The position numbers and the translations under genes are program-made. The notes below the pieces were generated by a model. The model was not told the origin of the DNA and ran no database searches. It saw nothing but the letters and a program-made list of their open reading frames with translations. Positions 1-64,000 of a stretch of DNA of 64,000 nt are shown piece by piece. How positions within the stretch are numbered: the first letter of the stretch is position 1; each line of letters begins with the position of its first letter. The stretch is from positions 64,001 through 128,000 of the IMG/VR virus record IMGVR_UViG_3300031566_000001; one strand, given 5' to 3'. The DNA is from a virus.

Positions 1-1305
1 CCTTATGATGTTGATATAGAGAGGTCGGCCCTCGGCAGTCTGCTGATTGACCCCGCGCTCATGGCTGAGGCTGAGGCCGCTTTGCGTCCCGAGGATTTTT
101 ACCGGGACGCCCACGGCATGATCTATGGAGCTATGCTGGAGCTGTGGCGTTCTGGGTCCGCTTTGGATTACACGCTGCTATGCGGCGCATTGGAAGAGCA
201 GGGAGCCTTAGAGGCCGTGGGCGGGGCGGCGTATGTGGTCTTGCTCATAGAAGGCACTCCTACCAGTGCCCATTTCAGTTCTTATGCCCGCGAGGTTTTG
301 GCCCTAGCCAACCGGCGGCGGCTGATGTCCGCAGGCATTGAGCTACAGAACATGGCCCGAGAGGGCGGTTGCGGTGTCCCGGAGCTTGTGGAGCAGGCCC
401 AGGGCTTGCTCAGTGCGGTGTCTGCGCGGGCTGGGGCACATGGGGCAGCGGTACCCTTTGAGAGTGCCTTAGAAGCCTACTGGGGAGACCTCCGGAGTGA
501 ATTATCTGGCTCTGTGGCGCGGGTGCCCTTCGGGTTCCGGGACCTGGATGCCCTGATAGGTGGATTGAAGGCTGGAGACCTGTGTTACATTGGGGCCAGC
601 CCAAGTATGGGTAAAACGACTTTGTGCCTACAGGCAGCTCTAAATCTAGCCCTATTGGGCGTGGGGCCGACGGTGGTGTTCTCTGTGGAGAGCACGGAGG
701 CGGAGCTGGCGGGGCGTATTCTTGGCTACGTTACCGGGGTCACCTCTGATGCCATACGCAAGGGGCACGTAGTTGGGGACACGCTACCCTGGCTGGGGTT
801 GGTGGCCTCGGAGCTGCAGATACCCATTCTATTGAGGGAAGACTACGATCTGTCACCCGCAGGCATTGACGCGGCGCTTATGAGGGTATCCCCCAAGGCG
901 CGGCTAGTGGTGGTGGATCATGTGCAGCGCATGGAGGGGGGACGCAGGTTCAAGGACCGCCGGGAGGAGGTGACCTACATCTCGCGGCGCCTGAAATCCC
1001 TGGCTCAGAAGCACGAGGTCCCGGTGATTGCGGTATGTACCTTGAGTAGGGCCGTGGAGAGCCGCAAGCCCCCGAGACCTATGCTGGCAGACCTCAAAGA
1101 GACCGGAGACCTGGAGTACGATGCGGACGTGGCGATCCTGCTCTACTGGGCAGGGCGTTACGATCCGGAAAGCCCGATGCAGTTTGTGACGGAGGCCATT
1201 GTAGCCAAACATAGGGATGGGCCGTGCGGCGTGGCATACCTGCGACGTGGGGGCCAGGGGCAGTTGAGCGACTTGGTGCATAGGAACGATTCAGTGACGC
1301 TTTAG
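1..1305 (+). CDS. dnaB: Replicative DnaB-like helicase (5' end lies outside the window)
   Basis: Frame is open from base 1 (PYDVDIERSALGSLLID). Has Walker A GASPSMGKT, VVVDHVQ, LSRAVESR...P.LADLKETGDLEYDADV and IVAKHRDGP, all DnaB motifs. Confidence 0.95.
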   Translation, partial: PYDVDIERSALGSLLIDPALMAEAEAALRPEDFYRDAHGMIYGAMLELWRSGSALDYTLLCGALEEQGALEAVGGAAYVVLLIEGTPTSAHFSSYAREVLALANRRRLMSAGIELQNMAREGGCGVPELVEQAQGLLSAVSARAGAHGAAVPFESALEAYWGDLRSELSGSVARVPFGFRDLDALIGGLKAGDLCYIGASPSMGKTTLCLQAALNLALLGVGPTVVFSVESTEAELAGRILGYVTGVTSDAIRKGHVVGDTLPWLGLVASELQIPILLREDYDLSPAGIDAALMRVSPKARLVVVDHVQRMEGGRRFKDRREEVTYISRRLKSLAQKHEVPVIAVCTLSRAVESRKPPRPMLADLKETGDLEYDADVAILLYWAGRYDPESPMQFVTEAIVAKHRDGPCGVAYLRRGGQGQLSDLVHRNDSVTL

Positions 1306-1315
1306 AGGGAGGTAA

Positions 1316-1753
1316 GTGGTGAGTGAGGAAACGAGGCAACCTGTGGTGGCGGAAGCGCAAGTACAGACGGTGGAGGAGGAGGCCGCTGGTATCTTGGAGA
1401 GGATGGTGGTGATCATAACTGAGAACCTGGCAGCCACTGAGCAGCAACGTGAGTACTTGGAGCATGCACACAACACTGTGAAGAAGTGGGAGGCCGCTAT
1501 CGCGGAGGTCAATGCCAATCGTGATACGTTGCTGGCTGCGCTGGAAGCTGAGGCCAAGGGCCTGGGCCTGCAGGTCGCCCGCACCATCAAGACCACCTAT
1601 GGGACTATCAAGTACCGGAAGGGGGCCTTGAGGATCACCTATAACGCGAAGGATCTGGATGCAGTGGCCAAACTTCCTGAGCATGTCTGGTTGCTGGAGT
1701 ACCGGACGGAGAGCCAGGGCGCACCCTCAGTAACGGTCATCCCAGAGGGCTGA
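1316..1753 (+). CDS. Gam/Gp157-like phage protein (putative)
   Basis: Coiled-coil N-terminus followed by KTTYGTIKYRKG, resembling Mu Gam/siphovirus Gp157 C-termini. SD GGAGG upstream. Confidence 0.45.
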   Translation: MVSEETRQPVVAEAQVQTVEEEAAGILERMVVIITENLAATEQQREYLEHAHNTVKKWEAAIAEVNANRDTLLAALEAEAKGLGLQVARTIKTTYGTIKYRKGALRITYNAKDLDAVAKLPEHVWLLEYRTESQGAPSVTVIPEG

Positions 1754-1755
1754 GC

Positions 1756-1818
1756 CTTTTGCGCAAAAGTCAGGAGGCGGTTTTCTTTTGCCAGCAAAAG
1801 GTTCTAGTGACCTATAAT
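1756..1818 (+). promoter_or_regulatory. Bipartite palindromic element, copy 1, with promoter
   Basis: CTTTTGCGCAAAAG (1756-1769), 15 bp, CTTTTGCCAGCAAAAG (1785-1800); TTGCCA-N19-TATAAT (1813-1818). Confidence 0.8.
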
Positions 1819-2029
1819 GAGAATGGAGGTGGGTATGGATGAAGAAAAGCTATTCAACCGGGAAGTCGATGACGTGCTCTATGATGCCCGTGGTTGTCTC
1901 AGGGACCCCGACGTTTACCCTGACAGCCTTGAGGGGCGGGCTGAGCTGGCCCGTTGGCAGGAGGCAGAAGCGATGGGGATGGACCCGGCCACGGTGGACC
2001 TGCTGGACTCCGGCCAGTTGGGGTTGTGA
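1817..2029 (+). CDS. Hypothetical protein
   Basis: ORF with SD GGAGG before the ATG at 1835, the likely true start. Confidence 0.6.
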   Translation: MRMEVGMDEEKLFNREVDDVLYDARGCLRDPDVYPDSLEGRAELARWQEAEAMGMDPATVDLLDSGQLGL

Positions 2030-2040
2030 GCTGTGAGTAT

Positions 2041-2135
2041 GGGGGCGGCGGTGGGTCAGCAGTGAGATCGGCTATGGCGTCACGGGTCGGACCAACGCCA
2101 CTGTGAAAACGTAGGCCGGGCCTCCCCCCGCCTCC
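2041..2135 (+). ncRNA. Candidate structured intergenic RNA or attenuator
   Basis: Outer stem GGGGGCGG (2041-2048)/CCGCCTCC (2128-2135), inner stem TGGCGT/ACGCCA, followed by TTATTT. Confidence 0.35.
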
Positions 2136-2156
2136 TTATTTAGACAGGAGGAAACG

Positions 2157-2498
2157 ATGACAGAAGAAGCCGAAAACCCAGAGGTGGTAGAGTACCCGTT
2201 CGTCCTGCGGTCCTTGACACTGCGGGACGTGGGCAAGTTGCCCGGCCCGGTGCAGTATTCGTCTAGGGAGTACGGCACCCCTTATGCGACTTTCGACGTG
2301 AACTGGTCCGCGGAGGTCGTGGTGGAGGCCAACCCTGATGACCCGCTAGTGGAGGTTAGTGCGGCCCTGGGGGCGTTGATGAAGTGGTTTCAGAGCACCG
2401 GGGCGAAGATGGGCCGTGAGGTCCTGGCTGATATTGAGTTGAGCAAGCAAGAGGCCCGGCTGGGCATAGTCCCTAGCGTGGATGCCAACGAGCTATAG
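2157..2498 (+). CDS. Hypothetical protein
   Basis: ORF with strong SD AGGAGG. Confidence 0.7.
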   Translation: MTEEAENPEVVEYPFVLRSLTLRDVGKLPGPVQYSSREYGTPYATFDVNWSAEVVVEANPDDPLVEVSAALGALMKWFQSTGAKMGREVLADIELSKQEARLGIVPSVDANEL

Positions 2499-2509
2499 GA
2501 GGAAACGAC

Positions 2510-3544
2510 ATGGCAAAGGTACAGGAGACTGAAGGACGAGGGGATTTCGAGCATGTGCCGCAGGGTGACTACATCGCCTTCTTCGCAGGGTTCGTGCCCC
2601 GCGACGAGAACACGATGAAGCCGCGAATCAACCAGTTTGATGAGTGGAAGGACGGGGTGAAGACAGGTGGTACGGCGCCTGCTCTGCTGTGGAAGTTCGA
2701 GATCATCCACCCCAAGGAGCACCGCGGCGAGGCGCCCACGGGCAAATCATGGTGGAAGGCCCTACGGGTGGTCCAGAACGAGAAGTCCGAGAACGTCGTA
2801 CAGGTGGACCGTGTGGGCAATCTGATCACTAACATCGTCAAGTGGTCTGAGCACTGCGGTATAGAATGGGCTGCAGACCTGGGGGCGGCACTGCCTGACA
2901 AAGGCCAGATCACTGACCAGATGATCGTGGAGGCCCTGGAGAGGGCGCTTTTGGACCATGCCCGTGAGGGTGCGCTTGTGGTCATCAAGATCGGTGAGAC
3001 CGGTTACGTGGATACCAAGGATCATAACAGCGACTGCGTGATGCCTTTACCTGCGGGGCCACAGGCCAAGAAAGTTGAAGGCATCAAGTACGAGGTGCCG
3101 GACTTCTACGGTGATGCGGGGATGTCAGGTGTGGAAGCAGGAAAGTGGGCCGATGAGGATCTGGACGCGATGCGGGGTTACCTTCGTGAAACCCTACAGC
3201 CGGCCCTGATTACAGGGGAGTCGGTGTTGACTATCATGGATGCCAAGGAACGGGAGTGGCTGGCCCAGGCATTGTCTGCGGGCGGTTCAGATTACGCTCT
3301 GCGGGCACAGACCTTCGCTAACAGTATGATCGCGGCGGGGTTCGATGCGGTGGATACCAGCCTGTTGATTAGTCTGGTGGCCCTGGTCACAGGCGCACCG
3401 GCCAAGGGTAGGATTGTGGATTCACTGGCCCCGCCGCAGCTTGAGGCAGCTGTGGAGCACCTGGTGGTCTTTGCGCGGGCCTTAGGCAAGGAAGTCCCTG
3501 ATGTGCCTGTGCGGGATGCCGATGAGGGTGAGATACCCTTCTAG
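2510..3544 (+). CDS. Phage single-stranded DNA-binding-like protein
   Basis: N-terminal DFEHVPQGDY (DUF669/gp2.5-like start), acidic tail ending DEGEIPF, located in the replication module. Confidence 0.6.
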   Translation: MAKVQETEGRGDFEHVPQGDYIAFFAGFVPRDENTMKPRINQFDEWKDGVKTGGTAPALLWKFEIIHPKEHRGEAPTGKSWWKALRVVQNEKSENVVQVDRVGNLITNIVKWSEHCGIEWAADLGAALPDKGQITDQMIVEALERALLDHAREGALVVIKIGETGYVDTKDHNSDCVMPLPAGPQAKKVEGIKYEVPDFYGDAGMSGVEAGKWADEDLDAMRGYLRETLQPALITGESVLTIMDAKEREWLAQALSAGGSDYALRAQTFANSMIAAGFDAVDTSLLISLVALVTGAPAKGRIVDSLAPPQLEAAVEHLVVFARALGKEVPDVPVRDADEGEIPF

Positions 3545-3551
3545 GGGAGTT

Positions 3552-3592
3552 GGGGCAGGCGGAGGATTGCCTGCCCCGATCTTGCCTGTTTT
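3552..3592 (+). terminator. Intrinsic terminator-like hairpin
   Basis: GGGGCAGGC/GCCTGCCCC stem after the SSB stop, then ...CTGTTTT. Confidence 0.55.
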
Positions 3593-3610
3593 ACTGAGGA
3601 GGGGGAAGTG

Positions 3611-3808
3611 ATGTATGTTCAGATTAGGAAGAATGGACCTTGGCACATAGTTAGCCGGGGTAAAGATAGCGTTCTTTGGAGGGGAAGGGAATGCACCGCT
3701 TGCGGCATTCCACAGCCAGAGAGCTGGCCGGAGTTTGCTTGACCCACGATAAGCAGCAGCCCCCGCGAACCACTCTGCAAACGCTGCCTGAAGAGGAGGA
3801 AGAAGTGA
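3611..3808 (+). pseudogene. Small Zn-finger-like ORF interrupted by an in-frame TGA (3740-3742)
   Basis: MYVQIRKNGPWHIV...CTACG...EFA*PTISSSPREPLCKRCLKRRKK*. The second stop overlaps the next GTG start (GTGA). Confidence 0.5.
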
Positions 3809-4029
3809 GCGAGAGAGAGAAGATGGAGACCATAACACTAGATGAATTGTGCGACTTCGATGTGGTGCCCGCTGATGGGTGGTACATTGCCGGAGAAACT
3901 ATGGAAGTCTACAGCAGCGGCAGGCGCGTGGAGCTTGGAGAGAAGGTCTATTGCTGGAACGGTTGGGTCTGTGATGACGAAGAAGATGCCCGCAAGCTCA
4001 GCATGATGCTAGATCTGGGCACGATATAG
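3805..4029 (+). CDS. Hypothetical protein
   Basis: GTG start with SD AGGAGG, inside the ORF 3676-4029. Confidence 0.6.
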   Translation: MSEREKMETITLDELCDFDVVPADGWYIAGETMEVYSSGRRVELGEKVYCWNGWVCDDEEDARKLSMMLDLGTI

Positions 4030-4065
4030 GCGGACTCAGAGCCGGAGATGGACGGAGGATGAATC

Positions 4066-4284
4066 ATGACCATGAGCAAGAGGAAGATACTGGCGCGCCG
4101 CAACAGACTTCGCGGGACGCTATGCTCAGGGTGCAGACACAACTACTACAACTGGCCCAAGGCTGCGAGCCCTCGGGGAGATGTAGCGGTGGCCGATGAC
4201 TATTACTGCTGGCACCTACCGGACGTAGACCTGCGGAAGAAGGAGCCTTGCTGGGCGCGGTTCGTACCGGGCCAGTATCGTTGA
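4066..4284 (+). CDS. Hypothetical Cys-rich protein
   Basis: ORF with SD GGAGG and a CSGC motif. Confidence 0.55.
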   Translation: MTMSKRKILARRNRLRGTLCSGCRHNYYNWPKAASPRGDVAVADDYYCWHLPDVDLRKKEPCWARFVPGQYR

Positions 4285-4310
4285 CACCATCACTGCTACA
4301 GGAGGAAGAA

Positions 4311-4568
4311 GTGAGCACCGAGAGAGAACTGAGGGAAGCAATAGAAGATTATGATGTGAACATCGGCCTTGACCAGAGTGCCGTTGCATACGACGGGATA
4401 ATACAGGCCCTCGACGCCGCCCCCGACGGCCCGCAGATGGACCGGCTGGTGGAGTGGCTGGAGGAGAAGCGGACGACGCCAGCCAACACACCGGGAGACC
4501 GGGGCTGGGAGTCAGCATTTACGGTAGTGCTCCACCATATCGACGAGATGCAGGAGGAGCAGCCATGA
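4311..4568 (+). CDS. Hypothetical protein
   Basis: GTG start with SD AGGAGG; ATGA overlap with the next gene. Confidence 0.6.
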   Translation: MSTERELREAIEDYDVNIGLDQSAVAYDGIIQALDAAPDGPQMDRLVEWLEEKRTTPANTPGDRGWESAFTVVLHHIDEMQEEQP

Positions 4569-5038
4569 TCTTCAAACAGTGGAGGCAGGTACTCAACGGG
4601 ACCAAGACGCAGACGCGGCGGCTCAGAGGAAACAGAGATGTGTTCGACATGATGATGTGCAAGGAGCCATTCAGAGATACGGTGTTTCGGAAAGGCGTGG
4701 TGAAGTGGCAAGTTGGCCGCACCTACGCCTGCCAGCGTCCCGACGGCAAGACGATGGGGCGGACTCCTCCGCTGCGCAAGATACGGCGGGAGCGGTTGGG
4801 GGACATCTCGGACGCGGATTGCTACGCTGAGGGCATTTTGGAGGTCGAAGTCCTCGACCCGCTTTTGCGGCGGTTGGCTCACTATCCGTATCACCTTGTC
4901 TGCCCGCTGTGCGACGGAGCCTACGAAACGCCACAATCTGCCTACGCCTGCCTCTGGGACTGCTGCGGTGGGCGATGGGAGAATGACCAGAATGACGATA
5001 CGTGGGTGCTAGGGTTTGAATCGGGGTCGGGCCTCTAG
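4565..5038 (+). CDS. ASCH domain protein
   Basis: VLNGTKTQTRR and IRRERLGDISDADCYAEG are ASCH signature motifs. Confidence 0.8.
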   Translation: MIFKQWRQVLNGTKTQTRRLRGNRDVFDMMMCKEPFRDTVFRKGVVKWQVGRTYACQRPDGKTMGRTPPLRKIRRERLGDISDADCYAEGILEVEVLDPLLRRLAHYPYHLVCPLCDGAYETPQSAYACLWDCCGGRWENDQNDDTWVLGFESGSGL

Positions 5039-5091
5039 TGGAAACCTATTACTACTAGGGGACACTGCCCGGCCCCGAGAGGAGAGGGAGG

Positions 5092-5766
5092 ATGGATAAG
5101 GAATGGCTTGAGAGAAGGCTGTATAAGCGAGTGGGAACCATCTACGGTGTCCAAGAAAAGACTGAGGACGTTGACACCATCGCCGCCCAGCACGAGCAGG
5201 ATGTAGCGAGCTTGGTAGCGGTTCGTGATATGTACGCCATAGAGATAGAGGGTCTACAGGCGCAGGTGGCGGAGATGGGCGGGGCGCTGGAGTATACGCT
5301 TGTTCGGCTGAAGCCTCTCCTTGAACTAATGCGCGAAGACAGAAGGCCGACAGAGTGGGTGGAGAAGATAGAAAAGGCCCTCACCGGTGCGCCGAAGGTG
5401 CTCTATCGTGTTCTCGGTAAACTCGCAAATCTAGATCCGGAGTTGATTCCAGTTGTGCATATATGCCAGGGGCAACCCATAGATTTGTGCACGACACATC
5501 TATTTCACTATGGGAAGATAAGCGGTTCTCCTGTCGCTGTGCTAGTGCTTGAGTGTCCACCCAAGGGCGAACAGGGCTATAAGCGAGCCAGGGGCGTGAT
5601 CTCGCTGGGGGGCAAACGGCCAGAGGATGTGATAGCGGAGATGAGAGGTAGGCCCACGGAGAGCGAACAGGACTTCCCCGGGATCGAGGCGTTTGACGTG
5701 GAGCCGGATGGAAGAATCAAGCGCGTAGAGAGCGAACAGGAGGAGGCCACGGATGAGGCTAATTAA
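5092..5766 (+). CDS. Hypothetical protein
   Basis: 224-aa ORF with SD; internal ESEQ duplication. Confidence 0.65.
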   Translation: MDKEWLERRLYKRVGTIYGVQEKTEDVDTIAAQHEQDVASLVAVRDMYAIEIEGLQAQVAEMGGALEYTLVRLKPLLELMREDRRPTEWVEKIEKALTGAPKVLYRVLGKLANLDPELIPVVHICQGQPIDLCTTHLFHYGKISGSPVAVLVLECPPKGEQGYKRARGVISLGGKRPEDVIAEMRGRPTESEQDFPGIEAFDVEPDGRIKRVESEQEEATDEAN

Positions 5767-5950
5767 GCGCATTTGCGAGGGCTGTATTGGAGATGTGGGG
5801 ATTTGTCGGGAGAGGGGGATCATCAACAGACTAGAGAGCGTGAGGCGTGTGCTGTCAACCGAGTATACTGACGCCTTTGATTTGCTGGCGGGCATGGCGT
5901 CTTGTCCCAACAAGAAGAGCTTCAGGCGCGAGGAGGCCACTGATGACTAA
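5753..5950 (+). CDS. Hypothetical protein
   Basis: Starts at a GGAGGCCACNGATG junction. Confidence 0.6.
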   Translation: MRLIKRICEGCIGDVGICRERGIINRLESVRRVLSTEYTDAFDLLAGMASCPNKKSFRREEATDD

Positions 5951-6167
5951 GTGCTTCTGCTTGGATTCACCGTTTGAGCGTATGCCCATCAATGTGAATG
6001 AGCGATGCCTGGATTGTCCTACCGATTGTGGGCACAACCCCAACGCCCTGAAATGGGATGGGACCTGCTTGATCTGTGCAATGGAATGGGCCGTTGAGCT
6101 ATTCGATGGCCTAGAGGAACGGCTTGCCACAGGCGCGTATGCAGACAGGGAGGCCACCGATGGATGA
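5943..6167 (+). CDS. Hypothetical Cys-rich protein
   Basis: Starts at a GGAGGCCACNGATG junction. Confidence 0.6.
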   Translation: MTKCFCLDSPFERMPINVNERCLDCPTDCGHNPNALKWDGTCLICAMEWAVELFDGLEERLATGAYADREATDG

Positions 6168-6600
6168 GCAATTCAGTCAAGCCTACAAGGACTTCATGCT
6201 CAGCGATGAGGCGCAGGGGTTGCAGAAACACCTAGATATTCGCTTTGGGACCGCAATCCTTGCGCCGGTCATGGGGCATGACGTGATTGTATTCGTCACT
6301 GAGGTTGAGCACGACCCCAGTGCAGCGTGTGACTTCTATGCTATCTTCGAGGGCTCTGGTACGCCTAACGCATTTCTGCGTGAGGACGTGACGGTGCTCC
6401 CCTCCCTCTCCCAACTGCTCGGCGTCATCGAGGGGGCTGGGTGGGAGTGGCGCAAGTTTGCAGGATTAGTCTATGGATGGCCGATTGATCCTAACGCCAA
6501 AATCAATGCTGAATACCCTGTGTCATTTGACGACAAAGACCTTATGCTCGCCGCCGCAAAGCTGGCGGCGAGGGCGGTGGAGGAGGTCACTGATGGCTAG
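6160..6600 (+). CDS. Hypothetical protein
   Basis: Starts at a GGAGGCCACNGATG junction. Confidence 0.6.
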   Translation: MDEQFSQAYKDFMLSDEAQGLQKHLDIRFGTAILAPVMGHDVIVFVTEVEHDPSAACDFYAIFEGSGTPNAFLREDVTVLPSLSQLLGVIEGAGWEWRKFAGLVYGWPIDPNAKINAEYPVSFDDKDLMLAAAKLAARAVEEVTDG

Positions 6601-7066
6601 GGTTATTGTTAATTGTGGAGTAGTCCCTATTCAGCAAGGGGAGCAGGCTGATGGGGTGATCACCTTTGGTAAGCACGCAGGCCAGAAGCTGGGTGATGAG
6701 AGCATTTCATTCCGTTACCTGGCATGGGTCTATGCCTGGCTGGAGAACAACAGCCTACCCCCGAGCCTGGTTCATGTGCTGGAGCTAGTCTGGTACTGGG
6801 GTGACCGCAAGTGCTCCGAGGCCCAGCAGGGGGACGATAGGGAGTTCGACGAGTACGTGGACGAGGCCCGGCTGGGCATGGATGAGGCCTTCAAGGAAGA
6901 GAGTGAGGCCAAGAGATTGCAGGGTTTCCAGATGACCTACGACTATGATCCGGACCGGGACAACTGGGGCGTGGTGAGCCTGCGGGAGAAGCGTGTCCGA
7001 GACAAGGAACGGGCTCGTGAGAAGGCTGGTAAGGTTGTGGCGGAGGCAGTGGGGGGCAATGGCTAG
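6593..7066 (+). CDS. DUF3820/ExoX C-terminal-like domain protein
   Basis: ITFGKHAGQKL...YLAWV motif. Confidence 0.55.
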   Translation: MARVIVNCGVVPIQQGEQADGVITFGKHAGQKLGDESISFRYLAWVYAWLENNSLPPSLVHVLELVWYWGDRKCSEAQQGDDREFDEYVDEARLGMDEAFKEESEAKRLQGFQMTYDYDPDRDNWGVVSLREKRVRDKERAREKAGKVVAEAVGGNG

Positions 7067-7427
7067 GGCTGGCAGGCATATCATCAACCGCGTCTACTGG
7101 GCGGCTCAGGGGGCGATGGGAGCGGACTGGTCCGAGTCCGACCAGGGTATGAACAAGGCGCTTATCGGATATCTACTGGACCGGGGCTATTCTGAGAAGG
7201 ACATCATTAGCTGCGCAAGCTATGTGGGCCGGGAGCGATACATTGGCATAACGGATATGCGGCGTGTGCGCAACGTCATTGCGGCCTGGATACGGTCTGG
7301 TAGGCCTGAGGCACCCATGAAACCCGGTGAGGTTGTACGGCTGGGCAAGATAGAGGATTATGGGCGGCTGGGGCAGAAGGTGGATCATTGGACAGAGCGA
7401 TTACGGAGGCGGAGAAAAGCTGAATGA
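7059..7427 (+). CDS. Hypothetical protein (possible replication initiator partner)
   Basis: Directly upstream of, and coupled to, the DnaC-like ATPase. Confidence 0.5.
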   Translation: MARAGRHIINRVYWAAQGAMGADWSESDQGMNKALIGYLLDRGYSEKDIISCASYVGRERYIGITDMRRVRNVIAAWIRSGRPEAPMKPGEVVRLGKIEDYGRLGQKVDHWTERLRRRRKAE

Positions 7428-8371
7428 CCGGCTTTGCCCGCATAGAGGTCCTCACTAGCCGCATAGATGCACTGCGGTCTGCGTGGCAGCCGGGGGACCC
7501 CTTACCTGATTATGAGGTTGCCTTCGATGATGAAACGTGGCCCAGGGAGCGGCTACTGGAGGTTTTTCCTGAGAAGCGGGTTCCGTGGGCCTATGACCGG
7601 GGGGCGTGCCTTTGTGCAGGTCGTGTGGGGGATTGTCCCATGTGTCACGGCTCCGGCAAGTTGTGCCCCCGCTGCGGCGGGGCTGGGTATCTGGTAGAGT
7701 CGGGGGGCGGCATTACGGAGTGCACTTGCGGCTTTGCTCAAGAGCGGTACCTGCAGGCTTTGGTGGAGGAATCATCGTTTACCCCACACATGGGGGGCTG
7801 GACTTTTGAGAACGTGATGGGGAACCAGCCGGACCTTCTAGAGCTGGCTAGGGATGTGGAGGAGTGGACCAAGATCATGCTGGAGCAGCGCAAAGGATGG
7901 CTGTTTATGAACTCTTTGCCGGGTCGGGGCAAATCATACTTGGGAGCCTGTGTGCTCAACAAGGCGCGGACCTCTGGCATGGGTGGGGTGTTCTTCACGG
8001 GACCGGAGCTGGAGGAGTTTCTAAAGAGCCGCTTAGCACCTGGTGGGGGCCGCTATGAGAGCTTCCTGGAGTGGCTGATGGCTCTCAAACATACCCCACT
8101 GTTGGTCCTGGATGAGTACGGTACACAGCACACTAGCGACTGGGTAGCGGCCCGGTTCCGTGACCTTCTGGAGTTTCGTAGTGACCGGAGCGGGTTTCTG
8201 CCCACGGTGTTACTCACGAACATGACGGACCATGAGATGCCTGAGTGGCTGCTGAGTCGTCTCAGTTCACCGGAGGTTTACTGGCCGGGGACCATGGCGG
8301 CGCTCCCTGATTTGCGGCTATTGCGGGAGTTGAACCTAGACGGTGATGATATGGAGAATGCAGAGCTGTGA
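7424..8371 (+). CDS. DnaC/IstB-like AAA+ helicase loader with Zn-binding N-terminus
   Basis: CxxCxGxG repeats, Walker A PGRGKS, Walker B LLVLDE, PTVLLTN, and RL arginine finger. Confidence 0.85.
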   Translation: MTGFARIEVLTSRIDALRSAWQPGDPLPDYEVAFDDETWPRERLLEVFPEKRVPWAYDRGACLCAGRVGDCPMCHGSGKLCPRCGGAGYLVESGGGITECTCGFAQERYLQALVEESSFTPHMGGWTFENVMGNQPDLLELARDVEEWTKIMLEQRKGWLFMNSLPGRGKSYLGACVLNKARTSGMGGVFFTGPELEEFLKSRLAPGGGRYESFLEWLMALKHTPLLVLDEYGTQHTSDWVAARFRDLLEFRSDRSGFLPTVLLTNMTDHEMPEWLLSRLSSPEVYWPGTMAALPDLRLLRELNLDGDDMENAEL

Positions 8372-8667
8372 GATTGTATCGTGTTGTTGTAGGGCCTGAG
8401 AAGGTCAGGGTACCTTATGAGCCGGTGGAGACGTTTCGGGACCGGTTGGTATTACCCTTGACCCGATTCCGGGAGGAGCACGGGCAGGAGCCGAACCGCT
8501 GCTACGTGGGCATGAGCTTTCCGGATTCTTTGCCTGCGCCGATGGGGCAGGTCTCATTCCGTAGGCAGACCCTGTTGGCAGAGAATGAGGTATTGATAGG
8601 CGTGGAGATCGAAACACAGTTAGGGGGAGGAGATCATGAGTGGTTCATTGAGCGTGCAGTCGGGTAA
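8368..8667 (+). CDS. Hypothetical protein
   Basis: GTGA overlap with the upstream gene. Confidence 0.55.
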   Translation: MRLYRVVVGPEKVRVPYEPVETFRDRLVLPLTRFREEHGQEPNRCYVGMSFPDSLPAPMGQVSFRRQTLLAENEVLIGVEIETQLGGGDHEWFIERAVG

Positions 8668-9487
8668 GCTGAATCGGACTTTGGCGAACGTGGATGAGCA
8701 GGGCGCCTTGGTCATGGTGCGCCAGGTTCACAGCGGCCAGATAGACCTGGGTATGGAGGCCGCGTCTTCCTGGGCGCTTCTGGTAGACATGGCGACCAAG
8801 GTAGCGGAGTCGGCTGAGGACATGCAGATGGTGTCCTGGGCCAGGCAGCGGTGCTATGCCCTGGCGGAGGTGGAGGAGTCAGAGCGGTGGTTCTTGAGGG
8901 CTGAGCAGATTTGGCACTTCAAGAACGACCAGATGAGCGTGCAGCGCGTCCAGGACATAGACGCTGAGACGGCGATCATCACGGGGGAGGACAAGCGCCC
9001 CCTGTGGGCATGGGGGTCCGATTGTGAGAACTGGCCTGACTTCTGCACGGACGCCCTGGGCATCAAGTCGGAGCAGGCCCGCGTCTTGGAGCGTATGTAT
9101 GACCTGTACGCCGTGAGGATGAACCTGCCCATGGAGGAGATCCTACGGCGCGGCAAGGCGAAGCAAGTCGTAGCCTTGGGGCTGGCGGAGTATCAGTGGG
9201 AGAATCAGGGCGCGATAGATGAGGACTTAGAAACCCTACTCAAGGAGGGCACCTGGCATGAGGTCCGTGAGTACGTGCAGGGGATGCGGAATAAGGTCGT
9301 GGCGGAGTACCGCAAGCCGTTGACTACTGACGGGGACGGCAAGATCACGTTCTGGGATGAGAACAGTTTGACCCTGGAGTTCGGGACCATCGTGCTCTAT
9401 GACCCGCCGGAGGAGTTGGGTGCGCGGGACAAGAGCATTTGGAAGCGGAGAATGCATGCCTTGATGGAGACTGTGGGGTTAGAATGA
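8636..9487 (+). CDS. Hypothetical protein
   Basis: 283-aa ORF with SD GGAGG. Confidence 0.7.
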   Translation: MSGSLSVQSGKLNRTLANVDEQGALVMVRQVHSGQIDLGMEAASSWALLVDMATKVAESAEDMQMVSWARQRCYALAEVEESERWFLRAEQIWHFKNDQMSVQRVQDIDAETAIITGEDKRPLWAWGSDCENWPDFCTDALGIKSEQARVLERMYDLYAVRMNLPMEEILRRGKAKQVVALGLAEYQWENQGAIDEDLETLLKEGTWHEVREYVQGMRNKVVAEYRKPLTTDGDGKITFWDENSLTLEFGTIVLYDPPEELGARDKSIWKRRMHALMETVGLE

Positions 9488-9747
9488 TGGCATACTGGGA
9501 TAGCCAGAAGCAAGTCGTCGTCCATATTCCAACGGAACCCCATCCTATCAATCCGGGGTGGGAGATAGTGGATTGCTCCTGCTGTGGTGGCTTGGAGTGG
9601 GGGGGTGATTATCCCAGAGAGTGCTCTACTTGCCAGGGTATAGGTCGCTACTGCCGTCACATAGAATCCGGTGCCTTGGCGCTTTACCCTGGTGGACCGT
9701 TTGTAGGACGTGAGCGGGTTATCAGGAGCACGGTGGGGTTGGGATGA
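9484..9747 (+). CDS. Small Zn-finger protein
   Basis: CSCCGG...CSTCQGIG; ATGA overlaps. Confidence 0.6.
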   Translation: MMAYWDSQKQVVVHIPTEPHPINPGWEIVDCSCCGGLEWGGDYPRECSTCQGIGRYCRHIESGALALYPGGPFVGRERVIRSTVGLG

Positions 9748-10409
9748 ACAGATACGCGGAGTTTGGCCCCATCGTCAAGGGGCATACCATCTACAAAAAG
9801 CCTGACGGTGTGATAGTGCCCGGTGTCTCCACCATCACGGGTCAGCTGTCTAAGCCCCGTCTCATAGACTGGGCGGCCAACGTGACGCGGCGGGGCCTGG
9901 ATCACCGGGCCATCCTGGAAGAGAGTGGTCGTGTGGGCACGCTTGCTCACGAGATGGTGCAGTGTCACCTCATGGGCGGTGAACCGAACTTGGCCAACTA
10001 TTCAGCTACTCAGGTGGCCCTGGCGCGGAACTCCATGGCGAAGTTCCTGCAATATTGTGAGCGGCACAAGGCGGAGCCGCTGTTTATGGAGCACCCATTG
10101 GTCTCTGAGGAATACGGCTATGGTGGTACGCCGGACTTCTACGGTTTGTTGGACGGCGTACCTGCACAACTGGACTGGAAGACTGGCTCTAATGTGTTTG
10201 AGGGGCACCGCCTACAGGCCGCGGCGTATTGGAATCTGCTGGTGGAGAACGGTCATGAAGTGAAGAGGGTGCGTATTCTACGCATTGGGAGGGAGGAGGG
10301 CGGGGGTTATCAGGAGAGCGGTGTGGGCCGCTTGGAGGAGCGCCTGGGTGTGTTCCTGGATTTGCTGTCGGCATATCAAGGGCGGTTAGAATTGGGAGAA
10401 GTTGAGTGA
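9744..10409 (+). CDS. PD-(D/E)XK exonuclease
   Basis: PGVSTIT, GTLAHE, E..L, GGTPD, LDWKTG and QAAAY motifs of the phage RecB-like nuclease family. Confidence 0.85.
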   Translation: MNRYAEFGPIVKGHTIYKKPDGVIVPGVSTITGQLSKPRLIDWAANVTRRGLDHRAILEESGRVGTLAHEMVQCHLMGGEPNLANYSATQVALARNSMAKFLQYCERHKAEPLFMEHPLVSEEYGYGGTPDFYGLLDGVPAQLDWKTGSNVFEGHRLQAAAYWNLLVENGHEVKRVRILRIGREEGGGYQESGVGRLEERLGVFLDLLSAYQGRLELGEVE

Positions 10410-10555
10410 GTATGGATAGGACTGACCGGTTCCTATTGGTAGCGGCCCGCATACTCTTGGCAGTTCTAATCATCGGGCTGTGCCTGCTGTGCCAGGCGTT
10501 CACGTGGATGGGGTACCTGGAGTATTGGGTACCGAAACTGTTGGGGGGAGGATAG
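10406..10555 (+). CDS. Small membrane protein
   Basis: 49-aa ORF with GTGA overlap and one hydrophobic helix. Confidence 0.5.
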   Translation: MSMDRTDRFLLVAARILLAVLIIGLCLLCQAFTWMGYLEYWVPKLLGGG

Positions 10556-10560
10556 TGGTT

Positions 10561-10764
10561 ATGAGAGGATATGCAGTAGATCCCATGGCGTTGGCTGATT
10601 CGCTGGGCATACCGCGAGACGAGGTGGCGTCGTTGTTAGAATCAAGCGATCACCCCTATGATTGCCGGTGCAACGAGTGCCGTGAGTGGTGGCGCCAGAT
10701 GGGGCCTGACCCCGATACCGGTGAACATGGGCCGTTCACTGCGGAGGAGGTAAGGGGTGACTAA
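10561..10764 (+). CDS. Hypothetical protein
   Basis: ATG with SD GGAGG; CRCNEC motif. Confidence 0.55.
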   Translation: MRGYAVDPMALADSLGIPRDEVASLLESSDHPYDCRCNECREWWRQMGPDPDTGEHGPFTAEEVRGD

Positions 10765-11023
10765 GACGAAGCGATCTGATATGCGCGGGCAGGCTGTATA
10801 CCGCGATCCGGTGTTTTATCCCTATAGACGACTGGCAGCGAGTCGGGTGGTGCGGGACATACAAGAGCATAATGGAGGCTTGCTGGGTTTAGTACAGCAC
10901 CGGAATTTCACGTGGGTAGTAGTGGCAAAGGACGCGAACGCCCCGAGGTGGTATGTAGATAGAATGCTGACGGTGGAATGGGTAAAACAGGGCAAGGCAG
11001 GCCGTTCAGCATGGATGAGGTAG
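10757..11023 (+). CDS. Hypothetical protein
   Basis: ORF with SD GGAGG. Confidence 0.55.
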   Translation: MTKTKRSDMRGQAVYRDPVFYPYRRLAASRVVRDIQEHNGGLLGLVQHRNFTWVVVAKDANAPRWYVDRMLTVEWVKQGKAGRSAWMR

Positions 11024-11625
11024 AGGTGAGCGATACTGTCACCGTCGCGGCTCTGGACCTCGGATATTTGCGCACCGGTTATGCTGTCATCCGTCAGCCC
11101 GGCGACCAGGTTCTCAAGTATGGTGTCATCAAGGCTGAGCCGTACCGGGCCAAAGTAACTGAACTGGTCCACGTCAAGCGGGCCAAGTCCGCCTTCGACG
11201 GCCTACGGCTGGCGCTGTACTATGCCGATGAGGATCACGGACCCCTGGATGCTCTGGTCTATGAAGAGCCTCAGTGGGTGGGGGCTGCTTTGCGCAGGGG
11301 CAAGATGTCCAAGGCCTCGGTGCTGGCCCTGGGTGCGGCCCTGGAGCGGATGTACCTGGTCCTGGTGGCGGTGGGCTGGTCCTGTGTGGAACCCAAGAGC
11401 GGACGCGTTCAGATGAGGCCAGTATACTCCATAGACCCGGCGCGGTGGCAGCCGCTGTTCACCGGGGCGGGGCGGCTCCCAGCAGGGCAGATGAAGCCCC
11501 TGGTACGCCGATACGTCAAGATGCGCACCGGGATTGCACTCTCAGAGTCCGAGCACGATGCAGCCGACGCTATCGCTATTGGCATCGTGGCTGGCAAGCT
11601 GTTACAAATCGAGGGTAAGATATGA
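11011..11625 (+). CDS. RuvC-like Holliday junction resolvase
   Basis: ALDLGYLRTGYAV, LVYEE and HDAADAIAIG catalytic motifs. Confidence 0.85.
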   Translation: MDEVEVSDTVTVAALDLGYLRTGYAVIRQPGDQVLKYGVIKAEPYRAKVTELVHVKRAKSAFDGLRLALYYADEDHGPLDALVYEEPQWVGAALRRGKMSKASVLALGAALERMYLVLVAVGWSCVEPKSGRVQMRPVYSIDPARWQPLFTGAGRLPAGQMKPLVRRYVKMRTGIALSESEHDAADAIAIGIVAGKLLQIEGKI

Positions 11626-11738
11626 TCCATCCTCCTCATCCTCCTCACACGCCTAGCAGGAAGGGGCGGGTGCTAGCCACACCCGCCCCGCTGGGCGGTA
11701 TCTGGGGCGCTGTGGCGCCCGCTAAGGGGGTTTATGCT

Positions 11739-12314
11739 ATGAACGGGGGGCTGGGTATGGATTCTCGGTTGTGGGCTATTCTGGTGGCTCTGGTGGTATT
11801 GTGTTGCTGCCCTGTGCCTGCGGTGGCAGGTATGGATCGTGGCGTGGAGGACCCCGTGCCGACCAACGTGTACCTGATGGCCTTGACGGTTCTGTACGAG
11901 GCCACGGGGCAGCCGGTGTTGGGGCAGGAGCTTGTGGCCCGCGTGGTGTTCAACCGGGTTGCCTGGATAGAGGCCGCCTACTTCGAGCAGGTAGTCTTTG
12001 CCGATGGGCAGTTCATGGCCTGGACTCCAGAGCGCAGATGGGCCTTCGCCCGTTGTCAGATCGAGCAGGACAGTGATCCCGCATGTTTTGACCGCATGGC
12101 CCTGGAGTGGCTAGGTTCTGCACCCGATGCCCGTGAGCGGTGGCTGGACCTGCTGGCCATGTCTATGGCGGTAGTGAACGGCGCGGCGGATCCGGTGGGC
12201 TGGGCTGGCGTGCGGTACTTCGACAATCCGCGGTTCTGGCCGGAGGGCGAGCCTCCGTGGGCGCCTGCGAAGGTGTTTGTGGGCCAAATTGGAGATCATT
12301 GCTTCTGGCGGTGA
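11739..12314 (+). CDS. SleB/CwlJ-like cell wall hydrolase (Hydrolase_2) with signal peptide
   Basis: LTVLYEATG...VARVVFNRV...GQF...YFDNP...QIGDHCF; hydrophobic N-terminus ending AVA. Confidence 0.8.
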   Translation: MNGGLGMDSRLWAILVALVVLCCCPVPAVAGMDRGVEDPVPTNVYLMALTVLYEATGQPVLGQELVARVVFNRVAWIEAAYFEQVVFADGQFMAWTPERRWAFARCQIEQDSDPACFDRMALEWLGSAPDARERWLDLLAMSMAVVNGAADPVGWAGVRYFDNPRFWPEGEPPWAPAKVFVGQIGDHCFWR

Positions 12315-12316
12315 GC

Positions 12317-12379
12317 CTTTTGTGCAAAAGCCGGGGTGACGGTTTCTTTTGCTGGCAAAGGGTTGGGCTGTGGCATGAT
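12317..12379 (+). promoter_or_regulatory. Bipartite palindromic element, copy 2
   Basis: CTTTTGTGCAAAAG (12317-12330), 15 bp, CTTTTGCTGGCAAAGG (12346-12361); TTGCTG-N19-CATGAT with a TG extension. Confidence 0.75.
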
Positions 12380-12395
12380 GGAAGGGGGAATAGCG

Positions 12396-12596
12396 ATGCA
12401 GATTGAGGTCAAGGGCGGCAAGCCTGGTTACGTGATTCGGAGCGGAAAGGATGCCCTGGAGTGTGTGACCATAGTAGAGACCTTCGTGGATTCTGATGCG
12501 GCGTACAATACTGATTATGGCGCAGCGGCCAATGGCCTGGACCGCTGGCTGAAGCGGATGATAGCCGAGGAGGATAGTCATGGACACCAGAGATGA
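12396..12596 (+). CDS. Hypothetical protein
   Basis: ORF with a purine-rich SD. Confidence 0.55.
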   Translation: MQIEVKGGKPGYVIRSGKDALECVTIVETFVDSDAAYNTDYGAAANGLDRWLKRMIAEEDSHGHQR

Positions 12597-12831
12597 GTTC
12601 TGCGTGAAGTGCCGCCGCAAGATGCATGTGGCCAAGGTGGGCCAGGAGGTCCTGGAGCTGACTGAGAAGGGCACTCCGTACAGGCTCGCGGCTGGTGATG
12701 TGTTGGAGTGCCCTAAGTGTGGATATCAGGTCGTGACCCGCTTCGGCAAGGTCACTCCGCACTATGAGGCTGGATTCAATGAACTTGTGGGGCGTCTTCG
12801 CCGACGTGACCTGCTCCTGGAGGTGGTGTGA
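12580..12831 (+). CDS. Zn-ribbon protein
   Basis: CVKC...ECPKCG. Confidence 0.65.
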   Translation: MDTRDEFCVKCRRKMHVAKVGQEVLELTEKGTPYRLAAGDVLECPKCGYQVVTRFGKVTPHYEAGFNELVGRLRRRDLLLEVV

Positions 12832-13100
12832 TGCCTGATGACAGGTGTATCATCGTAGCCGTGCCCGTGGAGGTCAGTCAACGGGGTGAGATCGTCACCG
12901 GCTCCACCAAGGCAAGGTGCGCCGATTGTGACGCGGCGGTCTGGGTTGCGCCCAGCAGCCAGATTATGATGCGGAGGCAGACGTGTAAGGTGCTGTGTAT
13001 CCCCTGCGGCCTTGGAGCCATCGAGGAGGACCCGGATCCGGAGTTCAGTACCACTCATGAGGAGGCCTTCCGGTTGCTTACAGAGGAAGATAATGGTTGA
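12828..13100 (+). CDS. Zn-finger hypothetical protein
   Basis: CADC...CIPC. Confidence 0.6.
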   Translation: MMPDDRCIIVAVPVEVSQRGEIVTGSTKARCADCDAAVWVAPSSQIMMRRQTCKVLCIPCGLGAIEEDPDPEFSTTHEEAFRLLTEEDNG

Positions 13101-13827
13101 CAGCATAACAATCAACTGGAAGGATTCTGTTTGGAATGTACCCCTGGGTAGCTGGGAGCCGGTGGATGCTGTGTCCATTCGCCCTGTCCCGGCCCGTGAT
13201 GGTTGTCGCTGCGGGTCTTGCCGGTTTCTGGATCGTGAGGCTGAGGGCTGGAGATGCGCCAACTTCGTGAATATCCTTGCAACGAGGGCACTAAAGGGTA
13301 TGAGCCCCGTCAGTCCGCAGATGCGGCTCATGGCGTGCCTGGATTGGGAGGGCTACCCACCCCGCAACCCCGGCTGGTTCGCCTGCCCGCTGTGGCTCTC
13401 TGGTGAGTCTATGTCTACACGGGCCTATCGTGAGGGCCATTTTGGGGAGTTCTTAACACTGATGGCCCTGGCTGGGGCCGGGGAGCCTCACACCGAGTAC
13501 CGTACCCATGAGGGATCACAGGCACAGGGCGACCTGGCGGAGCTGGAACGGGCCGGTGCTGATATGAGGCGGAAGGACAAATGGTGGAAACTTCTAGGTA
13601 CGTGGAATCTTCCGGTTGATGGCTATCCTGGCGCACCCCATCCGATGAGCGGCCTGGTCAGCTTTGGGAGTACCCTGTCCACCAAGGCTGCGAGTTCCTT
13701 CGGGGGACTGTTATCACTTGTCACTACGGATTATCTCACGCAGAGCGAAGGGGCTTCTGTGGAGGTGTCCCGTCATGCCAATTGCCGGTGTGCAATTGTT
13801 GATGATGTGGAGGATGAGCTGGAGTAG
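13093..13827 (+). CDS. Hypothetical protein
   Basis: ORF with SD; C-terminal HANCRC motif resembling the end of gpF/gp7 proteins. Confidence 0.55.
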   Translation: MVDSITINWKDSVWNVPLGSWEPVDAVSIRPVPARDGCRCGSCRFLDREAEGWRCANFVNILATRALKGMSPVSPQMRLMACLDWEGYPPRNPGWFACPLWLSGESMSTRAYREGHFGEFLTLMALAGAGEPHTEYRTHEGSQAQGDLAELERAGADMRRKDKWWKLLGTWNLPVDGYPGAPHPMSGLVSFGSTLSTKAASSFGGLLSLVTTDYLTQSEGASVEVSRHANCRCAIVDDVEDELE

Positions 13828-13841
13828 TCTTTGACCCCTAC

Positions 13842-13870
13842 TTGACAAGTTACAAACTATGCTGTACAAT
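13842..13870 (+). promoter_or_regulatory. Sigma70-type promoter upstream of the packaging genes
   Basis: TTGACA-N17-TACAAT. Confidence 0.75.
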
Positions 13871-13883
13871 GTGACGGAGCATT

Positions 13884-13926
13884 AGCCCCGTCTACCCGGA
13901 CGGCGGGTGGGCGGGGCTTTGCCATT
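13884..13926 (+). terminator. Hairpin immediately after the promoter (attenuator/terminator-like)
   Basis: 14-bp stem AGCCCCGTCTACCC/GGGTGGGCGGGGCT with a weak T tract. Confidence 0.5.
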
Positions 13927-13966
13927 ACAGGTCGTCTGTATCTGTTGTCAGTAAAGGATTTGTTAG

Positions 13967-14461
13967 GTGCCCAAGAATCAAAGCCCTCATACCGTGAGCC
14001 ATAAGGTCCTGGTGGCCTTGCGTAGGCGGCAGGTGGCAAGCCTGCGGCTTCGGGGGTACACGGAGCGGGAGATAGCCGACGAGCTTGCCAACGAGGGCAT
14101 GCTGAACCCCAGGACGGGCATGCCCTGGACGCAACAGACTATGAACAATGACCTCAAAGCTATTCGTGAAGACTGGCGCAAGCGTGCTGCTGAGGACATC
14201 GCCGAACACATAGCCCGCATCCTGGCGGAGCTCTCTGAGGTCAAACGCTCTGCGTGGGCTGAGAAGGACTACCAGGCCATCTTGCGGGCCATTGAGAAGG
14301 AAGCCAAGATACTTGGGGTAGACAGTCCTGATAAGCAGATCGTGATTGAGGGAGACCTGGAGACATTTCTATCCAGGCTGCCGGAGGAGTACCAGATTGC
14401 CATCCGCAACCTCATCCTCACCGACTTTGTCGGAGGCGGCCCTGCGAGGCTTCGCCCCTGA
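13967..14461 (+). CDS. Terminase small subunit (HTH)
   Basis: RRRQVASLRLRGYTEREIADEL helix-turn-helix; lies immediately upstream of TerL. Confidence 0.7.
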   Translation: MPKNQSPHTVSHKVLVALRRRQVASLRLRGYTEREIADELANEGMLNPRTGMPWTQQTMNNDLKAIREDWRKRAAEDIAEHIARILAELSEVKRSAWAEKDYQAILRAIEKEAKILGVDSPDKQIVIEGDLETFLSRLPEEYQIAIRNLILTDFVGGGPARLRP

Positions 14462-16007
14462 CGACTTCGCCCGGACCTTCGTGGGGGCTATGGGGGATGT
14501 ATCCCAGGGTCGGCTCAAGGAGTGGGCCATGCGCGGCACCGACATCACCCCGGCGGATTGGGGGGAACGGTACTTCTACATCGAGGATCCCTGCGATGTG
14601 GAGACCGGGCGGCAGCTGACCCCAGGGCCTATAAGGCTGTTTTCGCTCCAGAAGGCATTGCTCAAGGCAGCGCTGGAGATCACACCGGAGTTGGGATTTC
14701 GTTGGCAGAGCATTGTATTTTCGGCTATCAAGAAATCAGGAAAGTCCAGGCTGGCGGCTATGGTGGATGCGTGGGTGGCTGACCAGATGGGGCCGTTTGC
14801 GGAAGTCTACCTGGCGGCCAATGATGGGAAGCAGTCGGGGGATCGGCTTCTGAACTGCATCGCCCGGAGCATAGAGCTGAATCAGAAATTGGGGACCGGC
14901 CTTGTGATGACCCGGTGGAAGGACCGCAAGACCGCAATCTCGCTACCCAACGGCTCGGTCATTGAGGCCATCCCTGTAGACCCCACAGGTCAGGCAGGTG
15001 GTAACCCGGCCTGTGTTACGTTCTCAGAGCTTTGGGGATACCGCCTGGAGGACAAGCAAAGGCTGTGGGCGGCGCTTACGCTATCGCCTACGAAGCGTGG
15101 GCTGTCCTTTCGTTGGGTGGACACCTATGCGGGGTACGAGGGGGAAAGCAACACCCTGGAGAACCTGTACGACCAGGGTGTGAACAAGGGCCGCCTCTGG
15201 GTGGACTGGGCTGATGAGAACCGCATCGAGTATGACCCCATCCTGAGAGAGCAGGAGATACCCTTGTTCGTCAACGAGGCCACAAGGTTATGGTGCTACT
15301 GGGAGACGGAGCCGCGGTTCCCCTGGCAGACGGAAGCGTACTATCAGGAGCAGGCCGGGGCCTTGACGGAGCTGGAATTCCGCCGGGTACACAAGAATGA
15401 GTGGGTCACCTCGGAGGATGTTTTCGTACCTATCGAGTGGTGGCACGGCTGCGCGGTGGAGACGCCCTTCCCGCCGTTGCAGTCGAGTGAGGAAGTGATC
15501 CTGGGGGTAGACGCAGCGGTCAGTGGCGATTCGTTCGCAGTGGTGGGTGTCACGCGGCATCCGATGGCCCCTGGCACTCACGTGGCGGTGCGCTACAGCC
15601 GGGTATGGTACCCACCCAAGGGCGGGGAGCTGGACTTCGGCCCTATCGACCAGGAGATACGGCGCTTCTGTGGGGAGCACAACGTGGTGGAGGTGGCCTA
15701 CGACAAGTGGCAGCTACACAAGCTGGCCACAGACCAGGGCAAGGACTACGTGGCCCACTGGAGGTCCTTCAGCCAGGGGTCCGAGCGTTTGGAGTCGGAC
15801 GTACAGCTATACCAGCTCATCAGGGCCAAGGAATGCACCCATGATGGGACGCACCATGAGCTGACCCGGCACATCGCCAATGCCAATAGCAAGATGAGCA
15901 AGGAAGAGGAGACGCGGCTGCGGATTGTCAAGAGCAAACGGGGCAAGATTGATGCGTGTGTGGCGCTCTCTATGGCGGCGCACCGGTGTTTATACCTGAA
16001 CCTGTGA
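14346..16007 (+). CDS. terL: Terminase large subunit (start uncertain, possibly ATG 14490)
   Basis: Walker A IKKSGKS; nuclease motifs LGVDAAVSGD, VAYDKWQ and KIDACVALSMA. Confidence 0.9.
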   Translation: MRETWRHFYPGCRRSTRLPSATSSSPTLSEAALRGFAPDDFARTFVGAMGDVSQGRLKEWAMRGTDITPADWGERYFYIEDPCDVETGRQLTPGPIRLFSLQKALLKAALEITPELGFRWQSIVFSAIKKSGKSRLAAMVDAWVADQMGPFAEVYLAANDGKQSGDRLLNCIARSIELNQKLGTGLVMTRWKDRKTAISLPNGSVIEAIPVDPTGQAGGNPACVTFSELWGYRLEDKQRLWAALTLSPTKRGLSFRWVDTYAGYEGESNTLENLYDQGVNKGRLWVDWADENRIEYDPILREQEIPLFVNEATRLWCYWETEPRFPWQTEAYYQEQAGALTELEFRRVHKNEWVTSEDVFVPIEWWHGCAVETPFPPLQSSEEVILGVDAAVSGDSFAVVGVTRHPMAPGTHVAVRYSRVWYPPKGGELDFGPIDQEIRRFCGEHNVVEVAYDKWQLHKLATDQGKDYVAHWRSFSQGSERLESDVQLYQLIRAKECTHDGTHHELTRHIANANSKMSKEEETRLRIVKSKRGKIDACVALSMAAHRCLYLNL

Positions 16008-16015
16008 GGGGAGAG

Positions 16016-16189
16016 ATGAAGCAAGAACTCTGTCCGGTATGCCGCGGTAAGAAAATAATCGTGTCCACTCATATCTCGGGGGTTCTCTCCCAGAGGAAGT
16101 GCTCAGCCTGCGGTGGCACGGGAATCGTCAAGCCGAAGACCTGCAACATGCCCCCAGGATCGTGTGGGGGCTGCCCAGGTCGGTTCTAA
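16016..16189 (+). CDS. Small DnaJ-type Zn-finger protein
   Basis: CPVCRG...CSACGGTG. Confidence 0.55.
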   Translation: MKQELCPVCRGKKIIVSTHISGVLSQRKCSACGGTGIVKPKTCNMPPGSCGGCPGRF

Positions 16190-16219
16190 GGCGCTTAAAG
16201 CTGAGATGAGGGGTATCCC

Positions 16220-16777
16220 ATGTCTAACACGGTAATCATTGCGGGCAGGAACTACACTGACCCAGATAGGCCAGCACAGGCTCCGCACATTGACGCGGAC
16301 GGTACTGCGTATATCAGGACGCTGGGTCAGAGTGACGTGGTGATGCTGTCCGAACCAGCATTGGCTGCCGCCAGGGCGGGGACAGCATTCTGCCACAAGG
16401 TGAACAGTAAGGTGGGCATCAATGGTGCGCCAACGGTGCTGACGGATGCGGGCCTGCTCAGGACAACGACTGCAGGCTACAGGGACGTTATCACTTGCCT
16501 CTATGCCTATCTGAGCACATTCAGCGATTCGTGTGAGTTTGAGATAGGCTACACGGCAAACGCGGATGGCACGGGGGCATTTACGGCGATGACGATGATG
16601 TTTGGCCTTGATACTGGCGCTGCCTCTTCGGTGCCTTCACCAAGCCTTACGATGCTTAGCCCACCCATTGTCATCACACCAGCCATGGGCGGGGCATGGA
16701 CTATCAGGGCACAGACCAATGATGCAGGTGCAACGGTGACATTCGGCATAAACGGCTGGCGCGAGCTTATCACCTAA
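16220..16777 (+). CDS. Putative virion structural/decoration protein
   Basis: Beta-rich ORF between terminase and portal; N-terminus similar to the next two ORFs. Confidence 0.55.
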   Translation: MSNTVIIAGRNYTDPDRPAQAPHIDADGTAYIRTLGQSDVVMLSEPALAAARAGTAFCHKVNSKVGINGAPTVLTDAGLLRTTTAGYRDVITCLYAYLSTFSDSCEFEIGYTANADGTGAFTAMTMMFGLDTGAASSVPSPSLTMLSPPIVITPAMGGAWTIRAQTNDAGATVTFGINGWRELIT

Positions 16778-16778
16778 T

Positions 16779-16823
16779 TCTTTGCCAGCAAAGGAAACGC
16801 TGGCCTAGCCTTTTGTGCAAAAG
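16779..16823. promoter_or_regulatory. Bipartite palindromic element, copy 3 (inverted order)
   Basis: TCTTTGCCAGCAAAGG (16779-16794), 15 bp, CTTTTGTGCAAAAG (16810-16823), abutting the SD. Confidence 0.75.
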
Positions 16824-16832
16824 GGGAGAACG

Positions 16833-17228
16833 ATGGCGAGAGTAGAGATAGCGGGACACGGCCAGGATAGCAATACGCCCATCGGTGCGGTATTCAGTGA
16901 GCAGGGCATCATCGTGCCGCCTTATGATGACTTGGTTAGTTACGGGCCGACCGATGCGCCCGCTGTCAACAAGGCGATATACACGCCCAGTGCCAGCTTC
17001 CGGTTCATCCCTCAGTTGGTTGTGATGTCCTGTGAGGGGGCACAGATCTTCACTTTCGCCTGCGGGACCTGGCACATGACCATTTACATCTCTGGGCAGT
17101 CAGGGGGCACGGAGGTCATTCCCTTCGTCGGTGGGGGCCTGCGGCTGGCACGGCTGCCGTTGTTATTGACTACGCCCAACGCGGTGAATCACTACGTGGG
17201 CTTCATGGGTAGGCAGGTGGTGGAATAG
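16833..17228 (+). CDS. Putative virion structural protein
   Basis: Starts MARVEIAGHG; SD GGGGAG. Confidence 0.55.
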   Translation: MARVEIAGHGQDSNTPIGAVFSEQGIIVPPYDDLVSYGPTDAPAVNKAIYTPSASFRFIPQLVVMSCEGAQIFTFACGTWHMTIYISGQSGGTEVIPFVGGGLRLARLPLLLTTPNAVNHYVGFMGRQVVE

Positions 17229-17235
17229 GGGGCGC

Positions 17236-17637
17236 ATGATGAGCATAGCACAAACGGTACTGATAGCAGGTAGAGGAGCGGACGGGACACCTCAGGTTAT
17301 TGAGGTAACTGTTGGGGGTGCATTGCCGGTCAGCGCATCGGCGGCGGACAACCCTACCTATCCTCTGGTGCGGAACCTGACCCTGACCCTGGCTAATACG
17401 GAATATGCACAGGTTCTCCCTGCTAACTGTCGGTCCTTCGAGTTTCATTGCCGCACGGCCAACGATATTCGGTTTGCGTTCGAGCCGGGGCGTGTCGGCC
17501 CACCGGCGGCGCCGTACATGACCTTGCCCTCTGGCTTGTGGTACTACTCCGAGGAGGTCTACTTGCAACCAGTGTGGACCCTCTACTTCGCCAGCGCGGT
17601 TGCCGCCGTGGTGGTGGAACTCATAGGGTGGACGTAA
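17236..17637 (+). CDS. Putative virion structural protein
   Basis: Starts MSIAQTVLIAGRG; beta-rich. Confidence 0.55.
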   Translation: MMSIAQTVLIAGRGADGTPQVIEVTVGGALPVSASAADNPTYPLVRNLTLTLANTEYAQVLPANCRSFEFHCRTANDIRFAFEPGRVGPPAAPYMTLPSGLWYYSEEVYLQPVWTLYFASAVAAVVVELIGWT

Positions 17638-17638
17638 G

Positions 17639-18712
17639 ATGCCGGTAAGGGGTGGCGCGGGCCTTCTAGCGGCCTTGCTGGAGACGGGGCAGATAACGCC
17701 CTACAGCTTCTTCGATGATGGGAGCTACGAGGCGGGCGTAGCCAAAGCCTATACCGTCAACGCCCTGGCGGGCAACACCGATATTGAGGTCGCCCACTAC
17801 GCGGCGGGTACGCTCAGCTTCACCGCGCCCGGCACCATAGCGGATGCTGCAAATGGGCTGGCGGGCTGGGCGGTGAATGACCGCATGGTCATCAAGGGTA
17901 GTGGCTCCAACGACGGTGAGGTTACAGTCACGGGCATCGGTGGAGCACCGGCGAACCTGACCATCTCTGCGGCGGTGAATGAGCTGGCAGGGGCCATGAC
18001 CTCATTGTATAAGGTGGCTGCGCACTCAAACAACGTCGTCACGGACACCAACACGGGGTTAATGTGGAGCCGCAACACCTCCACAGGTGAGGCCGTAGGG
18101 CCGATGAGCAACGGTCTATTGAACTGGTACAACGTGGCGACGGACTGTGCAATCTATGCTGGGGTTAACACCGTGAGTGTGATAATGCCCGGCAATATCT
18201 TCCGCGTCATCGGAGGGGCCGCCTTGACCCAATTTCATATCGGGGACTGCATCATGGCGGCGGGGTTCGTCAACGGGGTCAACAATCTCCCCAATGCCTA
18301 TGTGGTGAGCGCCACACCTAATGGTGCCGATTTGGACATCGTTGTGGACCCCGGCAATCAGGTCTTGATAGCTGAGGGCGCAGTAGGCGACTGGATTTAT
18401 CTCAATTGCCAGTCCATCTTCAACTATGCGGCGGGGGCACGGCTGGGGAGCGTGGGCACGTACACGGATTGGCGAGTGCCAAATCGGGTCGAGATTATGG
18501 GCCTTGTTGGAATGGAAGCAGGGGCAGTATTGCCTGATGTACTCGCATTCCCTGGCTGGCCCGCAGCGCCTATTTGGCAGTCAACCACCTGCCCAGGACA
18601 GATACTAGCCGCCTGGAGAATCGATTTGGCGGCGGGCATTAACCAAGGGCAAGCGTTAAGGATAGCCAAGGCTGCGAATGGTATCACTGCCCTTGTGAGG
18701 CTAGGAACATGA
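17639..18712 (+). CDS. DUF1566/Lcl C-type-lectin-fold protein (putative adhesin/fibre)
   Basis: VTDTNTGLMWSR, YTDWRVPNRVEIMGL, IWQSTT and terminal LVR motifs of DUF1566. Confidence 0.75.
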   Translation: MPVRGGAGLLAALLETGQITPYSFFDDGSYEAGVAKAYTVNALAGNTDIEVAHYAAGTLSFTAPGTIADAANGLAGWAVNDRMVIKGSGSNDGEVTVTGIGGAPANLTISAAVNELAGAMTSLYKVAAHSNNVVTDTNTGLMWSRNTSTGEAVGPMSNGLLNWYNVATDCAIYAGVNTVSVIMPGNIFRVIGGAALTQFHIGDCIMAAGFVNGVNNLPNAYVVSATPNGADLDIVVDPGNQVLIAEGAVGDWIYLNCQSIFNYAAGARLGSVGTYTDWRVPNRVEIMGLVGMEAGAVLPDVLAFPGWPAAPIWQSTTCPGQILAAWRIDLAAGINQGQALRIAKAANGITALVRLGT

Positions 18713-19266
18713 TAGACCTGCAATCTAAGACGCTGGACGAACTCAGGGCGATGGACAAAGAGGACATCATCAAGGCCATCTTCGAGGGCGAGACTTACAG
18801 CGACCCTCATTTGGTCAAGGACCAGTTTGGCAACAACGTGGAGCTGGTTGATGAGATTCGCCAGAAGTACGACGGCAACCTGGTGGGGCGGCGCGTTGTC
18901 AGGTGGACCTATCACGACGCTAAAGAGGGCATTGTCAACGAAATCATCACTGAGGACGGCAAGGTGAGGGATATGGTCACCCACCCGCTAGACGGCAGGC
19001 AGCCTACGCTCAGGAGGGTGCCCATTGCGGAGCCGGTGCCGCTGGAGGAGCTGGGCGGCATGGGCGGCGCGGCTGTTGTGCCGGAACCAGTGCTGCCGGA
19101 GCCGGAGCCGCTTATCTTGCCGGTGCCCCTTCGAGCTGTAGAGGTCACACCGGAGCCGGTTATCACTGAAGAGCCAGCTATCATCGAGGCACCGCTGACC
19201 AAGTGGCAGCGGTTCAAGAAGCGGGCGGAGCGCATCATCTTCCTGCTACCGGACGACGTAGTATAA
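18709..19266 (+). CDS. Hypothetical protein with Pro/Glu-rich linker
   Basis: ATGA overlap with the upstream gene. Confidence 0.6.
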   Translation: MIDLQSKTLDELRAMDKEDIIKAIFEGETYSDPHLVKDQFGNNVELVDEIRQKYDGNLVGRRVVRWTYHDAKEGIVNEIITEDGKVRDMVTHPLDGRQPTLRRVPIAEPVPLEELGGMGGAAVVPEPVLPEPEPLILPVPLRAVEVTPEPVITEEPAIIEAPLTKWQRFKKRAERIIFLLPDDVV

Positions 19267-19275
19267 GGGGAAGGC

Positions 19276-21501
19276 ATGGCTAAGAAGAAGCGCAGACCGG
19301 AGCCGACCAAAGAAGAGGTCATCCTGGAAGAGGACGCTAAGGTCGCCAAGCCGCCTGCAGACATTGCGGCTGCGGCCAGGGCCTCCGTGCAGGAAACGGC
19401 CCCGACGGGCTGGGGTGGTTCTCAGATATTCCTGTTCCAGATGGCGCTCAAGGCAGATGAGGCCCCCTTGTGGTGGACCGTGCAGCGTGACGCGTGGCTG
19501 CGTTCATTCTGGCAGACTGCACCTTTCTTACCGGGGGTCATTTACTCTATAGCGGCCCGCAATGCAGCCTTCCGATTTGAGTTCACTGGTCCGGAGGAGC
19601 AGGTTCAATATTCTAAGGACCTGTGTGCTCAGGCAGACCTTGGAGCGGGCTGGCAGTCGTTTGTGATGAAGCTCACGCAGGACTTGCTTACACAAGATAA
19701 TGGTGCATTTATCGAGGTCATTCGGCCTGCCAGGGTACGCACTAAGAAGGGATTACTCCAGGCGGTCAAGGCCCGCGGCTCAGATGGGGAGATGGAATGG
19801 TTCCAGGTGTACCGCAATCAGATAGAACCCATTGACCTGGAGGAGTACAAGGTTGAGGACTCGCCGGTGGACCAACCTCTGGGTATTGCACATCTGGATG
19901 CAGGACGGTGCCAGAGGACGGGGGATATTGATTATCCTGTAGTCTACACAGACCGCAAGAATCAGAAACACAAATTGGCCTGGTGGCAAGTTATCACTCT
20001 AGAGGACATGCCCAGCCCTCAAGAGGACATGAACAATGTGGGCTTCTGCGCGGTGTCTCGGATACTGAGGGCGGCGCAGATACTACGAGACGTTGCAATC
20101 TACAAGCAGGAGAAGGTTTCAGGGCGTTTTGCGGGTTCTGTGTGGGTGACTAATGTGGATGCAACTCGTGTCACGGATGCGGTGAAACAGGCCAAGGTGA
20201 ATGCGGACCAGTTGGGGTTGTCTCGATATATGCCGCCTATCATCGCCTCACTTTTGGATCCCCAGGCCGATCCCAAAGCCATAGAGATAGCCCTAGCTTC
20301 TTTGCCCGATGGCTTCGATGAAGAGGTTGCTCTGCGGTGGTACATTACGGAGCTGGCGCTGGGCACGGGCACGGATTACACCTACCTGGCCCCATTGCCG
20401 GGGCAGGGGCTGGGTACGGCTACTCAGGTAGAGACCATGGCCCGGCAGACCAAGGGCAAGAGTTCAAGAATATTTATGAACACGTTGGAGTTCAAGTTCC
20501 GGTATCATCGACTGCTGCCGGGTCAGGTAGACATGAACTTTGTGGAGGTAGATGCAGAGGAGCAGGAGACCAAGGATGCGGCAACGCAGCGCCGGGCTGA
20601 GACGAGAGCTATATGTATCCAGAGCGGGGAGATCACCCCGCAGGTGGCCCGTCAGATCGCAGTGGACCAGGGGGACCTGGAGCCGGACTACCTGGATATG
20701 ATGGAGGAAGAGGAAGTTACGTCAGAGGTCACGGAAGAGCCGGAGGAGTCACCCGGCGGGTTTGAGCCGGGGGATGTGACCGAAGAGCCAGAGGAGAAAG
20801 GGGTCTGGGCACGGCTCAAGGCCCTGGGGGATCGGCTGCAGCTCAGACGTCGGAACTCCGGCTACGAGGGCAAGGTCAACGCCTATGCTGAGAAGTTGAT
20901 AACAGCCTACGATGAGTGGGCGCAGAAGTGGGCCAAGCGCATCGCCGGGGCCTCCTTGATAGATCGGGATGTGTTTATCAGGGATGCGGCTAATGAGATA
21001 GATGACATCATGCAGGAGATCGCCCTCAAGGGTCTACCGGAGGCCTACGCGCTGGGCCTAGAAGAGGAGGAGCTGACTCAGGATGGTGCGCTGGCCGTAG
21101 AGGCGTATACGGACCGCAACCTGCGCTTCCTGGAGTTCAGCTTGAACCCTGACGTGCAGACCAAGCTCAAGGGGTTGGGCGATGAGGGGTTGAAGGATGC
21201 AGGGGCCGTGCTGGGTGTCCTGGGTACGTTCAGGGGCCGTGTAGCGACGTATGCGGGGCCGTACTGGGTAATGGTATGGAAGGGTACAGAAGAGCGTGCC
21301 AAGGCGCAGGGGCAGGCACAGGAGCGTGTGATACCCGTCACACGGCATCTGGACGACAGGGCTGAGCACTGTGATACCTGCCCGCCCAAGGCCGGGGCGT
21401 ACAAGTCCTGGGCGGAGATGATTGCAGAGTGCGGCGGGGTCCCGGCGGATTCTTCGGATTCATGTGGCTGTAATTGTCGCTGCTGGATCACGCTAGGATA
21501 G
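19276..21501 (+). CDS. Portal protein fused to a head morphogenesis (gpF/gp7-like) domain
   Basis: Position after TerL. DLLTQDNGAFIEVI and LGIAHLD portal-like motifs, an acidic linker, then C-terminal HCDTC...CGCNCRC. Confidence 0.75.
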   Translation: MAKKKRRPEPTKEEVILEEDAKVAKPPADIAAAARASVQETAPTGWGGSQIFLFQMALKADEAPLWWTVQRDAWLRSFWQTAPFLPGVIYSIAARNAAFRFEFTGPEEQVQYSKDLCAQADLGAGWQSFVMKLTQDLLTQDNGAFIEVIRPARVRTKKGLLQAVKARGSDGEMEWFQVYRNQIEPIDLEEYKVEDSPVDQPLGIAHLDAGRCQRTGDIDYPVVYTDRKNQKHKLAWWQVITLEDMPSPQEDMNNVGFCAVSRILRAAQILRDVAIYKQEKVSGRFAGSVWVTNVDATRVTDAVKQAKVNADQLGLSRYMPPIIASLLDPQADPKAIEIALASLPDGFDEEVALRWYITELALGTGTDYTYLAPLPGQGLGTATQVETMARQTKGKSSRIFMNTLEFKFRYHRLLPGQVDMNFVEVDAEEQETKDAATQRRAETRAICIQSGEITPQVARQIAVDQGDLEPDYLDMMEEEEVTSEVTEEPEESPGGFEPGDVTEEPEEKGVWARLKALGDRLQLRRRNSGYEGKVNAYAEKLITAYDEWAQKWAKRIAGASLIDRDVFIRDAANEIDDIMQEIALKGLPEAYALGLEEEELTQDGALAVEAYTDRNLRFLEFSLNPDVQTKLKGLGDEGLKDAGAVLGVLGTFRGRVATYAGPYWVMVWKGTEERAKAQGQAQERVIPVTRHLDDRAEHCDTCPPKAGAYKSWAEMIAECGGVPADSSDSCGCNCRCWITLG

Positions 21502-21514
21502 ATTGGAGGGCACA

Positions 21515-21952
21515 ATGGTTGCCGACAATTCTGAATCCGCTAAGGCCGAAGTTACTATCTATGCTTTCCATCATCCTGATTGGAAGCGTGATGAACCAGG
21601 TTCATGGATATATGTTGGTCACACTGCCCGTGAGCTACAAGAGAGACTCAGAGAACACTTAGAGGCTGCCGATAATGGTAGTACAAGTCCTTGGCCTATG
21701 ATTGATCACCTGCGTGAATTGCTGAATGAGGACAGGATGCCAGTAGGAGGTATTTTAGAAACCTGTCCGTATGAACTTCGGTATTCTGCGGAAGCCTACT
21801 GGATTTGTATACTCAAAACAGAGGGGCATAATGTTGTCAACGGTGGCGGCCGAGAAGTAATGATAGCTCTTGATTGGGCTATTCAGATTGCCACCGAATT
21901 TCAAGAAGCAGGAAATTCTTGGGCACATTATGCCCTTAGGAGATTACAATGA
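21515..21952 (+). CDS. GIY-YIG homing-endonuclease-like protein
   Basis: TIYAF...IYVGHT...RLREH...AEAYWI...NVVNGG; visibly AT-richer than its flanks. Confidence 0.7.
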   Translation: MVADNSESAKAEVTIYAFHHPDWKRDEPGSWIYVGHTARELQERLREHLEAADNGSTSPWPMIDHLRELLNEDRMPVGGILETCPYELRYSAEAYWICILKTEGHNVVNGGGREVMIALDWAIQIATEFQEAGNSWAHYALRRLQ

Positions 21953-22131
21953 CAAAGAGCATAGACATTCCCATAGCGAGCGTCACTAAGGACCTCACCG
22001 TCCAGGTGAACCTTACAGGCTTCCGCCAGTGGCACCTGCGGCTGCGTGTGGGTATGGTCCTGATGCGGCTCGCCATCTGGATATCAGGTATGGGATGCAA
22101 TGTGGAGGAACCGGTAAACGATGCCCCCTAG
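21949..22131 (+). CDS. Hypothetical protein
   Basis: ATGA overlap; SD AGGAG. Confidence 0.5.
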   Translation: MTKSIDIPIASVTKDLTVQVNLTGFRQWHLRLRVGMVLMRLAIWISGMGCNVEEPVNDAP

Positions 22132-22618
22132 AATCAGGCTTGAGCGCATCGGGTCTGATAAACCCATTGTGGATACCAAGAAGTTCGTCAGGGGCCTGGT
22201 GCGGGCCGTGGATGATACCGTGGCCATCGTGGAGAGCAACTTCAAGGCCACTACAAGAACCTGGAAGCACCAGGTCCGGTTCAAGCGCCGCAGAGCCACC
22301 AGGCGGGGTGATACCATCGAGGGTGACGTGACCACGAACGATGAGATATACGGTTACGTCTCAGGGGGTACACGGAGGCATTTCGTGCGGCCCCGTCGAG
22401 CTAAGGCACTGCGATTCAGGGGTGGCAAGTATGGAGCCAAGACACGCCCCAGGGTTTTGGGATCACGCAAGGGTGGTGGTCGGGGTGCGTTTGTGTTCTC
22501 TAAAGGGCATTGGGTGAAGGGCATCAAGGCTAGGGAGTTCCCGCAAGAGATCGCCAAGCGGCGCCAAAGGAACCTGCACAACTTCGTCATCAGGGCATAC
22601 GCGGAGGCCAGAGGGTGA
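22121..22618 (+). CDS. Basic neck/tail-completion protein (HK97 gp10-like)
   Basis: Arg-rich; YGYVSGGTRRH.V.P...KALRF...V.GIKAREF pattern. Confidence 0.6.
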   Translation: MPPRIRLERIGSDKPIVDTKKFVRGLVRAVDDTVAIVESNFKATTRTWKHQVRFKRRRATRRGDTIEGDVTTNDEIYGYVSGGTRRHFVRPRRAKALRFRGGKYGAKTRPRVLGSRKGGGRGAFVFSKGHWVKGIKAREFPQEIAKRRQRNLHNFVIRAYAEARG

Positions 22619-22764
22619 ACAGCAAAGACCGCAAGCTGCTGATGGAACAACGCAGGGCTTTGTTGCTACAGGTAGACGCTATTGAGCGCAGGGTGGGGAT
22701 TGCACCCACGACAGCAGACTTGCGTAAGCAAACGAAATGTGATAAGGTTGTTGTCAAACCATAA
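22615..22764 (+). CDS. Small hypothetical protein
   Basis: 49-aa ORF MNSKDRKLLMEQRRALLLQVDAIERRVGI..., GTGA overlap, SD GGAGG. Confidence 0.5.
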   Translation: MNSKDRKLLMEQRRALLLQVDAIERRVGIAPTTADLRKQTKCDKVVVKP

Positions 22765-22782
22765 GAAGGCTTCCCGAGAGGC

Positions 22783-22841
22783 ACGCCGTTCACCATGCGG
22801 TCACCGCGCAAGCGACCACCGCAGGAGGGCGGCGTTTCTTT
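22783..22841 (+). ncRNA. Extended hairpin leader (terminator or SD-sequestering) upstream of the protease gene
   Basis: Nested stems ACGCCGTTC/GGGCGGCGT, TGCGGT/ACCGCA and CGC-GCAA-GCG, then TTCTTT directly before the ATG. Confidence 0.5.
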
Positions 22842-25262
22842 ATGAGACCACCGGGATTGTACCTCAAACCACCACACGGGGAGCTGTCCTTCACCGGGGT
22901 CAAGACCGCGCTGGCCAAGGCCCGCGACTTCAGTTTTGAGGGGCCTTACACGCTGTGCTCAGGGCCGTTTGCCTATGGTGAGCTAGCGTTGTCCGAGCCG
23001 GAGGTGGTGGGCGTTGAGGAGTTCGATGCCCGGTTCAGCGAGCACAGGGTCTCAGTCAAAGAGCGCCGCAAGTGGTGGCCGGACTCAGAGCAATTGTACC
23101 TGTATGCCTACAACGGTTGGGTGCCCTATGAGTCACCGCAGCGGGTCGATGTACCTGCTCAGGTGCAGACATTGATGGGGCCGGTGGAGTTCGTAAAGGC
23201 CGAAGGAGGGGTGGACATGGGACAGGGAGTAACCATCAACTATCACTATAACACTGATGCGCCAGCGGAGTCGGGCGTTGTTAAAGACTTCAAGTTGCTG
23301 AAGGCCATGGCCGGGGATGGTGAGGCTATCAAGGCACTGACCGGGGACAACAGTGAAGAGACGAAGGTATGGAAGCCCTCGGATGCGCCATCGCACACAG
23401 AAGCGGCGGATACCCCGAAGAAGCGGAACCAGTGGGCCGGGGCGGCCAATGGAGCGCGGGAGACCTGCCTGGACAAGATAGACGGTACGCCCACAAAGGC
23501 ACAAGTCGATGCTTGTGAGGCCAGCGCCATCCGGATAGCCAACGCAGCGGTCAAGAGTGCGGAGATTCAGGATTCCCGTAGCGAGAAGGGTGAGTTGAGC
23601 CTGTCAGATATCCAGAGCATGATGTGGACGGCTTTGTCTCCTAGTGAAGATAGCAAGCCGTACGTTCAGGACATAGACATCTATGACAATTATGTCACGT
23701 ACAAGCTGGAGGGTATGGACTACCTACGCGTCTATACGATTGTGGATGGGAAGCTCCAGATGGGTGAGGCTACTGAGATTGAGTACGTGATACGGCCCAA
23801 AGTAGAGGTATTGGGCAAGGGTTACAAGGCGGAGCTGGTCCAGGAGTTCGATGCTTTGGAACTGGGCGACAAGTCCCTGGGTGATGATGAGAAGGCCGCT
23901 TTGACCTCTGCGCAGCGCAAGGCACTCCCCAACAGTTCCTTCGCCTGGATCGAGACCGGTGAGGGCTGTGAGAAGGTGGACGGCAAGACACCGGAGAAGT
24001 GCCGCCACCTCCCCTACAAGAAGGCGGACGGGAGCCTAGACTGTGCCAGGGTGCGCAATGCCAGGGCCAGAATACCGCAGATGAGCGGTGTGCCCCAGGC
24101 CGCTAAGGACAAGATCGAGGGAGCACAGAAGAAGTGCACCGAGGAGAAGAGTTTACCAGCGTCATTGAGAGCCCAGGCTAACAAGGCACTTGAGGGCATG
24201 GTGGGCCTGTGGAGGGCTGTGACCGGCGATGACAAGCTCTTAGAGGGTGAGACCGGGTTCAAGGCATTTAAGGGTACAGACGGCAAGACCTACATCCTCA
24301 CATGGACCACTAATGCCTTCATGGACCGGGATGGTGAGATATTCACCACCAAGTCCATCGAGGACTACGCGGACCGGGCCTGGCAGGAGATCAAGGCCAC
24401 GGGCAGCAAGGGGCAATATGACTGCTGGCACATACCCGGCAGTGAATTCGCTGACATCACGTGGGCCGGAGCAGAGGGCCGGTACCTGGTGGAGATGGGC
24501 ACCTTCCATGACGATGAGGTGGGGAAGGTGTTTGAGAAATTCTTCACGGAGTGCCCAGAGGCCCAGAAAGAGATTGCCCCTGACGGCTGGGGGGTCTCTC
24601 ATAAGTTCACTTTCAAGCCTGGGGACCGGGACGATGGGGTGTTTGACTGGTTTGACAAGAGCCGTACTTCGGTTCTGTCAATTCGCCGGGCTGCCAATCC
24701 GTACACAGCTATGGAGGTGCTTCAGATGAGTTTGGATGAAGAGCAAATCAACGTACTCAAGACGATTGGTGAGGCCGCGGACGTGGACTTGCTGGGCATG
24801 GTGCAGAAGGCCGGAGCCGCATCCAAGACCCTTGAGGAGGCCGGAGTGGCCCACAAGAGCGCCGATGAGAAGCCTGCGGGGGAGCAGGAGCCAACCAATG
24901 AAGATAGTGATGAGACCGCCGACGTGCCGGTCGATGATGTAGCGCAGCGCGTGGCCGAGATCATGGGTATGAAGGAGCTGAGCGTGTTGCTCCAGAAGTT
25001 TGATGGGCGCCTGACCGCTGTGGAGCAGGGTGACGAGGAACAGAAGAAGCGCCTGGCCGAAGTGGAGAAGGACGATACGGCTAGGTTGAGCGAGAAGCAA
25101 GCCTGGCGGCCAAATGTGGTGTGGCTCCGTCCCTCCACGGCTGACGGCACTCTCCTTGACGAGAGCAAGGATTTAGCCGACAAGAAGCCGATGACTCCCA
25201 AGGCCATTGATCACGTCTCTGATGTGGTATTGGGAAGACCGGCACCGGGAGGTAAGACATAA
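22842..25262 (+). CDS. Multidomain prohead protease/scaffold protein
   Basis: Directly upstream of the capsid gene. Has a WTTNAFMDRDGEIF protease-like motif, a coiled-coil C-terminus, and internal SD+ATG at 23217 and 24726. Confidence 0.7.
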   Translation: MRPPGLYLKPPHGELSFTGVKTALAKARDFSFEGPYTLCSGPFAYGELALSEPEVVGVEEFDARFSEHRVSVKERRKWWPDSEQLYLYAYNGWVPYESPQRVDVPAQVQTLMGPVEFVKAEGGVDMGQGVTINYHYNTDAPAESGVVKDFKLLKAMAGDGEAIKALTGDNSEETKVWKPSDAPSHTEAADTPKKRNQWAGAANGARETCLDKIDGTPTKAQVDACEASAIRIANAAVKSAEIQDSRSEKGELSLSDIQSMMWTALSPSEDSKPYVQDIDIYDNYVTYKLEGMDYLRVYTIVDGKLQMGEATEIEYVIRPKVEVLGKGYKAELVQEFDALELGDKSLGDDEKAALTSAQRKALPNSSFAWIETGEGCEKVDGKTPEKCRHLPYKKADGSLDCARVRNARARIPQMSGVPQAAKDKIEGAQKKCTEEKSLPASLRAQANKALEGMVGLWRAVTGDDKLLEGETGFKAFKGTDGKTYILTWTTNAFMDRDGEIFTTKSIEDYADRAWQEIKATGSKGQYDCWHIPGSEFADITWAGAEGRYLVEMGTFHDDEVGKVFEKFFTECPEAQKEIAPDGWGVSHKFTFKPGDRDDGVFDWFDKSRTSVLSIRRAANPYTAMEVLQMSLDEEQINVLKTIGEAADVDLLGMVQKAGAASKTLEEAGVAHKSADEKPAGEQEPTNEDSDETADVPVDDVAQRVAEIMGMKELSVLLQKFDGRLTAVEQGDEEQKKRLAEVEKDDTARLSEKQAWRPNVVWLRPSTADGTLLDESKDLADKKPMTPKAIDHVSDVVLGRPAPGGKT

Positions 25263-26761
25263 TGCCACCGCAACTGAATCAGGATCAAATGGTAACCCTG
25301 GGGCAGGCCATCGCTCAGGGGATGATGAAGGCTGGCCTGGTGCAAGGCCAGAAGTACGCTACAGGGACGCCGACGACCAACTGGATTCATGGCCCTGGTG
25401 GGATCCTCGGTTCGTCAGCCCTGGACCAGCAGATCATCTCTGGGCGCATCACGCCTATGGGCCTCAGCTCAGTGCTCCCGATCAACATGAGCCGGGACAC
25501 GAATCCCGAGTTTGGGTATCTCACGGGCATGACGCCCAGTGGTGAGGCAGAGCCGAGCGGCCCTTGCGCGGACTGCCCAAGCGGCCTCTCTCAGTCGTGC
25601 ATCCAGACCACGCAGTTTGGGCGCGTCTGCCGTGAGACCAAGGAGATGGATATCGACCGGACCATCGAGCGCATCAACCGTGGCGAGATCGACTACCAGC
25701 TCCTCAATGACATCCTGGGCATCGAGCCCGCAGACGTCTTCCGGGCCATCAACCAGCCGGACTACCGGACCGTGCTCAACGTAGCAACGGCCTGGGGTAT
25801 GGTGGAAGTGGGGATGATGTTCCAGGAGGCGCTAACGCCCATGACCTTCCAGGGGAACCCTGTGAACAACACCGCCGGGGGCGGGTACAAGGAGTTTGCG
25901 GGGCTGGACCTGCTCATCAGCACCAACTACGTTGATGCTCACACAGGCGCCAACTGCGGTGCCTTGGACGCCGATGTCAAGACGTTCAACTGGGCGGACG
26001 TGAACTCTGTGGACGCCAATGGCAACTTCGCCATCGTGTCTCAACTGTCCTGGATGGAGGAGTACGTTCACCGCAATGCCAGGCGCATGAAGCTCATGCC
26101 TGCCAGCTGGACGTGGGTGATGCGTGAGGAGCTGTGGTATATGCTCACGGAGATCTGGCCCACCGCCTATTACACCAGCCGGGGCCTGACCGCAGTGCCC
26201 CCTGGTGTCTCTGTGAACGTGGACGGTGTGGACCTGACTCAGCTCCGGGACAACATGCGTGCCGGGATGTTTTTGGACATCAACGGGCGCAGGCACCCCG
26301 TCGTGATAGACGATGGGATAGTGGAGTACAACGAGGAAACCGGCCAGGGCAACCTTGTGGCCGGGGACTTCGCCAGCACGATTTACCTAGTGCCCATCAC
26401 CGTCAGGGGAGGCACGCAGGCCACCTTCTACGAGACGAAGGACTACCGGTTTACGGCGGCGGAGATGGCCGCCAGTCCGGGGGGCATGCTGCAAGACCAG
26501 TTCTGGACGGACGATGGACGGTTCCTGTGGACGCTTGACCGCCAGCTGTGGTGCTACATCCTGGCGGGCAAGATTGAGCCGCGGATCCTCCTGCGGACTC
26601 CCATGCTGTCGGGCAAGCTGGAATACATCAAGTACACGCCCGTACAGCACTTCAGGGACTACGCATCGACGAGCGACTACTTCGTGAAGGGTGGAGTTCC
26701 CTCCAGGCCAGCCCCGAGTTTCTGGGGCACCTGGAACCTGCCTGCAACCTATAGCCGCTAA
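25262..26761 (+). CDS. Major capsid protein
   Basis: 499 aa, follows the scaffold, strongly biased codon usage, EFAGLDLLI motif, followed by a hairpin. Confidence 0.75.
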   Translation: MPPQLNQDQMVTLGQAIAQGMMKAGLVQGQKYATGTPTTNWIHGPGGILGSSALDQQIISGRITPMGLSSVLPINMSRDTNPEFGYLTGMTPSGEAEPSGPCADCPSGLSQSCIQTTQFGRVCRETKEMDIDRTIERINRGEIDYQLLNDILGIEPADVFRAINQPDYRTVLNVATAWGMVEVGMMFQEALTPMTFQGNPVNNTAGGGYKEFAGLDLLISTNYVDAHTGANCGALDADVKTFNWADVNSVDANGNFAIVSQLSWMEEYVHRNARRMKLMPASWTWVMREELWYMLTEIWPTAYYTSRGLTAVPPGVSVNVDGVDLTQLRDNMRAGMFLDINGRRHPVVIDDGIVEYNEETGQGNLVAGDFASTIYLVPITVRGGTQATFYETKDYRFTAAEMAASPGGMLQDQFWTDDGRFLWTLDRQLWCYILAGKIEPRILLRTPMLSGKLEYIKYTPVQHFRDYASTSDYFVKGGVPSRPAPSFWGTWNLPATYSR

Positions 26762-26773
26762 CGGTGACAAACA

Positions 26774-26796
26774 TGGGGGCGGTTCTTCCGCCCCCA
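26774..26796 (+). terminator. Hairpin after the capsid gene (stabiliser or partial terminator)
   Basis: TGGGGGCGG-TTCTT-CCGCCCCCA with no U tract. Confidence 0.5.
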
Positions 26797-26815
26797 CATA
26801 CCCATAGGAGATAGA

Positions 26816-29449
26816 TTGATGCGTGTCCAGATGGTGCCGGGGGAGCGGTTCTTCCGCTCGCATGAGAGCGGCATAAAGCGGGTCGTGGAGGCGTACTGCC
26901 AGTACCTGCCCGAGTTCGGTGTGGAGGTTGTGAACACCGACGAGGGCACAGACTACGATGTCAAAGCGGTACATGCGGGGATGGCCCCGGATTGCGACGT
27001 GGCGCATTTGCACGGGCTGTACTGGACCTCTGACTATGAGGCCCAGGCGTGGGAGTGGAAGGCCAACAGCGGGGTCATTCAGAACCTGCGTGTGGCCAGG
27101 GAGGTCACGGTGCCCTCGGAGTGGGTGGCCATGACTCTCAGGCGGGACCTGCGCATTCAGCCCCATGTGATTCCCCACGGCATAGAGTGGGATGAATGGG
27201 CGCATCACCACGAGGAGAGCGGCGGGTACGTGCTGTGGAACAAGAATAGGGATGCTGACGTGTGCACGCCCTACCCGATGGCAGACCTGGCACGCATGAT
27301 GCCAGAGGTGAAGTTCCTGTCCACGTTTGCGCCGCAGGATGCGCCTGACAATGTGGAGGTCATTGGGCTACAGGAGTACGATGGGATGCGGCTTCTGGTG
27401 CAGGGTGCAGGGGTGTACCTGAGCACGACCAAAGAGACGTTCGGAATCGGCATCCTGGAGGCCATGGCAGCGGGTGTGCCGGTGCTAGGATTTGCGTGGG
27501 GCAACATCGGGAACCTGGTGCAACATCAAGTCAACGGGTGGTTATCTGCACCAGGGGATTTCGATCACTTACGGGAAGGGCTGGAGTACTGCTTACAACA
27601 TCGGGTAAGGATGGGCGAGGCCGGGCGTGAGATGTCCAGGCATTATCACTGGAGGGATGCCTGTGAGCAAGTGGCAGAGGTCTACAGGCTGGCAGGGCAG
27701 GAGCGCCCTGCAGACGTGGCGGTGATCATCCCATCCCACAACTACGCGGACAAGGTAGGAAGGGCCATAGAGAGTGCCCTGGCACAGACCTATGAAGGGC
27801 TTACAGATGTAGTGGTAGTAGATGACGGGAGCGATGACAACACGGGGCAGGTCGTAGTAGAGTATGAAAAAGACAACCGGGTGCGATACATCAAGCAACA
27901 GAATCAGGGTGTGGCGGTGGCCCGGAACAAGGGCATTGCCAGTGTCAACACAAAGTACGTCTGCTGCCTGGATGCGGACGATGCCATCGCACCGGAGTTC
28001 CTGAGCAGGTGCATCGAGCCACTGGAAGCAGACCGGTCATTGGGGCTGTCATTTGCGGGGCTGTGGGCTATGACCCCGGACGGCCAGGCAGCTCAGTCCA
28101 GGTGGCCGGACGGCTACGACTTCGAGCAGCAGATAGCACGGCGCAACCAGGTCCCCACGTGCTGCGTGTTCCGTAGGGAGGCCTGGGAGAGATTGGGCGG
28201 GTATCGGAAAAGGTATTGCCCAGACGGCGCGGGTAGCGAGGATGCGGAGTTCTGGACTCGCATGGGGGCTTACGGCTGGGGCGGGGTACAGGCTACCAAG
28301 GAACCGCTGTTCCTTTACTCCCTAGGTGCGGGCCACGTGACGAAGAAGCTGGGGGAAGGCAATTACCAGGAGCCGGACTGGCTGGCGTGGCACCCGTGGG
28401 TTCAGGATAGACAATTCCCCCTAGCTTGTGTGGCGGAAGTAGAGAGATTCAGCCACCCGGTACGGGCCTACGATACGCCGTGGATCAGCGTGATCGTGCC
28501 CGTGGGTCCAGGGCATGAGGAGATCGTGGTGGACGCACTGGACAGCCTTGAGGCGCAGATGTTCCGCCAATGGGAGTGCGTGCTGGTAAATGACACAGGG
28601 GAGCCGTTGCCGGAGCAGCTACTAAGGGCATATCCCTATGTAACACTGGTGGAGACGCCGGGGTCAAAGGGTGCAGGTTATGCACGGAACAGGGGCGTGG
28701 AGGCAGCCAGGGGTCCCCTGCTTACTTTCCTAGATGCAGACGACTACTTGCAGCCGGGGTTTTTGCAGGCGTGTATAGATGCCAGGCTGCAGACGGGCAA
28801 GTGGGTCTACACGGATTTGTGGTCATCGTGGCCCAACGGCGAGATACACGAGTACCCCGTAGACGACTTCGGCGTGGAGAGCCTGTGGCGGGACGGCCTG
28901 GGGGCGGTAACGCTGGTCACTGATCATGCCGAGTTCCAGGCCGTAGGGGGCTTCGATGAGGAGATGCACACGCGGGAAGATTGGGACTTCCAGCTCAAGC
29001 TGGCCATGGCGGGATTCTGCGGCGTGCGTGTGTCCGCTCCCTTGATGACCTACCGCCTGGCTACGGGGGAGCGCAGGGACCAGCAGGCGAGTGATACCGC
29101 GACTATGCTGAGAGAGAAATACCCACTGGAGGATTTGATGGCAAGATGCGGAGGGTGCGGGCAGGCTCAAGCAATGAGTATAGACCCGCCTCAGAACTGG
29201 AGTACCAAAGAGGCAGCGGGCTTCGAGCGGCTGGAATACACAGGCTCAAACCGGGGCACCTCTACGTTCAGGGGCATAACGGGGCGCAGCTACCGCTTCG
29301 GGAACAACGATGACTCGCGGGTGGGCTTGGTGCACCCTGAGGATGCCCGCAACTTTATCGACGTGAAGCATCTACCTTTCAAGCGTGTACAGACGCTAGT
29401 TCCGGCACAGTCGCTGCCCACAGCGCTGGTGGCCCCGGTTTCAGGGTAG
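26816..29449 (+). CDS. Triple glycosyltransferase (GT4-GT2-GT2) with C-terminal extra domain
   Basis: GT4 motif ETFGIGILEAMAAGVPV. GT2 #1: VIIPSHNY, VVDDGS, ARNKGI, CLDADD. GT2 #2: SVIVPV, ARNRG, FLDADD, GGFDE, EDWDF. Confidence 0.92.
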   Translation: MMRVQMVPGERFFRSHESGIKRVVEAYCQYLPEFGVEVVNTDEGTDYDVKAVHAGMAPDCDVAHLHGLYWTSDYEAQAWEWKANSGVIQNLRVAREVTVPSEWVAMTLRRDLRIQPHVIPHGIEWDEWAHHHEESGGYVLWNKNRDADVCTPYPMADLARMMPEVKFLSTFAPQDAPDNVEVIGLQEYDGMRLLVQGAGVYLSTTKETFGIGILEAMAAGVPVLGFAWGNIGNLVQHQVNGWLSAPGDFDHLREGLEYCLQHRVRMGEAGREMSRHYHWRDACEQVAEVYRLAGQERPADVAVIIPSHNYADKVGRAIESALAQTYEGLTDVVVVDDGSDDNTGQVVVEYEKDNRVRYIKQQNQGVAVARNKGIASVNTKYVCCLDADDAIAPEFLSRCIEPLEADRSLGLSFAGLWAMTPDGQAAQSRWPDGYDFEQQIARRNQVPTCCVFRREAWERLGGYRKRYCPDGAGSEDAEFWTRMGAYGWGGVQATKEPLFLYSLGAGHVTKKLGEGNYQEPDWLAWHPWVQDRQFPLACVAEVERFSHPVRAYDTPWISVIVPVGPGHEEIVVDALDSLEAQMFRQWECVLVNDTGEPLPEQLLRAYPYVTLVETPGSKGAGYARNRGVEAARGPLLTFLDADDYLQPGFLQACIDARLQTGKWVYTDLWSSWPNGEIHEYPVDDFGVESLWRDGLGAVTLVTDHAEFQAVGGFDEEMHTREDWDFQLKLAMAGFCGVRVSAPLMTYRLATGERRDQQASDTATMLREKYPLEDLMARCGGCGQAQAMSIDPPQNWSTKEAAGFERLEYTGSNRGTSTFRGITGRSYRFGNNDDSRVGLVHPEDARNFIDVKHLPFKRVQTLVPAQSLPTALVAPVSG

Positions 29450-29455
29450 GGAGAG

Positions 29456-30721
29456 ATGAGTAGGGATACAACACCGACTCTACTGTCACTGGACAGATAC
29501 GCCAAGTGGCTGGGGCTGGACCCTTTGCACTTCGCGGGGGGATACAGTGCGCTCCGGCCCGTGGGCACCTGCAACAGTGTGTGGATGCAGTACGATTGGC
29601 AGAACGCTAGCCATGTGGGCCGACACCAGATGGCAGACCTCATTGCCAAGGCGGAGCAAGACATCGCCCTGCACACGGGGTACTGGCCCGCCCTGGTGTG
29701 GATCTCGGATGAGTGGCACCCGTATCCCAGGCCGCACCGCCGGGAGCTGTACGGGACCGGGCTAACGCGGCGTGGTAACTACAAACCCATGAACCTCAAA
29801 TGGGGCTACACGTGGTACGGGGGGCAGAGGGCAGTAACAGCCATCGACCCGGCCAACGTGACACGGGACGCAGATGTAGACGCTGATGGTGACGGCTTCG
29901 CGGAGTGGGCACAGTTCACCATCATCAATGTAGCGACGGATTTCAACGTGTGTCAGTTGAGGGCGTATTTCAAGGCCTACGCCGCGCTGGACGCAACCAA
30001 CTGCCGAACTGACCCGGCCAGCGCGGGAGCGGACCCGGCCTGGGAAGTGCAGCCCGTAACGGCTACGCTATCAGGCACGACGTTGACGGTATTGATCCCG
30101 ATATGGTGCCTGTTCAAGCCGCAGCTGCAGGAGGCGTTCAACGCGACGGGCATAGATGCGGACGCCCCAGCTAGTTATGTGGACACACTCCTGTTCTACC
30201 GAGAGTACAATGACCCGTCGGAGCAGGTGCAATTCCTGTGGGGCGAGCCGGGTTGCAGGACCGCGGCCTGTGCTGTCAGCATACAAGCAGGTTGTTTTGG
30301 GGTGCAGGACCCCAGGGAGAGCACCGTGGTCCCGCAGCCTGGGGTGTGGGATGCAACTGCTCAATCCTTTACCCTTGCATCGTGGACTGAAGTAAGAGAG
30401 CCTGATTCGGTACGTTTCTGGTACCGGGCAGGATATCAGCCAGAGGTGGCCCCAGGCTGCGATCCGCTGAGCGACTACTGGGCCAACCTGATAGCCATCC
30501 TGGCGACGTCCAGGCTGGAGCGGCCCTTGTGTACGTGCTCAGCGGCCAGGACGAAGGCCGAACTCTGGCGTACAGATGTGACCAGAACCGATGAGGTCAG
30601 TTACCAGTTGGGCATGGACGCGCCAGAGTGCCCTCTGGGGCACCGCAGGGGAGAGGTACACGTGTGGAAGAATATCTCAGGCCGTCCCGGTCTGATTAAG
30701 GGGCAGGCCGTACAGTGGTAG
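29456..30721 (+). CDS. Putative head-tail connector protein
   Basis: Position; LIAKAEQDIALHTGYW and VRFWYRAG adaptor-like motifs. Confidence 0.55.
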   Translation: MSRDTTPTLLSLDRYAKWLGLDPLHFAGGYSALRPVGTCNSVWMQYDWQNASHVGRHQMADLIAKAEQDIALHTGYWPALVWISDEWHPYPRPHRRELYGTGLTRRGNYKPMNLKWGYTWYGGQRAVTAIDPANVTRDADVDADGDGFAEWAQFTIINVATDFNVCQLRAYFKAYAALDATNCRTDPASAGADPAWEVQPVTATLSGTTLTVLIPIWCLFKPQLQEAFNATGIDADAPASYVDTLLFYREYNDPSEQVQFLWGEPGCRTAACAVSIQAGCFGVQDPRESTVVPQPGVWDATAQSFTLASWTEVREPDSVRFWYRAGYQPEVAPGCDPLSDYWANLIAILATSRLERPLCTCSAARTKAELWRTDVTRTDEVSYQLGMDAPECPLGHRRGEVHVWKNISGRPGLIKGQAVQW

Positions 30722-30731
30722 GAGGTGGAGA

Positions 30732-32246
30732 ATGAGTAACGGCAATGCAACACCAGCACAAAAGGGATTCAGCCGTGTGTTCCTCATCGAGGGGAGGGCA
30801 CGGGGTGACCATGTGCCTGTATACATGGGGTGTATGAGTGCCGGGGGGATAGACTGGTCCTTGGGTACCGTCTCCAAGATCGATTGTCCCAGCGACCGGC
30901 AGTACGATGCGTTTGTGGAGCGGGGGAAGAGCAAGTCGGAATCAGACCGGCCCTCAAGCTCACTGGTGGGTCGGTATGCGGCGGACCTGGAGAGCACGAT
31001 GATTCGGCTGGCCAGGACCGGCTGTGCATTTGACCTGCACTATCATTTTGGGGTGTGCACAGACCCGCAGCTGTTCAACGTCTTCCAGAAGGCCGTTGTA
31101 TGGGAAGATGTTGACATGACCAAATACTCCACGGACCCCCTCGGTGCCTTGGAGGAGGGAGACCGCGGAGCGATAAATGAGACCGGGGAGCTATCCGCCA
31201 GGGAGTTCTACGAGGTGCTCCCCATGGCCTTCGCAGAGGTGGCGGCGGCCATTGTCACCAATGAGATCATGGACGTGGTGGTCTGTGATAGCGTATCATG
31301 CGGGGAGTGCGCGGACCAGTCAGGCGGCTGCGAGAGGGTGTACTCAGTCAGCCTGGCAGCAGGCGGATCACCGGGTACACCTGCTGATGTAGTGTACACG
31401 CTGAACGGCGCGGCAGGGCCTTGGGCCACCAGCGAGATCGACTCACTCGGTGCAACGGAGGACCCGACGGGGCTGGCATGCCTGGCCGGGTACGTGGTGG
31501 TGGTATCAGCAGACTCGTGCTCCCTGCACTACGTACTACAGGCTGATCTGGACACGGTGGGTGACGAGACCTGGGTGGAGAACCTTGTGGGGTTCGTGGA
31601 CAAGGGAACGGGAACCTGCCCCTTGGACATCTGGAGCGTGGGCAACTACGCCTTCATCTCCGCTGAGGGCGGGTATGTGTACGGCACTGCTGACCCGACA
31701 GCGGGTGTGACTATCTTGGAAGCGGGCAACGCGGTGACCAACGCCTTGTGGGCCATCCACGCCATGAACCGGAACGTCTGTGTGGCTGTGGGCAGCGCAG
31801 GCGCAGTGATCCGGACAGGGAACGGTGGGGACACCTGGCAGCACATGAGCGCGCCTGTGGGCCTTGGCACGTCCCTACAATCGGTGTGGGTCAAGACCGA
31901 GACAGAGTGGTGGGTCGGTTCCAGTGACGGGCGGCTGTTTGAGACCTTGGACGGAGGCGATACGTGGAACCTGCGGCAGAACTGGGCCGGGGGTGCCGTC
32001 AGTGATATCGCGTTCTCCTCGGACAATGTGATGACCGTTTCGCACACCACGGCTGCCGGGGTGGGGCGGCTACTGCGCAGCTACAACGGCGGTAACAGCT
32101 TCGTGGTGCTACCGGAGAGCGCAGGGGCCTTGCCAGCCAGCAGTCGGCTGAACGCCATTGCCCTGTGTGAGGATGATGTCAACCAGGTGGTCGCGGTCGG
32201 GTTGGACGGCGCCACAGACGGCATCATAATCTGGGGCGAGGACTAG
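30732..32246 (+). CDS. Major tail tube protein with C-terminal BNR/beta-propeller domain
   Basis: Upstream of the chaperone and tape measure; T.NGGDTW, TLDGGDTW and SYNGGNSF BNR repeats. Confidence 0.65.
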   Translation: MSNGNATPAQKGFSRVFLIEGRARGDHVPVYMGCMSAGGIDWSLGTVSKIDCPSDRQYDAFVERGKSKSESDRPSSSLVGRYAADLESTMIRLARTGCAFDLHYHFGVCTDPQLFNVFQKAVVWEDVDMTKYSTDPLGALEEGDRGAINETGELSAREFYEVLPMAFAEVAAAIVTNEIMDVVVCDSVSCGECADQSGGCERVYSVSLAAGGSPGTPADVVYTLNGAAGPWATSEIDSLGATEDPTGLACLAGYVVVVSADSCSLHYVLQADLDTVGDETWVENLVGFVDKGTGTCPLDIWSVGNYAFISAEGGYVYGTADPTAGVTILEAGNAVTNALWAIHAMNRNVCVAVGSAGAVIRTGNGGDTWQHMSAPVGLGTSLQSVWVKTETEWWVGSSDGRLFETLDGGDTWNLRQNWAGGAVSDIAFSSDNVMTVSHTTAAGVGRLLRSYNGGNSFVVLPESAGALPASSRLNAIALCEDDVNQVVAVGLDGATDGIIIWGED

Positions 32247-32389
32247 AAAATACTGACCGATAAATCAGCGGTCACTGGGCGTGGAGGGCTAGACCAGTAG
32301 GTTCCCTATGAAGCGTCAAGGGGGCATTGATGTAAGACCCTTAGTCCTGAATTGACAGGACCTATATTTGGATTTGGGAGGATCTTCCC

Positions 32390-32926
32390 ATGGCAACAAA
32401 AGTGAAGCATACCAAGAAGAAGGGCTTGCCGCCTGCTGCATTGGCGGCTATCGAGACCGCCAAGGAGATGCACAAGGCAGAGAAGCCCTTGGAGGTGACG
32501 CTGATACACGGGGTCACGGCCACGCTGCATGCTGTGGCCCCGTCCCTGATACAAGATGTGCAGCTGCGCATCGAGGACCCCAAGGTCCCAGTGGTCTACA
32601 TCGAGGCCAAGGAGCGGGACGAGGAGAACCCGAACGACCCCTCATACCTAGCTGCAATGGATCGGGCGGCGCAAGAGCGTAACGCGGCGGTCATGGACGC
32701 CCTAATTATGATGGGCGTAGAGCTGCCCGAGGGGTTCGAGGTGCCGCCGAAGTGGGTGAAGCGTCTCAAGATACTGGGCTTCGACTTCGATGAGGATGAT
32801 CCTGACGAGGTGGAGTTCGTCTTCAAGAAGTACCACACTAGCACTAGCGTCATAGCGACGCTGTCTGTGATGTCGGGTATCCGGGAGGAGGACGTGGCCG
32901 CATTCCGCGAGCTTTTTCGCGGTTAA
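32390..32926 (+). CDS. Tail assembly chaperone (G-like)
   Basis: Between tail tube and tape measure; ends CTT TTT CGC GGT TAA. Confidence 0.7.
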   Translation: MATKVKHTKKKGLPPAALAAIETAKEMHKAEKPLEVTLIHGVTATLHAVAPSLIQDVQLRIEDPKVPVVYIEAKERDEENPNDPSYLAAMDRAAQERNAAVMDALIMMGVELPEGFEVPPKWVKRLKILGFDFDEDDPDEVEFVFKKYHTSTSVIATLSVMSGIREEDVAAFRELFRG

Positions 32927-33188
32927 GCGGCATAGCACACCCATCCGGGACTATCCCCTCTCGGACGCAGTCAAGACGGGCATCACGGCCAGCGGTCACT
33001 TCGTGCAGTGGGAGGCTGCTAACGCGGCGGGCTTGGACCTGTACCTGTGGGACCGGGGCTTTTATCCCCTGCGGTTCATGGCTAAGGTTCTGGCCTGGCA
33101 TGAGGATCATGAGCTGATAGAGCAGCACAAACAATCTGCGCTGCTCAAGGACGCGGAGCGTAAGGCCAAGAAAAAGGGGAAGCGGTAG
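32916..33188 (+). CDS. Tail assembly chaperone frameshift extension (T-like, +1 frame)
   Basis: The +1 frame is open 32871-33188, has no SD-linked start, and stops immediately before the tape measure GTG. Confidence 0.6.
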   Translation, partial: FAVKRHSTPIRDYPLSDAVKTGITASGHFVQWEAANAAGLDLYLWDRGFYPLRFMAKVLAWHEDHELIEQHKQSALLKDAERKAKKKGKR

Positions 33189-35780
33189 GTGGCAATAGAG
33201 ACCATCGGCGTCCGGGTAGTGGTTGAGGGCGCAAACAAGGCGGTCGATGACCTGAACAGGGTCAACAAGGCAGCGTCAAGCCTGGGCGGCGCGGCTGCGG
33301 CCACTGCTTCCCCTTTGGGTATCCTGGGCAGTGCGCTGGCCAACGTAGGGCAGATCGCCGCGGGCATCATCAGCGCGCACCTGTTCACCAACCTGGTAGA
33401 AGGCCTGAAAAGTGTAGCGTATGAGGCCCTGTTTGGTGCAGGGCGCGTCGAGGAGCTTGAGGTCATCCTGGAACTCTTAGGCACGCGGGCTGGTTACAGC
33501 GCAAGCCAGCTCTACCAGTGGCGTGACGCGATGGTGGACGCGGGTATCCGCAGCGACGTAGCCACTAAGAGTATTGCAGAGTTCATTCGTTACCAGATGG
33601 ACGCGACCAAGGCCGTAGAGCTGGCGGCTGTGGCCCAGGACGCGGCTACCTTTGCAGCTGAGGATAGCACCGAGGCCCTAGCAGGCCTGATGCACGGTAT
33701 CCTCACCCAGAGGTCCATCGTCCTACGGACCTACGGCATCATCGTGGACACAAACCAGGCAATGGAGGACTACAAGGACGTCATCGGCGCGGTTGGCAGG
33801 GAATTGACCGCCTCCGAGCGCGTGCAGGCTATGATGAATGCGGTATTAGCCCAAGGCGTTGCTATCAGCGGGGCCTACGAGGCGGCGATGGGCACCTGGA
33901 CCAAGATGTGGAGGACGCTGACAGGAAGACTCATCCCGGAGATGATCTGGCAGCTGGGTGGCCCGTTCCAGCAGGTCATGGGTTCTGCGGTTTTTGCTAT
34001 CGCCGACTTCGTCAAGGTGCTGACCGCAGCGGTGTCGGAGGGTGGCAGGCTGAGGCCTATCTTAGATGCGTTAGTTGTGGTCGTCAACAGGCTCCTGGCC
34101 CCGGTCATAGCCCTGACCCGCGTGGTAGGCGATTGGCTAGGGACCACGGCGGAGGGTGCCAAGAAGGTAACCAAGGCCATGGAGGAGATGGCGGGTAAGG
34201 TGACCGCAGTACAGGCCCCTAACCTGGCAGCCGCTTTTGAGAGCGGGGCTACGAAGATCATTGACGCCAACAGGGATCTCACTAAGTCCATCACCCGCAT
34301 GTGGGACGATCACAACCGCAGGCTGGTGCAGACTACATTTGATTTCAACCTGGGGCGGTTGAGGGATGAGCTGGACTGGCAGCGGCGTAGAGAGCGGGGC
34401 CTGGAGGAGCATAACCGCAAGATGGCGGACATGTACGCGGAGCTGGATGAGCTGCGCACGGGCAAGCAACGCCAAGAGATCAAGGCCCAGATGCAGGACG
34501 AACAGAAGGACTACGCAACCCAGCGGTCACAGTTCGAGCGGTTGCTGGCTCAGGCGCAATCCGATGAAGAGAAGCAGCGCATTCAGGGCTGGCTCGATGT
34601 ACTAGCCATTGAACATCAGGGCAACCAGGAGGCGCTACAAGAAGAGGTAAGCGCCATAGATGCTGAGCAAGCAGCTCTGGAGAAGCGCATCGCCTTAGAG
34701 GAGAAAGCCTTTAAGGACCGGAGAGCCCTAGAGGCAGAGGATCGGCGCATCCGGTTGGCCCGTGAGGATGAGGACTTTGCGCGGCGCACGGCCAGGGAAG
34801 AGGAAGAGGCGCGGCGCAGGGAGACCTTGCAACGTGAGGAAACCACAGAGCGGATTGCTCTCATACGGGAGCAGATCGCCGAGGAGAACGCGGCCAAGCT
34901 GGCTGCGTACCAGGAGCAGGGGGCGATGCTCACGCAGTCTGTAGGGGAGCAAAAGGGCATCCTGGAGGAACTGGGCAAGGAGCAGAAGAGTTTGATAGAT
35001 GAATGGAAGACGACTATAGAAGGCTGGTTTGAAACCATCAAGGATGTTGACTGGAAGGGATTGGCTGCAGACGTGAGTTCTATCGCTCAGAGCCTCGGTG
35101 ATATAGCTGGGCCAGCGGCGATTATTACGGGTATTCTAACCACGGGCTATATCAGGGGCCTGATAACCTCATTCGGTGGCTTTAATCAAGTCCTGAAGGG
35201 CACAGGCGATATCGTGCAAGGAATATTCGGCCTTGACATTCCACGTATCTTGACTGGAACTAAGACGTTTGTCGAGGGCTGGATGATCACCTTTATTGGA
35301 TTCTTCGGTGGGGCTTTGCAAAGCGTCTATAACCTACTAACAGGCAAGTCAGTCAGAATTGTAGATGATGTGGTGGATGAATTACGGCGTTTATCTAGTG
35401 AAAGCACAAGACTCGGTGGTGAGTTCATAGAAGGCCTCATCCTTGGCATAAATCGTTGGTGGCAGCAGCTCATAAACCGGGTGAGGGAACTGGCCGAGGC
35501 CATCATCTACGAGGTCAAGGTTAGACTACTTATGGGCTCACCATCCAAGGTATTCATCGGTATAGGCCAGGAGATCTCACGGAGCTTGGCGGAAGGTATT
35601 CGGTCGATGGGGGACCTACCCGCGCTACAGATGGGTCAGGTCACCTTGGGCACCCTGGCGGCTGTACCTGCGTCAACGACGACCGTTAGCAACAGCTACA
35701 ACCTCAATATGACCAGTATGGCCCCGGTGTCTACGGTGGTCTCAGACTTCCGGCTGATAAAGGTGATCGCGGGGCGGTAG
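33189..35780 (+). CDS. Tape measure protein
   Basis: 863 aa, Ala-rich helical/coiled-coil, MAIETIGVRVVVEG start, SPSKVF near the C-terminus. Confidence 0.9.
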   Translation: MAIETIGVRVVVEGANKAVDDLNRVNKAASSLGGAAAATASPLGILGSALANVGQIAAGIISAHLFTNLVEGLKSVAYEALFGAGRVEELEVILELLGTRAGYSASQLYQWRDAMVDAGIRSDVATKSIAEFIRYQMDATKAVELAAVAQDAATFAAEDSTEALAGLMHGILTQRSIVLRTYGIIVDTNQAMEDYKDVIGAVGRELTASERVQAMMNAVLAQGVAISGAYEAAMGTWTKMWRTLTGRLIPEMIWQLGGPFQQVMGSAVFAIADFVKVLTAAVSEGGRLRPILDALVVVVNRLLAPVIALTRVVGDWLGTTAEGAKKVTKAMEEMAGKVTAVQAPNLAAAFESGATKIIDANRDLTKSITRMWDDHNRRLVQTTFDFNLGRLRDELDWQRRRERGLEEHNRKMADMYAELDELRTGKQRQEIKAQMQDEQKDYATQRSQFERLLAQAQSDEEKQRIQGWLDVLAIEHQGNQEALQEEVSAIDAEQAALEKRIALEEKAFKDRRALEAEDRRIRLAREDEDFARRTAREEEEARRRETLQREETTERIALIREQIAEENAAKLAAYQEQGAMLTQSVGEQKGILEELGKEQKSLIDEWKTTIEGWFETIKDVDWKGLAADVSSIAQSLGDIAGPAAIITGILTTGYIRGLITSFGGFNQVLKGTGDIVQGIFGLDIPRILTGTKTFVEGWMITFIGFFGGALQSVYNLLTGKSVRIVDDVVDELRRLSSESTRLGGEFIEGLILGINRWWQQLINRVRELAEAIIYEVKVRLLMGSPSKVFIGIGQEISRSLAEGIRSMGDLPALQMGQVTLGTLAAVPASTTTVSNSYNLNMTSMAPVSTVVSDFRLIKVIAGR

Positions 35781-35806
35781 CCAGTGCGTTGTTAGCGGCG
35801 CCCAGG

Positions 35807-35824
35807 CTGCCCAGGGCAGTTTTT
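35807..35824 (+). terminator. Small intrinsic terminator
   Basis: CTGCC-CAG-GGCAG-TTTTT. Confidence 0.45.
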
Positions 35825-35889
35825 GGGGTGAAATGAGTAATATGTTATGAGGTACGCTCAATCGGTAGAATCAGGGGACCACCTGAGGC

Positions 35890-35954
35890 GGTTTTTGCGC
35901 AAAAACCTGGAGCATCTTTTCTTTTGCGGGCAAAAGGTTCACGGGGGCGATAAT
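35890..35954 (+). promoter_or_regulatory. Bipartite palindromic element, copy 4
   Basis: TTTTTGCGCAAAAA (35892-35905), 15 bp, CTTTTGCGGGCAAAAG (35921-35936); TTGCGG-N19-GATAAT. Confidence 0.8.
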
Positions 35955-35982
35955 ATGGGCAAAAGAGTTCACGGAGGGCATC

Positions 35983-38352
35983 ATGGTCAAGAAGCGATTG
36001 GCTCTTGCGGCTGCCCTGCTGCTGATACTTATGGTGGCAGGGGGTAGGGACATGGGCATTTGTGACATCAAGTATGAGCTGATAACGCCGGACGGTCAGA
36101 CGTTCAACTTCATGGGTCCAGGGAGGGCACCGGGATCTGCTGCATCCCTGCAAGCACATGAGGGCTTTGGGTTGCCGCCGGTGCGCCACGTTACCCAGGA
36201 CCTATACGATGTGCCGGGGAACCTCCTGGTGGACGTGGTGGTACAGGGCCGGATAATCACCATCACCGAGTCGGCCTACGCCACGGACGCCACGAGGAAG
36301 GGGTTGCACAAAGCCTTGGCGGCTATCTGGGACGCTGTGCGTTGGGACCGGGGGGCCACGAATACCACACCAAGCACCCTACGGTACACAGTGGACGGGA
36401 ATAGCTGGGACCTGAAGGTAGTGCTCTCAGGGGTTGTAGAGTCACCCCAGGGTCGATACGGGAAGAACGAGATCGTGGGCCTGCGTTTTGAGGCACATGA
36501 CCCGCTATGGTGGGACGACGAAGAGAGCAGCCTGACGTTGGACTGGACCGACGACTATTTGGTCCGGTTGGTCCTGAGCAACGTGGACGGCGTTTGGGAC
36601 AACATGGGACCGCCAGCGGCGATTGCCGCAGGTGCCGGCGGGTTTACCGTGGTCCGTGGAGTCCAAGTCTCGCCAGATCAACAGTATGTGTATTATGGCG
36701 GCGACTTTCAGACGTGGAACAACCTACCGGCGGGCAATCACGTTGTCCGGTGGAACATCGCAACGGAGACCTGGGAGCCGGTGGGCGGGGGCCTGAATAA
36801 TGCGGTGTGGGGCCTCTACTTTGGGCCTGATGGGACGCTGTACGCCGTTGGGGATTTTACCAACGGGTCCGGTGGCGTGGGCGATGGGGCTGCCGACTAC
36901 CTGGCGCGGTACGACCCGCTAACTGACACCTGGGTCAACGTGGGCGGCGGTCCTGGGGTCGGCGTTGTGACGCGTGTTGAGACCGTCCTAGTGGGCCACG
37001 ATGGGACCTTGTACGTCGGCGGCGATTATACCGACTGGCAAGGGATCGGCGCGGACTACATCGTCTCGTACACGGTGGCGGGCGGTTGGGCGACGTTGGG
37101 GGCCGCTGCGCTCGATGCCGAGGTACTCGCGTTGGTCAACCTGCCAAACGGCCACGTCGTCCTGGGCGGGACTTTCCGAAATATCGGCGCGGTCGCTTAT
37201 GAGCGCATCGCCGAATGGGACCCGGTGGCCGGGGCCTTTACTACCGTTGGGCCGGGCTTCTCGGGGCCGGTCTACGCGCTCACTGTCGGGCTAGACGGCA
37301 AGCTGTACGCGGGCGGCGTGTTCAACTGGGTTGGCTGGCCCGCCATGATCCTAGAAGTGTTCAATATCGCTGTTTGGAATGGGACGATATGGTCTAGCAT
37401 GGACGGCGGCTTTCCAGTCCTGGCCATCGCCGGGATGCAGCTAGTTACGCGGCCTGATGGAGACATCTACGCTCTAGGAGGCTTCCAGGACGCAAGCGGG
37501 TTGCCGTTGGCTGATTTCGTTGCCCGATGGAATGGGTTTACTTGGATACCGATTGACGTTGTGCTTCCAGTGCCGGCAGCTCTGCGGGGGCATCCTCATG
37601 TTGCGTTTACGGAATCGAATGATATGTACCTGACAACCGATGCGTTGGCCGTGACGGTCCCGGTTGGAGCTGACAACAGCGTGGTCAACCTGGGATCGGC
37701 TGCCACCTTGCCTGTTATCGAGGTCAAGAATCAAGGCGACGTCTCAATAATCCGCAGCGAGACCACCGGCGGCGAGCTGGCGTTCAAACCCATGCACCTA
37801 CAAGACGGCGAGATCGTCATTGTGGACCTGAGCACGGGCCGCAAAACGATCACGTCGAGCTGGCGGGGCAACCGCCTGGGAGACCTGTTGCCGCCAGGCG
37901 TCGGCGGGTTTGAGCTGGAGTCAAACCCCAGGGCGCAGTACGGCGGCGTGGACGGTGCCAACCTGATAACCGTGTTCATCACGGACGCGGACCCCAGGGA
38001 GCACAACGACGACAACAACCAGCTCTCCGGTTGGGCCAACGTCACCGGGATTGAGCAGACCAACACGGACCTGGGGCGGTTGTACGTGAGCATCGTTTTC
38101 GACGGCGTGGACTATCACGTCAATCTATACAGCGATGCGGCCAGGACTGAGCTTGTGGGCCATACGGCGGACTATGCCGCACCTGGGGCACAGGTGATCG
38201 TGGCCGACAACGATTCAGGCCTGGGGGGCAGTATCACCGTGGACGCCGTGGTCGCTGCGGACGATGACATCGAGGTCTACTTTACCATCGTCACGGCCAC
38301 CTGGTACAACCGGTGGTGGAGTCTGAGTGAGGCCGTTCTAGCGGCAGAATGA
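35983..38352 (+). CDS. Distal tail (Dit-like) protein with inserted beta-propeller (alternative start 36052)
   Basis: Follows the tape measure. GFGLPPV...FEAHDPLW and NLGSAATLPVIEV are Dit-like segments flanking LYVGGDF/ARWNG repeats. Confidence 0.75.
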   Translation: MVKKRLALAAALLLILMVAGGRDMGICDIKYELITPDGQTFNFMGPGRAPGSAASLQAHEGFGLPPVRHVTQDLYDVPGNLLVDVVVQGRIITITESAYATDATRKGLHKALAAIWDAVRWDRGATNTTPSTLRYTVDGNSWDLKVVLSGVVESPQGRYGKNEIVGLRFEAHDPLWWDDEESSLTLDWTDDYLVRLVLSNVDGVWDNMGPPAAIAAGAGGFTVVRGVQVSPDQQYVYYGGDFQTWNNLPAGNHVVRWNIATETWEPVGGGLNNAVWGLYFGPDGTLYAVGDFTNGSGGVGDGAADYLARYDPLTDTWVNVGGGPGVGVVTRVETVLVGHDGTLYVGGDYTDWQGIGADYIVSYTVAGGWATLGAAALDAEVLALVNLPNGHVVLGGTFRNIGAVAYERIAEWDPVAGAFTTVGPGFSGPVYALTVGLDGKLYAGGVFNWVGWPAMILEVFNIAVWNGTIWSSMDGGFPVLAIAGMQLVTRPDGDIYALGGFQDASGLPLADFVARWNGFTWIPIDVVLPVPAALRGHPHVAFTESNDMYLTTDALAVTVPVGADNSVVNLGSAATLPVIEVKNQGDVSIIRSETTGGELAFKPMHLQDGEIVIVDLSTGRKTITSSWRGNRLGDLLPPGVGGFELESNPRAQYGGVDGANLITVFITDADPREHNDDNNQLSGWANVTGIEQTNTDLGRLYVSIVFDGVDYHVNLYSDAARTELVGHTADYAAPGAQVIVADNDSGLGGSITVDAVVAADDDIEVYFTIVTATWYNRWWSLSEAVLAAE

Positions 38353-38364
38353 TTGTGAGGGGCT

Positions 38365-39477
38365 ATGCCCGCTGAGTACGAGGTACACCTGCTGGAGGCC
38401 GCAAGGGACAACCGTCTGGACATCATAGATGACTTCGCGGTCCTGTCTTATGCCCAGCGGGTCAATGAGATAGGTGCCTTTGGCCTGTCTGTGTGGGCGG
38501 ACAATTTCAACATCACTTTCGCACACCTGGACGGGCGCATCGTCGTCTGGCGCAAGCCAGAGGGAGGGCGGCGCTACATCGACTTTGCGGGCTTCATTCG
38601 GGGTGTGAAGCGCCAGTATAGGGATGGTAGGCAGCAGGTGATACTCTCCGGTACGGACTATAACGACCTCCTGCGTAGGCGCCGGGTGGCTTATGCGGCT
38701 ACTACCGCAGAGGCCAGGAAGGCGGACCAGGCCGACGATATGATGGTGGAGCTGGTGAACGAGAACCTGGGGGCTACCGCTGTCGCGGGCCGGGACCTCA
38801 CGGGGCTGGGGTTCTCCGTAGCGGCTTCACCCTCCGCGGGGACCATCGTGAGGGGCGACTTCGCCTACGAGAAGCTGCTGGACACGCTACAGGGCATTTC
38901 CGATGCCAGTCGGCAGACCCCAACGACACAAGCCTTCTTTGGTATTGTGCCCATCAACAGCGGGTGGGAGATGGAGTTTCGCACCAACGTGCCGCAGTGG
39001 GGCCAGGACCATAGCCACCCCAACGGAATACACGGACCGGTGGTGTTCTCACAGGAGTACGAAAACATGGCCAACCCGGAACTAGAGTGGGATAGGCACG
39101 ATGAGGTAACAGTGGTCTACGGCGGGGGGCGGGGAGAGGACCTGACTAGGCCTGTCATAGAGGTGGCGGACACGACCCGTGAGGGCGAGAGCCCACTGAA
39201 CCGCTGTGAGGGTTTCGAGTCCGTGGATGCGGCCACGACCCTGGAGCTTATTGACGGGGCCAACGCCAAGCTGGACGAGGGCCGGGGCAAGAGGCGGTTC
39301 ACCTTTGACGTGGTGGAGATTCCCAGCACGCTCTACGGTCTACATTGGGGGTTTGGAGATTTAGTGACCGCTGTTTATGGGGGCGAGCAGTGGGACCTGC
39401 ACGTGGCGGCGGTAGAGGTCACGGTGGAGGGCAAGATAGAGACCATCAAGCCGCGTTTTGAGGAGTTTGCAGGGTGA
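38365..39477 (+). CDS. Siphovirus minor tail/hub protein (Gp37-like)
   Basis: Follows Dit; VYGGGRGE and YGLHWGFGDLVT motifs. Confidence 0.75.
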   Translation: MPAEYEVHLLEAARDNRLDIIDDFAVLSYAQRVNEIGAFGLSVWADNFNITFAHLDGRIVVWRKPEGGRRYIDFAGFIRGVKRQYRDGRQQVILSGTDYNDLLRRRRVAYAATTAEARKADQADDMMVELVNENLGATAVAGRDLTGLGFSVAASPSAGTIVRGDFAYEKLLDTLQGISDASRQTPTTQAFFGIVPINSGWEMEFRTNVPQWGQDHSHPNGIHGPVVFSQEYENMANPELEWDRHDEVTVVYGGGRGEDLTRPVIEVADTTREGESPLNRCEGFESVDAATTLELIDGANAKLDEGRGKRRFTFDVVEIPSTLYGLHWGFGDLVTAVYGGEQWDLHVAAVEVTVEGKIETIKPRFEEFAG

Positions 39478-40157
39478 GTACTACCGTAGAGCAGCTCGTG
39501 GCGGGTGTTGCCACGTTGGAACAGGGCATCAGGGCGCTTGAGGTCCGGGAAAGGCCCCTGGCCTTGCGCGGCTGGCGGGACGACTTTCAGGGAGATGCCT
39601 TACACGAGCAGTACAGCACGCATGTAAATAATGGCACGGTGGGTTTCTCAGTGGGCGGGCAGCACGGCGGTGTCTTGGAGCTGTCCGTGAACGCGATAGC
39701 CGATTCCTGGGCCGATATGTTCCTGGGTACCAGGGCCGACAACTACCTCACCCTCGATGCCGATAGCGGTTGGACTATGATCTGGCGAATGAAAGTCAGT
39801 TCCGTAGCAGGCAACCTCCGTGCACGAGCTGGGGCGAGGGATGATGCAGCCAATAACTATATCGCCGCTGGCCTGTGGCAGGATTTTGGAAACAACTGGA
39901 TCGTGGTGAACCGCTCAGGGGGCGGTGTCGTCAACACGGCAGCCAGCTCCATCGCCGCGGACACTGACTGGCATGTGCATCGGATCGATGCTACCTCAGG
40001 GCGCGTTGATTACTTCCTGGATGGAGACCTTCTTGTAACAACCACCGTGAGTGTGCCAATCGCTGTACTCACACCATGGATAAGTACCTATGTTAATGCT
40101 GCTGTGGCTAGGATCGCCTACTATGACTACTGGAATACCATCCCAAGGAACTTGTGA
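39474..40157 (+). CDS. Putative receptor-binding protein, ConA-like lectin fold (paralog 1)
   Basis: Coiled-coil N-terminus, WRDDF, DTDWHVHRID, VDYFLDG. Confidence 0.6.
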   Translation: MSTTVEQLVAGVATLEQGIRALEVRERPLALRGWRDDFQGDALHEQYSTHVNNGTVGFSVGGQHGGVLELSVNAIADSWADMFLGTRADNYLTLDADSGWTMIWRMKVSSVAGNLRARAGARDDAANNYIAAGLWQDFGNNWIVVNRSGGGVVNTAASSIAADTDWHVHRIDATSGRVDYFLDGDLLVTTTVSVPIAVLTPWISTYVNAAVARIAYYDYWNTIPRNL

Positions 40158-40849
40158 TGATTAAACAGCTTGTAGCACGATTAGCTGCTGCGCAGAAGAA
40201 ACTAGATGCCTTAGAGACCAGGGAGCGTCCCCTGGCCCTGCGGGGTTGGAGAGATGACTTCTTGGGTGACAGCATCCAGGAGCAGTACACCGCTGTCTCT
40301 AACGGTGTGGGTAGCGGCGGGGCTTTGCAGAACAATGCACACGGTGGGGTCTATAAGCTGACTGCCGGGGCCGGGGCTGGCCGGTATCACTACCTCTGGC
40401 TGGGTAATGCGGCAGATGGGTACGCCACCCTAGACGCCGACTATGGCTGGAAGATGATAGCACGGATGGCAATAAGTCATACGACGACCTTCGATGGTCA
40501 ATTTGGTGTAGCTGATTCAGCATACAACAATTTTGTCTTGGCCGGGATAGGAACGACATTTCTAGCAGCCAACTGGGTGCTGATTACAAGGATCGGCGGC
40601 GGTGCGGTGAATGTTGTGGATACTGATATAGCCGCCGACACAGACCCCCACGTACACCGGTTAGGGGTCTGCCCCACGTTGGCAGGGCACCAAGCAGACT
40701 ACTTGCTCGATGGAACTCGAATCGCCACCACCACGGTGTCAGTGCCTATCGCGGTCTTGACCCCGATTGTGCGTGCTAGTGCAACCGCTGCATTCGCACG
40801 ATGGGATGACCTAGATTACTGGGTAGTAATACCGCAAAACCTAACGTAA
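40154..40849 (+). CDS. Putative receptor-binding protein (paralog 2)
   Basis: Shares RERPLALRGWRDDF, TLDAD.GW and TTTVSVPIAVLTP with paralog 1. Confidence 0.6.
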   Translation: MMIKQLVARLAAAQKKLDALETRERPLALRGWRDDFLGDSIQEQYTAVSNGVGSGGALQNNAHGGVYKLTAGAGAGRYHYLWLGNAADGYATLDADYGWKMIARMAISHTTTFDGQFGVADSAYNNFVLAGIGTTFLAANWVLITRIGGGAVNVVDTDIAADTDPHVHRLGVCPTLAGHQADYLLDGTRIATTTVSVPIAVLTPIVRASATAAFARWDDLDYWVVIPQNLT

Positions 40850-40879
40850 AGCTCGTAAGGCTTTTGGGGGAGGGATATC

Positions 40880-41344
40880 TTGAACGGTGAGGGCGTCAGG
40901 AAGAAGGCAGAGCTGTTTGATGAGGAGCAGTCAGTTGATACCGTCTCCAATGAGGACCTGCGCTGGATGCTGCTCTTCTCACGCAAGGACTTTCAGGGTG
41001 GCCTTGACGGTCTGAAGGGTTCCCTCGACCGATTGGAGAAGGACCACCAGGTCGTGTCCACGCGGGTTCAGGCTAATGCCCTAGCAGTGGGGCGTATCCA
41101 GCAGGCCCATGATGATTGCCCCCTGTCCGGTCAGGAGGGCAGAGACGGCTTCATGGTCAAGGTTACGAAGATCTGTTTGGAGGCGGCCAAGGCAGGGGTC
41201 AAGGAGGCCAACGGCAACAAGGCCGTGCTGGGGCCGCTGAGTAGGAATGAGGCTTTTCAGATCATGGGCTGGGTGATCACGATACTGGTGATAGCCCTGG
41301 TATTTTTGGCAACGAACGGGCAGATTCACATCCCAATCCCGTAA
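40880..41344 (+). CDS. Membrane protein (holin-like candidate)
   Basis: Coiled coil with a C-terminal TM helix, directly upstream of a hydrolase. Confidence 0.5.
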   Translation: MNGEGVRKKAELFDEEQSVDTVSNEDLRWMLLFSRKDFQGGLDGLKGSLDRLEKDHQVVSTRVQANALAVGRIQQAHDDCPLSGQEGRDGFMVKVTKICLEAAKAGVKEANGNKAVLGPLSRNEAFQIMGWVITILVIALVFLATNGQIHIPIP

Positions 41345-41355
41345 AGGAGGTACAG

Positions 41356-43086
41356 ATGTCTGTCTTGTGGCCCGTGCCTGTAGGGGACACCGGTATAGGT
41401 GTCCACTCCGACCCCAATGCCTACTACAAGCCCTCGGATTTCGAGGCCTACGCTGATGACCTGCTAGCCCACAAATCGCCTTGGTTCCTGCACTGGTTCT
41501 TTGACGAGGGTGCTGCCGACTTCATCGAGGCGATGCGCCGGAAGGGCATCGAGGTCATAGGTAGGCCTGGCCCTGCCAAGATGCCGAACCCTATGATCGA
41601 CGTCGCCCACCTGGACGCCTACATCGAGGCGGGTGTTAGGTGGTTCGTGATCATGAACGAATTGAACCTGCATGAGGAGTGGGTAGTCGATTGGAAACGC
41701 TTTGAGAAGCCTGTCCGTAAATGTGCCGACCAGTTCGTGCGCTACGCCGACATCATCCGGGGTAAGGGCGATCACCTGTGGGTGCTGACCCCGCCGCCTT
41801 CCTTGGGCGGACACATGAATCACAGGGAGTGGTTTACCCGGTTCATGTATGCTATGTGCAACATTGCGGCGGAACGCGGCCAGACGCTGCGGCAGCTCCT
41901 ATATCACTGCGGCATCGGGATACACTGCCGCTCGGTGGGCAACCCCTTGGAGGCCGGGCCGAGTTGGTATGATTGCAGCTCACGAGAGTGGGAGTGGTTC
42001 CGGGACACGCTCATTGCCATGCTGAGGGAGACCCGCGAGGAGTTCGAGGCCGACCCCATCCCCTTCATTAACACGGAGGCCTTAGACCAGCCTGACTGGC
42101 TACCCAGGCTGGGCGGCAACTATGACTGGGGCCTATGGGAACGGCGCAACCTGCGGCAAATGAGCTGGTTCAACCCCGACAATGAGGAGTACCGATACCC
42201 ATCATACGTTGTGGCCAACTGCTTCTGGGTCATCCACACTGACAGGTTTAGCCCCTGGCCGCAGTGCGGGCTATACGGCAACTACCCGCACTTCCTACAG
42301 CGGGGTGACTACACCACTAACCTGTGGCGGGCCATGCCCGCTCACATAAACTGGACGAGGAGGGACGACGTGGAACCAGGACCAACACCGGAAGTACCAG
42401 AGGTCAAGTTGAGGGTCTACGATTTCGAGGGCACGAAGCAGAGCCTAGAGTGGGTGCAGGGCAAGTACGGCGTGCAGCTGGAGCAGTGCAAGGGCAAGGG
42501 CTGGCACGTGTCGCAGATGAGGGAGCGCGTAAACGCTGCCGCGGGCATGGAGATGTTCTTCTACGACGACAACGGTGCAGTACAGGGGTTGCCGGTGGAG
42601 TTTCACTGGCCTGGCGGGTGCGACTGTGACAAGAAGACAGAGGTTGACGGCAAGGTAGGGTTTGCCTATAACGCCTGGATATGGGACCCTGCTGTTGGGG
42701 GGCCATACTGGATCGAAGTGCCTGAGCCGTCGGACTCCCTGGGGGGCCTGGGCATGCTGGCCATGACCAATCATGACCATCTCGATTTCGTGTGGAAGTT
42801 CGGGGTTTTGGAGGGCTCGGGGCCAGTGGATCCCTTAGAGGTCATCCTGCCCCTGGCGGAGGAGAAGTTACAAGCGATCCCGGTCCCGAACGACTGGGCA
42901 TACCCTGCCAAGGCCATTGAAAACGGCCACCCCATCCAGGTGGGCGGGTATGCGCAGGTGGAGATCGGTGGGGTGTTGTGGGGATACCAGACCTTCACCA
43001 ACGAGGCGCAGGACAGCTACGGGGTGGCCTATTCACCGGAGGGTCAGTACGACAAAACCGAGTTTGCGGTCATTGAGAGAGATTAA
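41356..43086 (+). CDS. Putative glycoside-hydrolase-type lysin with C-terminal accessory domains
   Basis: FVIMNELNL..EW and INTEA resemble clan GH-A acid/base and nucleophile motifs; Pro linker; located in the lysis region. Confidence 0.55.
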   Translation: MSVLWPVPVGDTGIGVHSDPNAYYKPSDFEAYADDLLAHKSPWFLHWFFDEGAADFIEAMRRKGIEVIGRPGPAKMPNPMIDVAHLDAYIEAGVRWFVIMNELNLHEEWVVDWKRFEKPVRKCADQFVRYADIIRGKGDHLWVLTPPPSLGGHMNHREWFTRFMYAMCNIAAERGQTLRQLLYHCGIGIHCRSVGNPLEAGPSWYDCSSREWEWFRDTLIAMLRETREEFEADPIPFINTEALDQPDWLPRLGGNYDWGLWERRNLRQMSWFNPDNEEYRYPSYVVANCFWVIHTDRFSPWPQCGLYGNYPHFLQRGDYTTNLWRAMPAHINWTRRDDVEPGPTPEVPEVKLRVYDFEGTKQSLEWVQGKYGVQLEQCKGKGWHVSQMRERVNAAAGMEMFFYDDNGAVQGLPVEFHWPGGCDCDKKTEVDGKVGFAYNAWIWDPAVGGPYWIEVPEPSDSLGGLGMLAMTNHDHLDFVWKFGVLEGSGPVDPLEVILPLAEEKLQAIPVPNDWAYPAKAIENGHPIQVGGYAQVEIGGVLWGYQTFTNEAQDSYGVAYSPEGQYDKTEFAVIERD

Positions 43087-43106
43087 CGCCTTATATTACT
43101 TACTAC

Positions 43107-43126
43107 CTTTAGAGATATCTCTAAAG
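43107..43126. repeat. Perfect 20-bp palindrome in an AT-rich spacer
   Basis: CTTTAGAGAT|ATCTCTAAAG. Confidence 0.85.
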
Positions 43127-43147
43127 TAAGTGTATAGTATATGGCGG

Positions 43148-43210
43148 ACTTTTCGCCAAGTTGATGGTTCGCAGTTCTTTTGCCAGCAAAACATCGCCCT
43201 GGTGTATAAT
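43148..43210 (+). promoter_or_regulatory. Bipartite element, copy 5 (degenerate first box), with promoter
   Basis: ACTTTTCGCCAAGT, 15 bp, CTTTTGCCAGCAAAAC (43177-43192); TTGCCA-N19-TATAAT (43205-43210). Confidence 0.7.
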
Positions 43211-43238
43211 GAGATAAACGGTTGTGTGAGGTTGATTC

Positions 43239-43430
43239 ATGGCCCGTTATTTCATAGCAGGGGATGAGCTTATTGTAGCAGTGGCGTGTAACGACAACGG
43301 CGCGCAGGTCCTTGAGTGCACGGGTTACGTTGAGTGCACGCAGGAGGAATATGAGCTGTTGCTGGAGTTGTTTCAGAAAAAGGGCATCGGTGATGCCTAT
43401 ATCGAGGTACGTGACATTCATGGAGACTGA
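43239..43430 (+). CDS. Hypothetical protein
   Basis: SD GAGGT. Confidence 0.55.
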   Translation: MARYFIAGDELIVAVACNDNGAQVLECTGYVECTQEEYELLLELFQKKGIGDAYIEVRDIHGD

Positions 43431-43433
43431 CCC

Positions 43434-43979
43434 ATGGGCGCTTTGATAGACATCCTGGGGGCGGGCGGCGTGCACCTTGTGGAGAAGCGGCACCTGCTGC
43501 CCGTGAACCCTAAGCAGCCCTGGCTCTACCGGGAGTTACATGATGTCAAGGGCGCTATTATTCATCATATCGCCGGGGTGGCGTGGGCTACCTCTGAGCG
43601 CATTCACAAGATGCACCAGGACTTTGGCTGGCCTGGCATGGCGTACACCTTCTACGTGCATTATGACTATGGGCAGCCGGGGCTGCCGGTGGTGACGGAC
43701 TTCGATCATCGGCTCCGCGATTGGGGTCCGCAGGCGGGCGCGGGACCGCATAGCGTGAACCCGGAGACCTTCGGGGTGGCCCTGGGCGGGAACTTCGTCC
43801 GGGTGGCACCTGCCCCGGAGATGATTGCGGAGCTGGTCAACCTGATGCACGGTTTGCAAGTGTTTTTCACGCGTGAGGTGGGGTATTCTCTGTTCATCAA
43901 ACCTCACTTTCAAGTCGGCAAGACGAAATGCCCGGGGTTGGCCTGGGACTCGTACCTCGCGGCCATAGGCTGCGCGTAG
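43434..43979 (+). CDS. N-acetylmuramoyl-L-alanine amidase endolysin (Amidase_2)
   Basis: IIHH.A, GW.GMAY.F, GVALGGNF and PH....TKCPG Zn ligands. Confidence 0.85.
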   Translation: MGALIDILGAGGVHLVEKRHLLPVNPKQPWLYRELHDVKGAIIHHIAGVAWATSERIHKMHQDFGWPGMAYTFYVHYDYGQPGLPVVTDFDHRLRDWGPQAGAGPHSVNPETFGVALGGNFVRVAPAPEMIAELVNLMHGLQVFFTREVGYSLFIKPHFQVGKTKCPGLAWDSYLAAIGCA

Positions 43980-43989
43980 GGAGGTAGAC

Positions 43990-44343
43990 ATGGGACTGGT
44001 AGAGCTGATTGTAGGGCTGCTCAGGAACCCGGCGGTGTTGGGCGCTATCGCTGTGGCATTGGTGTGGCTCCTGCGCAAGGTCAAGTGGTCTGTGGACGGC
44101 CCGAAGGCCATTTGGATGACGTATGTCGTGGCCCTGTGTATCGCCGTTGGGGAGAAGCTGCTCCTAGAGGGCTTCCCCGTCGTGGTCACCTGCGGCTTGG
44201 TGCCCACTGATCCGCCAACTTTCATCGTCTGCGTGTTTCAGATCATCGAGAATATCCTTGCTTGGTCTGGTGTGCTTTTCGTGGCGGCGACGGTGATATA
44301 CAAGGTCCTGCGCAGCAAGATGCTACTCGGTGAGCGCATCTGA
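43990..44343 (+). CDS. Holin (putative)
   Basis: Small protein with about 3 TM helices, directly after the amidase. Confidence 0.65.
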   Translation: MGLVELIVGLLRNPAVLGAIAVALVWLLRKVKWSVDGPKAIWMTYVVALCIAVGEKLLLEGFPVVVTCGLVPTDPPTFIVCVFQIIENILAWSGVLFVAATVIYKVLRSKMLLGERI

Positions 44344-44379
44344 CCTTGATGTGTGTTTTGGGGCAGGGTCGGCATCGGC

Positions 44380-44442
44380 CTTTTGCACAAAAGAGCGAGC
44401 CATCCGTTCTTTTGCCAGCAAAAGGTTGAGTCTAACTATACT
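44380..44442 (+). promoter_or_regulatory. Bipartite element, copy 6, with promoter of the glycan cluster
   Basis: CTTTTGCACAAAAG (44380-44393), 15 bp, CTTTTGCCAGCAAAAG (44409-44424); TTGCCA-N19-TATACT. Confidence 0.8.
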
Positions 44443-44498
44443 AGGGGTGGTATAGTCGGCACGGTCCTGCCCCCCTCAGCCGTTCCCGGAGGAGTGAG

Positions 44499-45503
44499 AT
44501 GTCTAGCTACTGGAAGGACCGCCGGGTTATCTGCACGGGGGGATCGGGCTTTCTCGGCTCTCACCTGGTCGATGCCCTGAGGCGCTTGGATTGCAAGCCG
44601 TTTGTCCCCCGCTCCGGCCAGTACGATTTGCGGAGTGAAGAGGGCGTTATCAATATGTTCAACGATGCCATGGCGCTGTGGGGCCAGGAGGGGTGCCAAA
44701 CCCTGTTTCACCTCGCGGCGCTGTGTGGTGGTATCGGGTTCAATCAGAAGTTCCCCGCTCGGTTGTGGCATGACAATTTGCTGATGGGCATCCATCTCAT
44801 CAACACGGCGGCATTTTGCGGGGTGGAGAAGTTTGTGGGTGTGGGTACGGTGTGCTCATACCCGAAGCATACCCCGACGCCGTTCAATGAACAGTCCTTG
44901 TGGGACGGTTACCCTGAGGAGACCAATGCTCCTTACGGCCTCGCCAAGAAGGCGCTCCTGGTTGGCCTGCAGGCGTATGGGCAAGAGAGGCAATTAGAGT
45001 GGACCTACGTCATGCCCACGAACCTCTACGGGCCGCGGGATCACTTCGGGGCGCGGTCCCACGTCATCCCGGCCCTGATTGACAAGTTTCTACACGCCAA
45101 AGGGGAGCCTACGGTGTCTGTGTGGGGCACGGGCACGCCCACGCGCGACTTTCTGTACGTCAAGGACTGCGCTGCGGCGCTGCTCCTGGCGGGGGAGTTG
45201 CTTTCGGGAGGTCCGTACAACATCGGCTCAGGACGCGAAATCAGCATCGAGGACCTGGCACGCCTCATAGCGGACGCAGTGGGCTTCCGGGGTCAAATCT
45301 GCTTTGATGCCTTCAAGCCCGACGGCCAGCCACGCCGGGTGCTCGATAGTTCCAAGTTTATGAAACTAACAGAGTGGTCCCCACAGGTGGGGTTCGAGCA
45401 GGGATTGACTCAGACGGTGCAGTGGTATAGAGATTTACAGCAGGACGGCAAGCCTGAGTTGACCGGTGTGCGTGCTGAATCCGGTGGGTCGCCGTCGGTA
45501 TAG
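44499..45503 (+). CDS. fcl: GDP-L-fucose synthase
   Basis: TGGSGFLG, HLAALCGGIG.N, GTVCSYPK, PEETNAPYGLAK, PTNLYGP, SHVIPALI, WGTGTPTRDFLYV, KPDGQPRR. Confidence 0.93.
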   Translation: MSSYWKDRRVICTGGSGFLGSHLVDALRRLDCKPFVPRSGQYDLRSEEGVINMFNDAMALWGQEGCQTLFHLAALCGGIGFNQKFPARLWHDNLLMGIHLINTAAFCGVEKFVGVGTVCSYPKHTPTPFNEQSLWDGYPEETNAPYGLAKKALLVGLQAYGQERQLEWTYVMPTNLYGPRDHFGARSHVIPALIDKFLHAKGEPTVSVWGTGTPTRDFLYVKDCAAALLLAGELLSGGPYNIGSGREISIEDLARLIADAVGFRGQICFDAFKPDGQPRRVLDSSKFMKLTEWSPQVGFEQGLTQTVQWYRDLQQDGKPELTGVRAESGGSPSV

Positions 45504-45512
45504 GGAGGGAAC

Positions 45513-46160
45513 ATGAACGAGATTGCTGTTTTTCAGATGGGCAAGTGCGGGTCGTCCACGGTCATTGAGCTGGCGCGGAAGCTGGGCATCCACGCTTCGC
45601 GGGCGTACACCCCGATGAATGCTGTGCAGGCACAGTATCCCAACGTCATCAGCATGGCTCGGGAGCCGGTGATCCGGAACGTCTCAGCGTTCTTCCACGA
45701 GATGGCGGGCACGCTGACAGAGACGGGCTACAGCCAGGCGCTGCTAGATGAGTTCCTGCTGGGGAAGCATGATGTGCCGCTGACGTGGTTCTCTAAGGAG
45801 TTCCAGGCTGAGACCGGCATCAGCATCTATGCAGAGAAGTTCGACCGCAAGCGGGGCTGGTCCATCTATGAGAGTGGTAACAGGCGCATCTTGGTCATCA
45901 GGACTGAGGATATGACCAGGTGCCTCCTGGAGGCCATGGGTGCCCTACTGGGTGAGGAGCTGCCACGGGTAGAGGTAGAGCATTGGTTTAGTGATGCTGA
46001 GCGGCCTCACGGCGTGGGCGCTTTGTATCGGCAGTTCATGAGGGAGGCTGTTATGTCGGAGGCGTACCTGAGGCGCATGTATGGCAGCCGGTATGCCAAG
46101 CACTTCTACTACAAGAAGGAGCTTGACAGCTTTCGCGAGTTCTGGAGCGCACCGAGATGA
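45513..46160 (+). CDS. Sulfotransferase-like / putative capsular polysaccharide synthesis protein
   Basis: QMGKCGSST P-loop-like motif, REPVIRNVSAFF, YGSRYAKHFY. Confidence 0.7.
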   Translation: MNEIAVFQMGKCGSSTVIELARKLGIHASRAYTPMNAVQAQYPNVISMAREPVIRNVSAFFHEMAGTLTETGYSQALLDEFLLGKHDVPLTWFSKEFQAETGISIYAEKFDRKRGWSIYESGNRRILVIRTEDMTRCLLEAMGALLGEELPRVEVEHWFSDAERPHGVGALYRQFMREAVMSEAYLRRMYGSRYAKHFYYKKELDSFREFWSAPR

Positions 46161-46876
46161 GGGTATTCGTGACCACTAATGACCGGCACTTGTGGATACT
46201 TCCGGCCTTTGCGTACCTGTTCAACAAGTACTGGTCCTCTTTGCAACCTGTGGTCGTGGCGGGCTACAGCCGCCCCGACTTTGAGCTGCCCCCCAATTTC
46301 GAGTTCTACCAGATCGCGGAGGCGAACTACCCTGTTGAGAAATGGTCTGACGGGGTGGTGCAGTTCTTGGAATCCGTGAACGATGAGCTGTTCGTGTGGA
46401 TGCTGGAGGATATGCTTCTCACGCGCACGGTAGATGTGCGGGCCGTGGGTAGCCTGGCGGAGTACATGACGCTGCACCACGAGGTCATTAGGATAGACCT
46501 AACTGCTGACAGGCTCTACGCGGGGGCATCGCCGGGGCAGAGGCCTGAGTATGAGTACTACGGTAGCATGGACCTTGTGTGGTCGGAGCCGTCCAGCCCG
46601 TATCATCTCAGCCTGCAAGCGGCTATCTGGCGGCGGGACTACCTGCTGAATTATATGATCCCCGGTGAGACGCCCTGGCAGCTGGAGATGGCAGGTACGG
46701 AGCGGCTATCGAGCACGCCGGAGGTGGTGGTACTGGGCACCCGGCAGCTCCCATGTAGATATACATTGGCCCTCAAGAGCGAGCATCCCACGGAGCCGAG
46801 CATAACCGGGATGCGCCAGGAGGACTATGACTATCTGGTGGAGCGGGGCTGGCTTCCGGAGGGGTGTCTGACGTGA
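46157..46876 (+). CDS. Putative glycosyltransferase (GT-A-like)
   Basis: MLEDMLL and SLQAAIWRRDYL...ETPWQLE, typical of polysaccharide-locus GTs. Confidence 0.55.
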   Translation: MRVFVTTNDRHLWILPAFAYLFNKYWSSLQPVVVAGYSRPDFELPPNFEFYQIAEANYPVEKWSDGVVQFLESVNDELFVWMLEDMLLTRTVDVRAVGSLAEYMTLHHEVIRIDLTADRLYAGASPGQRPEYEYYGSMDLVWSEPSSPYHLSLQAAIWRRDYLLNYMIPGETPWQLEMAGTERLSSTPEVVVLGTRQLPCRYTLALKSEHPTEPSITGMRQEDYDYLVERGWLPEGCLT

Positions 46877-48090
46877 AGCGAGACATAGACTCAATCATCA
46901 TCGGTGAGCGGCATCGCAAGAACCTGGGGGATATCAAGGTTTTGGCTGCTAGTATAGCGGATATTGGCCTTTTGCATCCTGTGGTGATACGTCCTGATGG
47001 GGTACTCATTGCTGGCCTGCGCAGGCTAGAAGCCTGCAAATTGCTAAGTTGGTCCAAGGTTCCCGTCACAGAGGTGAACCTGGAAGAGATAGTCCGTGGC
47101 GAATCTGCTGAGAATATCTATCGCAAGGACTTTCCATTATCTGAGGCCGTCGCCATAGGCGAGGCCCTAGAACCGTTGGAGGAAGAAGCAGCCAAGAAGA
47201 GAAAGCGAGAAGCTGGCATTGCGAATTTACCGACTGTGAGTGCCAAAAAGTTTTCGGCACTCACGAAGAAAGAAACAGGTGAAACCCTTTCCAAGGTCGC
47301 CGCTGCTATAGGGATGTCTAAGCCGACTTATAAGAAGGCCAAAGAGATTGTTGAAGCAGCACGGAAGAAACCTAAAAAGTATGCTCCGCTTGTAGAGAAG
47401 ATGGACCAGATTGGTAAGGTGGCTGGTATCCACAAAGACCTGAAAAGAATGCAGAAAGCTGAGAAAAAAGCTAAGCAAGCGAAGGCGCAACCTTGCATGG
47501 ATGGGATACTCGTTGGCTCGATCACGGAGGTCGGCACTCAAATTACTGATGATACCGTGGACTTTGTGCTCACGGACCCACCATATGCTGGCGGTCAAGT
47601 TAGTTTGTTCAGTGACTTATCCGCTCTCGTGGCTAGGGTACTAAAACCTGGGGGCCTCTGTTTGGTCTATAGTGGCCAGATGTTCTTGCCGGAGGTTATC
47701 GTTGGCTTGGGTGAACATCTGGAGTACGTTTGGACTTTTGCCATTCGGCACAGTGGCGGCAATCAGCGTATCCACAAGTTCAATCTCAATAACGCGTGGA
47801 AGCCGGTCTTGGCATATTGCAAACCGCCGCTCGAAGTATGGTGGGATAGTTTCATTGATCTCACGACTGGGGGCCGAGAGAAGGACCTTCATAAATGGCA
47901 GCAAGCCGAAACGGAGGCCGCTTATTTCATTGAGCATTTGACCATGCCGGGGGCCCTGGTATTGGATCCGTTCATGGGTAGTGGTACGGTCCTGGCGGCG
48001 GCGAAGCGCTTGGGTCGGGCTTACTTGGGCATCGAAATTGATTCTGACGTGGCTGCGAAGGCGGCGAAGAGGATTGGAGAAGTCAAATGA
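46864..48090 (+). CDS. ParB-domain DNA methyltransferase (N4/N6)
   Basis: ParB motif LAASIADIGLLHPV...LIAGLRRLEA; MTase motifs TDPPY and LDPFMGSGT. Confidence 0.9.
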   Translation: MSDVKRDIDSIIIGERHRKNLGDIKVLAASIADIGLLHPVVIRPDGVLIAGLRRLEACKLLSWSKVPVTEVNLEEIVRGESAENIYRKDFPLSEAVAIGEALEPLEEEAAKKRKREAGIANLPTVSAKKFSALTKKETGETLSKVAAAIGMSKPTYKKAKEIVEAARKKPKKYAPLVEKMDQIGKVAGIHKDLKRMQKAEKKAKQAKAQPCMDGILVGSITEVGTQITDDTVDFVLTDPPYAGGQVSLFSDLSALVARVLKPGGLCLVYSGQMFLPEVIVGLGEHLEYVWTFAIRHSGGNQRIHKFNLNNAWKPVLAYCKPPLEVWWDSFIDLTTGGREKDLHKWQQAETEAAYFIEHLTMPGALVLDPFMGSGTVLAAAKRLGRAYLGIEIDSDVAAKAAKRIGEVK

Positions 48091-48524
48091 CCCGACAACG
48101 CATGGATGGAAAAGGAACACCCTTTGGCGAATGGCTTAGGACCCGCCACCAAGGCAAGATAGGGTCGCACACTTTCTCCGCCCAGAACCTTGACTACATT
48201 TGGCACAATTACCGCGAGAATTGGTTCATCACCATCGAAGAGAAGCGCTACGGCGGTATGAGGGACCGGAGTGCGCAGAGAGCTCAAAGGGATACCCATG
48301 GCATAGTAGCGCAATTGCTCGAAGGGTCTTCGGGTATGGATGTTGATACGCTGCGGGGCCATCGAAGGGCTGAGTATCGTGGTCATTATGAGATTGTGTT
48401 TGACCGGACCAGCCCGGACGATGGTGATATGACCATCAATGGGAGGCAGGCGAACGAGCAAGATTTGCTTAGACTCTTGACGGTTGGCAGATGGTCATGG
48501 AGTTCTGCGGAGTTGGAGCTATGA
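48087..48524 (+). CDS. Hypothetical protein, possible PD-(D/E)XK fold
   Basis: NLDYIW...ITIEEK pattern; coupled to the MTase. Confidence 0.5.
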   Translation: MTRQRMDGKGTPFGEWLRTRHQGKIGSHTFSAQNLDYIWHNYRENWFITIEEKRYGGMRDRSAQRAQRDTHGIVAQLLEGSSGMDVDTLRGHRRAEYRGHYEIVFDRTSPDDGDMTINGRQANEQDLLRLLTVGRWSWSSAELEL

Positions 48525-49423
48525 TCACCGTCCCCATCCGCGACGGCACCTTCCCGCACAGCGCCTCCATGTCCCTGGCTGGCGAGAACGCGGGCGAGGC
48601 CCCGAAGTCTCTGCACTGGCGCCGTGTGCCGGACCTCCTGGATGATGCGCCTGTGATGGTGTTCACGGATATGTGCCTGGATGAAGTCTTGCTCTCCCGG
48701 TCCCCGACGAACATCGCCATTCTTATAGAGCCGCCTGCGTTCTCCACGACTCATTATGAGAAAGCTGTGATGCTGGAGAAGTACTTTGATGCCATATTCA
48801 CCTATGACCTGGAGCACCTGCGCCGTGGCGGCCCGTGGCGGTTCTACCCCTATGGCGGGTCGAGGATTCAGGAGTGGCACGTCTACGAGAAGCTGGGGCT
48901 AGTGAGCCTCATTGTGTCGGATAAGCACGTCACGGAGGGGCACCGCCTCCGCCATGAGGCTGTTGAGCGGTTCGGCTCGCACCTACACGTCTTTGGGGAG
49001 CCTTATACCGAGTACCTTAACCCGAAGGGACCAGGGCTGCGGCCCTTCTGTTATTCCGTTGTCATCGAGTCTGGGCGGAGTGACTACTATTTTAGTGAGA
49101 AGCTCGTTGACTGCTTCTCACAGGGAGCGGTGCCCATCTACTGGGGCTGCCCTGGCATTGACGGGTTTTTTGAGGGGAACGGGATCATCTCCTTTGAGAC
49201 CCTGGATGACCTGGCGTACATCCTGGCGTCCATCTCAATGCAAGACTATCACGACCGCTTGCCTGCTATCATGCGTAATCTGGAGCTGGCGCGGAGCTTT
49301 CGGTGTGCCGAGGACCACCTGGTACGGGAGTATGGCTGGCTTTTCGAGGACAGTGAGCAGGCGGCCCTGATGCGCATGCAGAGCAAGGAGCAGCTGGTGC
49401 AGAGTGAGCCGGTAATCAGGTAA
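48521..49423 (+). CDS. GT10 family fucosyltransferase-like protein
   Basis: YSVVIES...YYFSEKLVDCF..GAVPIYWG, the GT10 signature. Confidence 0.85.
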   Translation: MITVPIRDGTFPHSASMSLAGENAGEAPKSLHWRRVPDLLDDAPVMVFTDMCLDEVLLSRSPTNIAILIEPPAFSTTHYEKAVMLEKYFDAIFTYDLEHLRRGGPWRFYPYGGSRIQEWHVYEKLGLVSLIVSDKHVTEGHRLRHEAVERFGSHLHVFGEPYTEYLNPKGPGLRPFCYSVVIESGRSDYYFSEKLVDCFSQGAVPIYWGCPGIDGFFEGNGIISFETLDDLAYILASISMQDYHDRLPAIMRNLELARSFRCAEDHLVREYGWLFEDSEQAALMRMQSKEQLVQSEPVIR

Positions 49424-49430
49424 GGAGGGG

Positions 49431-49775
49431 ATGATGCATGATGTGGGGGACATTCATGTAGCAGTAGATGTCAGGCCCTTTGGCGGCGTTGAGATTTATA
49501 TTGGGCGTGGGAGGGGTTCTGGTTTTGAGGTGGCTCAGCCTGTAGAGCTGATATTCAAGTCCGCGAAGCCGGAGGAGGTATCCGAGCCAACTTTGCGGTT
49601 AGGTGAGTACTATGCCCATGAGCTGTTACAGGCGCTGGCTGAGGGGTTCGATAGTATTGGTATCAGGACCGACAAAGATGCCAAGATTGAAGGCACGCTG
49701 GGAGCGACGCGGTATCACCTGGAAGATTTGCGGAGCTTGCTGAAGTTGGGGGGGGATGAGAACCAATCTCAGTGA
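49431..49775 (+). CDS. Hypothetical protein
   Basis: SD AAGGAGG. Confidence 0.65.
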   Translation: MMHDVGDIHVAVDVRPFGGVEIYIGRGRGSGFEVAQPVELIFKSAKPEEVSEPTLRLGEYYAHELLQALAEGFDSIGIRTDKDAKIEGTLGATRYHLEDLRSLLKLGGDENQSQ

Positions 49776-50475
49776 CAAACGGCTGTTCTTCGTGATCGGT
49801 CCACCCCGGTCCGGCACGACCATCGTGGCCAGAGTATTCAACTCCTTAGAAGATGGGTTCTGCTTAGGGGAGCCGCACTGGATTCACGAGGCTGAGGGCG
49901 GCAAGGCTGACGGGCAGGCCTACGGCAAGGTCGAACGGTGGCACAAGCCCGTGGATGATTACCGGCTCATCATGCAGGCCAATGTGATACCGATCCTGGA
50001 GCGGGGTCCTTTCAAGGTTGGAGGCTACAAGGAGACTTACCAGCACTTCCGGCATACCTGCGAGCCTTTGCTGGAGGCTCACATGCCCTTGGTAGACTTC
50101 TTCATCGTGGTGCTTCGGGACCCCCGACTGGTGCTATCCTCGCTGCGGGCGCTGGGCTGGGACAATGTGCGAGTGAGAGACATCAATCAAGACTACGAGC
50201 GCATGAGTGAGCTGGCGCAGGATGAGCGGGCGGTCGTGGTGGTCTTGGAGGACTTCGTGAAGGACCCCCTGGGATACCTGAATGCGTGGCTGCCCTTTCA
50301 GATCGAGGGGCCTTTGGAACTGAAGCCCACGGGTCACAGGTACGGTGACACGGTTGCCAATAAGGGTGATACTGTGGACCCCGAGGCGCCGGGCCGGAGA
50401 GTTATGGACCTCAGCGACAAGTGGGTGCGGGGTTTGGCCCCGGCCATGGGGGTGTGGGAACGATGGAAGAGCTAA
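49756..50475 (+). CDS. Sulfotransferase
   Basis: FVIGPPRSGTT (5'-PSB) and VLRDPR...SS (3'-PB). Confidence 0.85.
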   Translation: MRTNLSDKRLFFVIGPPRSGTTIVARVFNSLEDGFCLGEPHWIHEAEGGKADGQAYGKVERWHKPVDDYRLIMQANVIPILERGPFKVGGYKETYQHFRHTCEPLLEAHMPLVDFFIVVLRDPRLVLSSLRALGWDNVRVRDINQDYERMSELAQDERAVVVVLEDFVKDPLGYLNAWLPFQIEGPLELKPTGHRYGDTVANKGDTVDPEAPGRRVMDLSDKWVRGLAPAMGVWERWKS

Positions 50476-51281
50476 GGGCCTTGATGGGACGGTACACTGT
50501 GGAGAACCTGGACCCTTTTGAGGCATCTGACGGGATGGAGGCCAAGCGGTTCCAGGAGCGCATCGAGTCCCTGCCGGGCACGGTGTACGGTGATGACCCC
50601 AATCAGCGCCCGTTTGATAACGTGTTCACCTGGGGGCACGACCATGATTTCGGGACCTTCCAGATGAAGGGCCAGATGGGAGATCGGCACATCCGGGTGG
50701 TCAAGGCGTTCCTGGATATGGGGGTGGAGTTCAAGGGCCGTGTGCTGGACGTGGGCTGCTGGACTGGTGGCACATCGCTCCTACTGGCGGCGATGGGGTG
50801 CGAAGTCACCGCTGTTGAAGAGGCTCTTCATTATGCTGGGGTCATGAACTTTTTGGCGCAGGCCTTTGGCCTTGGGAGTCAACTGGAGGTCATTCATTGG
50901 TCCCTTTACGACCTTCCGGGCTTTTGTGAGCCGGTGGACATGGTGGGGAGGTTTGACCTGGTTTTGTGCGCGGGCGTCCTGTACCATGTGACTGATCCTG
51001 TACGTGCTCTACGCATCATGTTTGAGCGTTTGGCAGACGGCGGGACGTTGTTGCTGGAGACCGCGATCTCTGAGGTTACGGGCAAGCATTTGGTCTACTG
51101 CGGCCCGCAAGAGCCGGGTTACCGATGGCTCCTACCTACGGTGGAGGTGTTGTACTGCATGTTGGTGGACGTGGGTTTCAAGGACATTCAACACGAACTG
51201 CACGCTGACGGCAGCCGGGCTACGGTAGTCGCTAAAAGGAAGGAACACGTGAGTATGATGATGGCGGGGGTATCGAGGTGA
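50463..51281 (+). CDS. Class I SAM-dependent methyltransferase
   Basis: VLDVGCWTG, FDLVLCAGVLYH, GGTLLLET. Confidence 0.85.
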   Translation: MEELRALMGRYTVENLDPFEASDGMEAKRFQERIESLPGTVYGDDPNQRPFDNVFTWGHDHDFGTFQMKGQMGDRHIRVVKAFLDMGVEFKGRVLDVGCWTGGTSLLLAAMGCEVTAVEEALHYAGVMNFLAQAFGLGSQLEVIHWSLYDLPGFCEPVDMVGRFDLVLCAGVLYHVTDPVRALRIMFERLADGGTLLLETAISEVTGKHLVYCGPQEPGYRWLLPTVEVLYCMLVDVGFKDIQHELHADGSRATVVAKRKEHVSMMMAGVSR

Positions 51282-51817
51282 CCATAACAGCTTTTGACCT
51301 TTCAGATGGGAATGAACCAATGAGTTACGGCGAGATCAACTTCCTGGTCTCATTGGTCAAGGACCTTACGGCAGAACCGGTCATCGTCAACATCGGGGCC
51401 GCGGATGGTGTGTCCACCGTGGCTATGCTGGAGGCCCGCAGGGATGCCTTCATCTTCTCTGTGGACATCGGCGAGTGCCCCCAGGAGCGGGCCAACGTAG
51501 AGGCTGCTGGGCTTGATGTAACCCGCGTGGTGCGACTCTTAGGGCGCAGTCAGGACGTCGGCAAGCGGTTCCCCTATGAGGCTGATATGGTGCTTGTGGA
51601 TGGAGGGCATGATTATGAGTCCGTGGGGGGGGATATTGAGGTCTGGGCTTGGCGCGTGCGACCTAGCGGGGTGCTGGCGTTTCACGACTACATCGAGCCA
51701 CCCCGGCCTGCGAACAACCCGAGTGAGGCTTTTGAGGCTGTGAATGATAACCTACCGGACGGGTTTGAGCTGGTCAGCCGTGTGGACAGGCTGATTGCAT
51801 TCAGGAGGGTGGGGTGA
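51278..51817 (+). CDS. Methyltransf_24-like methyltransferase
   Basis: NIGAADGVST, LVDGGHDY, GVLAFHDY. Confidence 0.8.
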   Translation: MTITAFDLSDGNEPMSYGEINFLVSLVKDLTAEPVIVNIGAADGVSTVAMLEARRDAFIFSVDIGECPQERANVEAAGLDVTRVVRLLGRSQDVGKRFPYEADMVLVDGGHDYESVGGDIEVWAWRVRPSGVLAFHDYIEPPRPANNPSEAFEAVNDNLPDGFELVSRVDRLIAFRRVG

Positions 51818-52065
51818 AGGCCAATCTAGTGTCGCTGGGCCTCCCAGCTGATGAGGTTCTCAGGCGCGTGAAGAGGCCGAAGCGCACGCGGCGCCTGGGC
51901 CTGGACCCTGACTTGCGCGGCTGGATGGGTGGCATTCAGGGCAAGGTTTTTGAGTGGGTGTATCCCTGGGGGGTGCTGGTGTTCAAACGCCGCCGGGATG
52001 AAGGGCATGGTCCGCACTGCTACCGCGTGGTGGAGAAGAGGGTGAATGATGGCAAGAAGAGATAA
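51814..52065 (+). CDS. Hypothetical basic protein
   Basis: GTGA overlap. Confidence 0.5.
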   Translation: MKANLVSLGLPADEVLRRVKRPKRTRRLGLDPDLRGWMGGIQGKVFEWVYPWGVLVFKRRRDEGHGPHCYRVVEKRVNDGKKR

Positions 52066-52456
52066 TGGGGAACTGCGGGAGCTGGACGCACAGGTGGCCG
52101 AGGAGGTGATGGAAGTTGAACTCTGTCACCATGAGTTGCACGAGACGAAGCCCGTTTGCAAGTACTGCCACCTTAATGAGGGTTTCTGGCAGCCGAAGTG
52201 GGGAAGAATAGAGCCACCGAATCACTATTCCACTGACATGGCCCATGCCTGGCCGGTTCACAAGATGGCTTGCTCATGGCTCTTCAGTAAGCGTAGGCTC
52301 TACTTGGTGGCGCTGCAGGGTGTGGTGTGTGAAAGGCTACGTAAAGAGGGCGAGCTAAGGGTAAAGGGCAAGGTGGCATGGCCCGATGTGCTGGTTTTCT
52401 TGGGGCCGATAGACATCTGCAATGCGGCCCTGGAGGTGGTGCGAGATGTCCCTTGA
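52046..52456 (+). CDS. Phage ABA-sandwich-like protein
   Basis: RELDAQVAEEVM...YSTDMAHAWPV...ICNAAL. Confidence 0.6.
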   Translation: MMARRDNGELRELDAQVAEEVMEVELCHHELHETKPVCKYCHLNEGFWQPKWGRIEPPNHYSTDMAHAWPVHKMACSWLFSKRRLYLVALQGVVCERLRKEGELRVKGKVAWPDVLVFLGPIDICNAALEVVRDVP

Positions 52457-52973
52457 CCCTATGACTACCGGCCCTGCATACCAGGGTTGGGCGGTGGACT
52501 TCCTGAACCCGCGGATTGAAAAGCACTTCCGTGCCTTCGAGTGGGGTAGCGGTTGGAGCACTATCTGGCTGGCTGCGCGGTGTGCCAGCGTGGTCAGCGT
52601 AGAGCATGACCGAGAATGGTTTCAGGACGCGGAGTCCAACATGCGGCGGTATGGGGTGGGGGAGAACGTGAGCCTGCTGCACATACCCAAGGACCGAGGC
52701 GCGTCGGAGTACGCGTACTATGCCGACGTCATCCTGGGCTATCCCGATGAGCACTTTCACATCATCTGCGTGGACGGACGCAACCGGGCAGGGTGTATCC
52801 GGAACGCCATGGTGAAGCTGGTGAGGCCCGGCGGGATGATGGTGGTGGATGACTACCCCAGGGCGCAGTACCAGGAGGCTTTGCAGCTGATGGACAGTTG
52901 GAGCCGTAACCTGGTCTATCGGGGCACCGAGACCATGGCCACGGGCGTGTGGTTCAGACCGACGGAGGGGTGA
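52446..52973 (+). CDS. SAM-dependent methyltransferase
   Basis: FEWGSGWST, SVEHD, VDGRNR, PGGMMVVDD. Confidence 0.8.
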   Translation: MSLDPMTTGPAYQGWAVDFLNPRIEKHFRAFEWGSGWSTIWLAARCASVVSVEHDREWFQDAESNMRRYGVGENVSLLHIPKDRGASEYAYYADVILGYPDEHFHIICVDGRNRAGCIRNAMVKLVRPGGMMVVDDYPRAQYQEALQLMDSWSRNLVYRGTETMATGVWFRPTEG

Positions 52974-52974
52974 G

Positions 52975-53733
52975 ATGACCCTTTTCGCTCATACTCACTG
53001 TGTAGCGTTTGAGCTGTCTAATACCTGTCCGTATGCCTGGTTACACAAGAAGTGCCCTCTACACTTGGAGTTGGCATCGGCCTTTCGACTGAAGGAGACA
53101 AAACACCTGCCCGGCAGTGTTGTAAGGGCTGTGCTGGACACTTTGGGAAAGCACGGGTACAAGAGTACCATCTCCTTTCATCAGTACAATGAGCCGTTAG
53201 TTGACCCGCGCCTGTTCGAGTTCATCCGCTACGCCAGGAAGCAATGCCCGGAGGCCAGGATCATCATTCTGACCAACGGGGTTTTTCTATCGCGGCAACT
53301 GGCCCTGGAACTGGAAGAGGCTGGCCTGACGGGCTTGTGGGTGACGCTTTACGGTGGTCAGGAGGATGAAGGGGCTACATGGGAATGGATGAAACGTGAG
53401 ATCATACCCATCTTCTCGGAGAGCAATGTCCAGACCTGGGCTATGAATGATGGACTGGATGACAGGCTGTGCATTTATGATCGGGAATATCAGACTGACA
53501 GGCGCAATTGTTATGCGCCGTTTAGTGCAGTCATTATCACCAGGGATGCGGAATGGGGATTGTGTTGTATGGATTGGAAGCGCACGGTATCCCTGGGGAG
53601 CCTGAGGGAGCATACCCTGGAAGAACTGATGCAGTCCGGTGAGCCGGAGCGCATCTATGCGGCATTGCAAGGGGGGGATCGGACGGTATTGGACCTGTGC
53701 CGCCGCTGCACGTTTACGATAACCCCAAGGTGA
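52975..53733 (+). CDS. Radical SAM/SPASM protein with non-canonical cluster motif
   Basis: ELSNTC, NEPLVDP, ILTNG; SPASM motif C..PF...CCMDW...G.L...CRRC. Confidence 0.8.
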   Translation: MTLFAHTHCVAFELSNTCPYAWLHKKCPLHLELASAFRLKETKHLPGSVVRAVLDTLGKHGYKSTISFHQYNEPLVDPRLFEFIRYARKQCPEARIIILTNGVFLSRQLALELEEAGLTGLWVTLYGGQEDEGATWEWMKREIIPIFSESNVQTWAMNDGLDDRLCIYDREYQTDRRNCYAPFSAVIITRDAEWGLCCMDWKRTVSLGSLREHTLEELMQSGEPERIYAALQGGDRTVLDLCRRCTFTITPR

Positions 53734-53735
53734 GA

Positions 53736-53780
53736 CCTTTGCTGGCAAAAGGTTTGGGTGTGGTATATTTTGTGCAAAAG
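53736..53780. promoter_or_regulatory. Bipartite element, copy 7 (inverted order)
   Basis: CCTTTGCTGGCAAAAG (53736-53751), 15 bp, ATTTTGTGCAAAAG (53767-53780); TTGCTG-N19-TATATT. Confidence 0.75.
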
Positions 53781-53790
53781 GGAGGACACC

Positions 53791-54000
53791 ATGTTTGAGA
53801 TTTTTCAGGGCGTTATTCTTAAATCGGATTGCCGACTAATCATTGTGTTTCGTGATGAGGGGTCTATGCAGGCTGAGTTGATAACCCTCAATACTCATGG
53901 TCTGTTGGTCCATGCTGAAGGGGGCACTATGTATGTGCCTTGGACCTCAGTCAAGACTGTCGAGCTTCTTGATATTCTCGATGATTCTAGTGGGGAATAG
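53791..54000 (+). CDS. Small Sm/LSm-like hypothetical protein
   Basis: SD GGAGG; beta-rich with a YVPWTSVKTV end. Confidence 0.5.
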   Translation: MFEIFQGVILKSDCRLIIVFRDEGSMQAELITLNTHGLLVHAEGGTMYVPWTSVKTVELLDILDDSSGE

Positions 54001-55202
54001 TGGAGCCAAGGGGCATTCTCTACTTTGCCATAGGTAGTAGGTATCTCATGCAGGCACAGAAGGCCGTGGCTCGCGTGCGGGACGTGTGGCCTGGGATGCC
54101 GTGCGCTATCTGGACGGAGCGGGTACCTGGTCCGGTGATGCTATCCCGTATGGAGGCCTGGCGGCAATCACCCTTCGAGCGCACCCTGGCCCTGGATGCA
54201 GACGTGTGGCTGGCGGAGCCGGTGCCGGAGGTCTTTGACTTACTGGACCGCTTCGACCTGGCGGCGGCGTATGCCCCCTGGAGAGAGGGTTATCCTGTGA
54301 ATGTGCCCGATGCCTTCCCGGAGCACAACTGCGGCGTGGTGGCCTTTCGTAAAGATGTGATCCTACTGGATTTCATGAACGATTGGGAGCGGAGGTTCCG
54401 GGAGCGCTACAGGGACATAGAGGAGATCAAGGGTTTCCACAATGATCAACCCGCTTTCCGGGAGGCCCTGTACTACTCAAGGGTGCGTGTCGCTACCCTG
54501 CCAGCGGAGTACAACTGGCGGGGTGTGGGTTATGTTTGGGGGAAAGTGAAGGTGCTGCACGTCAGGCGCCCGCCCCAGATGGTAGAACGGGAGATCAATG
54601 AGCGACTTGGACCAAGGGTGTGTATGAACTGGAAGATTCACTATGGAGAGGAGTTCCACCCGTCGATGATGCTGGAGGCGATAGACCTGACTGGCAAGGA
54701 CTACCATCACGAGCTAGAGGACATAGACACGCTGAAACGGCTGGCGGGGATGCTGCCCAGGGATGCGGTGGTAGTCAACATCGGGGCTGCGTTTGGTACG
54801 AGCGCCCTAGCACTCCTGGAGGCCCGTGAGGACCTGTTCGTGTTCTCTGTGGATGTGAAGCCCTGTGAGAAGGAGAGGGAACACCTGGCGCAGTCGGGCG
54901 TGGACCCGGCGCGGTGCGTGCGGGTGCTGGGTCGCTCTCAGGAGATAGGGTGGCCGCGTGTGGTGGATATGGTTTTTCTGGATGGTTCCCATGCCCGCAA
55001 GGACGTGATAGCGGACATCGAGGCATGGCTGCCCCGAATCAAGCCAGGGGGCATCGTGGCGGCTGATGACTACGAGAAGGGCTGCACACCTGCGGTGAAG
55101 CCTGTGGTGGATGAGGTGCTGATGGGCAAGTATGAGATGATCCTGCACGTGGGGGATATCGTGGCATTCAGGATACAGGGAGGGGACGATGGCAGAGCGT
55201 GA
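54000..55202 (+). CDS. Glycosyltransferase (GT-A, DxD) fused to a Methyltransf_24 domain
   Basis: TLALDAD, NCGVVAF, DQPAFR and LPAEYN, then NIGAAFGTS, FLDGSH and ADDY. Confidence 0.8.
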   Translation: MEPRGILYFAIGSRYLMQAQKAVARVRDVWPGMPCAIWTERVPGPVMLSRMEAWRQSPFERTLALDADVWLAEPVPEVFDLLDRFDLAAAYAPWREGYPVNVPDAFPEHNCGVVAFRKDVILLDFMNDWERRFRERYRDIEEIKGFHNDQPAFREALYYSRVRVATLPAEYNWRGVGYVWGKVKVLHVRRPPQMVEREINERLGPRVCMNWKIHYGEEFHPSMMLEAIDLTGKDYHHELEDIDTLKRLAGMLPRDAVVVNIGAAFGTSALALLEAREDLFVFSVDVKPCEKEREHLAQSGVDPARCVRVLGRSQEIGWPRVVDMVFLDGSHARKDVIADIEAWLPRIKPGGIVAADDYEKGCTPAVKPVVDEVLMGKYEMILHVGDIVAFRIQGGDDGRA

Positions 55203-55380
55203 GTGCCTGGAGTGCGGCTGCGTGCGCGGCGAGTACCTGTGCCGGGTGGCGGAGCATCTCTGGGGCAGGGTAGAGTCGTTCTACCAGCGCAGCCAGAGGA
55301 TGGGCTTCGATGAGAAGACCTGGAGCGATTATCAAGGGGCGCTGGCAGACTACAAGGCGCATTTCGGCAGGGAATCATGA
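55189..55380 (+). CDS. Hypothetical protein
   Basis: SD GGAGGGG. Confidence 0.5.
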   Translation: MAERECLECGCVRGEYLCRVAEHLWGRVESFYQRSQRMGFDEKTWSDYQGALADYKAHFGRES

Positions 55381-56183
55381 ATGAGCAAGACCTCAAGGAC
55401 GCCTTCGCGGCCCTGGAGCCGATGAGTGACGAGGCCCCGCCCCGGTACACGTGGGAGCGGCACCGGTGGGAGATGCGCCGCCATGTGCGCCGGGATCCCA
55501 TTGCGGGGTTCTTGAACTGGCCCACGGTGACGGCTACCATGTTCGCGGGGGAGACCCCGTTTATCCGTTCTGAGCTGGAGGCCCTGCGGGCGCAGCCTGA
55601 TTGGGCGATCCCTTGGCGGCCTGCCATCGCGGATAGCGGAATAGGCAATGCCCCACGGATGTCCGGCGACACTTCCACGAACGCCAATATGATTCATCAG
55701 GCTTTTCACCTGATGATGTGGAACAAGGCCACGCTCAAGGAGCTGCGGGACCTGGAGACCATCACGGAGTTCGGTGGGGGCTATGGGGCCATGTGCCTGA
55801 TAGCGTCAAGATTGGGGTTCCGGGGCACCTACCGCATGGTGGACTTCCCCGAGATGCGGCTTCTGCAGACCTACTACCTGTCACAGCACGAGCTGGGGTG
55901 CACGGTGGAGTTTCGGGAGGTCATCGGCCCACCGCGTTCAGACCTGTTGGTGGCTTGTTATTCGCTGAGTGAGGTCCCGCTAGAGGATCGCAAGCCGCTT
56001 CTCGGGGACGGGCGCGCTGACCATGCGGCCAATAGCTATCTCTTTGCCATGCAGGATAAGTGGGATGACGTGGACAATCTGGATTGGGTGAGGCAGTTTA
56101 CTATGTGGGACAGGGACGACTTGCTGTGGTCCATCTTCCCGATGGTGAGGCCGGGGCACTGGTACGCGATGGGCAATGCCTAA
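55377..56183 (+). CDS. Putative sugar O-methyltransferase
   Basis: EFGGGYG, VDFPE...LQTYYL, YSLSEVP. Confidence 0.75.
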   Translation: MNEQDLKDAFAALEPMSDEAPPRYTWERHRWEMRRHVRRDPIAGFLNWPTVTATMFAGETPFIRSELEALRAQPDWAIPWRPAIADSGIGNAPRMSGDTSTNANMIHQAFHLMMWNKATLKELRDLETITEFGGGYGAMCLIASRLGFRGTYRMVDFPEMRLLQTYYLSQHELGCTVEFREVIGPPRSDLLVACYSLSEVPLEDRKPLLGDGRADHAANSYLFAMQDKWDDVDNLDWVRQFTMWDRDDLLWSIFPMVRPGHWYAMGNA

Positions 56184-56247
56184 ATGGATCAACGACCTAA
56201 ATGCACAGGTCATAGAGTGTGATGAAGGTGGAGGATGAGGAGGAGAA

Positions 56248-56394
56248 ATGAATGAGATAGTTGCGGTGCTCGTGGTGGTCTTGGTGCTGTTCTTTGTAGG
56301 GGTGCCCCTGGCGATGGTGCTCATTTCTCTTGGATGGCGCTGGCTTGACTTCGTAAATAGCAAGCTACATATCGTCAAGGGTCCGTGGGACTAG
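56248..56394 (+). CDS. Small membrane protein between repeats 1 and 2
   Basis: 48 aa, one TM helix, SD AGGAGG. Confidence 0.6.
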   Translation: MNEIVAVLVVVLVLFFVGVPLAMVLISLGWRWLDFVNSKLHIVKGPWD

Positions 56395-56460
56395 ATGCCC
56401 AAGTGGACTGAGGATCTAAACGCATAGGTCATAGAACGCGACGAAGGTGGAGGATGAGGG

Positions 56461-56733
56461 ATGACCGAGAATGATGCTAGGTACTGTCTCAAGCTGCTAC
56501 GAGATGAGTTGCCAGACGGGATAGACAAGGTTCTTGCCGAAGACCCCGACGTGGTAGTGCTGGCTAAGGAGTTGATGGAAGAGCATACCCTCATGGACGA
56601 AGAGGGAGTTCTGTGGGTGAACTTAGAGCACGGGCTGCTAGAGGGCATCTTAGAGGTGCAGTTCGGCATTCGCCTGACGCCCGGTGGCTATGAGTGGGTA
56701 GGAGGACAATGCCTAAGTGGATCGACGATCTAA
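56461..56733 (+). CDS. Hypothetical protein between repeats 2 and 3
   Basis: 90-aa ORF whose SD is supplied by the repeat tail. Confidence 0.6.
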   Translation: MTENDARYCLKLLRDELPDGIDKVLAEDPDVVVLAKELMEEHTLMDEEGVLWVNLEHGLLEGILEVQFGIRLTPGGYEWVGGQCLSGSTI

Positions 56734-57002
56734 ACCTAGAGGTCATAGAACGCGATGAGGAACGATGTATCCTCTGTCCTGCGCCAGCGATGTATAAGCC
56801 GCACCACATCGTCCCCAGGTCTAGGGGCAAGGGGCGGAGTCCGAAACTATGGCGCTTAGAGAATATGTGTTGCGTCTGCCCACTACACCATGACAATACC
56901 AAGGCACTGCGAATCAGGTTGCTTGAGAGAATGGTTGAGCTTGGGCATGATATGACTTGGGCCAGAGAATTTGTCGGCGAGATCGCGGGGGTGACATGCT
57001 AA
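56709..57002 (+). CDS. HNH endonuclease
   Basis: RD..RCILC...HHIVPRS.G...N.CCVC..HH. Confidence 0.85.
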   Translation: MPKWIDDLNLEVIERDEERCILCPAPAMYKPHHIVPRSRGKGRSPKLWRLENMCCVCPLHHDNTKALRIRLLERMVELGHDMTWAREFVGEIAGVTC

Positions 57003-58393
57003 TCTGCGCTGACTCTAGGGCTGCGCTGGCAGAGATAGAAGAGGGGAGCGTACAGTGCTGCATCACCTCTCCGCCATACTGGAGCCTCCGCAGGTACGGC
57101 GATGCAGCGGAGATGGTCTTTGGCGGCGATGCTGGCTGTGAGCATGAGTGGGGGCAGCACATTGTCAATCGGCGGGGCGCAGGCGGCGAGAGGGAATATG
57201 GCAGCTCTGATAGCGGTGTGGGCCGGGGGCCGGCACCCGAGTTGCCCTCCTCCAATATCTGCTCCCTCTGCGGCTGCTGGCGCGGTCAGTTCGGATTAGA
57301 GCCCACCCCCGAGATGTACGTGGAGCACATGCTGGACTTTTTGCGGGCAATATGGCGGGTGCTGAGGGATGATGGGACGCTGTGGCTGAATCTCGGGGAC
57401 TCTTATGCGAGTCAGGGGGGGGCTAAGACAGAAGCCTCATACGCCTCAGCAGGCACGGGCAATAGTGCCAATCGGACGCTGCGGGTTGATGCCCGGAGAC
57501 CACCCGGAGGCCTCAAGCCCAAGGACCTCGTGATGATCCCCTTCCGCGTGGCGTTGGCTGCGCAGGCAGACGGGTGGTGGGTGCGGTCGGTGATCATCTG
57601 GTCCAAGCCTAACCCCATGCCAGAGTCAGTGCGGGACAGGCCGACAACGGCGCATGAATACGTGTTCCTCTTGACGAAGAGCAAGACCTACTTCTACGAT
57701 GCCGATGCGATAAGGGAGCCATGTACCATGACGCCCCAGGCCAGGTTGACTCCACGAGACATGAAGAATGGCAAGGATAGCCAGCGGGCCGTTCACCGTA
57801 GACCACAATACCAGCTCCGAGATGAGCCAGGGGTAGAGGGCAACCCATTAGGCCGCAACAAGCGTACGGTCTGGGAGATAGCCACGGCCCCATATCCCGG
57901 CGCCCACTACGCAACATTTCCTCCCAAGCTAGTAGAGCCGATGATACTGACCACGCCCACGAAGGTCTGCGCTGAGTGCGGGGCTGGGTGGGAGAGGGTG
58001 GTTCAGAAGCCCGACATGAAGGAGCGACCAAAGCGCAACCAGCAGAAATACGGAGCAGAGCGCATCAATGTTGGCTGGGGTGACTACCCGCAGAGCGCGG
58101 GGCAGGAGTGGCAAAAGTGGCGCAACGAGAACCCTGACGTAACCCTTGGCTTCCGCCCCACCTGCTCCTGTGATGCTGAGACCAAGCCCGCCGTCATCTT
58201 AGACCCCTTCTGTGGTAGGGGCACCGTTCTCAAAGAGGCAAGAGCGCATGGCCGGGACTGGATAGGCATAGACGTCGATCCTCAATCTATCAAGCTGGCG
58301 GAGGAATGGCTGGGGCTAGGGGAGGTTACCTATGAGATTGACGAAGAGCATTGGATACAGCCGCAATTAGTCAATGAGGAGTCAGCACAATGA
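56996..58393 (+). CDS. DNA methyltransferase (N4-C/N6-A, beta class)
   Basis: CITSPPYW, LWLNLGDSY, IIWSKPNPMPESV, HYATFP, LDPFCGRGT. Confidence 0.92.
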   Translation: MLICADSRAALAEIEEGSVQCCITSPPYWSLRRYGDAAEMVFGGDAGCEHEWGQHIVNRRGAGGEREYGSSDSGVGRGPAPELPSSNICSLCGCWRGQFGLEPTPEMYVEHMLDFLRAIWRVLRDDGTLWLNLGDSYASQGGAKTEASYASAGTGNSANRTLRVDARRPPGGLKPKDLVMIPFRVALAAQADGWWVRSVIIWSKPNPMPESVRDRPTTAHEYVFLLTKSKTYFYDADAIREPCTMTPQARLTPRDMKNGKDSQRAVHRRPQYQLRDEPGVEGNPLGRNKRTVWEIATAPYPGAHYATFPPKLVEPMILTTPTKVCAECGAGWERVVQKPDMKERPKRNQQKYGAERINVGWGDYPQSAGQEWQKWRNENPDVTLGFRPTCSCDAETKPAVILDPFCGRGTVLKEARAHGRDWIGIDVDPQSIKLAEEWLGLGEVTYEIDEEHWIQPQLVNEESAQ

Positions 58394-59652
58394 TCTTTTC
58401 CAATCGTCACGAGGTGGAGACACACCTGGCTGAGCAGGCCGATGGGGGTGTCATCGTCGAAGTGGGCTGCGGCGTAGGCGATGGCCTGGTGGCCCTGCTC
58501 AACGGCACGCGGTACGGTAGACTTTTGCCTGTGTATGCTGTCGATCCTTATACTCCCTACGTGGACAAGCTGGGGGGCACCTACGGGCCGGAGAGCAAGC
58601 AGGAGGCCCTGGATAAGGTGGTGGGCACGGGGTTGGGGCGGTTGGTGGCCTTCGTCGAGGAGGACGGCGTACTGGTGGGCGAAAATTGGGACTTGCCTAC
58701 GGCCCTGGTGTGGATTGACGTCAGCATGGAGTATGACGGTCTCAAATGCGTCTGGGACGCCTGGGCGGACAAGGTCATGGAGGACGGACATATCGCTATC
58801 GCGGGCCTGGGTTATAGCAGCCTGGGTACAGCGCGGGTGATGCAGGAGGCCGTTGACTCGGGGGACTTCGTGCGGGTGCTGTCGGAGCAGGACAGGGTGG
58901 CGGTACTACGCAGGGTGCCCCGGAATAGGCGGGCCGTGTTCTACATCGTGGATGGTGAACCCTATGCTGAGGAGGCGGCTTACAGTGCGTCCAGTGTCAA
59001 GGAGCACATGCCCGGCGTGGAGACCTTTCTGTTTGCGGTGGGTGGCACAGGGGCCAGGGAGAGCATCGACCACGTAGTGCTCTTGCCGCCTCGGGAGAGC
59101 GAGCTGTGGTACCTGGACAGCACGCGGTACTTCAACCAGGCGGTGGCGCACCTCCACGAGTACAACCGTCTTTTGTACCTTGACACGGATACCTGGGTGG
59201 CCTGGGACTGTTTGGATATGTGGTGGCTCCTAGAGCAGTTTGACGTGTGCCTGGGGCACAGTGCGGGCCGGGAGGCCATGCCTTCAGCGATTGGGACGCC
59301 CCCGGCGTTCACTACCCTGTCTATCGGGGTTAGTTTATTCCGCAACAACGCGGAGGTCCGGGCTACGCTGGCGGACTGGCTGGCGTTCTACGAGAAGTAC
59401 CAGGGCATCTACGGCGACAATGATGAGAGTCCTTTAAGGGATGTGCTGTGGCTGAATCGGCAGGGGCTGAAAATGTATATCCTGCCCCCTGAGTACAACG
59501 TCCGAGCTGGGTTTGGGTGCTGGCTCTACGGTCGGGCTAGGATAGTTCATGCTCGGCTGCCTCGGTTGAGGCATGTAGCAGAGCAGTTGAATGAGCACAC
59601 GTCTATGCGTTTGTGGCACGATGGTGAGTTCTTGTGGTGGCATCAGAAGTGA
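58390..59652 (+). CDS. Methyltransferase fused to a GT-A glycosyltransferase
   Basis: VEVGCGVG...AVDPY, then LYLDTD, DESPLR and LPPEYN. Confidence 0.75.
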   Translation: MIFSNRHEVETHLAEQADGGVIVEVGCGVGDGLVALLNGTRYGRLLPVYAVDPYTPYVDKLGGTYGPESKQEALDKVVGTGLGRLVAFVEEDGVLVGENWDLPTALVWIDVSMEYDGLKCVWDAWADKVMEDGHIAIAGLGYSSLGTARVMQEAVDSGDFVRVLSEQDRVAVLRRVPRNRRAVFYIVDGEPYAEEAAYSASSVKEHMPGVETFLFAVGGTGARESIDHVVLLPPRESELWYLDSTRYFNQAVAHLHEYNRLLYLDTDTWVAWDCLDMWWLLEQFDVCLGHSAGREAMPSAIGTPPAFTTLSIGVSLFRNNAEVRATLADWLAFYEKYQGIYGDNDESPLRDVLWLNRQGLKMYILPPEYNVRAGFGCWLYGRARIVHARLPRLRHVAEQLNEHTSMRLWHDGEFLWWHQK

Positions 59653-59665
59653 AAGGTGGTGAAGG

Positions 59666-59944
59666 ATGGACAGCAACGTCTTAACCCGAGGCATAATTCC
59701 CCTGAGGCGCATCAAGCGCCTGCGTAGGTGCATGAACCCCAGTTGCCGCTTCGTGGTCGGCGCGGGCAAGATGGCCTTGGAGAGCACCAACATCGGTGAG
59801 TTCGCGCGGTTGACCTGCCCTAAGTGCGGAGCACTGCATGTGTTCAACCCCATCTCTACTGTGAGGCCTGATGCTGAGCGGCACATCTTCGTGGTCCGTG
59901 ACCGGGGTGGTCAGGTAGAGCATATTTTCCCGAGGGTGCAATGA
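59666..59944 (+). CDS. Zn-ribbon protein
   Basis: CMNPSC...CPKCG. Confidence 0.6.
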   Translation: MDSNVLTRGIIPLRRIKRLRRCMNPSCRFVVGAGKMALESTNIGEFARLTCPKCGALHVFNPISTVRPDAERHIFVVRDRGGQVEHIFPRVQ

Positions 59945-60390
59945 GGCGGCGCTACTTTGAGTGGGATTACGTTAGTAACCGCATGACTGAGTGGGCTCGC
60001 GTGGGGCACTGCTGCCAGTGCGCCGCGTGTTGTCAGAACAGCATCGGCTTCAAGTTTGAGAGCAGCAAGCTCTATGAAGCGAAGAAATCGGGCAGTTACT
60101 ACACCACTGGCAAGGGCATCTGGCAGGAGGTCCGCGTAGGGGGCCGGTACAGGCACTTCTTCCAAATGGAGTACGTGGCTGCCAAAGGGAAGGGGTGCGC
60201 CAGCCTGGAGCGTGGCTTGTGCGAGGAGTATGAGCACCGTACTTGGATTTGCCGGGAGTGGCCCTTCTCGCCGCGCTGCATAGAAGCCACCTCGGAGTGT
60301 ACTTATGGATTCCGCGAGGTTGATCGTAGGTCTTTTGTGGTCGTCGTCCCTGAGAAGGACGAGGGCGATTTCGTACATGTGCCATTGTAG
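59941..60390 (+). CDS. YkgJ-family cysteine cluster protein
   Basis: CCQCAACC...C..L...LC..YEHR..ICREWP. Confidence 0.75.
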   Translation: MRRRYFEWDYVSNRMTEWARVGHCCQCAACCQNSIGFKFESSKLYEAKKSGSYYTTGKGIWQEVRVGGRYRHFFQMEYVAAKGKGCASLERGLCEEYEHRTWICREWPFSPRCIEATSECTYGFREVDRRSFVVVVPEKDEGDFVHVPL

Positions 60391-60399
60391 GAGGGTGTT

Positions 60400-61059
60400 A
60401 TGGTCACTAAGGCCATCATGCTCATCCACGTCTTCCGGACCGGTGGTTACATGGTGCAGGGGGTCCTACGGAAGGTCCCTGGCCTGGTGATGGTCTCGGA
60501 TAGGCCCACGGAGCACCTGACCTATGATCAGATGGCTGTGGTGTGCGCGAGAGAACGCATGGGGAACCCGCCCGCTATGGTTTTTATCCGCAACCCTTTT
60601 GACTGGTATGTCTCTATGTGGTGCTGGGTCAACATGGCGCCGAACATGCCTCCAGTCTCGGAGTTCCGCGAATACCTGGAGGTCATCCGGGTGCGGCGCT
60701 ATGGCACCACGGGGACGGGCCGCAACTATAGCAGGCTCTCCGAGCACTGGGCTGACATGGGGGCAGGCAAGGCGCAGTGGGAGGGGCGCTTTGAGACTCT
60801 ACGGGAGGACTTCATGGACATCATGCTCAAGGTCATGCCCAGCCTGGTGAACGAGAAGATGTTAGGGGACCTCATGGCCAAGGAACCCATCTATCACCCC
60901 AGCAGGCATCCTCAGACAGGTAGGCATCCTGGGGACTATCGGCAATACTACACCCCGGAGACAAGGGCATTGGTCGAGGAGTGGGACAGTGAGCTTCTAG
61001 AGCGGTTCGGTTACACTTTTGAGGAGAAGGTAGATGATATACCCAATCCCGGTGCCTGA
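60400..61059 (+). CDS. Sulfotransferase family 2-like protein
   Basis: IHVFRTGG, IRNPFDWYVS, RFETLREDF, DYRQYY...FGYTF. Confidence 0.8.
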   Translation: MVTKAIMLIHVFRTGGYMVQGVLRKVPGLVMVSDRPTEHLTYDQMAVVCARERMGNPPAMVFIRNPFDWYVSMWCWVNMAPNMPPVSEFREYLEVIRVRRYGTTGTGRNYSRLSEHWADMGAGKAQWEGRFETLREDFMDIMLKVMPSLVNEKMLGDLMAKEPIYHPSRHPQTGRHPGDYRQYYTPETRALVEEWDSELLERFGYTFEEKVDDIPNPGA

Positions 61060-61927
61060 TGAGTTCCGCCCGGCCAGCCAGGGTTACACTATGCCGCCGC
61101 ACTGCCCGCCGGAGGGGTACGGCGTGGAGCAGGACTTTGACGCTTGGTTACGGACGCAAGGGGAGCTTTTGACTGATTCCGCGGAGGCCGACTGGCTGTA
61201 CCTCCCGGTGTTCTGGAACCGGCTCTTTATTGCCACCTGGAAGTGGGCGCAGGATGAGGCCGCCATAGCCCGCTGCGCCGATTGGCTGGCGGCTCTCAGG
61301 GATAGTTTGGGCGGCTTTGAGAGGGTGTTCACCGTCTGTGAATGGGACCTGACCACGGAGCGGCAGGAGCTGGGCACGGACGGGCTGACTGTGTTCACGG
61401 CGGGGCGTCGGGATCGCGCAGGCCTTGATATACCGTTGCTCTGTGCCCCACATGGCGTCCCGCCGGTTTCATACGGCAAGCAATACCTGGCGTCATTTGT
61501 GGGCAACATTGGGACGTCAGGCTGGCGTCAGGGTATGTTGGAGGCCCTGGAGGGCTACGGCGGGGTCCTCATCGAGCACGCACAGAAGGGGCCAGCCTAT
61601 TTCTGTGATGTGATGACCAAGAGCTACGTGGCCCTGGCCCCCAGGGGTCACCGGGGGCAGAGCTTCCGGTTCTACGAGGCCATGGACATGGGTGTGGCCC
61701 CGGTCCTGATCGGTGATATGGATACCCGGCCCTTTAAGAATTGGGTCAATTGGGACTCATGCTCTTACTACGTTCCTGACGCCTCGGAACTTCCCGGCTT
61801 TATTGACAACCTGGACCTGGAGGACGCGTTACGCAAGGGCGCGGAGGCGGCACGGGTATACCATGAGTGTCTGCGGTTCGGGCGGTGGTGCATGTTTGTG
61901 GTGCCTGAGCTGCTGAGCGTGCCGTAA
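61034..61927 (+). CDS. Exostosin/GT47 family glycosyltransferase
   Basis: EADWLYLPV and LAPRG...SFRFYEAM..G..PVLI. Confidence 0.85.
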   Translation: MIYPIPVPDEFRPASQGYTMPPHCPPEGYGVEQDFDAWLRTQGELLTDSAEADWLYLPVFWNRLFIATWKWAQDEAAIARCADWLAALRDSLGGFERVFTVCEWDLTTERQELGTDGLTVFTAGRRDRAGLDIPLLCAPHGVPPVSYGKQYLASFVGNIGTSGWRQGMLEALEGYGGVLIEHAQKGPAYFCDVMTKSYVALAPRGHRGQSFRFYEAMDMGVAPVLIGDMDTRPFKNWVNWDSCSYYVPDASELPGFIDNLDLEDALRKGAEAARVYHECLRFGRWCMFVVPELLSVP

Positions 61928-61932
61928 CTCCT

Positions 61933-61999
61933 GCCACCTTGCCAGGGGTGGCGCGTTTCCTCCTTTTGGGGGCGGGTGGGGCCGGGCCTGCCCGCCCCC
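61933..61999 (+). terminator. Tandem hairpins ending the glycan operon
   Basis: GCCACCTT/GGGGTGGC and GGGGGCGGGTGGG/CCTGCCCGCCCCC. Confidence 0.55.
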
Positions 62000-62201
62000 T
62001 CCTATAAGGATTTCGGCCCGGTTTTCCCTCTTGGTTGGTATGTAAATGGCGCTTTTCCTGTTTATCCGCGACCCTGCCCCCAAACGTCACCAGAGACACC
62101 CAGGTCACCCAGGGCGGTGTTGGGGTGTGAATAGGTGGCTTGATATCCCCAAATGCTTAGAGCGGCTTGTGGTGAATCATGTTAGAATACTAAACTGGTA
62201 C

Positions 62202-62230
62202 TTGACAAAATATAAACGATGTGTTATAAT
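62202..62230 (+). promoter_or_regulatory. Consensus sigma70/sigmaA promoter (probable early promoter)
   Basis: TTGACA-N17-TATAAT with extended TG and AT-rich upstream sequence. Confidence 0.9.
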
Positions 62231-62287
62231 ATAGGTAAGATGAGGAACCAGAGAGCAGAGTAACAGGATACCACAGAGGAGGAGACG

Positions 62288-62521
62288 ATGGCAGAGAGAA
62301 CGGATTACCCAAGGAACCTAGCTGAGATTGCAATACAGGGCGCTATTGCCCAGCTTGGTCAGGCAGATAGCCTCTTGCAGAGGTATCAGGCTGAGTACGA
62401 CCTTCTTCACCACGAATTGGGTGATGATGGCGGCACGGAAGCCGCGCCAGCGCGCCATGCGGTGGAACAGGCCCTCAATCGTCTGGAATATGCCTTGCAG
62501 GAGACTAAGCAACTCTCATAG
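62288..62521 (+). CDS. Hypothetical early protein
   Basis: SD GGAGG; first ORF after the promoter. Confidence 0.7.
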   Translation: MAERTDYPRNLAEIAIQGAIAQLGQADSLLQRYQAEYDLLHHELGDDGGTEAAPARHAVEQALNRLEYALQETKQLS

Positions 62522-62591
62522 CCGAAACTGGGGTGGAGGCCCCGGTCACCCGCGATGCCGCCGTGCGGGTCCGATGAGGCGATGGGCGGCG
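62521..62591 (+). ncRNA. Type II hammerhead ribozyme with pseudoknot (core CCGAUGA)
   Basis: GCC-GAAA-CTGGGG/CCCCGG-TC-ACCCGC/GCGGGT-CCGATGA-GGC; loop I GCCGCC pairs with the 3' tail GGCGGC. Confidence 0.8.
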
Positions 62592-62605
62592 AGAGGAGGC
62601 AACAC

Positions 62606-63268
62606 ATGAAAATCCTGGCAACTGATGAGCAGAGTCTTGCACGCTGGCAGCGCCTACGCCCTACACCCAAGCAGATGCTCCGGATGGGCACCAATAAGAA
62701 GACATTTCACTGCGTGCGCTTTGGGCAGCTGGAGGCCTGGGGCAACGGGTTCTTCCTGCTGGTGGGGAACTCGCCGGACGTGCCTATGGAGGATATGACC
62801 CAGCGCATGCAGCGGTTCTCGGACTGGTCTGACATGAAGGACCGGCTGCTGACGCCGGGGGCTTGCCCTGTGGAGCCGCTGCTGTACCTGGAGGCTGACC
62901 GCTACAGCGTGCAGGAGCGCCGCTTGCTGGTGATGGAGATGCGGTCGCCCACGGACAGCGATGTGATCATGGAGCACCTTACCGTCAATGCAACCATGGC
63001 GCTCTTCATAGAACGTGAGTGCAGGGCGCGGTTCCCCGAGGACTGGATATTGGGCTGGCGGGGCAACCTGTCGGCGGAGGCCAGGATTCACGGGTGCGCC
63101 AAGGTACATCCCAAGCCATTGACGTATTGCGTAAGGGGTCCGGGAGCTGGCTATACCGCTGCTGGCGTGCTGATGCCCAGGACGTGGGGGAGTCAGTTGG
63201 TGAGCAAGGATGGTAGTGTGGCGCTCCAGTATGATGTGACCCGCAGGGTTTGTTATCGAGACGCTTGA
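62606..63268 (+). CDS. Hypothetical protein
   Basis: SD AGGAGG right after the ribozyme. Confidence 0.7.
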   Translation: MKILATDEQSLARWQRLRPTPKQMLRMGTNKKTFHCVRFGQLEAWGNGFFLLVGNSPDVPMEDMTQRMQRFSDWSDMKDRLLTPGACPVEPLLYLEADRYSVQERRLLVMEMRSPTDSDVIMEHLTVNATMALFIERECRARFPEDWILGWRGNLSAEARIHGCAKVHPKPLTYCVRGPGAGYTAAGVLMPRTWGSQLVSKDGSVALQYDVTRRVCYRDA

Positions 63269-63284
63269 TGAAAGGGGATAGAAG

Positions 63285-63527
63285 ATGACTGGCGCTGAGG
63301 TGATTGTATACGGGTTTGCTGCTGTTGGGTTCATAATAGTACTCTGCGTAGCACTAGGGGCTACAGAGGTAGTCGCCGAAGGTATGGTTGAGGATCGCAG
63401 GGAACAAGCTGAAATAGATACTCGGAAGGTGATTCAGGAACTTGAGATAGCCCTGCGCCACGCACGTCAGCCAGAGCACATTCTACTGCCCGCTATGATG
63501 GAGGTGAACGATGTCGCACATAGTTGA
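63285..63527 (+). CDS. Hypothetical membrane protein
   Basis: N-terminal TM helix. Confidence 0.6.
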   Translation: MTGAEVIVYGFAAVGFIIVLCVALGATEVVAEGMVEDRREQAEIDTRKVIQELEIALRHARQPEHILLPAMMEVNDVAHS

Positions 63528-63771
63528 TCCGCGCAATGTGAGGCCGGGGGACCTGAAGCCTGGCGATGTAATGATAAGAACGGTGGCGCTTCATGTGTTG
63601 CCGGACTACACGGGAGGCCGGTTGATGTACCCGATGTACCTGTGCCCGTGGCCGGATTCATCCCTTGTAGATGGTGTGCCCCAGGGCGCACGCATGGAGG
63701 GCAAGCCTGAGACCATGCAAGAGATATTCCCGGTGGTGGGCAATGCTGGGGCCAAGCCGGACCCGATGTGA
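63511..63771 (+). CDS. Hypothetical protein
   Basis: SD GGAGGTG. Confidence 0.6.
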   Translation: MSHIVDPRNVRPGDLKPGDVMIRTVALHVLPDYTGGRLMYPMYLCPWPDSSLVDGVPQGARMEGKPETMQEIFPVVGNAGAKPDPM

Positions 63772-63772
63772 T

Positions 63773-63817
63773 GTTTTGCTGGCAAAGGAAAGTATGGGCT
63801 GCGCTTTTGCGCAAAAG
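63773..63817. promoter_or_regulatory. Bipartite element, copy 8 (inverted order)
   Basis: GTTTTGCTGGCAAAGG (63773-63788), 15 bp, CTTTTGCGCAAAAG (63804-63817), abutting the SD. Confidence 0.75.
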
Positions 63818-63827
63818 GGAGGGAGAG

Positions 63828-64000
63828 ATGGATATACTCAGTGCTTTCGTGGAGCGTGATGTGTATCGGTTGTGGCTTGAGAAGACCGAGAAGGAGCGCA
63901 ACACGGCCAAGCTCCAGGGGCTAACAGAGTGCCAGTGCTGCGGCTTCTGCTGTGCCCGGCGGACATGTGTGCCCCTGCCGGATGAGTTGGAGTCCATTGC
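63828..64000 (+). CDS. YkgJ-family cysteine cluster protein (runs off the window)
   Basis: MDILSAF...ECQCCGFCC. Confidence 0.65.
   Translation, partial: MDILSAFVERDVYRLWLEKTEKERNTAKLQGLTECQCCGFCCARRTCVPLPDELESI

Follow-up and report, generated by a model that had tools for sequence, protein, structure and literature searches.

A bipartite palindromic cassette with rigid geometry and a fixed link to a -10-like hexamer, a probable promoter/operator element of uncultured siphophages

Paired palindromes between genes

What is the pair of short palindromes that recurs between the genes of this phage DNA, and to which neighbouring signal is it tied? The window, the whole 64-kb stretch of DNA that was analysed, contains eight sites at which a box A and a box B stand together, all eight of them intergenic, five in the order A-B and three in the order B-A, which confirms the number, coordinates and orientations given in an earlier note on this DNA. 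Box A is TTTTGYRCAAAA, with 7 exact matches in the window against 0.11 expected, and box B is TTTTGC-NN-GCAAAA (TTTTGCNNGCAAAA), with 8 matches at no more than one mismatch against 0.07 expected. The sites are as follows, in window coordinates.

1757..1818 (+): A-B site; box A 1757-1768, box B 1786-1799 after a 17-bp spacer whose last bases are TTTC, -10 hexamer TATAAT 1813-1818 after a further 13 nt; next come GGAGG and the start codon (ATG, 1835) for an acidic protein of 64 aa that is conserved; orthologs at genome coordinate 139583 and in relatives L037, L049, L057, L067, L082 and L128
12318..12379 (+): A-B site; box A 12318-12329, box B 12347-12360, -10 hexamer CATGAT 12374-12379; 5' of small Zn-ribbon genes and the terminase module; the junction here, after a 230-aa hydrolase gene, recurs in 11 relatives
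16780..16822 (+): B-A site; box B 16780-16793, box A 16811-16822 adjoining the SD, ATG at 16833; no -10-like hexamer (AGCCTT at the 13-nt offset); between terminase-side genes and the head module; orthologs at genome coordinate 4762 and in relatives L047, L051 and L056
35893..35965 (+): A-B site; box A 35893-35904, box B 35922-35935, -10 hexamer GATAAT 35949-35954, additional half-site GCAAAAG at 35959-35965; between the tape measure and distal-tail (Dit-like) genes; orthologs at genome coordinate 24954 and in relatives L030, L066 and L071
43149..43210 (+): A-B site with degenerate box A; box A 43149-43160, box B 43178-43191, -10 hexamer TATAAT 43205-43210; 5' of the lysis genes; ortholog at genome coordinate 32233, where box A is weak or absent too
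44381..44442 (+): A-B site; box A 44381-44392, box B 44410-44423, -10 hexamer TATACT 44437-44442; 5' of a glycan gene island (epimerase at 44499); orthologs at genome coordinate 33445 and in relatives L042 and L074
53737..53779 (+): B-A site keeping a -10 hexamer; box B 53737-53750, TATATT 53764-53769 at the canonical 13-nt offset, box A 53768-53779 overlapping TATATT, then the SD and ATG 53791; orthologs at genome coordinate 42989 (TATCAT) and in relatives L033, L035, L040, L050 and L076
63774..63816 (+): B-A site without a -10 hexamer; box B 63774-63787, box A 63805-63816 adjoining the SD, ATG at 63828; orthologs at genome coordinate 54660 and in relatives L013, L025, L043 and L080

The 143-kb record consists of two diverged, syntenic siphophage genomes of ~75 kb joined end to end, and the window spans their junction, with the sites that the earlier note placed at 1756 and 12317 in one genome and the other six in the second. 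The description of the element as genome-wide stands in that each genome carries about nine cassettes, at orthologous positions and with orientation kept, and has to be corrected in that the window is made of parts of two joined phage genomes. The cassettes are located between stop codon and SD in a tightly packed, one-strand genome.

Box A is a 12(14)-bp palindrome and box B a 14(16)-bp palindrome, which have CTTTTG half-sites in common and differ by 2 bp in internal spacing. The gap from 12-mer to 14-mer is 17 bp and the centres are always 30 bp apart, so that the 15-bp gap claimed earlier is correct once the conserved flanking C and G are counted in. When each box was searched independently in the 143-kb record, with A-like words accepted at two mismatches or fewer, 12 of 14 such words, among them every one of the 11 exact matches, had a box B at exactly 30 bp; the remaining two were a one-mismatch word with a variant B and a two-mismatch word without a partner. 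More than half of the record's TTTTGC and GCAAAA hexamers lie inside cassettes, and the remainder occur at background frequency. A ninth B-like word, at 57339 inside a methylase gene, has neither a partner box nor a -10 and looks like chance. Beyond the search pattern, conserved columns comprise a C and a G that precede and follow A, respectively, TTTC at the edge of B facing A, and G.T after B, and these asymmetric flanks flip together with the cassette in B-A sites, which means that the whole unit inverts.

Between the two joined genomes, all eight shared sites are orthologous and have the same orientation. Identity is 75-92% in box A, 84-93% in box B and 97% in the -10 hexamer, while that of the A-B spacer, noted previously as unconserved, is 32% for sites of the A-B type and 62% for those of the B-A type; the spacer length is constant throughout. 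The same cassette was found at ~50 further distinct sites in metagenomic relatives, where orthologous position and orientation are kept at 45-90% protein identity; conservation of the spacing in related phages, set beforehand as one of the refutation tests of the idea, was thus observed. The carriers form a group of uncultured phages from soil and sediment, the host of which may belong to Chloroflexota, as is weakly indicated.

A search of 80 more distant terminase relatives (≤48% identity, 1.05 Mb) yielded no cassette. In a 3.1-Mb Anaerolineae MAG, one copy of each box was detected, both on a phage-like contig, and among 185,579 species genomes searched for the exact box pair, the sole family-type match was an Anaerolineae MAG phage fragment. 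The 401 genomes of the Anaerolineae class, which is a candidate host only, gave 29 matches versus 15 for the reversed control, which were judged to be at chance level. Since the cassette was not found in those 80 relatives or in the candidate host genomes, it is more likely a phage trait than a host regulon.

The link to the -10 hexamer

The earlier note had also placed TTGCNN of box B 19 bp before a -10-like hexamer in six window copies, and in all six the hexamer indeed lies exactly 13 nt after box B. At the same distance, nAnnnT is present in 11/11 A-B or B-only sites of the 143-kb record and, with relatives included, in 29/29 distinct A-B sites (83% TAnnnT, 11 of them TATAAT), and no enrichment of the hexamer was seen at offsets other than 13 nt. 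The distance from the -10 to the SD is variable (0, 5-7 or 17-18 nt), which ties the hexamer to box B rather than to the gene start. A TTGACA-like -35 at 17±1 bp is absent from 40/40 promoter-type sites; the hexamer at 17 bp is GCNNGC, and the only TTGnnn is TTGCNN at 19 bp. The two TTGACA promoters with 17-bp spacing reported before were found at 13842 and 62202, and such consensus promoters occur only ahead of selfish or variable genes. The cassette is the phage's own putative promoter type. The earlier view of a DNA-level module for putative protein binding, tied to promoters, is supported, as is that of a fixed distance from box B to the -10. About two-thirds of the B-A sites have no -10-like hexamer, and hence "promoter" does not describe those sites.

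Box B covers about -39 to -26, with its dyad centre at about -32.5, over the -35 position. In MerR-type promoters, the regulator dyad lies inside a 19-20 bp spacer with its centre at about -24. Both systems have 19 bp from a TTGnnn hexamer to the -10, but in the cassette the dyad sits over the -35 and not in the spacer, a geometry that does not fit the MerR-type activation proposed earlier, and Pfam scans of ~95 ORFs gave no match to a MerR-family gene.

A probable promoter/operator cassette and its rivals

The reading that we consider probable is that the element is a clade-specific promoter/operator cassette of uncultured siphophages, acting on duplex DNA, in which box B would stand in for the -35 and box A would be a cooperative second site. 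Its observed basis is the motif, its geometry, its conservation, the -10 link and its inversion as a unit, and from these we infer that a protein binds, that the promoter is active, in which direction it is regulated and what kind of binder is involved. The core promoter would consist of TTTC, box B, 13 nt and a sigma-70-type -10 hexamer, with a dimeric DNA-binding protein on box B replacing or assisting the contact that host RNA polymerase makes at the -35. Box A may offer that protein, or a partner of it, a second binding site, and the 30 bp, ~3 helical turns, would place both boxes on roughly the same face for cooperative binding. At A-B sites, box A would lie upstream at about -62.5 and the pair might form an activating or stabilising complex, while at B-A sites it would lie downstream at about -8 to +4 and may dampen the promoter where a -10 exists; B-A sites without a -10 would be promoter-less binding sites within an operon. 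The claim that the element represses where A covers the -10/SD can concern only about one-third of the B-A sites, the others being without a -10-like hexamer. Several points count against this cassette reading: the searches described below found no candidate binder, most B-A sites are without a -10, read-through of the terminase-head operon should suffer from a complex bound tightly within it, and a rigid dimer should not tolerate the 2-bp difference in internal spacing. Moreover, if every promoter needs a phage activator, start-up would depend either on basal transcription by the host polymerase, via TTGCNN at 19 bp, or on a factor that comes from the host or is injected.

That start-up problem would disappear in a KorA/KorB-like global repressor system, because first transcription could then proceed without a phage activator. 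Host RNA polymerase would recognise the promoters by itself, with TTGCNN serving as its mis-spaced -35, one or two repressors would bind the palindromes as operators and throttle or time all units, and the promoter-less B-A sites would be auxiliary operators. Box B over the -35 and, at B-A sites, box A over the -10/+1 are classic occlusion positions, and the format is like that of RK2, in which a 12-bp OA stands near the -10 and a 16-bp OB just 5' of the -35, with KorA-KorB cooperation (PMC11790492). However, the lack of a -35 at 17±1 bp in 40/40 promoter-type sites and the invariant position of the palindrome are the pattern of activator-dependent phage promoters and not of operator-controlled consensus promoters, and box A at about -62.5 in A-B sites is not occluding. 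Nor was a ParB/KorB-like clamp, or a KorA-like or HTH protein, found in the phage, the sole ParB_N match (E 5e-5, below the Pfam cut-off) being fused to a DNA methylase. We regard such a repressor system as a possible but rather unlikely account. A recombination or mobility module (PeSL- or MITE-like), marking the borders of exchangeable modules and with promoter activity secondary, would agree with several homology blocks of the joined genomes that begin or end at a cassette (e.g., 24954, 43037/43039 and 62226), with genes 3' of B-A sites that differ between the two genomes, and with the tape-measure/Dit junction, where some relatives have an A-B cassette and others a B-A cassette together with one more small ORF. 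It is very improbable, as the cassettes have no terminal repeats or target duplications, the 8/8 shared sites are orthologous and orientation-conserved, and the strict -10 link would be left unexplained; conserved sequence itself favours recombination, so the border effect may be a by-product.

The two boxes could also pair in read-through transcripts as an RNA, or single-stranded DNA, hairpin with a 12-bp stem, a 2-nt bulge and a 17-nt loop, serving as a processing site (cf. T7 RNase III sites), a stabiliser or an insulator by the SD. The A:B stems are predicted at -6 to -16 kcal/mol, the position between stop codon and SD on the one coding strand of a tightly packed genome would suit a transcript element, and on the transcribed strand the box A variant TG (G-U pair) outnumbers CA (A-C mismatch) by 16 to 6. 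However, complementarity is automatic for two palindromes with common half-sites, the natural variants A1=A, A11=C and B9=C, and B1=C, which is present in 44% of sites, are uncompensated, and pairing in the unforced flank columns is no better than in shuffled ones. The -10 is kept even at B-only sites, where no stem can form, and the invariant 13 nt to it would have no explanation. Since the flanks appear as UUUC in transcripts of A-B sites but as GAAA in those of B-A sites, it is the duplex that is conserved; inversion of the flanks with the cassette and the lack of covariation in the A:B hairpin likewise indicate recognition on duplex DNA, and we hold a hairpin function to be scarcely credible. 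An intrinsic terminator was also rejected, the stem being AU-rich and followed by GGTT or GGGAGG, with no U run.

For the promoter/operator cassette, a binder is expected, and the earlier statement that the window encodes no recognisable regulator now extends to the whole 143-kb record. Pfam and PHROGs gave no regulator match on ~95 ORFs, six-frame searches for HTH_3, Sigma70_r4 and HTH_17 were negative, sequence searches of the ESM Atlas and PDB for a binder returned no informative match, and neither a MotA or AsiA homologue nor a CII-like (HTH) protein was detected. A phage product from an unrecognised family is the probable binder, and a speculative AsiA-like candidate is the conserved acidic 64-aa protein whose gene comes first behind one of the cassettes. 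A more far-reaching version, which we think doubtful, is that in a clade without a recognisable transcription factor a phage-encoded protein of unrecognised fold reads the CTTTTG half-sites in both palindromes, with their 2-bp spacing difference, bridges exactly three turns and runs the whole transcription programme via both orientations, replacing the -35 at A-B sites and, where B-A sites have no promoter, either braking polymerase or loading it.

Relation to known phage and plasmid systems

In the lambda CII promoters (pRE, pI and paQ), the -35 is weak or missing, the activator reads TTGC repeats on both sides of the -35 region, centred near -33, and the -10 is a normal one for the host sigma-70 polymerase. 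The cassette resembles them in its TTGC-based site around a poor -35 and its sigma-70-type -10, but the CII site is a direct repeat, TTGC-N6-TTGC, whereas box B is an inverted repeat, TTGC-N2-GCAA, and lambda has three CII promoters with no second palindrome at 30 bp, compared with one cassette per module here. T4 middle promoters combine sigma appropriation by AsiA with a MotA box, an asymmetric site to which a monomer binds. Similar to the cassette, they carry a phage-specific TTTGC box centred near -30 in place of the -35, a sigma-70-like -10 and many genome copies, while box B, unlike the asymmetric MotA box, is palindromic. On plasmid RK2/RP4, 12-bp OA and 16-bp OB palindromes recur at many promoters, where KorA and KorB cooperate (PMC11790492), and the likeness lies in two related palindromes of unequal length at many promoters of one replicon (~9 sites per genome here). 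However, RK2 promoters are repressed consensus promoters with OB-OA distances from a few bp to kilobases, in contrast to the rigid 30 bp and invertible order of the cassette, and KorB is a ParB-type CTP clamp, of which none was found in this phage. The 17-bp repeat TGTTCGG-N3-CCGAACA of Cluster O actinobacteriophages (PMC4351075) and the dispersed SAS/ESAS repeats of Cluster K (PMC3203893) are, like the cassette, clade-specific short inverted repeats in many intergenic gaps by gene starts, kept at orthologous genes; unlike it, they are single palindromes or have a spacer of changing length (4-13 bp), with no fixed tie to a -10, whereas here two palindromes stand 30 bp apart at a fixed 13 nt from it.

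With similar phage promoter boxes and dispersed palindromes already known, the cassette is most likely a familiar type of phage control element in a new form, and it opens no long-standing question. For the uncultured phage clade, it provides a map of transcription units, ~9 per genome, and its rigid geometry and two orientations offer a clean system for studying how the effect of one nucleoprotein complex may depend on the side that faces RNA polymerase. Finally, the 45-bp cassette may serve as bait for a DNA-binding protein that lies outside the reach of current family libraries.

Two joined phage genomes and their paired boxes

The record (143,142 bp, of which the window is 64001-128000) has a GC content of 59% and carries all of its genes on one strand. 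They form a siphophage gene set, with large terminase, tape measure, Dit-like tail protein, DnaB helicase, DnaC-like loader, exonuclease, RuvC, endolysins, DNA methylases and an extensive island of glycan genes. Self-comparison revealed two syntenic copies with 70-94% nucleotide identity at an offset of 73-77 kb, in which 1 to ~77.4 kb looks like one complete genome and 77.4-143.1 kb like a second, related and incomplete one. They meet head to tail near window 13430-13850 (genome 77.4-77.85 kb, "genome" denoting full-record coordinates), in a 300-bp stretch with 90% identity. Based on the offset copies and this joint, the record is probably two phages concatenated by assembly, and a third relative is present as separate contigs. 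The joined genomes provide a built-in comparison for the cassettes, each of which pairs box A, a 12-bp palindrome without spacer (TTTTGYRCAAAA), with box B, a 14-bp palindrome (TTTTGCNNGCAAAA).

The eight paired sites proposed in the earlier note proved to be genuine and far above chance, with seven exact matches to box A in the window against 0.11 expected and eight matches to box B at ≤1 mismatch against 0.07 expected. Individual re-reading yielded five sites with box A upstream (A-B) and three in the inverted order (B-A), and the distance between dyad centres is 30 bp at every one. The fixed spacing also holds, being 17 bp between the 12-mer and the 14-mer, or 15 bp, as previously measured, when the conserved C and G bordering them are included.

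Paired sites re-read in the window
1757: A-B
12318: A-B
16780: B-A
35893: A-B
43149: A-B, degenerate box A
44381: A-B
53737: B-A
63774: B-A

When both boxes were searched independently over the record (A-like words at ≤2 mismatches), 12 of 14 A-like words, including all 11 exact ones, were partnered by a box B with centres exactly 30 bp apart; the remaining two comprise one beside a variant B and one without a partner. Beyond the cassettes, the frequency of half-site hexamers matches the background, with no TTTTGC copy falling between genes. Each genome has about nine sites (four A-B, one with degenerate A, one B-only lacking box A, and three B-A), whose positions are orthologous and whose orientation is the same in both genomes. 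Identity between the two genomes is 75-92% in box A, 84-93% in box B and 97% in the -10 hexamer, and 32% in the spacer of A-B sites, the length of which is invariant.

Several further features were observed around these sites. Three sites (genome 32233, 62228 and 139612), those at which box A is weak or absent, share one variant of box B, TTTTGCTCCCAAAA, in which the palindrome is disrupted by the right half. The tail promoter has an additional half-site, GCAAAAG, shortly 3' of its -10 (window 35959-35965), conserved at genome 25020 in the second phage and in three scanned metagenomic relatives (L030, L066 and L071); the putative binder may make a third contact here. Ahead of the glycan island, the entire cassette lies between GGGGCAGG (window 44360-44367) and CCTGCCCC (44466-44473), replaced at the same positions of the other genome by GGGGCGGGG and CCCCGCTCCCC, a compensatory change; read-through RNA may form a long-range stem from the pair, or the 57-nt leader may contain a hairpin. 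Directly 3' of an acidic ORF that follows an A-B cassette, there is a tRNA-like sequence with a ~30-nt insertion (genome 139872-139974; 11872-11974 of stretch L130), which scored 27.6 bits against the 29-bit Rfam tRNA cut-off and in which ARAGORN found no tRNA. As well, a lone B-like word, TTTTGCGGGCAATA, with neither box A nor -10, is located within a DNA methylase gene (window 57339-57352) and is probably due to chance.

The cassette in metagenomic relatives

A metagenome scan with one exact pattern, by which the boxes and their spacing were imposed, retrieved 79 stretches, of which about 50 carry the same cassette (GC 0.55-0.66, several sample series). Their flanking genes are homologues of window genes with 45-90% identity, indicating that the cassette sites are orthologous across relatives. 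After removal of duplicates, 29 distinct A-B and 25 distinct B-A sites remained, the record's own included. Among the columns that the search left free, C 5' of box A, G 3' of box A and G.T following box B are conserved, as is TTTC (1.8-2.3 bits) immediately 5' of box B, on the flank that faces A. The spacing on which the earlier note had staked its proposal is kept in related phages, and no extra A or B box at another spacing was found in 196 kb of relatives.

A -10-like hexamer exactly 13 nt past box B was recovered at six window sites and at all 11 A-B or B-only sites of the record. Likewise, nAnnnT stands exactly 13 nt past B in 29 of 29 distinct A-B sites, with no enrichment at other offsets; the commonest types are TATAAT (11), TATGAT (5), TATACT (4) and TATGCT (3). 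Since the distance from the hexamer to the Shine-Dalgarno sequence (SD) varies (0, 5-7 or 17-18 nt), the hexamer is tied to box B and not to the gene start.

Look-alikes in Faecalibacterium or human-gut contigs and in a Prevotella MAG were set aside as unrelated, because their flanks differ and they have no -10. The Prevotella look-alike, GTTTGCGCAAAA-N17-ATTTGCGAGCAAAA, is a repeated element resembling the search pattern, with conserved flanks and at least 13 occurrences in a single MAG (stretches L086, L091, L097, L098, L103, L106, L109, L110, L115 and L118-L121), and appears unrelated to the phage cassette.

Proposed promoter geometry and regulatory readings

An A:B hairpin folds (-6 to -16 kcal/mol), as any two palindromes sharing their half-sites must be complementary to each other. 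As a conserved RNA structure the hairpin was rejected, for natural box variants are uncompensated, the flank columns left free by the search pair no better than after shuffling, and the -10 is retained at B-only sites. The asymmetric flank reads UUUC in A-B transcripts versus GAAA in B-A transcripts, which argues that the conserved object is the duplex.

With the hexamer set at -12 to -7, box B lies at about -39 to -26 (centre -32.5), while the centre of box A falls at about -62.5 in A-B sites; in B-A sites this box covers about -8 to +4. Every site lacks a -35 at 17±1 bp, the sole candidate being TTGCNN at 19 bp. The MerR-type analogy previously drawn fails, because the box B dyad covers the -35 instead of the spacer. 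A palindrome fixed where each promoter should have its -35 is the hallmark of phage promoters that depend on an activator, such as those of lambda CII and T4 MotA. By this analogy, we favour an activator-type promoter, in which a predicted dimer would occupy box B in place of the -35 and a second site, three helical turns away, would bind cooperatively. A serious rival is that the boxes are repressor operators in the style of RK2 KorA/KorB, which would remove the start-up problem; the format is similar, for in RK2 OA (12 bp) lies close to the -10 and OB (16 bp) close to the -35 (PMC11790492).

The two TTGACA-17 promoters of the earlier note were located at 13842 and 62202. Throughout the record, perfect or near-perfect TTGACA-17-TATAAT promoters occur only 5' of TnpB/HNH-type or variable, genome-specific genes and never before conserved phage modules, from which it follows that the phage's own units would all depend on the putative B-box promoters.

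TTGACA-17-TATAAT promoters
window 13842-13870
window 62202-62230
genome 415
genome 1448
genome 52377
genome 62283
genome 136079

At B-A sites the entire cassette is inverted, asymmetric flanks included, with the upstream stop codon 2-3 nt 5' of B and box A abutting the SD. Only 7-9 of the 25 have a -10-like hexamer (TATATT or TATCAT), at the same 13-nt offset and overlapping box A; these are the 53737 group, including the orthologue at genome 42989, where the position of box A is predicted to suit repression. The remaining two groups, one preceding the head module and one the MoxR/VWA module, are intra-operon and have no -10, and could possibly serve as an auxiliary operator, a read-through brake or a polymerase-loading point. 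A leftward (antisense) promoter was rejected, as the opposite strand has no -10-like hexamers. The tape-measure/Dit junction is A-B here and in three relatives, and B-A followed by an extra small ORF in three others, suggesting that orientation can switch in evolution at nearly the same place.

Candidate binders, distribution and known elements

Pfam and PHROGs searches of 65 small ORFs as one alignment, and of 30 more at loose E-values, yielded nothing beyond Zn ribbons, genes of replication and lysis, and a single weak match to a Q-like PHROG (E 0.0095), and six-frame family searches of the whole record found no HTH_3, Sigma70_r4 or HTH_17. No DFDGD-type motif of a phage-encoded RNA polymerase occurs in proteins of at least 300 aa predicted between the first position of the window and the end of the record, a span holding one copy of nearly every gene. 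Candidate binders include a 134-aa Zn-ribbon protein (92% identity between the two genomes), a conserved 150-aa protein with pI 11, an 83-aa Zn-ribbon protein present in six relatives, and a very acidic 64-aa protein (pI 4.1; window 1835-2026; 52-66% identity in five relatives), which is always the first gene 3' of the best-conserved A-B site. The prime candidates among the conserved small proteins are encoded at positions 752-1201 and 1505-1906 of stretch L130 and at window 12580-12828, 1835-2026 and 62606-63265. ESM Atlas searches with the two Zn-ribbon proteins were uninformative, and PDB sequence searches with five candidates gave no matches.

The A/B pair is absent from 80 IMG/VR loci (1.05 Mb) with terminases 29-48% identical; relatives found there through terminase alignment were all at ≤48% identity except one near copy. 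Over 185,579 species genomes, the exact pair gave one family-type match, on a phage-like contig of 2.5 kb that had been placed in an Anaerolineae MAG, in which each box was found only on that contig. Matches at ≤2 mismatches in 401 genomes of the same class were near the control level. Assignment of Anaerolineae as host is weak; this contig is the only phage-like one in the MAG, which has no terminase. Across the genomes searched, the cassette is confined to a small group of related phages and is probably not a host regulon.

A literature search on the box sequences returned no relevant paper. Dispersed clade-specific palindromes as such are already known in actinobacteriophages, namely the 17-bp repeat of Cluster O (PMC4351075) and the SAS/ESAS of Cluster K (PMC3203893). 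What sets the cassette apart is that several traits occur together: it joins two distinct palindromes made from a single half-site, with a phasing of an invariant 30 bp and a fixed 13 nt to the -10, is used in both orientations and covers every module of a phage without a recognisable regulator.

Follow-up and report, generated by a model that had tools for sequence, protein, structure and literature searches.

Results

The window, a stretch of DNA of 64,000 nucleotides, is part of a 143-kb record that turned out to be a head-to-tail concatenation of two related phage genomes of ~75 kb (A and B). The phage is an uncultured tailed phage, and about a quarter of its genome is an island of soluble enzymes. 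This island forms a co-oriented block (Table 1), organized as one operon, and every gene class that an earlier note had listed for it was found. It is present in genome A, in genome B and in a variant C from other metagenomes (L086/L087), and the order of a 15-gene glycan core is identical in all three. The earlier note had named the misassembly of a host locus as a possible objection; this was ruled out, since the two joined genomes and the third variant all carry the island collinearly and its composition shows no break with the surroundings. In the window phage, the island lies downstream of the lysis genes, 15 kb away from the capsid gene. Its promoter consists of a palindrome, CTTTTGC(N0-2)GCAAAAG, with a TATAAT-like -10 after it. 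The same architecture was found upstream of the island (44380/44410), a tail gene (35893/35922) and the lysis genes (43178), and also upstream of a TnpB gene. The claim that the island shares its promoter with structural genes therefore holds for the tail gene, but the lysis and TnpB genes that also carry it are non-structural.

Table 1. Features of the island and of the capsid region, in window coordinates
Feature	Position	Strand	Remarks
Major capsid protein	25262-26761	+	HK97 fold; disordered Ser/Thr-rich C-terminal tail; outside block
Triple glycosyltransferase	26816-29449	+	GT4/GT1-like + GT2 + GT2 (Pfam); 877 aa; 54 bp after capsid gene
Matching promoters	35893-35960; 43178-43215		Tail gene; lysis genes
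Island promoter	44380-44450	+	Imperfect and perfect TTTTGC..GCAAAA palindromes, then TATACT
Island block	44499-61927	+	One operon, promoter (~44380-44450) to hairpin (61928-62045); overlapping genes
Fcl, GDP-L-fucose synthase	44499-45503	+	3,5-epimerase/4-reductase
NKWYS-family, sulfotransferase-like	45513-46160	+	PF10364, 41.7 bits; P-loop-like GKCGSST
GT-A-fold glycosyltransferase	46157-46876	+	Unnamed virus-only family; model and Foldseek
ParB_N + N6/N4 DNA methyltransferase	46864-48090	+	Missing at same position in genome A
145-aa ORF	48087-48524	+	Genome B-specific, no counterpart in A; no family match
GT10-type alpha-1,3/4-fucosyltransferase-like enzyme	48491-49423	+	Profile
114-aa ORF	49431-49775	+	No match in family searches
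Sulfotransferase (Sulfotransfer_3)	49756-50475	+	36.4 bits, cut-off 27; PAPS loop PRSGTT
Class I SAM methyltransferase	50421-51281	+	Methyltransf_23/11/12/25
Methyltransf_24 O-methyltransferase-like	51278-51817	+	Paralogue of C-half of 54000-55202
Two small ORFs	51814-52456	+	83 aa, kept in A; 136 aa, weak Phage_ABA_S match
Methyltransf_24 methyltransferase	52422-52973	+	Genome B only
Radical-SAM-derived/SPASM protein	52975-53733	+	Above both Pfam cut-offs
Fusion, GT8-like GT-A (N) + Methyltransf_24 (C)	54000-55202	+	
NanM-like putative sugar O-methyltransferase	55377-56183	+	TIGR04371, E 1.3e-5; motif I EFGGGYG
Genome-B-specific insert	56184-58393	+	Includes N6/N4 DNA methyltransferase (56957-58393)
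First part of insert	56184-57002		~55-bp repeats; 48-aa hydrophobic ORF (56248-56394); 90-aa ORF; HNH-like ORF
Fusion, Methyltransf_24 (N) + GT8-like GT-A (C)	58390-59652	+	
Zinc-ribbon-like 92-aa ORF and YkgJ/CxxCxxCC-type protein (59941-60390)	59666-60390	+	
Sulfotransfer_2-like protein	60400-61059	+	Lead only; language-model match and weak PDB match
GT47 exostosin-like glycosyltransferase	61034-61927	+	PF03016
Operon-end hairpin	61928-62045	+	GC-rich
Sigma-70 promoter	62202-62230		Perfect consensus; 3' of hairpin

The enzymes of fucose supply and sugar transfer that had been claimed (Fcl, GT10, GT47 and three GT-A-like domains) were all found. Fcl matched the NCBIfam GDP-L-fucose synthase model with E 2.5e-71 and 240 bits, a score under the 500-bit equivalog cut-off of that model. 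In the PDB, every top match was a GDP-fucose synthase (E 2e-52), and the protein retains the Cys, Tyr-x3-Lys and His residues. The GT10 candidate reached only E 0.12 in a single-sequence Pfam search; a profile of 27 homologues matched the H. pylori alpha1,3-FucT (2NZW, E 2e-13), and PF00852 was found in many of these homologues. The GT47 protein scored 49.7 bits (cut-off 33.4), with exostosin-1 as its best PDB match; it was not found in 46 relatives and is specific to the A/B/C lineage. One of the three GT-A domains, that of the virus-only family, was confirmed by fold (model pLDDT 92.8; Foldseek matches to B4GALNT1, POMGnT1 and SpsA). The GT8-like domains of the two fusion proteins are homologous to each other and have the DxD motif LDADV.

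Three sulfotransferase-like genes had been proposed and all three were found, although the call for the last one is weak: it matched viral Sulfotransfer_2 clusters in a language-model atlas (0.96) and a PDB sulfotransferase at E 0.07 (5x2b). The PDB search with the NKWYS-family protein gave no match. Family searches identified six non-DNA SAM methyltransferase domains (at 50421, 51278, 52422, 55377, the C-half of 54000 and the N-half of 58390), in keeping with an earlier estimate of about six. The supposed radical SAM/SPASM enzyme passes its Pfam cut-offs, but its family has an invariant C-x5-H-x2-C where the cluster motif CX3CX2C is canonical. The YkgJ protein is present, but its score is borderline (22.6 bits against a cut-off of 23).

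The whole 17.4 kb had been regarded as a glycan pathway. This is supported for the glycan core, but part of the block appears to be mobile DNA-methylase and HNH-like cargo. The DNA methylases, which differ between genomes A and B, and the HNH-like insert look like unrelated, non-glycan genes that landed in a permissive region. At the position of the insert, genome A has a SNF2-helicase/methylase fusion instead. The HNH-like ORF (56694-57002) had no Pfam match and was read as HNH by eye. Neither the two strain-variable methylases nor this insert figured in the first account of the locus.

All island enzymes are soluble, with no hydrophobic window above ~1.8 (Kyte-Doolittle, 19 aa). The same scan of the island revealed no flippase, polymerase or exporter-like multi-TM protein, in agreement with the claim that exporter, lipid-carrier enzyme and TM segments are lacking. 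Likewise, gmd and the genes of PAPS synthesis (APS kinase, ATP sulfurylase), previously reported as not visible, are absent from the entire 143-kb record. A search confined to tyrosine integrases found none. At the BLAST level, the island enzymes have no homology to any isolated phage, mycobacteriophages included.

The capsid model (AlphaFold, pLDDT 77.7) gave phage capsids as its best Foldseek matches (SPO1, PhiTE and HK97, E ~1e-9). Its C-terminus is of low confidence, and the tail that follows an invariant GG is 24% Ser+Thr, compared to 13% for the whole protein. The triple glycosyltransferase is a conserved anchor, with 80 homologous loci in IMG/VR; neck genes lie 3' of it in 72 of these and tube genes in 64. 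The 80 loci, and the 46 relatives searched as full records, are phylogenetically non-independent, so the positional counts overstate independent events. Where capsid and triple glycosyltransferase genes were both seen (61 of the 80 loci), 39 loci had island homologues in the gap between them, which varies from 35 bp to 11.4 kb. In the 46 relatives, 22 of 25 Methyltransf_24 matches were no more than 10 kb 5' of the triple glycosyltransferase, and one more was so placed across the record ends. Seven of nine Sulfotransfer_3 matches were between the two genes; an eighth was just upstream of the triple glycosyltransferase, at a locus where the capsid gene was undetected. The small GT-A family is found near the triple glycosyltransferase in 33 relatives, usually directly 3' of the capsid gene, and NanM-like homologues occur between the two genes in 13. 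At loci L080 and L007 this interval contains a set of island homologues or functional equivalents: the small GT-A, GT10, a sulfotransferase, Methyltransf_24, a GT8-like protein and sugar-nucleotide enzymes. Co-occurrence of the cluster with the capsid-adjacent glycosyltransferase, which the earlier note had suggested checking, is thus seen in most relatives, with the same families between the two genes. Because its homologues sit in this gap, the island is, to judge by gene order, a relocated and expanded copy of a hypervariable glycan cassette that belongs beside the capsid gene.

Discussion

From their families, the island enzymes are expected to make a sugar chain that contains fucose and carries methyl and sulfate groups, and the idea of a single soluble, cytoplasmic pathway of glycan assembly and tailoring is supported. 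Since these families adjoin the capsid gene in dozens of relatives, the chain most likely coats the particle; late, cytoplasmic glycosylation of the phage's own virion is the best reading, and we put it slightly above even chances. As the phage lacks gmd and PAPS genes, we propose that the host would supply GDP-4-keto-6-deoxymannose and PAPS, as well as SAM and common nucleotide sugars. Fcl would convert the host intermediate to GDP-L-fucose. The chain might be started on a structural protein by the triple glycosyltransferase and/or the small GT-A, the latter, which in relatives usually comes right after the capsid gene, being as good a candidate for the priming enzyme. GT10 would then add fucose, GT47 and the two GT8-like domains would extend the chain, the fusions and free methyltransferases would O-methylate sugars during addition, and up to three sulfotransferases would form sulfate esters. 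The acceptor would most likely be the Ser/Thr-rich capsid tail, possibly also the tail tube. Acceptor, order of steps and sugar chemistry are what we infer; the family assignments, the lack of membrane segments, the operon with its shared promoter, the conserved core and the link to the capsid gene were observed and count in favor of this reading, as do the disordered Ser/Thr-rich end of the HK97-fold capsid protein and the precedents of mycobacteriophages and chlorovirus PBCV-1. Against it count the circumstantial nature of gene position, the shared ancestry of the relatives behind the positional counts, the distance of the island from the capsid gene and its place after the lysis genes, the TnpB gene under the shared promoter type, the lack of BLAST homology to isolated phages, and the weak calls for one sulfotransferase and YkgJ.

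The enzymes might instead modify precursors of the host envelope, lipid-linked or cytoplasmic (units of O-antigen, S-layer glycan or wall polysaccharide), and so alter the cell surface during infection, for instance as a barrier to superinfection or to grazers. Cyanophage clusters with gmd, fcl and fucosyltransferases have been read in this way (PMC9602691). Glycosyltransferases at the cytoplasmic face can use host lipid-linked units and a host flippase. Many unrelated viral contigs carry GT10-like genes (at least 576 loci) with an Fcl close by (within 10 kb in 35 of 80 sampled). The position of the window phage's island after lysis rather than head genes also fits. However, in relatives the families belong to the head-to-neck module and adjoin the capsid gene, and membrane-associated or lipid-carrier enzymes are lacking. 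The search for tyrosine integrases gave no sign of lysogeny, and the late promoter common to tail and lysis genes would give a surface change little time to be of use. We therefore regard host-surface remodelling as unlikely. An unattached oligosaccharide or small-molecule glycoside, cytoplasmic or secreted, acting as decoy, signal or enzyme inhibitor, seems more doubtful still: it would suit the want of a recognizable protein-priming enzyme and of an obvious protein-glycosylation role for the radical-SAM-derived and YkgJ-like proteins, but not the missing exporter or the positional tie that relatives show between these families and the capsid gene. In chemistry it would be comparable to rhizobial Nod factors, whose fucose is methylated and sulfated.

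Sugars on phage DNA bases, evading restriction, are a very improbable product. DNA methylases are interspersed through the island, and the L080 triple glycosyltransferase has a C-terminal helix-hairpin-helix and a weak TET-associated-GT match; but the methylases vary between genomes A and B and resemble mobile cargo. No hydroxymethylase of the thymidylate-synthase type exists in the record, where the earlier note had recognized no base-hydroxymethylase, and a TET/JBP search gave no match, although the control of that search was uninformative. Glycan acceptors are the substrates of GT10, GT47, sulfotransferases and sugar O-methyltransferases, and we know of none of these enzymes in any DNA-modification pathway. 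The interleaving of strain-variable methylases, HNH-like and small ORFs with glycan genes could suggest a loose set of unrelated morons with no common product. This is highly unlikely given the core order kept across three variants, the overlapping genes of one promoter-to-terminator unit and the recurrence of the families together beside the triple glycosyltransferase in relatives.

Virion glycosylation, the reading we prefer, can be set against several known systems. A PHROG search gave GtrB-like matches in the phage, and the Gtr/Oac cassettes of temperate enterobacterial phages likewise use GT2-type transferases to alter a glycan. A Gtr system comprises three genes, two of which code for integral membrane proteins, and its substrate is the periplasmic O-antigen of lysogens; the island, in contrast, is 17 kb of enzymes with neither membrane proteins nor a tyrosine integrase. 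Closer in content are the 'LPS / cell-wall synthesis and modification' clusters of the T4-like cyanophages P-SSM2 and S-SCSM1, with fcl, fucosyltransferases and further glycosyltransferases and a target that is only predicted (PMC1079782, PMC9602691). Unlike the island, these belong to myoviruses with genomes of >200 kb, include gmd, are read as host-surface modification and are not anchored to a capsid-adjacent glycosyltransferase; the sections of the two papers that we drew on describe no sulfotransferases.

Cytoplasmic glycosylation of the capsid protein of chlorovirus PBCV-1 relies on multidomain glycosyltransferases and glycosyltransferase-methyltransferase proteins (PMC7826918): for Vp54, A111/114R has three glycosyltransferase domains including a fucosyltransferase, and A064R has two and a methyltransferase (PMC7826918; review PMC9614988). 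Compared by description, the phage would likewise glycosylate its major capsid protein in the cytoplasm with enzymes of its own, and has similar fusions, predicted fucose and O-methyl sugars, and an 877-aa triple enzyme against the 860-aa three-domain one. PBCV-1 differs in being a giant virus of eukaryotes; its capsid has a double-jelly-roll fold, its glycans are N-linked, and sulfation is not reported for it. It also encodes gmd, which the phage record lacks.

In mycobacteriophages, virion O-glycosylation is described for Che8, Corndog/cluster O and Myrna (Freeman et al. 2023, Cell Host Microbe 31:1216, via PMC11600133, PMC10568470, PMC12582341). The targets of the glycosyltransferases and of an O-methyltransferase there are proteins of the capsid and the tail tube (Freeman et al. 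2023 via PMC11600133). These siphoviruses resemble the phage in their soluble glycosyltransferases and O-methyltransferase, without detectable sequence homology to the island. Against about four genes there, the island, as predicted from sequence, has ~15 core genes and adds a GDP-fucose synthase, GT10, GT47, glycosyltransferase-methyltransferase fusions, up to three sulfotransferases and a radical-SAM-derived protein.

Two related siphovirus genomes in one record

Self-comparison of the full IMG/VR record (143,142 bp, of which the window is bases 64001-128000) revealed two collinear, related phage genomes arranged head to tail, with an offset of ~74-77 kb and 70-94% nucleotide identity. Genome A extends over ~1-77.4 kb and genome B over ~77.5-143.1 kb of the record; window positions 1-13,500 are the end of A and the remainder belongs to B. 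The presence of two collinear genomes rules out a genuine 143-kb genome. Because A and B are collinear and a separate 69,345-bp contig (P0122) also encodes a close homologue of an A protein, the true genome is ~75 kb long, and the record most likely represents two strains that were concatenated during assembly.

Genes for a tape measure, a Dit-like and a Sipho_Gp37-like protein mark the phage as a siphovirus. Its capsid protein has the HK97 fold, and its large terminase shares only ~25% identity with the terminases of phiC31-like Streptomyces phages and of Pontimonas phages. The putative tail-tube protein ends in a beta-propeller/BNR-like region (weak PSII_BNR match), and a 357-aa protein encoded between the terminase and portal genes carries an Lcl C-terminal (lectin-like) domain; judging from these domains, both may be glycan-binding modules on the particle. 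The ORFs of the tail tip and lysis region and the small ORFs of the island gave no PHROGs or Pfam match. As to the host, neither the distant terminase nor the generic Amidase_2 endolysin gave a signal. Contigs carrying the triple GT (a protein with one GT4/GT1-like and two GT2 domains, encoded just after the capsid gene) were binned in MAGs of Bathyarchaeia, Flavobacteriaceae, Starkeya, Paceibacterota and two Chloroflexota (L168-L174), taxonomies that are mutually inconsistent. These are probably mis-binned phage contigs, and the hint towards a Chloroflexota host is at most weak.

Features of the window (positions are those of the window unless marked; palindrome promoter sites are putative)
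Feature	Coordinates	Remark
Palindrome promoter site	1757-1830
A/B genome junction	near 13,400-13,550
Lcl-domain protein	17639-18712
Capsid protein	25262-26761
Triple GT	26816-29449	54 bp after capsid gene
Putative tail-tube protein	30732-32246
Palindrome promoter site	35893-35960	precedes tail gene (35983)
Palindrome promoter site	43178-43215	precedes lysis region (43178)
Endolysin	43434-43979	Amidase_2
Palindrome promoter site	44380-44450	precedes island (44410)
Island	44499-61927
NKWYS protein	45513-46160	PF10364
GT-A protein 46157	46157-46876
DNA methylase	46864-48090	ParB_N-N6/N4
Sulfotransferase	49756-50475	PF13469
Radical-SAM-like protein	52975-53733
GT-A/MT24 fusion	54000-55202
NanM-like methyltransferase	55377-56183
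Repeat-flanked insert	56184-57002
HNH-like ORF	56694-57002
DNA methylase	56957-58393	N6/N4
MT24/GT-A fusion	58390-59652
Sulfotransfer_2-like protein	60400-61059
GC-rich hairpin	61928-62045
Palindrome promoter site	63805
Palindrome promoter site	record 136024

A conserved block of glycan enzymes

Overlapping, co-oriented genes fill the stretch from the endolysin to a GC-rich hairpin, and GC content, steady at 0.55-0.62 over the window, shows no break at the island. The order of the core genes was identical in genomes A and B and in a third variant, C (L086 and L087, from two other metagenome assemblies): GDP-L-fucose synthase (Fcl), NKWYS, GT-A, GT10, sulfotransferase, Methyltransf_23 (MT23), Methyltransf_24 (MT24), a small ORF, the radical-SAM-like protein, GT-A/MT24, the NanM-like methyltransferase, MT24/GT-A, a YkgJ-like protein, the Sulfotransfer_2-like protein and GT47. 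Protein identity between A and B is 67-90%, and C is 92-96% identical to A, with the same phage genes on both flanks of the island. A misassembly with host DNA, which the earlier note had named as a way for its reading to fail, is ruled out by this shared order and by the phage flanks in C.

The island of B also carries DNA-modification cargo, namely two DNA methylases; ahead of the second come repeats, a hydrophobic ORF of 48 aa and an ORF that resembles HNH proteins. Genome A has its cargo at other positions, in the form of a SNF2-helicase/methylase fusion and a 271-aa methylase. This cargo varies from strain to strain and does not consist of glycan genes. Upstream of the second methylase of B, a ~55-bp sequence (roughly 'GATCTAAACGCATAGGTCATAGA..GATGAAGGTGGAGGATGAGG') occurs twice, together with a third, diverged copy; the copies flank the 48-aa ORF and a 90-aa ORF, and the third forms the 5' end of the HNH-like ORF. 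The latter reading was made by eye only, and Pfam gave no HNH match. The segment resembles a mobile insertion confined to genome B.

The palindrome CTTTTGC(N0-2)GCAAAAG, often doubled and followed ~12 nt downstream by a TATAAT-like hexamer, stands before tail, lysis, island and TnpB genes in both genomes and is probably a phage-specific promoter or operator. The island had been described as lying under the same bipartite promoters as structural genes. The element does precede both a tail gene and the island, but it is not specific to structural genes, since the TnpB gene has one too.

Enzymes of the island

The gene inventory given in the earlier note held up. Most of its families were recovered by curated cut-offs or by profile, with weaker assignments for protein 46157, the GT halves of the two fusions, the NanM-like methyltransferase and protein 60400; the island enzymes have no convincing membrane segment, the few windows of 1.6-1.8 hydrophobicity coinciding with Rossmann beta-1 strands; and no gmd, APS kinase or ATP sulfurylase gene was found in the whole 143-kb record.

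Fcl scored 240.7 bits against NF047922, under the 500-bit cut-off for a full-length equivalog. This was by far its top-scoring family, with an alignment spanning 2-305 of 308 positions, and its 15 best PDB matches, at E 2e-52 to 2e-28, were all GDP-fucose synthases. Its motifs 'GTVCSYP', 'YGLAK' and 'SHVIPALI' line up with those of the enzyme and supply the catalytic Ser/Thr-Tyr-Lys triad and the Cys/His acid/base pair, with residue roles as in E. coli Fcl. The GT10 gene was weak in a single-sequence Pfam search (E 0.12). A profile of 27 homologues matched Helicobacter pylori alpha-1,3-fucosyltransferase (2NZW/5ZOI, E 2e-13) and FUT9 (E 2.5e-6), and homologues 65-70% identical carry PF00852; by sequence, the protein belongs to the GT10 catalytic (C-terminal) domain family. 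GT10-like genes are abundant on viral contigs, two peptide patterns having matched IMG/VR at least 576 times; among the best 80 of these (L006-L085), 35 loci have an Fcl-like gene within 10 kb, which is only suggestive of a GT10 that transfers fucose from GDP-fucose. GT47 passed the gathering score of PF03016 (49.7 bits versus 33.4) and had exostosin-1 as its top PDB match (E 0.0011). Single-sequence scans of IMG/VR with GT47 and GT10 returned no match; alignments were needed. Protein 46157 has no sequence-level annotation, and a model built from a 31-homologue alignment gave a GT-A glycosyltransferase fold (pLDDT 92.8). Two further proteins are GT-MT24 fusions of opposite domain order, the N-terminal half of protein 54000 being homologous to the C-terminal half of protein 58390; their GT halves are GT8-like, as recognised through a relative's homologue.

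Among the sulfotransferase-like genes, protein 49756 matched its family at 36.4 bits (cut-off 27) and has the 5'-phosphosulfate loop 'GPPRSGTT' of a sulfotransferase. The NKWYS protein, from a family of unknown activity, has the loop 'GKCGSST'. Protein 60400 showed an Atlas similarity of 0.96 to viral Sulfotransfer_2 clusters and a PDB match of E 0.07, and its assignment as Sulfotransfer_2-like is a lead only. One Methyltransf_23 and four Methyltransf_24 domains passed curated thresholds, and the NanM-like protein has a clear SAM motif I. For the predicted radical SAM/SPASM enzyme both domains were found (Radical_SAM 33.1 bits versus 29.5, SPASM 33.8 versus 21.5), but not the canonical CX3CX2C cluster motif: a 25-member alignment has in its place an invariant C18-x5-H24-x2-C27. 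The family, with ~100 metagenomic members, consists of short (~250 aa) proteins in which all SPASM cysteines are invariant.

Island families lie beside the capsid gene in relatives

Scanning IMG/VR with the GT10 profile yielded three distant relatives (L080, L007 and L009) whose portal, capsid and triple GT are 27-44% identical to those of this phage; each of the three has a GT10 gene in the gap that separates capsid gene and triple GT. In L080 this gap is filled by a 46157-type GT-A, GT10, one Sulfotransfer_1 and two Methyltransf_24 proteins, a GT8-like protein, FdtA and DegT. The gap of L007 encodes two GT2 proteins and one that is GT10-like, along with an SDR epimerase, an FdtA-like protein, DegT and an acyltransferase. 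The triple GT of L080 (L080:15123-18137) ends in an additional helix-hairpin-helix domain (HHH_5, E 7e-10) that the window protein lacks.

A scan with a triple-GT alignment gave 80 loci of 32-82% identity, of which 61 show a detectable capsid gene, 72 the neck gene and 64 the tube gene. Where the capsid gene was detected, 35 bp to 11.4 kb separate it from the triple GT. The co-occurrence with the capsid-adjacent GT that the earlier note proposed to look for was borne out: island-gene homologues lie inside the gap in 39 of these 61 loci, and almost always include all the homologues of the locus. The families most often met in triple-GT loci were 46157 (33), MT24 (25), the GT-A/MT24 fusion (20), Fcl (16), the NanM-like methyltransferase (13) and GT10 (10). 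The search was then extended to the full records, 36-88 kb long, of 46 relatives. Of 25 Methyltransf_24 matches, 22 lay no more than 10 kb upstream of the triple GT, and one more does so if its record, which has terminal repeats, is read through its ends. Seven of nine Sulfotransfer_3 matches lay in the gap from capsid gene to triple GT, and an eighth just upstream of the triple GT in a locus whose capsid gene was undetected. GT47 was absent from these 46 records. The relatives are kin, and these positional counts are not independent events; the pattern persists at capsid identities down to ~30%. Together, gene content and position argue strongly for a link between the island and the capsid-side GT system.

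By its gene families the island matches the capsid-side cassette, but by position it does not in A, B and L099, the closest IMG/VR relative: their gap is only 54-62 bp, and in A and B the cassette lies ~15 kb downstream, after the endolysin. The simplest reading is that a variable capsid-side cassette moved behind the lysis genes in the branch of A, B and C, where it would have grown to 17.4 kb (~23% of the genome), gaining GT47, the radical-SAM-like gene and the mobile DNA-methylase cargo.

Proposed substrate of the pathway

We propose that the product is a cytoplasmically assembled glycan, built on a structural protein of the phage. Fcl would draw on the host pool of GDP-4-keto-6-deoxymannose, since the phage lacks the partner enzyme Gmd, and sulfation would use host PAPS, the phage having no PAPS genes. 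Priming could fall to the triple GT or to the small GT-A protein encoded directly after the capsid gene in most relatives. The capsid protein itself offers a possible acceptor. Its C-terminus has an invariant Tyr...Gly-Gly motif followed by a 13-23-residue tail of variable sequence, which is unstructured and of low confidence in the predicted model and contains 24% Ser+Thr, versus 13% in the whole protein; a Ser or Thr lies within three residues of the Gly-Gly in 33 of 36 capsid homologues. We consider this tail a candidate acceptor and a lead. The earlier proposal of a cytoplasmically built virion glycan is partly supported: its tie to the capsid-side GT system is strong, and its virion acceptor is a putative one.

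Remodelling of the host surface, the interpretation published for cyanophage clusters that are broadly similar (PMC9602691), would make the same enzymes act on a bacterial polysaccharide. It may hold here, but it fits poorly with the location of these families within the head-neck module of relatives, with the late promoter type and with the lack of tyrosine integrase and membrane enzymes. As the earlier note had also observed, no base-hydroxymethylase could be recognised, and DNA hypermodification is unlikely because of this and because the island enzymes belong to glycan-acting families; the helix-hairpin-helix domain of the L080 triple GT is a feature that may point towards DNA.

Discussion

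Our broadest interpretation, which we put forward tentatively and with less than even confidence, is that an uncultured siphovirus lineage wears self-made, strain-specific 'serotype' capsid glycans whose locus evolves like a bacterial O-antigen cluster, the 15 core genes here making a sulfated, poly-O-methylated, fucose-containing glycan. If true, this would be a sulfated glycoprotein coat without precedent among bacteriophages, for which the phage would hijack the GDP-4-keto-6-deoxymannose pool of the host and employ a new radical-SAM-derived enzyme with a Cys-His-Cys site. To our knowledge, glycosylation of phage particles has been demonstrated only in a few mycobacteriophages, in which it changes antibody recognition. 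With the triple GT present on at least 80 related contigs, environmental siphoviruses would commonly glycosylate their virions, with a chemistry far richer than known (fucose, sulfate, multiple O-methyl groups) and a fast-changing locus. This would bear on the escape of capsids from host defences that sense capsid proteins, on particle behaviour in soil and water, and on phage therapy and display. Enzyme discovery would profit as well, from fucosyl-, sulfo- and methyltransferases that are soluble, from fusions of GT and methyltransferase domains, from a GT-A family confined to viruses and from radical-SAM-like proteins that share a Cys-His-Cys motif. The relatives, with one structural module and the cassette present or absent, provide a genetic test bed.

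The island gave no megablast match among 50,697 phage records. In tblastn searches of the same records, the GT-A/methyltransferase fusion and the 46157 GT-A matched no mycobacteriophage GT; the sole mycobacteriophage match was a methyltransferase of phage Boilgate (28%). Homology to the Che8 or Corndog enzymes, which would mark the mycobacteriophage type, was not found, and our literature search found no publication that assigns phage sulfotransferases such a role. By analogy of function, the closest systems are mycobacteriophage virion glycosylation and the PBCV-1 capsid glycan machinery. In the former, according to the account of Freeman et al. 2023 in PMC11600133, capsid and tail-tube proteins are modified by GTs together with an O-methyltransferase. 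The machinery of the chlorovirus PBCV-1 is cytoplasmic and includes a three-domain GT and a GT-GT-methyltransferase protein (PMC7826918), which the triple GT, the GT-methyltransferase fusions and the cytoplasmic pathway that the genes suggest here would parallel.

Follow-up and report, generated by a model that had tools for sequence, protein, structure and literature searches.

An intergenic element of about 70 bases, located between two genes of an uncultured phage of about 143 kb, is identified by comparison with its relatives as a type II hammerhead ribozyme by descent. Its core differs from the hammerhead consensus at one letter, a C in place of the conserved U at position 4 (U4C). With moderate confidence, we take the element to descend from a type II hammerhead stabilised by a pseudoknot, to serve a small family of phage genes as their 5' leader, and to be probably weakened yet still cutting. 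The window in this study is the whole stretch of DNA that was analysed, 64,000 nucleotides corresponding to bases 64,001-128,000 of the 143,142-bp virus record, and positions are given in window numbering unless a contig is named.

Anatomy of the element and its operon

The features of the element and of the operon around it are listed below. RF02276 is the Rfam family Hammerhead_II and R1 is the covariance model built from this element family.

62202-62230, + strand: sigma-70-type promoter TTGACA-N17-TATAAT with extended TG; consensus score 12/12
62288-62521, + strand: gene 1 (P0001), 77 aa, no family; its TAG stop (62519-62521) overlaps the start of the hammerhead
62520-62590, + strand: hammerhead-type element including the pseudoknot tail; RF02276 27.5 bits, R1 98.5 bits, descriptor match
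62521-62523, + strand: stem II 5' strand GCC (C11.1 = 62523); pairs with 62578-62580, 3/3 pairs kept in 6/6 homologs
62524-62527, + strand: core GAAA (G12 A13 A14 A15.1); intact in the window copy, GAUAA in the second copy, CAAA in L004
62527-62546, + strand: stem III hairpin, strands 62527-62534 and 62539-62546; A15.1-U16.1 plus 6 to 7 pairs, including one U.G
62547, + strand: C17, predicted cleavage 62547/62548; position of the NUH site in the Rfam alignment
62548-62570, + strand: stem I of 6 pairs (ACCCGC 62548-62553 with GCGGGU 62565-62570) and 11-nt loop I, with GCCGCC in the loop at 62557-62562
62571-62577, + strand: core CCGAUGA (C3 C4 G5 A6 U7 G8 A9); C62572 in place of the conserved U4
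62578-62580, + strand: stem II 3' strand GGC (G10.1 = 62578); the pair G62578-C62523 is invariant in six homologs
62585-62590, + strand: 3' tail GGCGGC, pseudoknot partner of loop I; 6/6 Watson-Crick pairs (all G-C) with 62557-62562, invariant in six homologs
62594-62598, + strand: Shine-Dalgarno GGAGG of the downstream gene; 3 nt past the end of the element and 7 nt before the ATG at 62606
62606-63268, + strand: downstream gene P0002, 220 aa, without a Pfam match; accompanied by the element
G000:C1:53611-53694 (= L084:1501-1584), outside the window: second copy (copy A); R1 77 bits, RF02276 28.2 bits

When positions 62000-64000 were read again, the stems, GAAA, GUC, core, loop I and tail were all found where the first-pass annotation had placed them. 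[quoted passage not shown] A62527 pairs with U62546 (A15.1-U16.1) and the GUC triplet occupies 62545-62547. In the core strand, five of the six specified letters of C3 U4 G5 A6 N7 G8 A9 match, and C4 is the sole core deviation. A linker of four bases separates stem II from the GGCGGC tail. For the loop I/tail pseudoknot, Perreault et al. (2011) ask for 4 bp or more, and six G-C pairs are found here.

The annotation had also placed the site after the first gene of a consensus-promoter transcript, and this arrangement is indeed present: the 12/12 promoter is followed by gene 1 and then by the element, which starts at the gene 1 stop, as had been claimed, and ends 3 nt before the next Shine-Dalgarno. 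The description of this transcript as early comes from the type of promoter only. Perfect TTGACA-N17-TATAAT sites occur only twice in the 143-kb genome, at 126,202 (62202-62230 of the window) and at G000:C1:52377-52405. Both carry the extended TG, and each heads an operon with one hammerhead copy. Relatives retain the promoter block together with about 45 bases ahead of its -35 box, and those bases include a second TGTTAnAAT-like box.

An AUG in loop I opens a 237-aa open reading frame (62555-63268) that is in frame with P0002, which starts at 62606. This AUG has no Shine-Dalgarno, so the 237-aa frame is a likely trap for gene callers.

Match to the hammerhead model and predicted folding

The first-pass annotation had named Rfam Hammerhead_II as the family that a search should return, and this was borne out in part. 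In a permissive Rfam scan, positions 62520-62587 aligned end to end with Hammerhead_II at 27.5 bits, with an E value of 0.001 in a 301-nt search with all families and of 1.1e-4 when only this family was run on the 143-kb genome. Scanned with default settings, the window gave no Rfam match, because 27.5 bits lies under the gathering score of 37. That score was not reached by the window copy (27.5), the second copy (28.2) or the related elements L008 (35.1) and L030 (34.9). Most of the shortfall, that of the canonical relatives included, comes from the pseudoknot, whose sequence and linker are unlike those of the seed: the RF02276 consensus pseudoknot is approximately UGGC/GCCA with a 1-nt linker, whereas the element has GCCGCC/GGCGGC with a 4-nt linker. 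The Rfam threshold thus passes over even canonical members whose pseudoknot sequence departs from the seed.

The element was also searched for with our own type II descriptor. Its criteria were GAAA; stem III with five or more pairs and an A-U closing pair; any base but G at position 17; stem I with five or more pairs; CUGANGA, one mismatch being tolerated; and G10.1-C11.1 as the closing pair of stem II. Exactly one site was found on both strands of the window, and that site was the element. No site was found in 100 dinucleotide shuffles. The match in the window exceeds chance.

Minimum free energy did not distinguish the element stretch from shuffled sequences (z-score -0.72), and an unremarkable value for its composition is expected because the fold is pseudoknotted and lies in GC-rich DNA. 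A nested fold in which the hammerhead pairs were enforced had an energy of -30.4 kcal/mol, and the nested minimum was -35.3 kcal/mol. The loop I/tail duplex has an energy of about -11.7 kcal/mol. When this is added to the enforced fold, the hammerhead becomes competitive with the nested minimum.

Under nested-only folding, 62556-62562 and 62585-62591 form a 7-bp helix that replaces stem I in all six homologs. In these models the helix is a possible competing conformer if stem I and the pseudoknot do not coexist. A match to sul1 RNA on the minus strand was dropped at 13.9 bits (E 3.4).

Homologs, the second copy and descent

Relatives of P0002 in metagenomes numbered five, with 53-66% identity. 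Homologs of the element were taken from two sources: contigs that carry relatives of the neighbouring proteins (L008 and L004) and a metagenome scan for the loop I/tail pattern (L030 and L012). In L008 the element (positions 1-84) lies just upstream of a P0002 homolog and has a canonical core (CUGAGGA, GAAA and GUC). Its stem III and stem III loop differ from those of the window copy with pairing kept, and the free position N7 is changed. L030 also has the canonical core CUGAGGA. The A1.1-U2.1 pair of the window is G-C in both L008 and L030. The differences between L008 and the window (the 1.1-2.1 switch, stem III and N7) are the kinds of change that a hammerhead allows.

Two other homologs have altered cores. 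The L012 copy (251-334, minus strand; 27.2 bits) has the core CUGAUGU (A9U) and one bulge in stem III. The copy at L004:4719-4787 is degenerate, with G12C (CAAA), CAGAUGC (U4A and A9C), GUU for GUC and a C.A mismatch in stem I. Its stem III, loop I and pseudoknot tail are intact, it lies behind the stop codon of the gene that comes first after the same promoter, and the identical sequence is found in L005 and L014. In addition, contig L094 (722-738) has a gene 1 homolog with 71% amino acid identity, followed one base past its TGA by AGCCGAAACCGGGGGC, which is the first 16 bases of the element at the end of the contig.

In the alignment of six sequences, 97.6% of cells pair, whereas sliding the partners lowers this to 25-45%. 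Double-sided changes are seen at two pairs among the six homologs: 1.1-2.1 (A-U to G-C) and one stem III pair. Two further stem III pairs show G-C to G-U changes, and the stem III loops differ in every homolog. The covariation score was reached by 8 of 500 shuffles, which is modest support from only six sequences. The 11-nt loop I and the 6-nt tail are identical in all six homologs. The pseudoknot is present throughout and never varies, so it provides no covariation evidence. The first-pass annotation had called the element a pseudoknotted type II hammerhead with U4C, and the canonical-core homologs together with the compensatory stem changes in related phages support this assignment: they show that the element is a hammerhead by descent and that C4 is the derived state.

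The same comparisons bear on the reading that the element is not an RNA element at all, which would make it a chance look-alike, an N-terminal coding extension of the downstream gene, or a terminator. The score under the Rfam gathering threshold is consistent with this reading, as is the loop I AUG, which the window, the second copy and L008 all have in the reading frame of the downstream gene. However, the same AUG is out of frame in L004 and L012 and is without a Shine-Dalgarno, whereas a strong Shine-Dalgarno and ATG are present at 62594-62608, and the coding extension was rejected on these grounds. The terminator was rejected as well, since no terminator-like site is found in 61800-64000. 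Homologs with a perfect hammerhead core and compensatory pairs, and a descriptor with no match in 100 shuffles, argue against chance. The comparative data effectively refute the non-RNA reading, and we regard it as very improbable.

The second copy has the core CCGAUGA with the same C4, GAUAA in place of GAAA, and a GCAA-capped stem III with a different loop. It follows the TAG of a 70-aa gene and lies directly upstream of a P0002 paralog (L084:1599-2252). The two copies are 73 kb apart, they are the only two in the genome, and each precedes a paralog of one gene family. These paralogs have 69% DNA identity and 67% protein identity, and similar small genes lie after each of them. Between the two loci, DNA identity is 38% for the upstream genes, which is the random level and indicates unrelated genes, 85% for the element and 69% for the downstream paralogs. 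The stop codon, where the hammerhead has its 5' edge, is the exact point at which the loci become homologous. Thus the alignments link the element with the downstream gene in the duplication. The second copy and this linkage go beyond the earlier annotation.

The longest identical run between the two loci is 41 nt (62540-62580) and covers stem I, loop I and the C4 core, while the longest identical run in their coding DNA is 21 nt. The shared C4 and the 41-nt perfect block show that the C4 form is being maintained, either by selection or by gene conversion. The gene upstream of the second copy is 94% identical in amino acids to the gene upstream of the L012 element, and the genes downstream of these two elements are unrelated. 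By these comparisons, the element lies at mosaic joints between genes.

The element is absent from the loci of several relatives (L003, L006, L090 and L093), and it is thus dispensable. No hammerhead was found after the homologs of the second-copy upstream gene in L090, L091 and L093 (L092 ends too soon). L002 was outside the comparison, as this contig ends before the element. The metagenome pattern scan gave 39 matches, 34 of them by chance. The five true matches represent three distinct elements (L012, L030 and L014), and two of the five are contigs that were already known (L014 = L005 and L046 = L008). A scan of genome contigs with the pattern gave 35 matches, all of which were chance matches in GC-rich coding DNA.

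With blastn at a distant setting, 62100-63300 as the query gave no match in a phage GenBank collection. The IMG/VR scans were empty for the P0002 protein, the protein alignment A2, the loop/tail pattern and a pattern free of loop and core. The P0002-family profile retrieved only its own cluster from 1.8 billion representatives, so that this search yielded no distant relatives. A proposed relatedness of the L012 downstream gene and the L030 upstream gene, guessed from their first residues, was dropped when BLASTP gave no alignment.

On the minus strand of L030 (730-760), GCCGAAACCGGGC occurs after the stop of another small gene and is followed directly by a Shine-Dalgarno. The alignment of this stretch is ambiguous and it was left uncounted; deletion within a further hammerhead may have produced it.

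Catalytic activity and competing readings

In the reading favored here, the consensus host-type promoter would place the element within a polycistronic RNA. The three-way junction would fold, with the 6-bp pseudoknot between loop I and the 3' tail holding stems I and II together. Self-cleavage would then follow after C62547, at a lower rate than in a canonical hammerhead owing to the C at position 4 of the U-turn. The upstream product would be a gene 1 RNA whose 3' end is the stem III hairpin, bearing a 2',3'-cyclic phosphate, and the downstream mRNA would begin with a 5'-OH and then the stem I/pseudoknot structure just ahead of the Shine-Dalgarno. Such a cut would uncouple the stability and translation of the downstream mRNA from the upstream RNA. 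The first-pass annotation had further suggested that the core variant perhaps tunes the rate of cutting, which is a reasonable guess.

Several observations point to activity. First, all defining elements but U4 are in place and the pseudoknot, which is needed for fast cleavage in type II hammerheads (Perreault et al., PMC3088659), is perfect. Secondly, a natural viroid hammerhead with U4C is described, by way of PMC3088659, as having considerably lowered activity in vitro while still supporting infectivity (Ambros and Flores 1998, cited in PMC3088659). As described in that citing paper, the viroid hammerhead has the same core substitution but relies on loop-loop contacts in a replicating RNA, whereas the element has a phage type II pseudoknot in an mRNA. 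Third, U13a, which the second copy carries, is a natural variant that likely causes minimal structural change (Perreault et al., PMC3088659). Other observations point the other way: the Rfam score is sub-threshold, core damage is tolerated in the family with the periphery kept, and the element is missing at related loci. In L004 the helices and pseudoknot are kept with a destroyed core, so conservation of the fold is no proof of catalysis.

Alternatively, the element may be a catalytically dead or nearly dead relic from a phage group whose ribozyme core is decaying, in which stem I, loop I and the pseudoknot are kept as a portable structured 5' leader or as a joint for cassette recombination. 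We consider this a serious alternative that is nevertheless probably incorrect. The core varies in four ways in six copies (U4C twice, U13a, A9U, and G12C with U4A and A9C), and loop I and the tail never vary. For the four copies that were found without the loop/tail pattern, a hypergeometric calculation made by hand (5 events in 13 core positions versus 0 in 17 loop I/tail positions) gave p of approximately 0.009. Three of those five events are, however, in the single sequence L004, and the loop/tail invariance of L012 and L030 exists by construction, because the search pattern required both parts. A 6-bp pseudoknot of only G-C pairs, needed for fast cleavage (Perreault et al.), would also be expected to be invariant over short distances if cleavage were selected.

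The persistence of the L004 fold without a usable core fits a kept scaffold, and so do the mosaic joints: the second copy shares the element and downstream gene with the window, where the upstream genes are unrelated, and it shares the element and upstream gene (94% amino acid identity) with L012, where the downstream gene is not shared. Deep mutational scanning of a type III hammerhead showed low activity for each single mutant of the CUGA turn (PMC9901934), and U-turn mutants in general are poor cleavers. On the other hand, two relatives have a perfect core, which suggests recent selection for catalysis in this lineage, and the window copy is a single core letter away, at a position where the U4C viroid, as cited above, offers a natural working precedent.

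A related suggestion is that this lineage inverts the usual conservation of hammerheads, the scaffold having been taken over for a role without fast cutting. This we hold only tentatively and think unlikely; the pattern is suggestive but comes from six sequences, two of which were ascertained through the invariant part. If the inversion were true, the element could serve early-gene cassettes as a structured leader that moves with them and as a joint for their recombination, or it could act as a processing site gated by ions, pH or translation.

Cleavage might also be conditional. Here C4 would make cutting dependent on Mn2+ over Mg2+, on low pH, or on ribosome traffic at the overlapping stop, and the separation of gene 1 from the genes after it would be regulated. 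In the low-pH version, a protonated C would mimic the N3-H donor of U4. The phage Bcep176 hammerhead offers a parallel, as its A6C variant of the U-turn shifts preference from Mg2+ to Mn2+ (PMC7151607). It resembles the element in being phage intergenic, in having a single CUGA-turn change and in being slow in Mg2+ (PMC3088659; PMC7151607), and it indicates that single CUGA-turn variants persist in phages. It differs in having the change at A6 rather than U4, and only for A6C has a preference for Mn2+ been shown. Both copies in the genome keep C4, and the upstream stop codon overlaps or abuts stem II in all complete copies, so that a terminating ribosome would be expected to unfold the 5' part of the element. 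The sequence indicates no sensor domain, however, and we find conditional cleavage improbable.

The copies make up a natural allelic series on one scaffold, ranging from canonical (L008 and L030) through U4C (window), U4C with U13a (second copy) and A9U (L012) to the dead core of L004. Stem I, loop I and the pseudoknot are common to all of them (L004 with a stem I mismatch). The series could reveal to what extent the strong pseudoknot rescues defects of the U-turn or of A9, and it bears on whether phages keep slow or non-cutting hammerheads on purpose.

Comparison with described hammerheads

The element is ordinary in kind, as U4C, U13a and phage hammerheads at gene borders have all been described already. 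By layout and by descent it belongs with the hammerheads of the pseudoknotted type II class (RF02276; Perreault et al. 2011, PMC3088659), with which it shares its capped stems I and III, its open stem II of 3 bp, GAAA, A15.1-U16.1, GUC, G10.1-C11.1, a loop I/tail pseudoknot of at least 4 bp, and its location between the genes of a phage polycistronic unit. It differs from RF02276 in that U4 is conserved there and is C here. The U13a variant (GAUAA) of Perreault et al. (2011) is the exact insertion found in the second copy, where it is combined with U4C. [quoted passage not shown] Among these, the triple hammerheads around ardA in Agrobacterium tumefaciens (PMC3088659) also lie at gene borders of a polycistronic phage RNA and also occur in more than one copy. 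Unlike that arrangement, the present genome has two copies 73 kb apart, each before a paralog of one family in a consensus-promoter operon.
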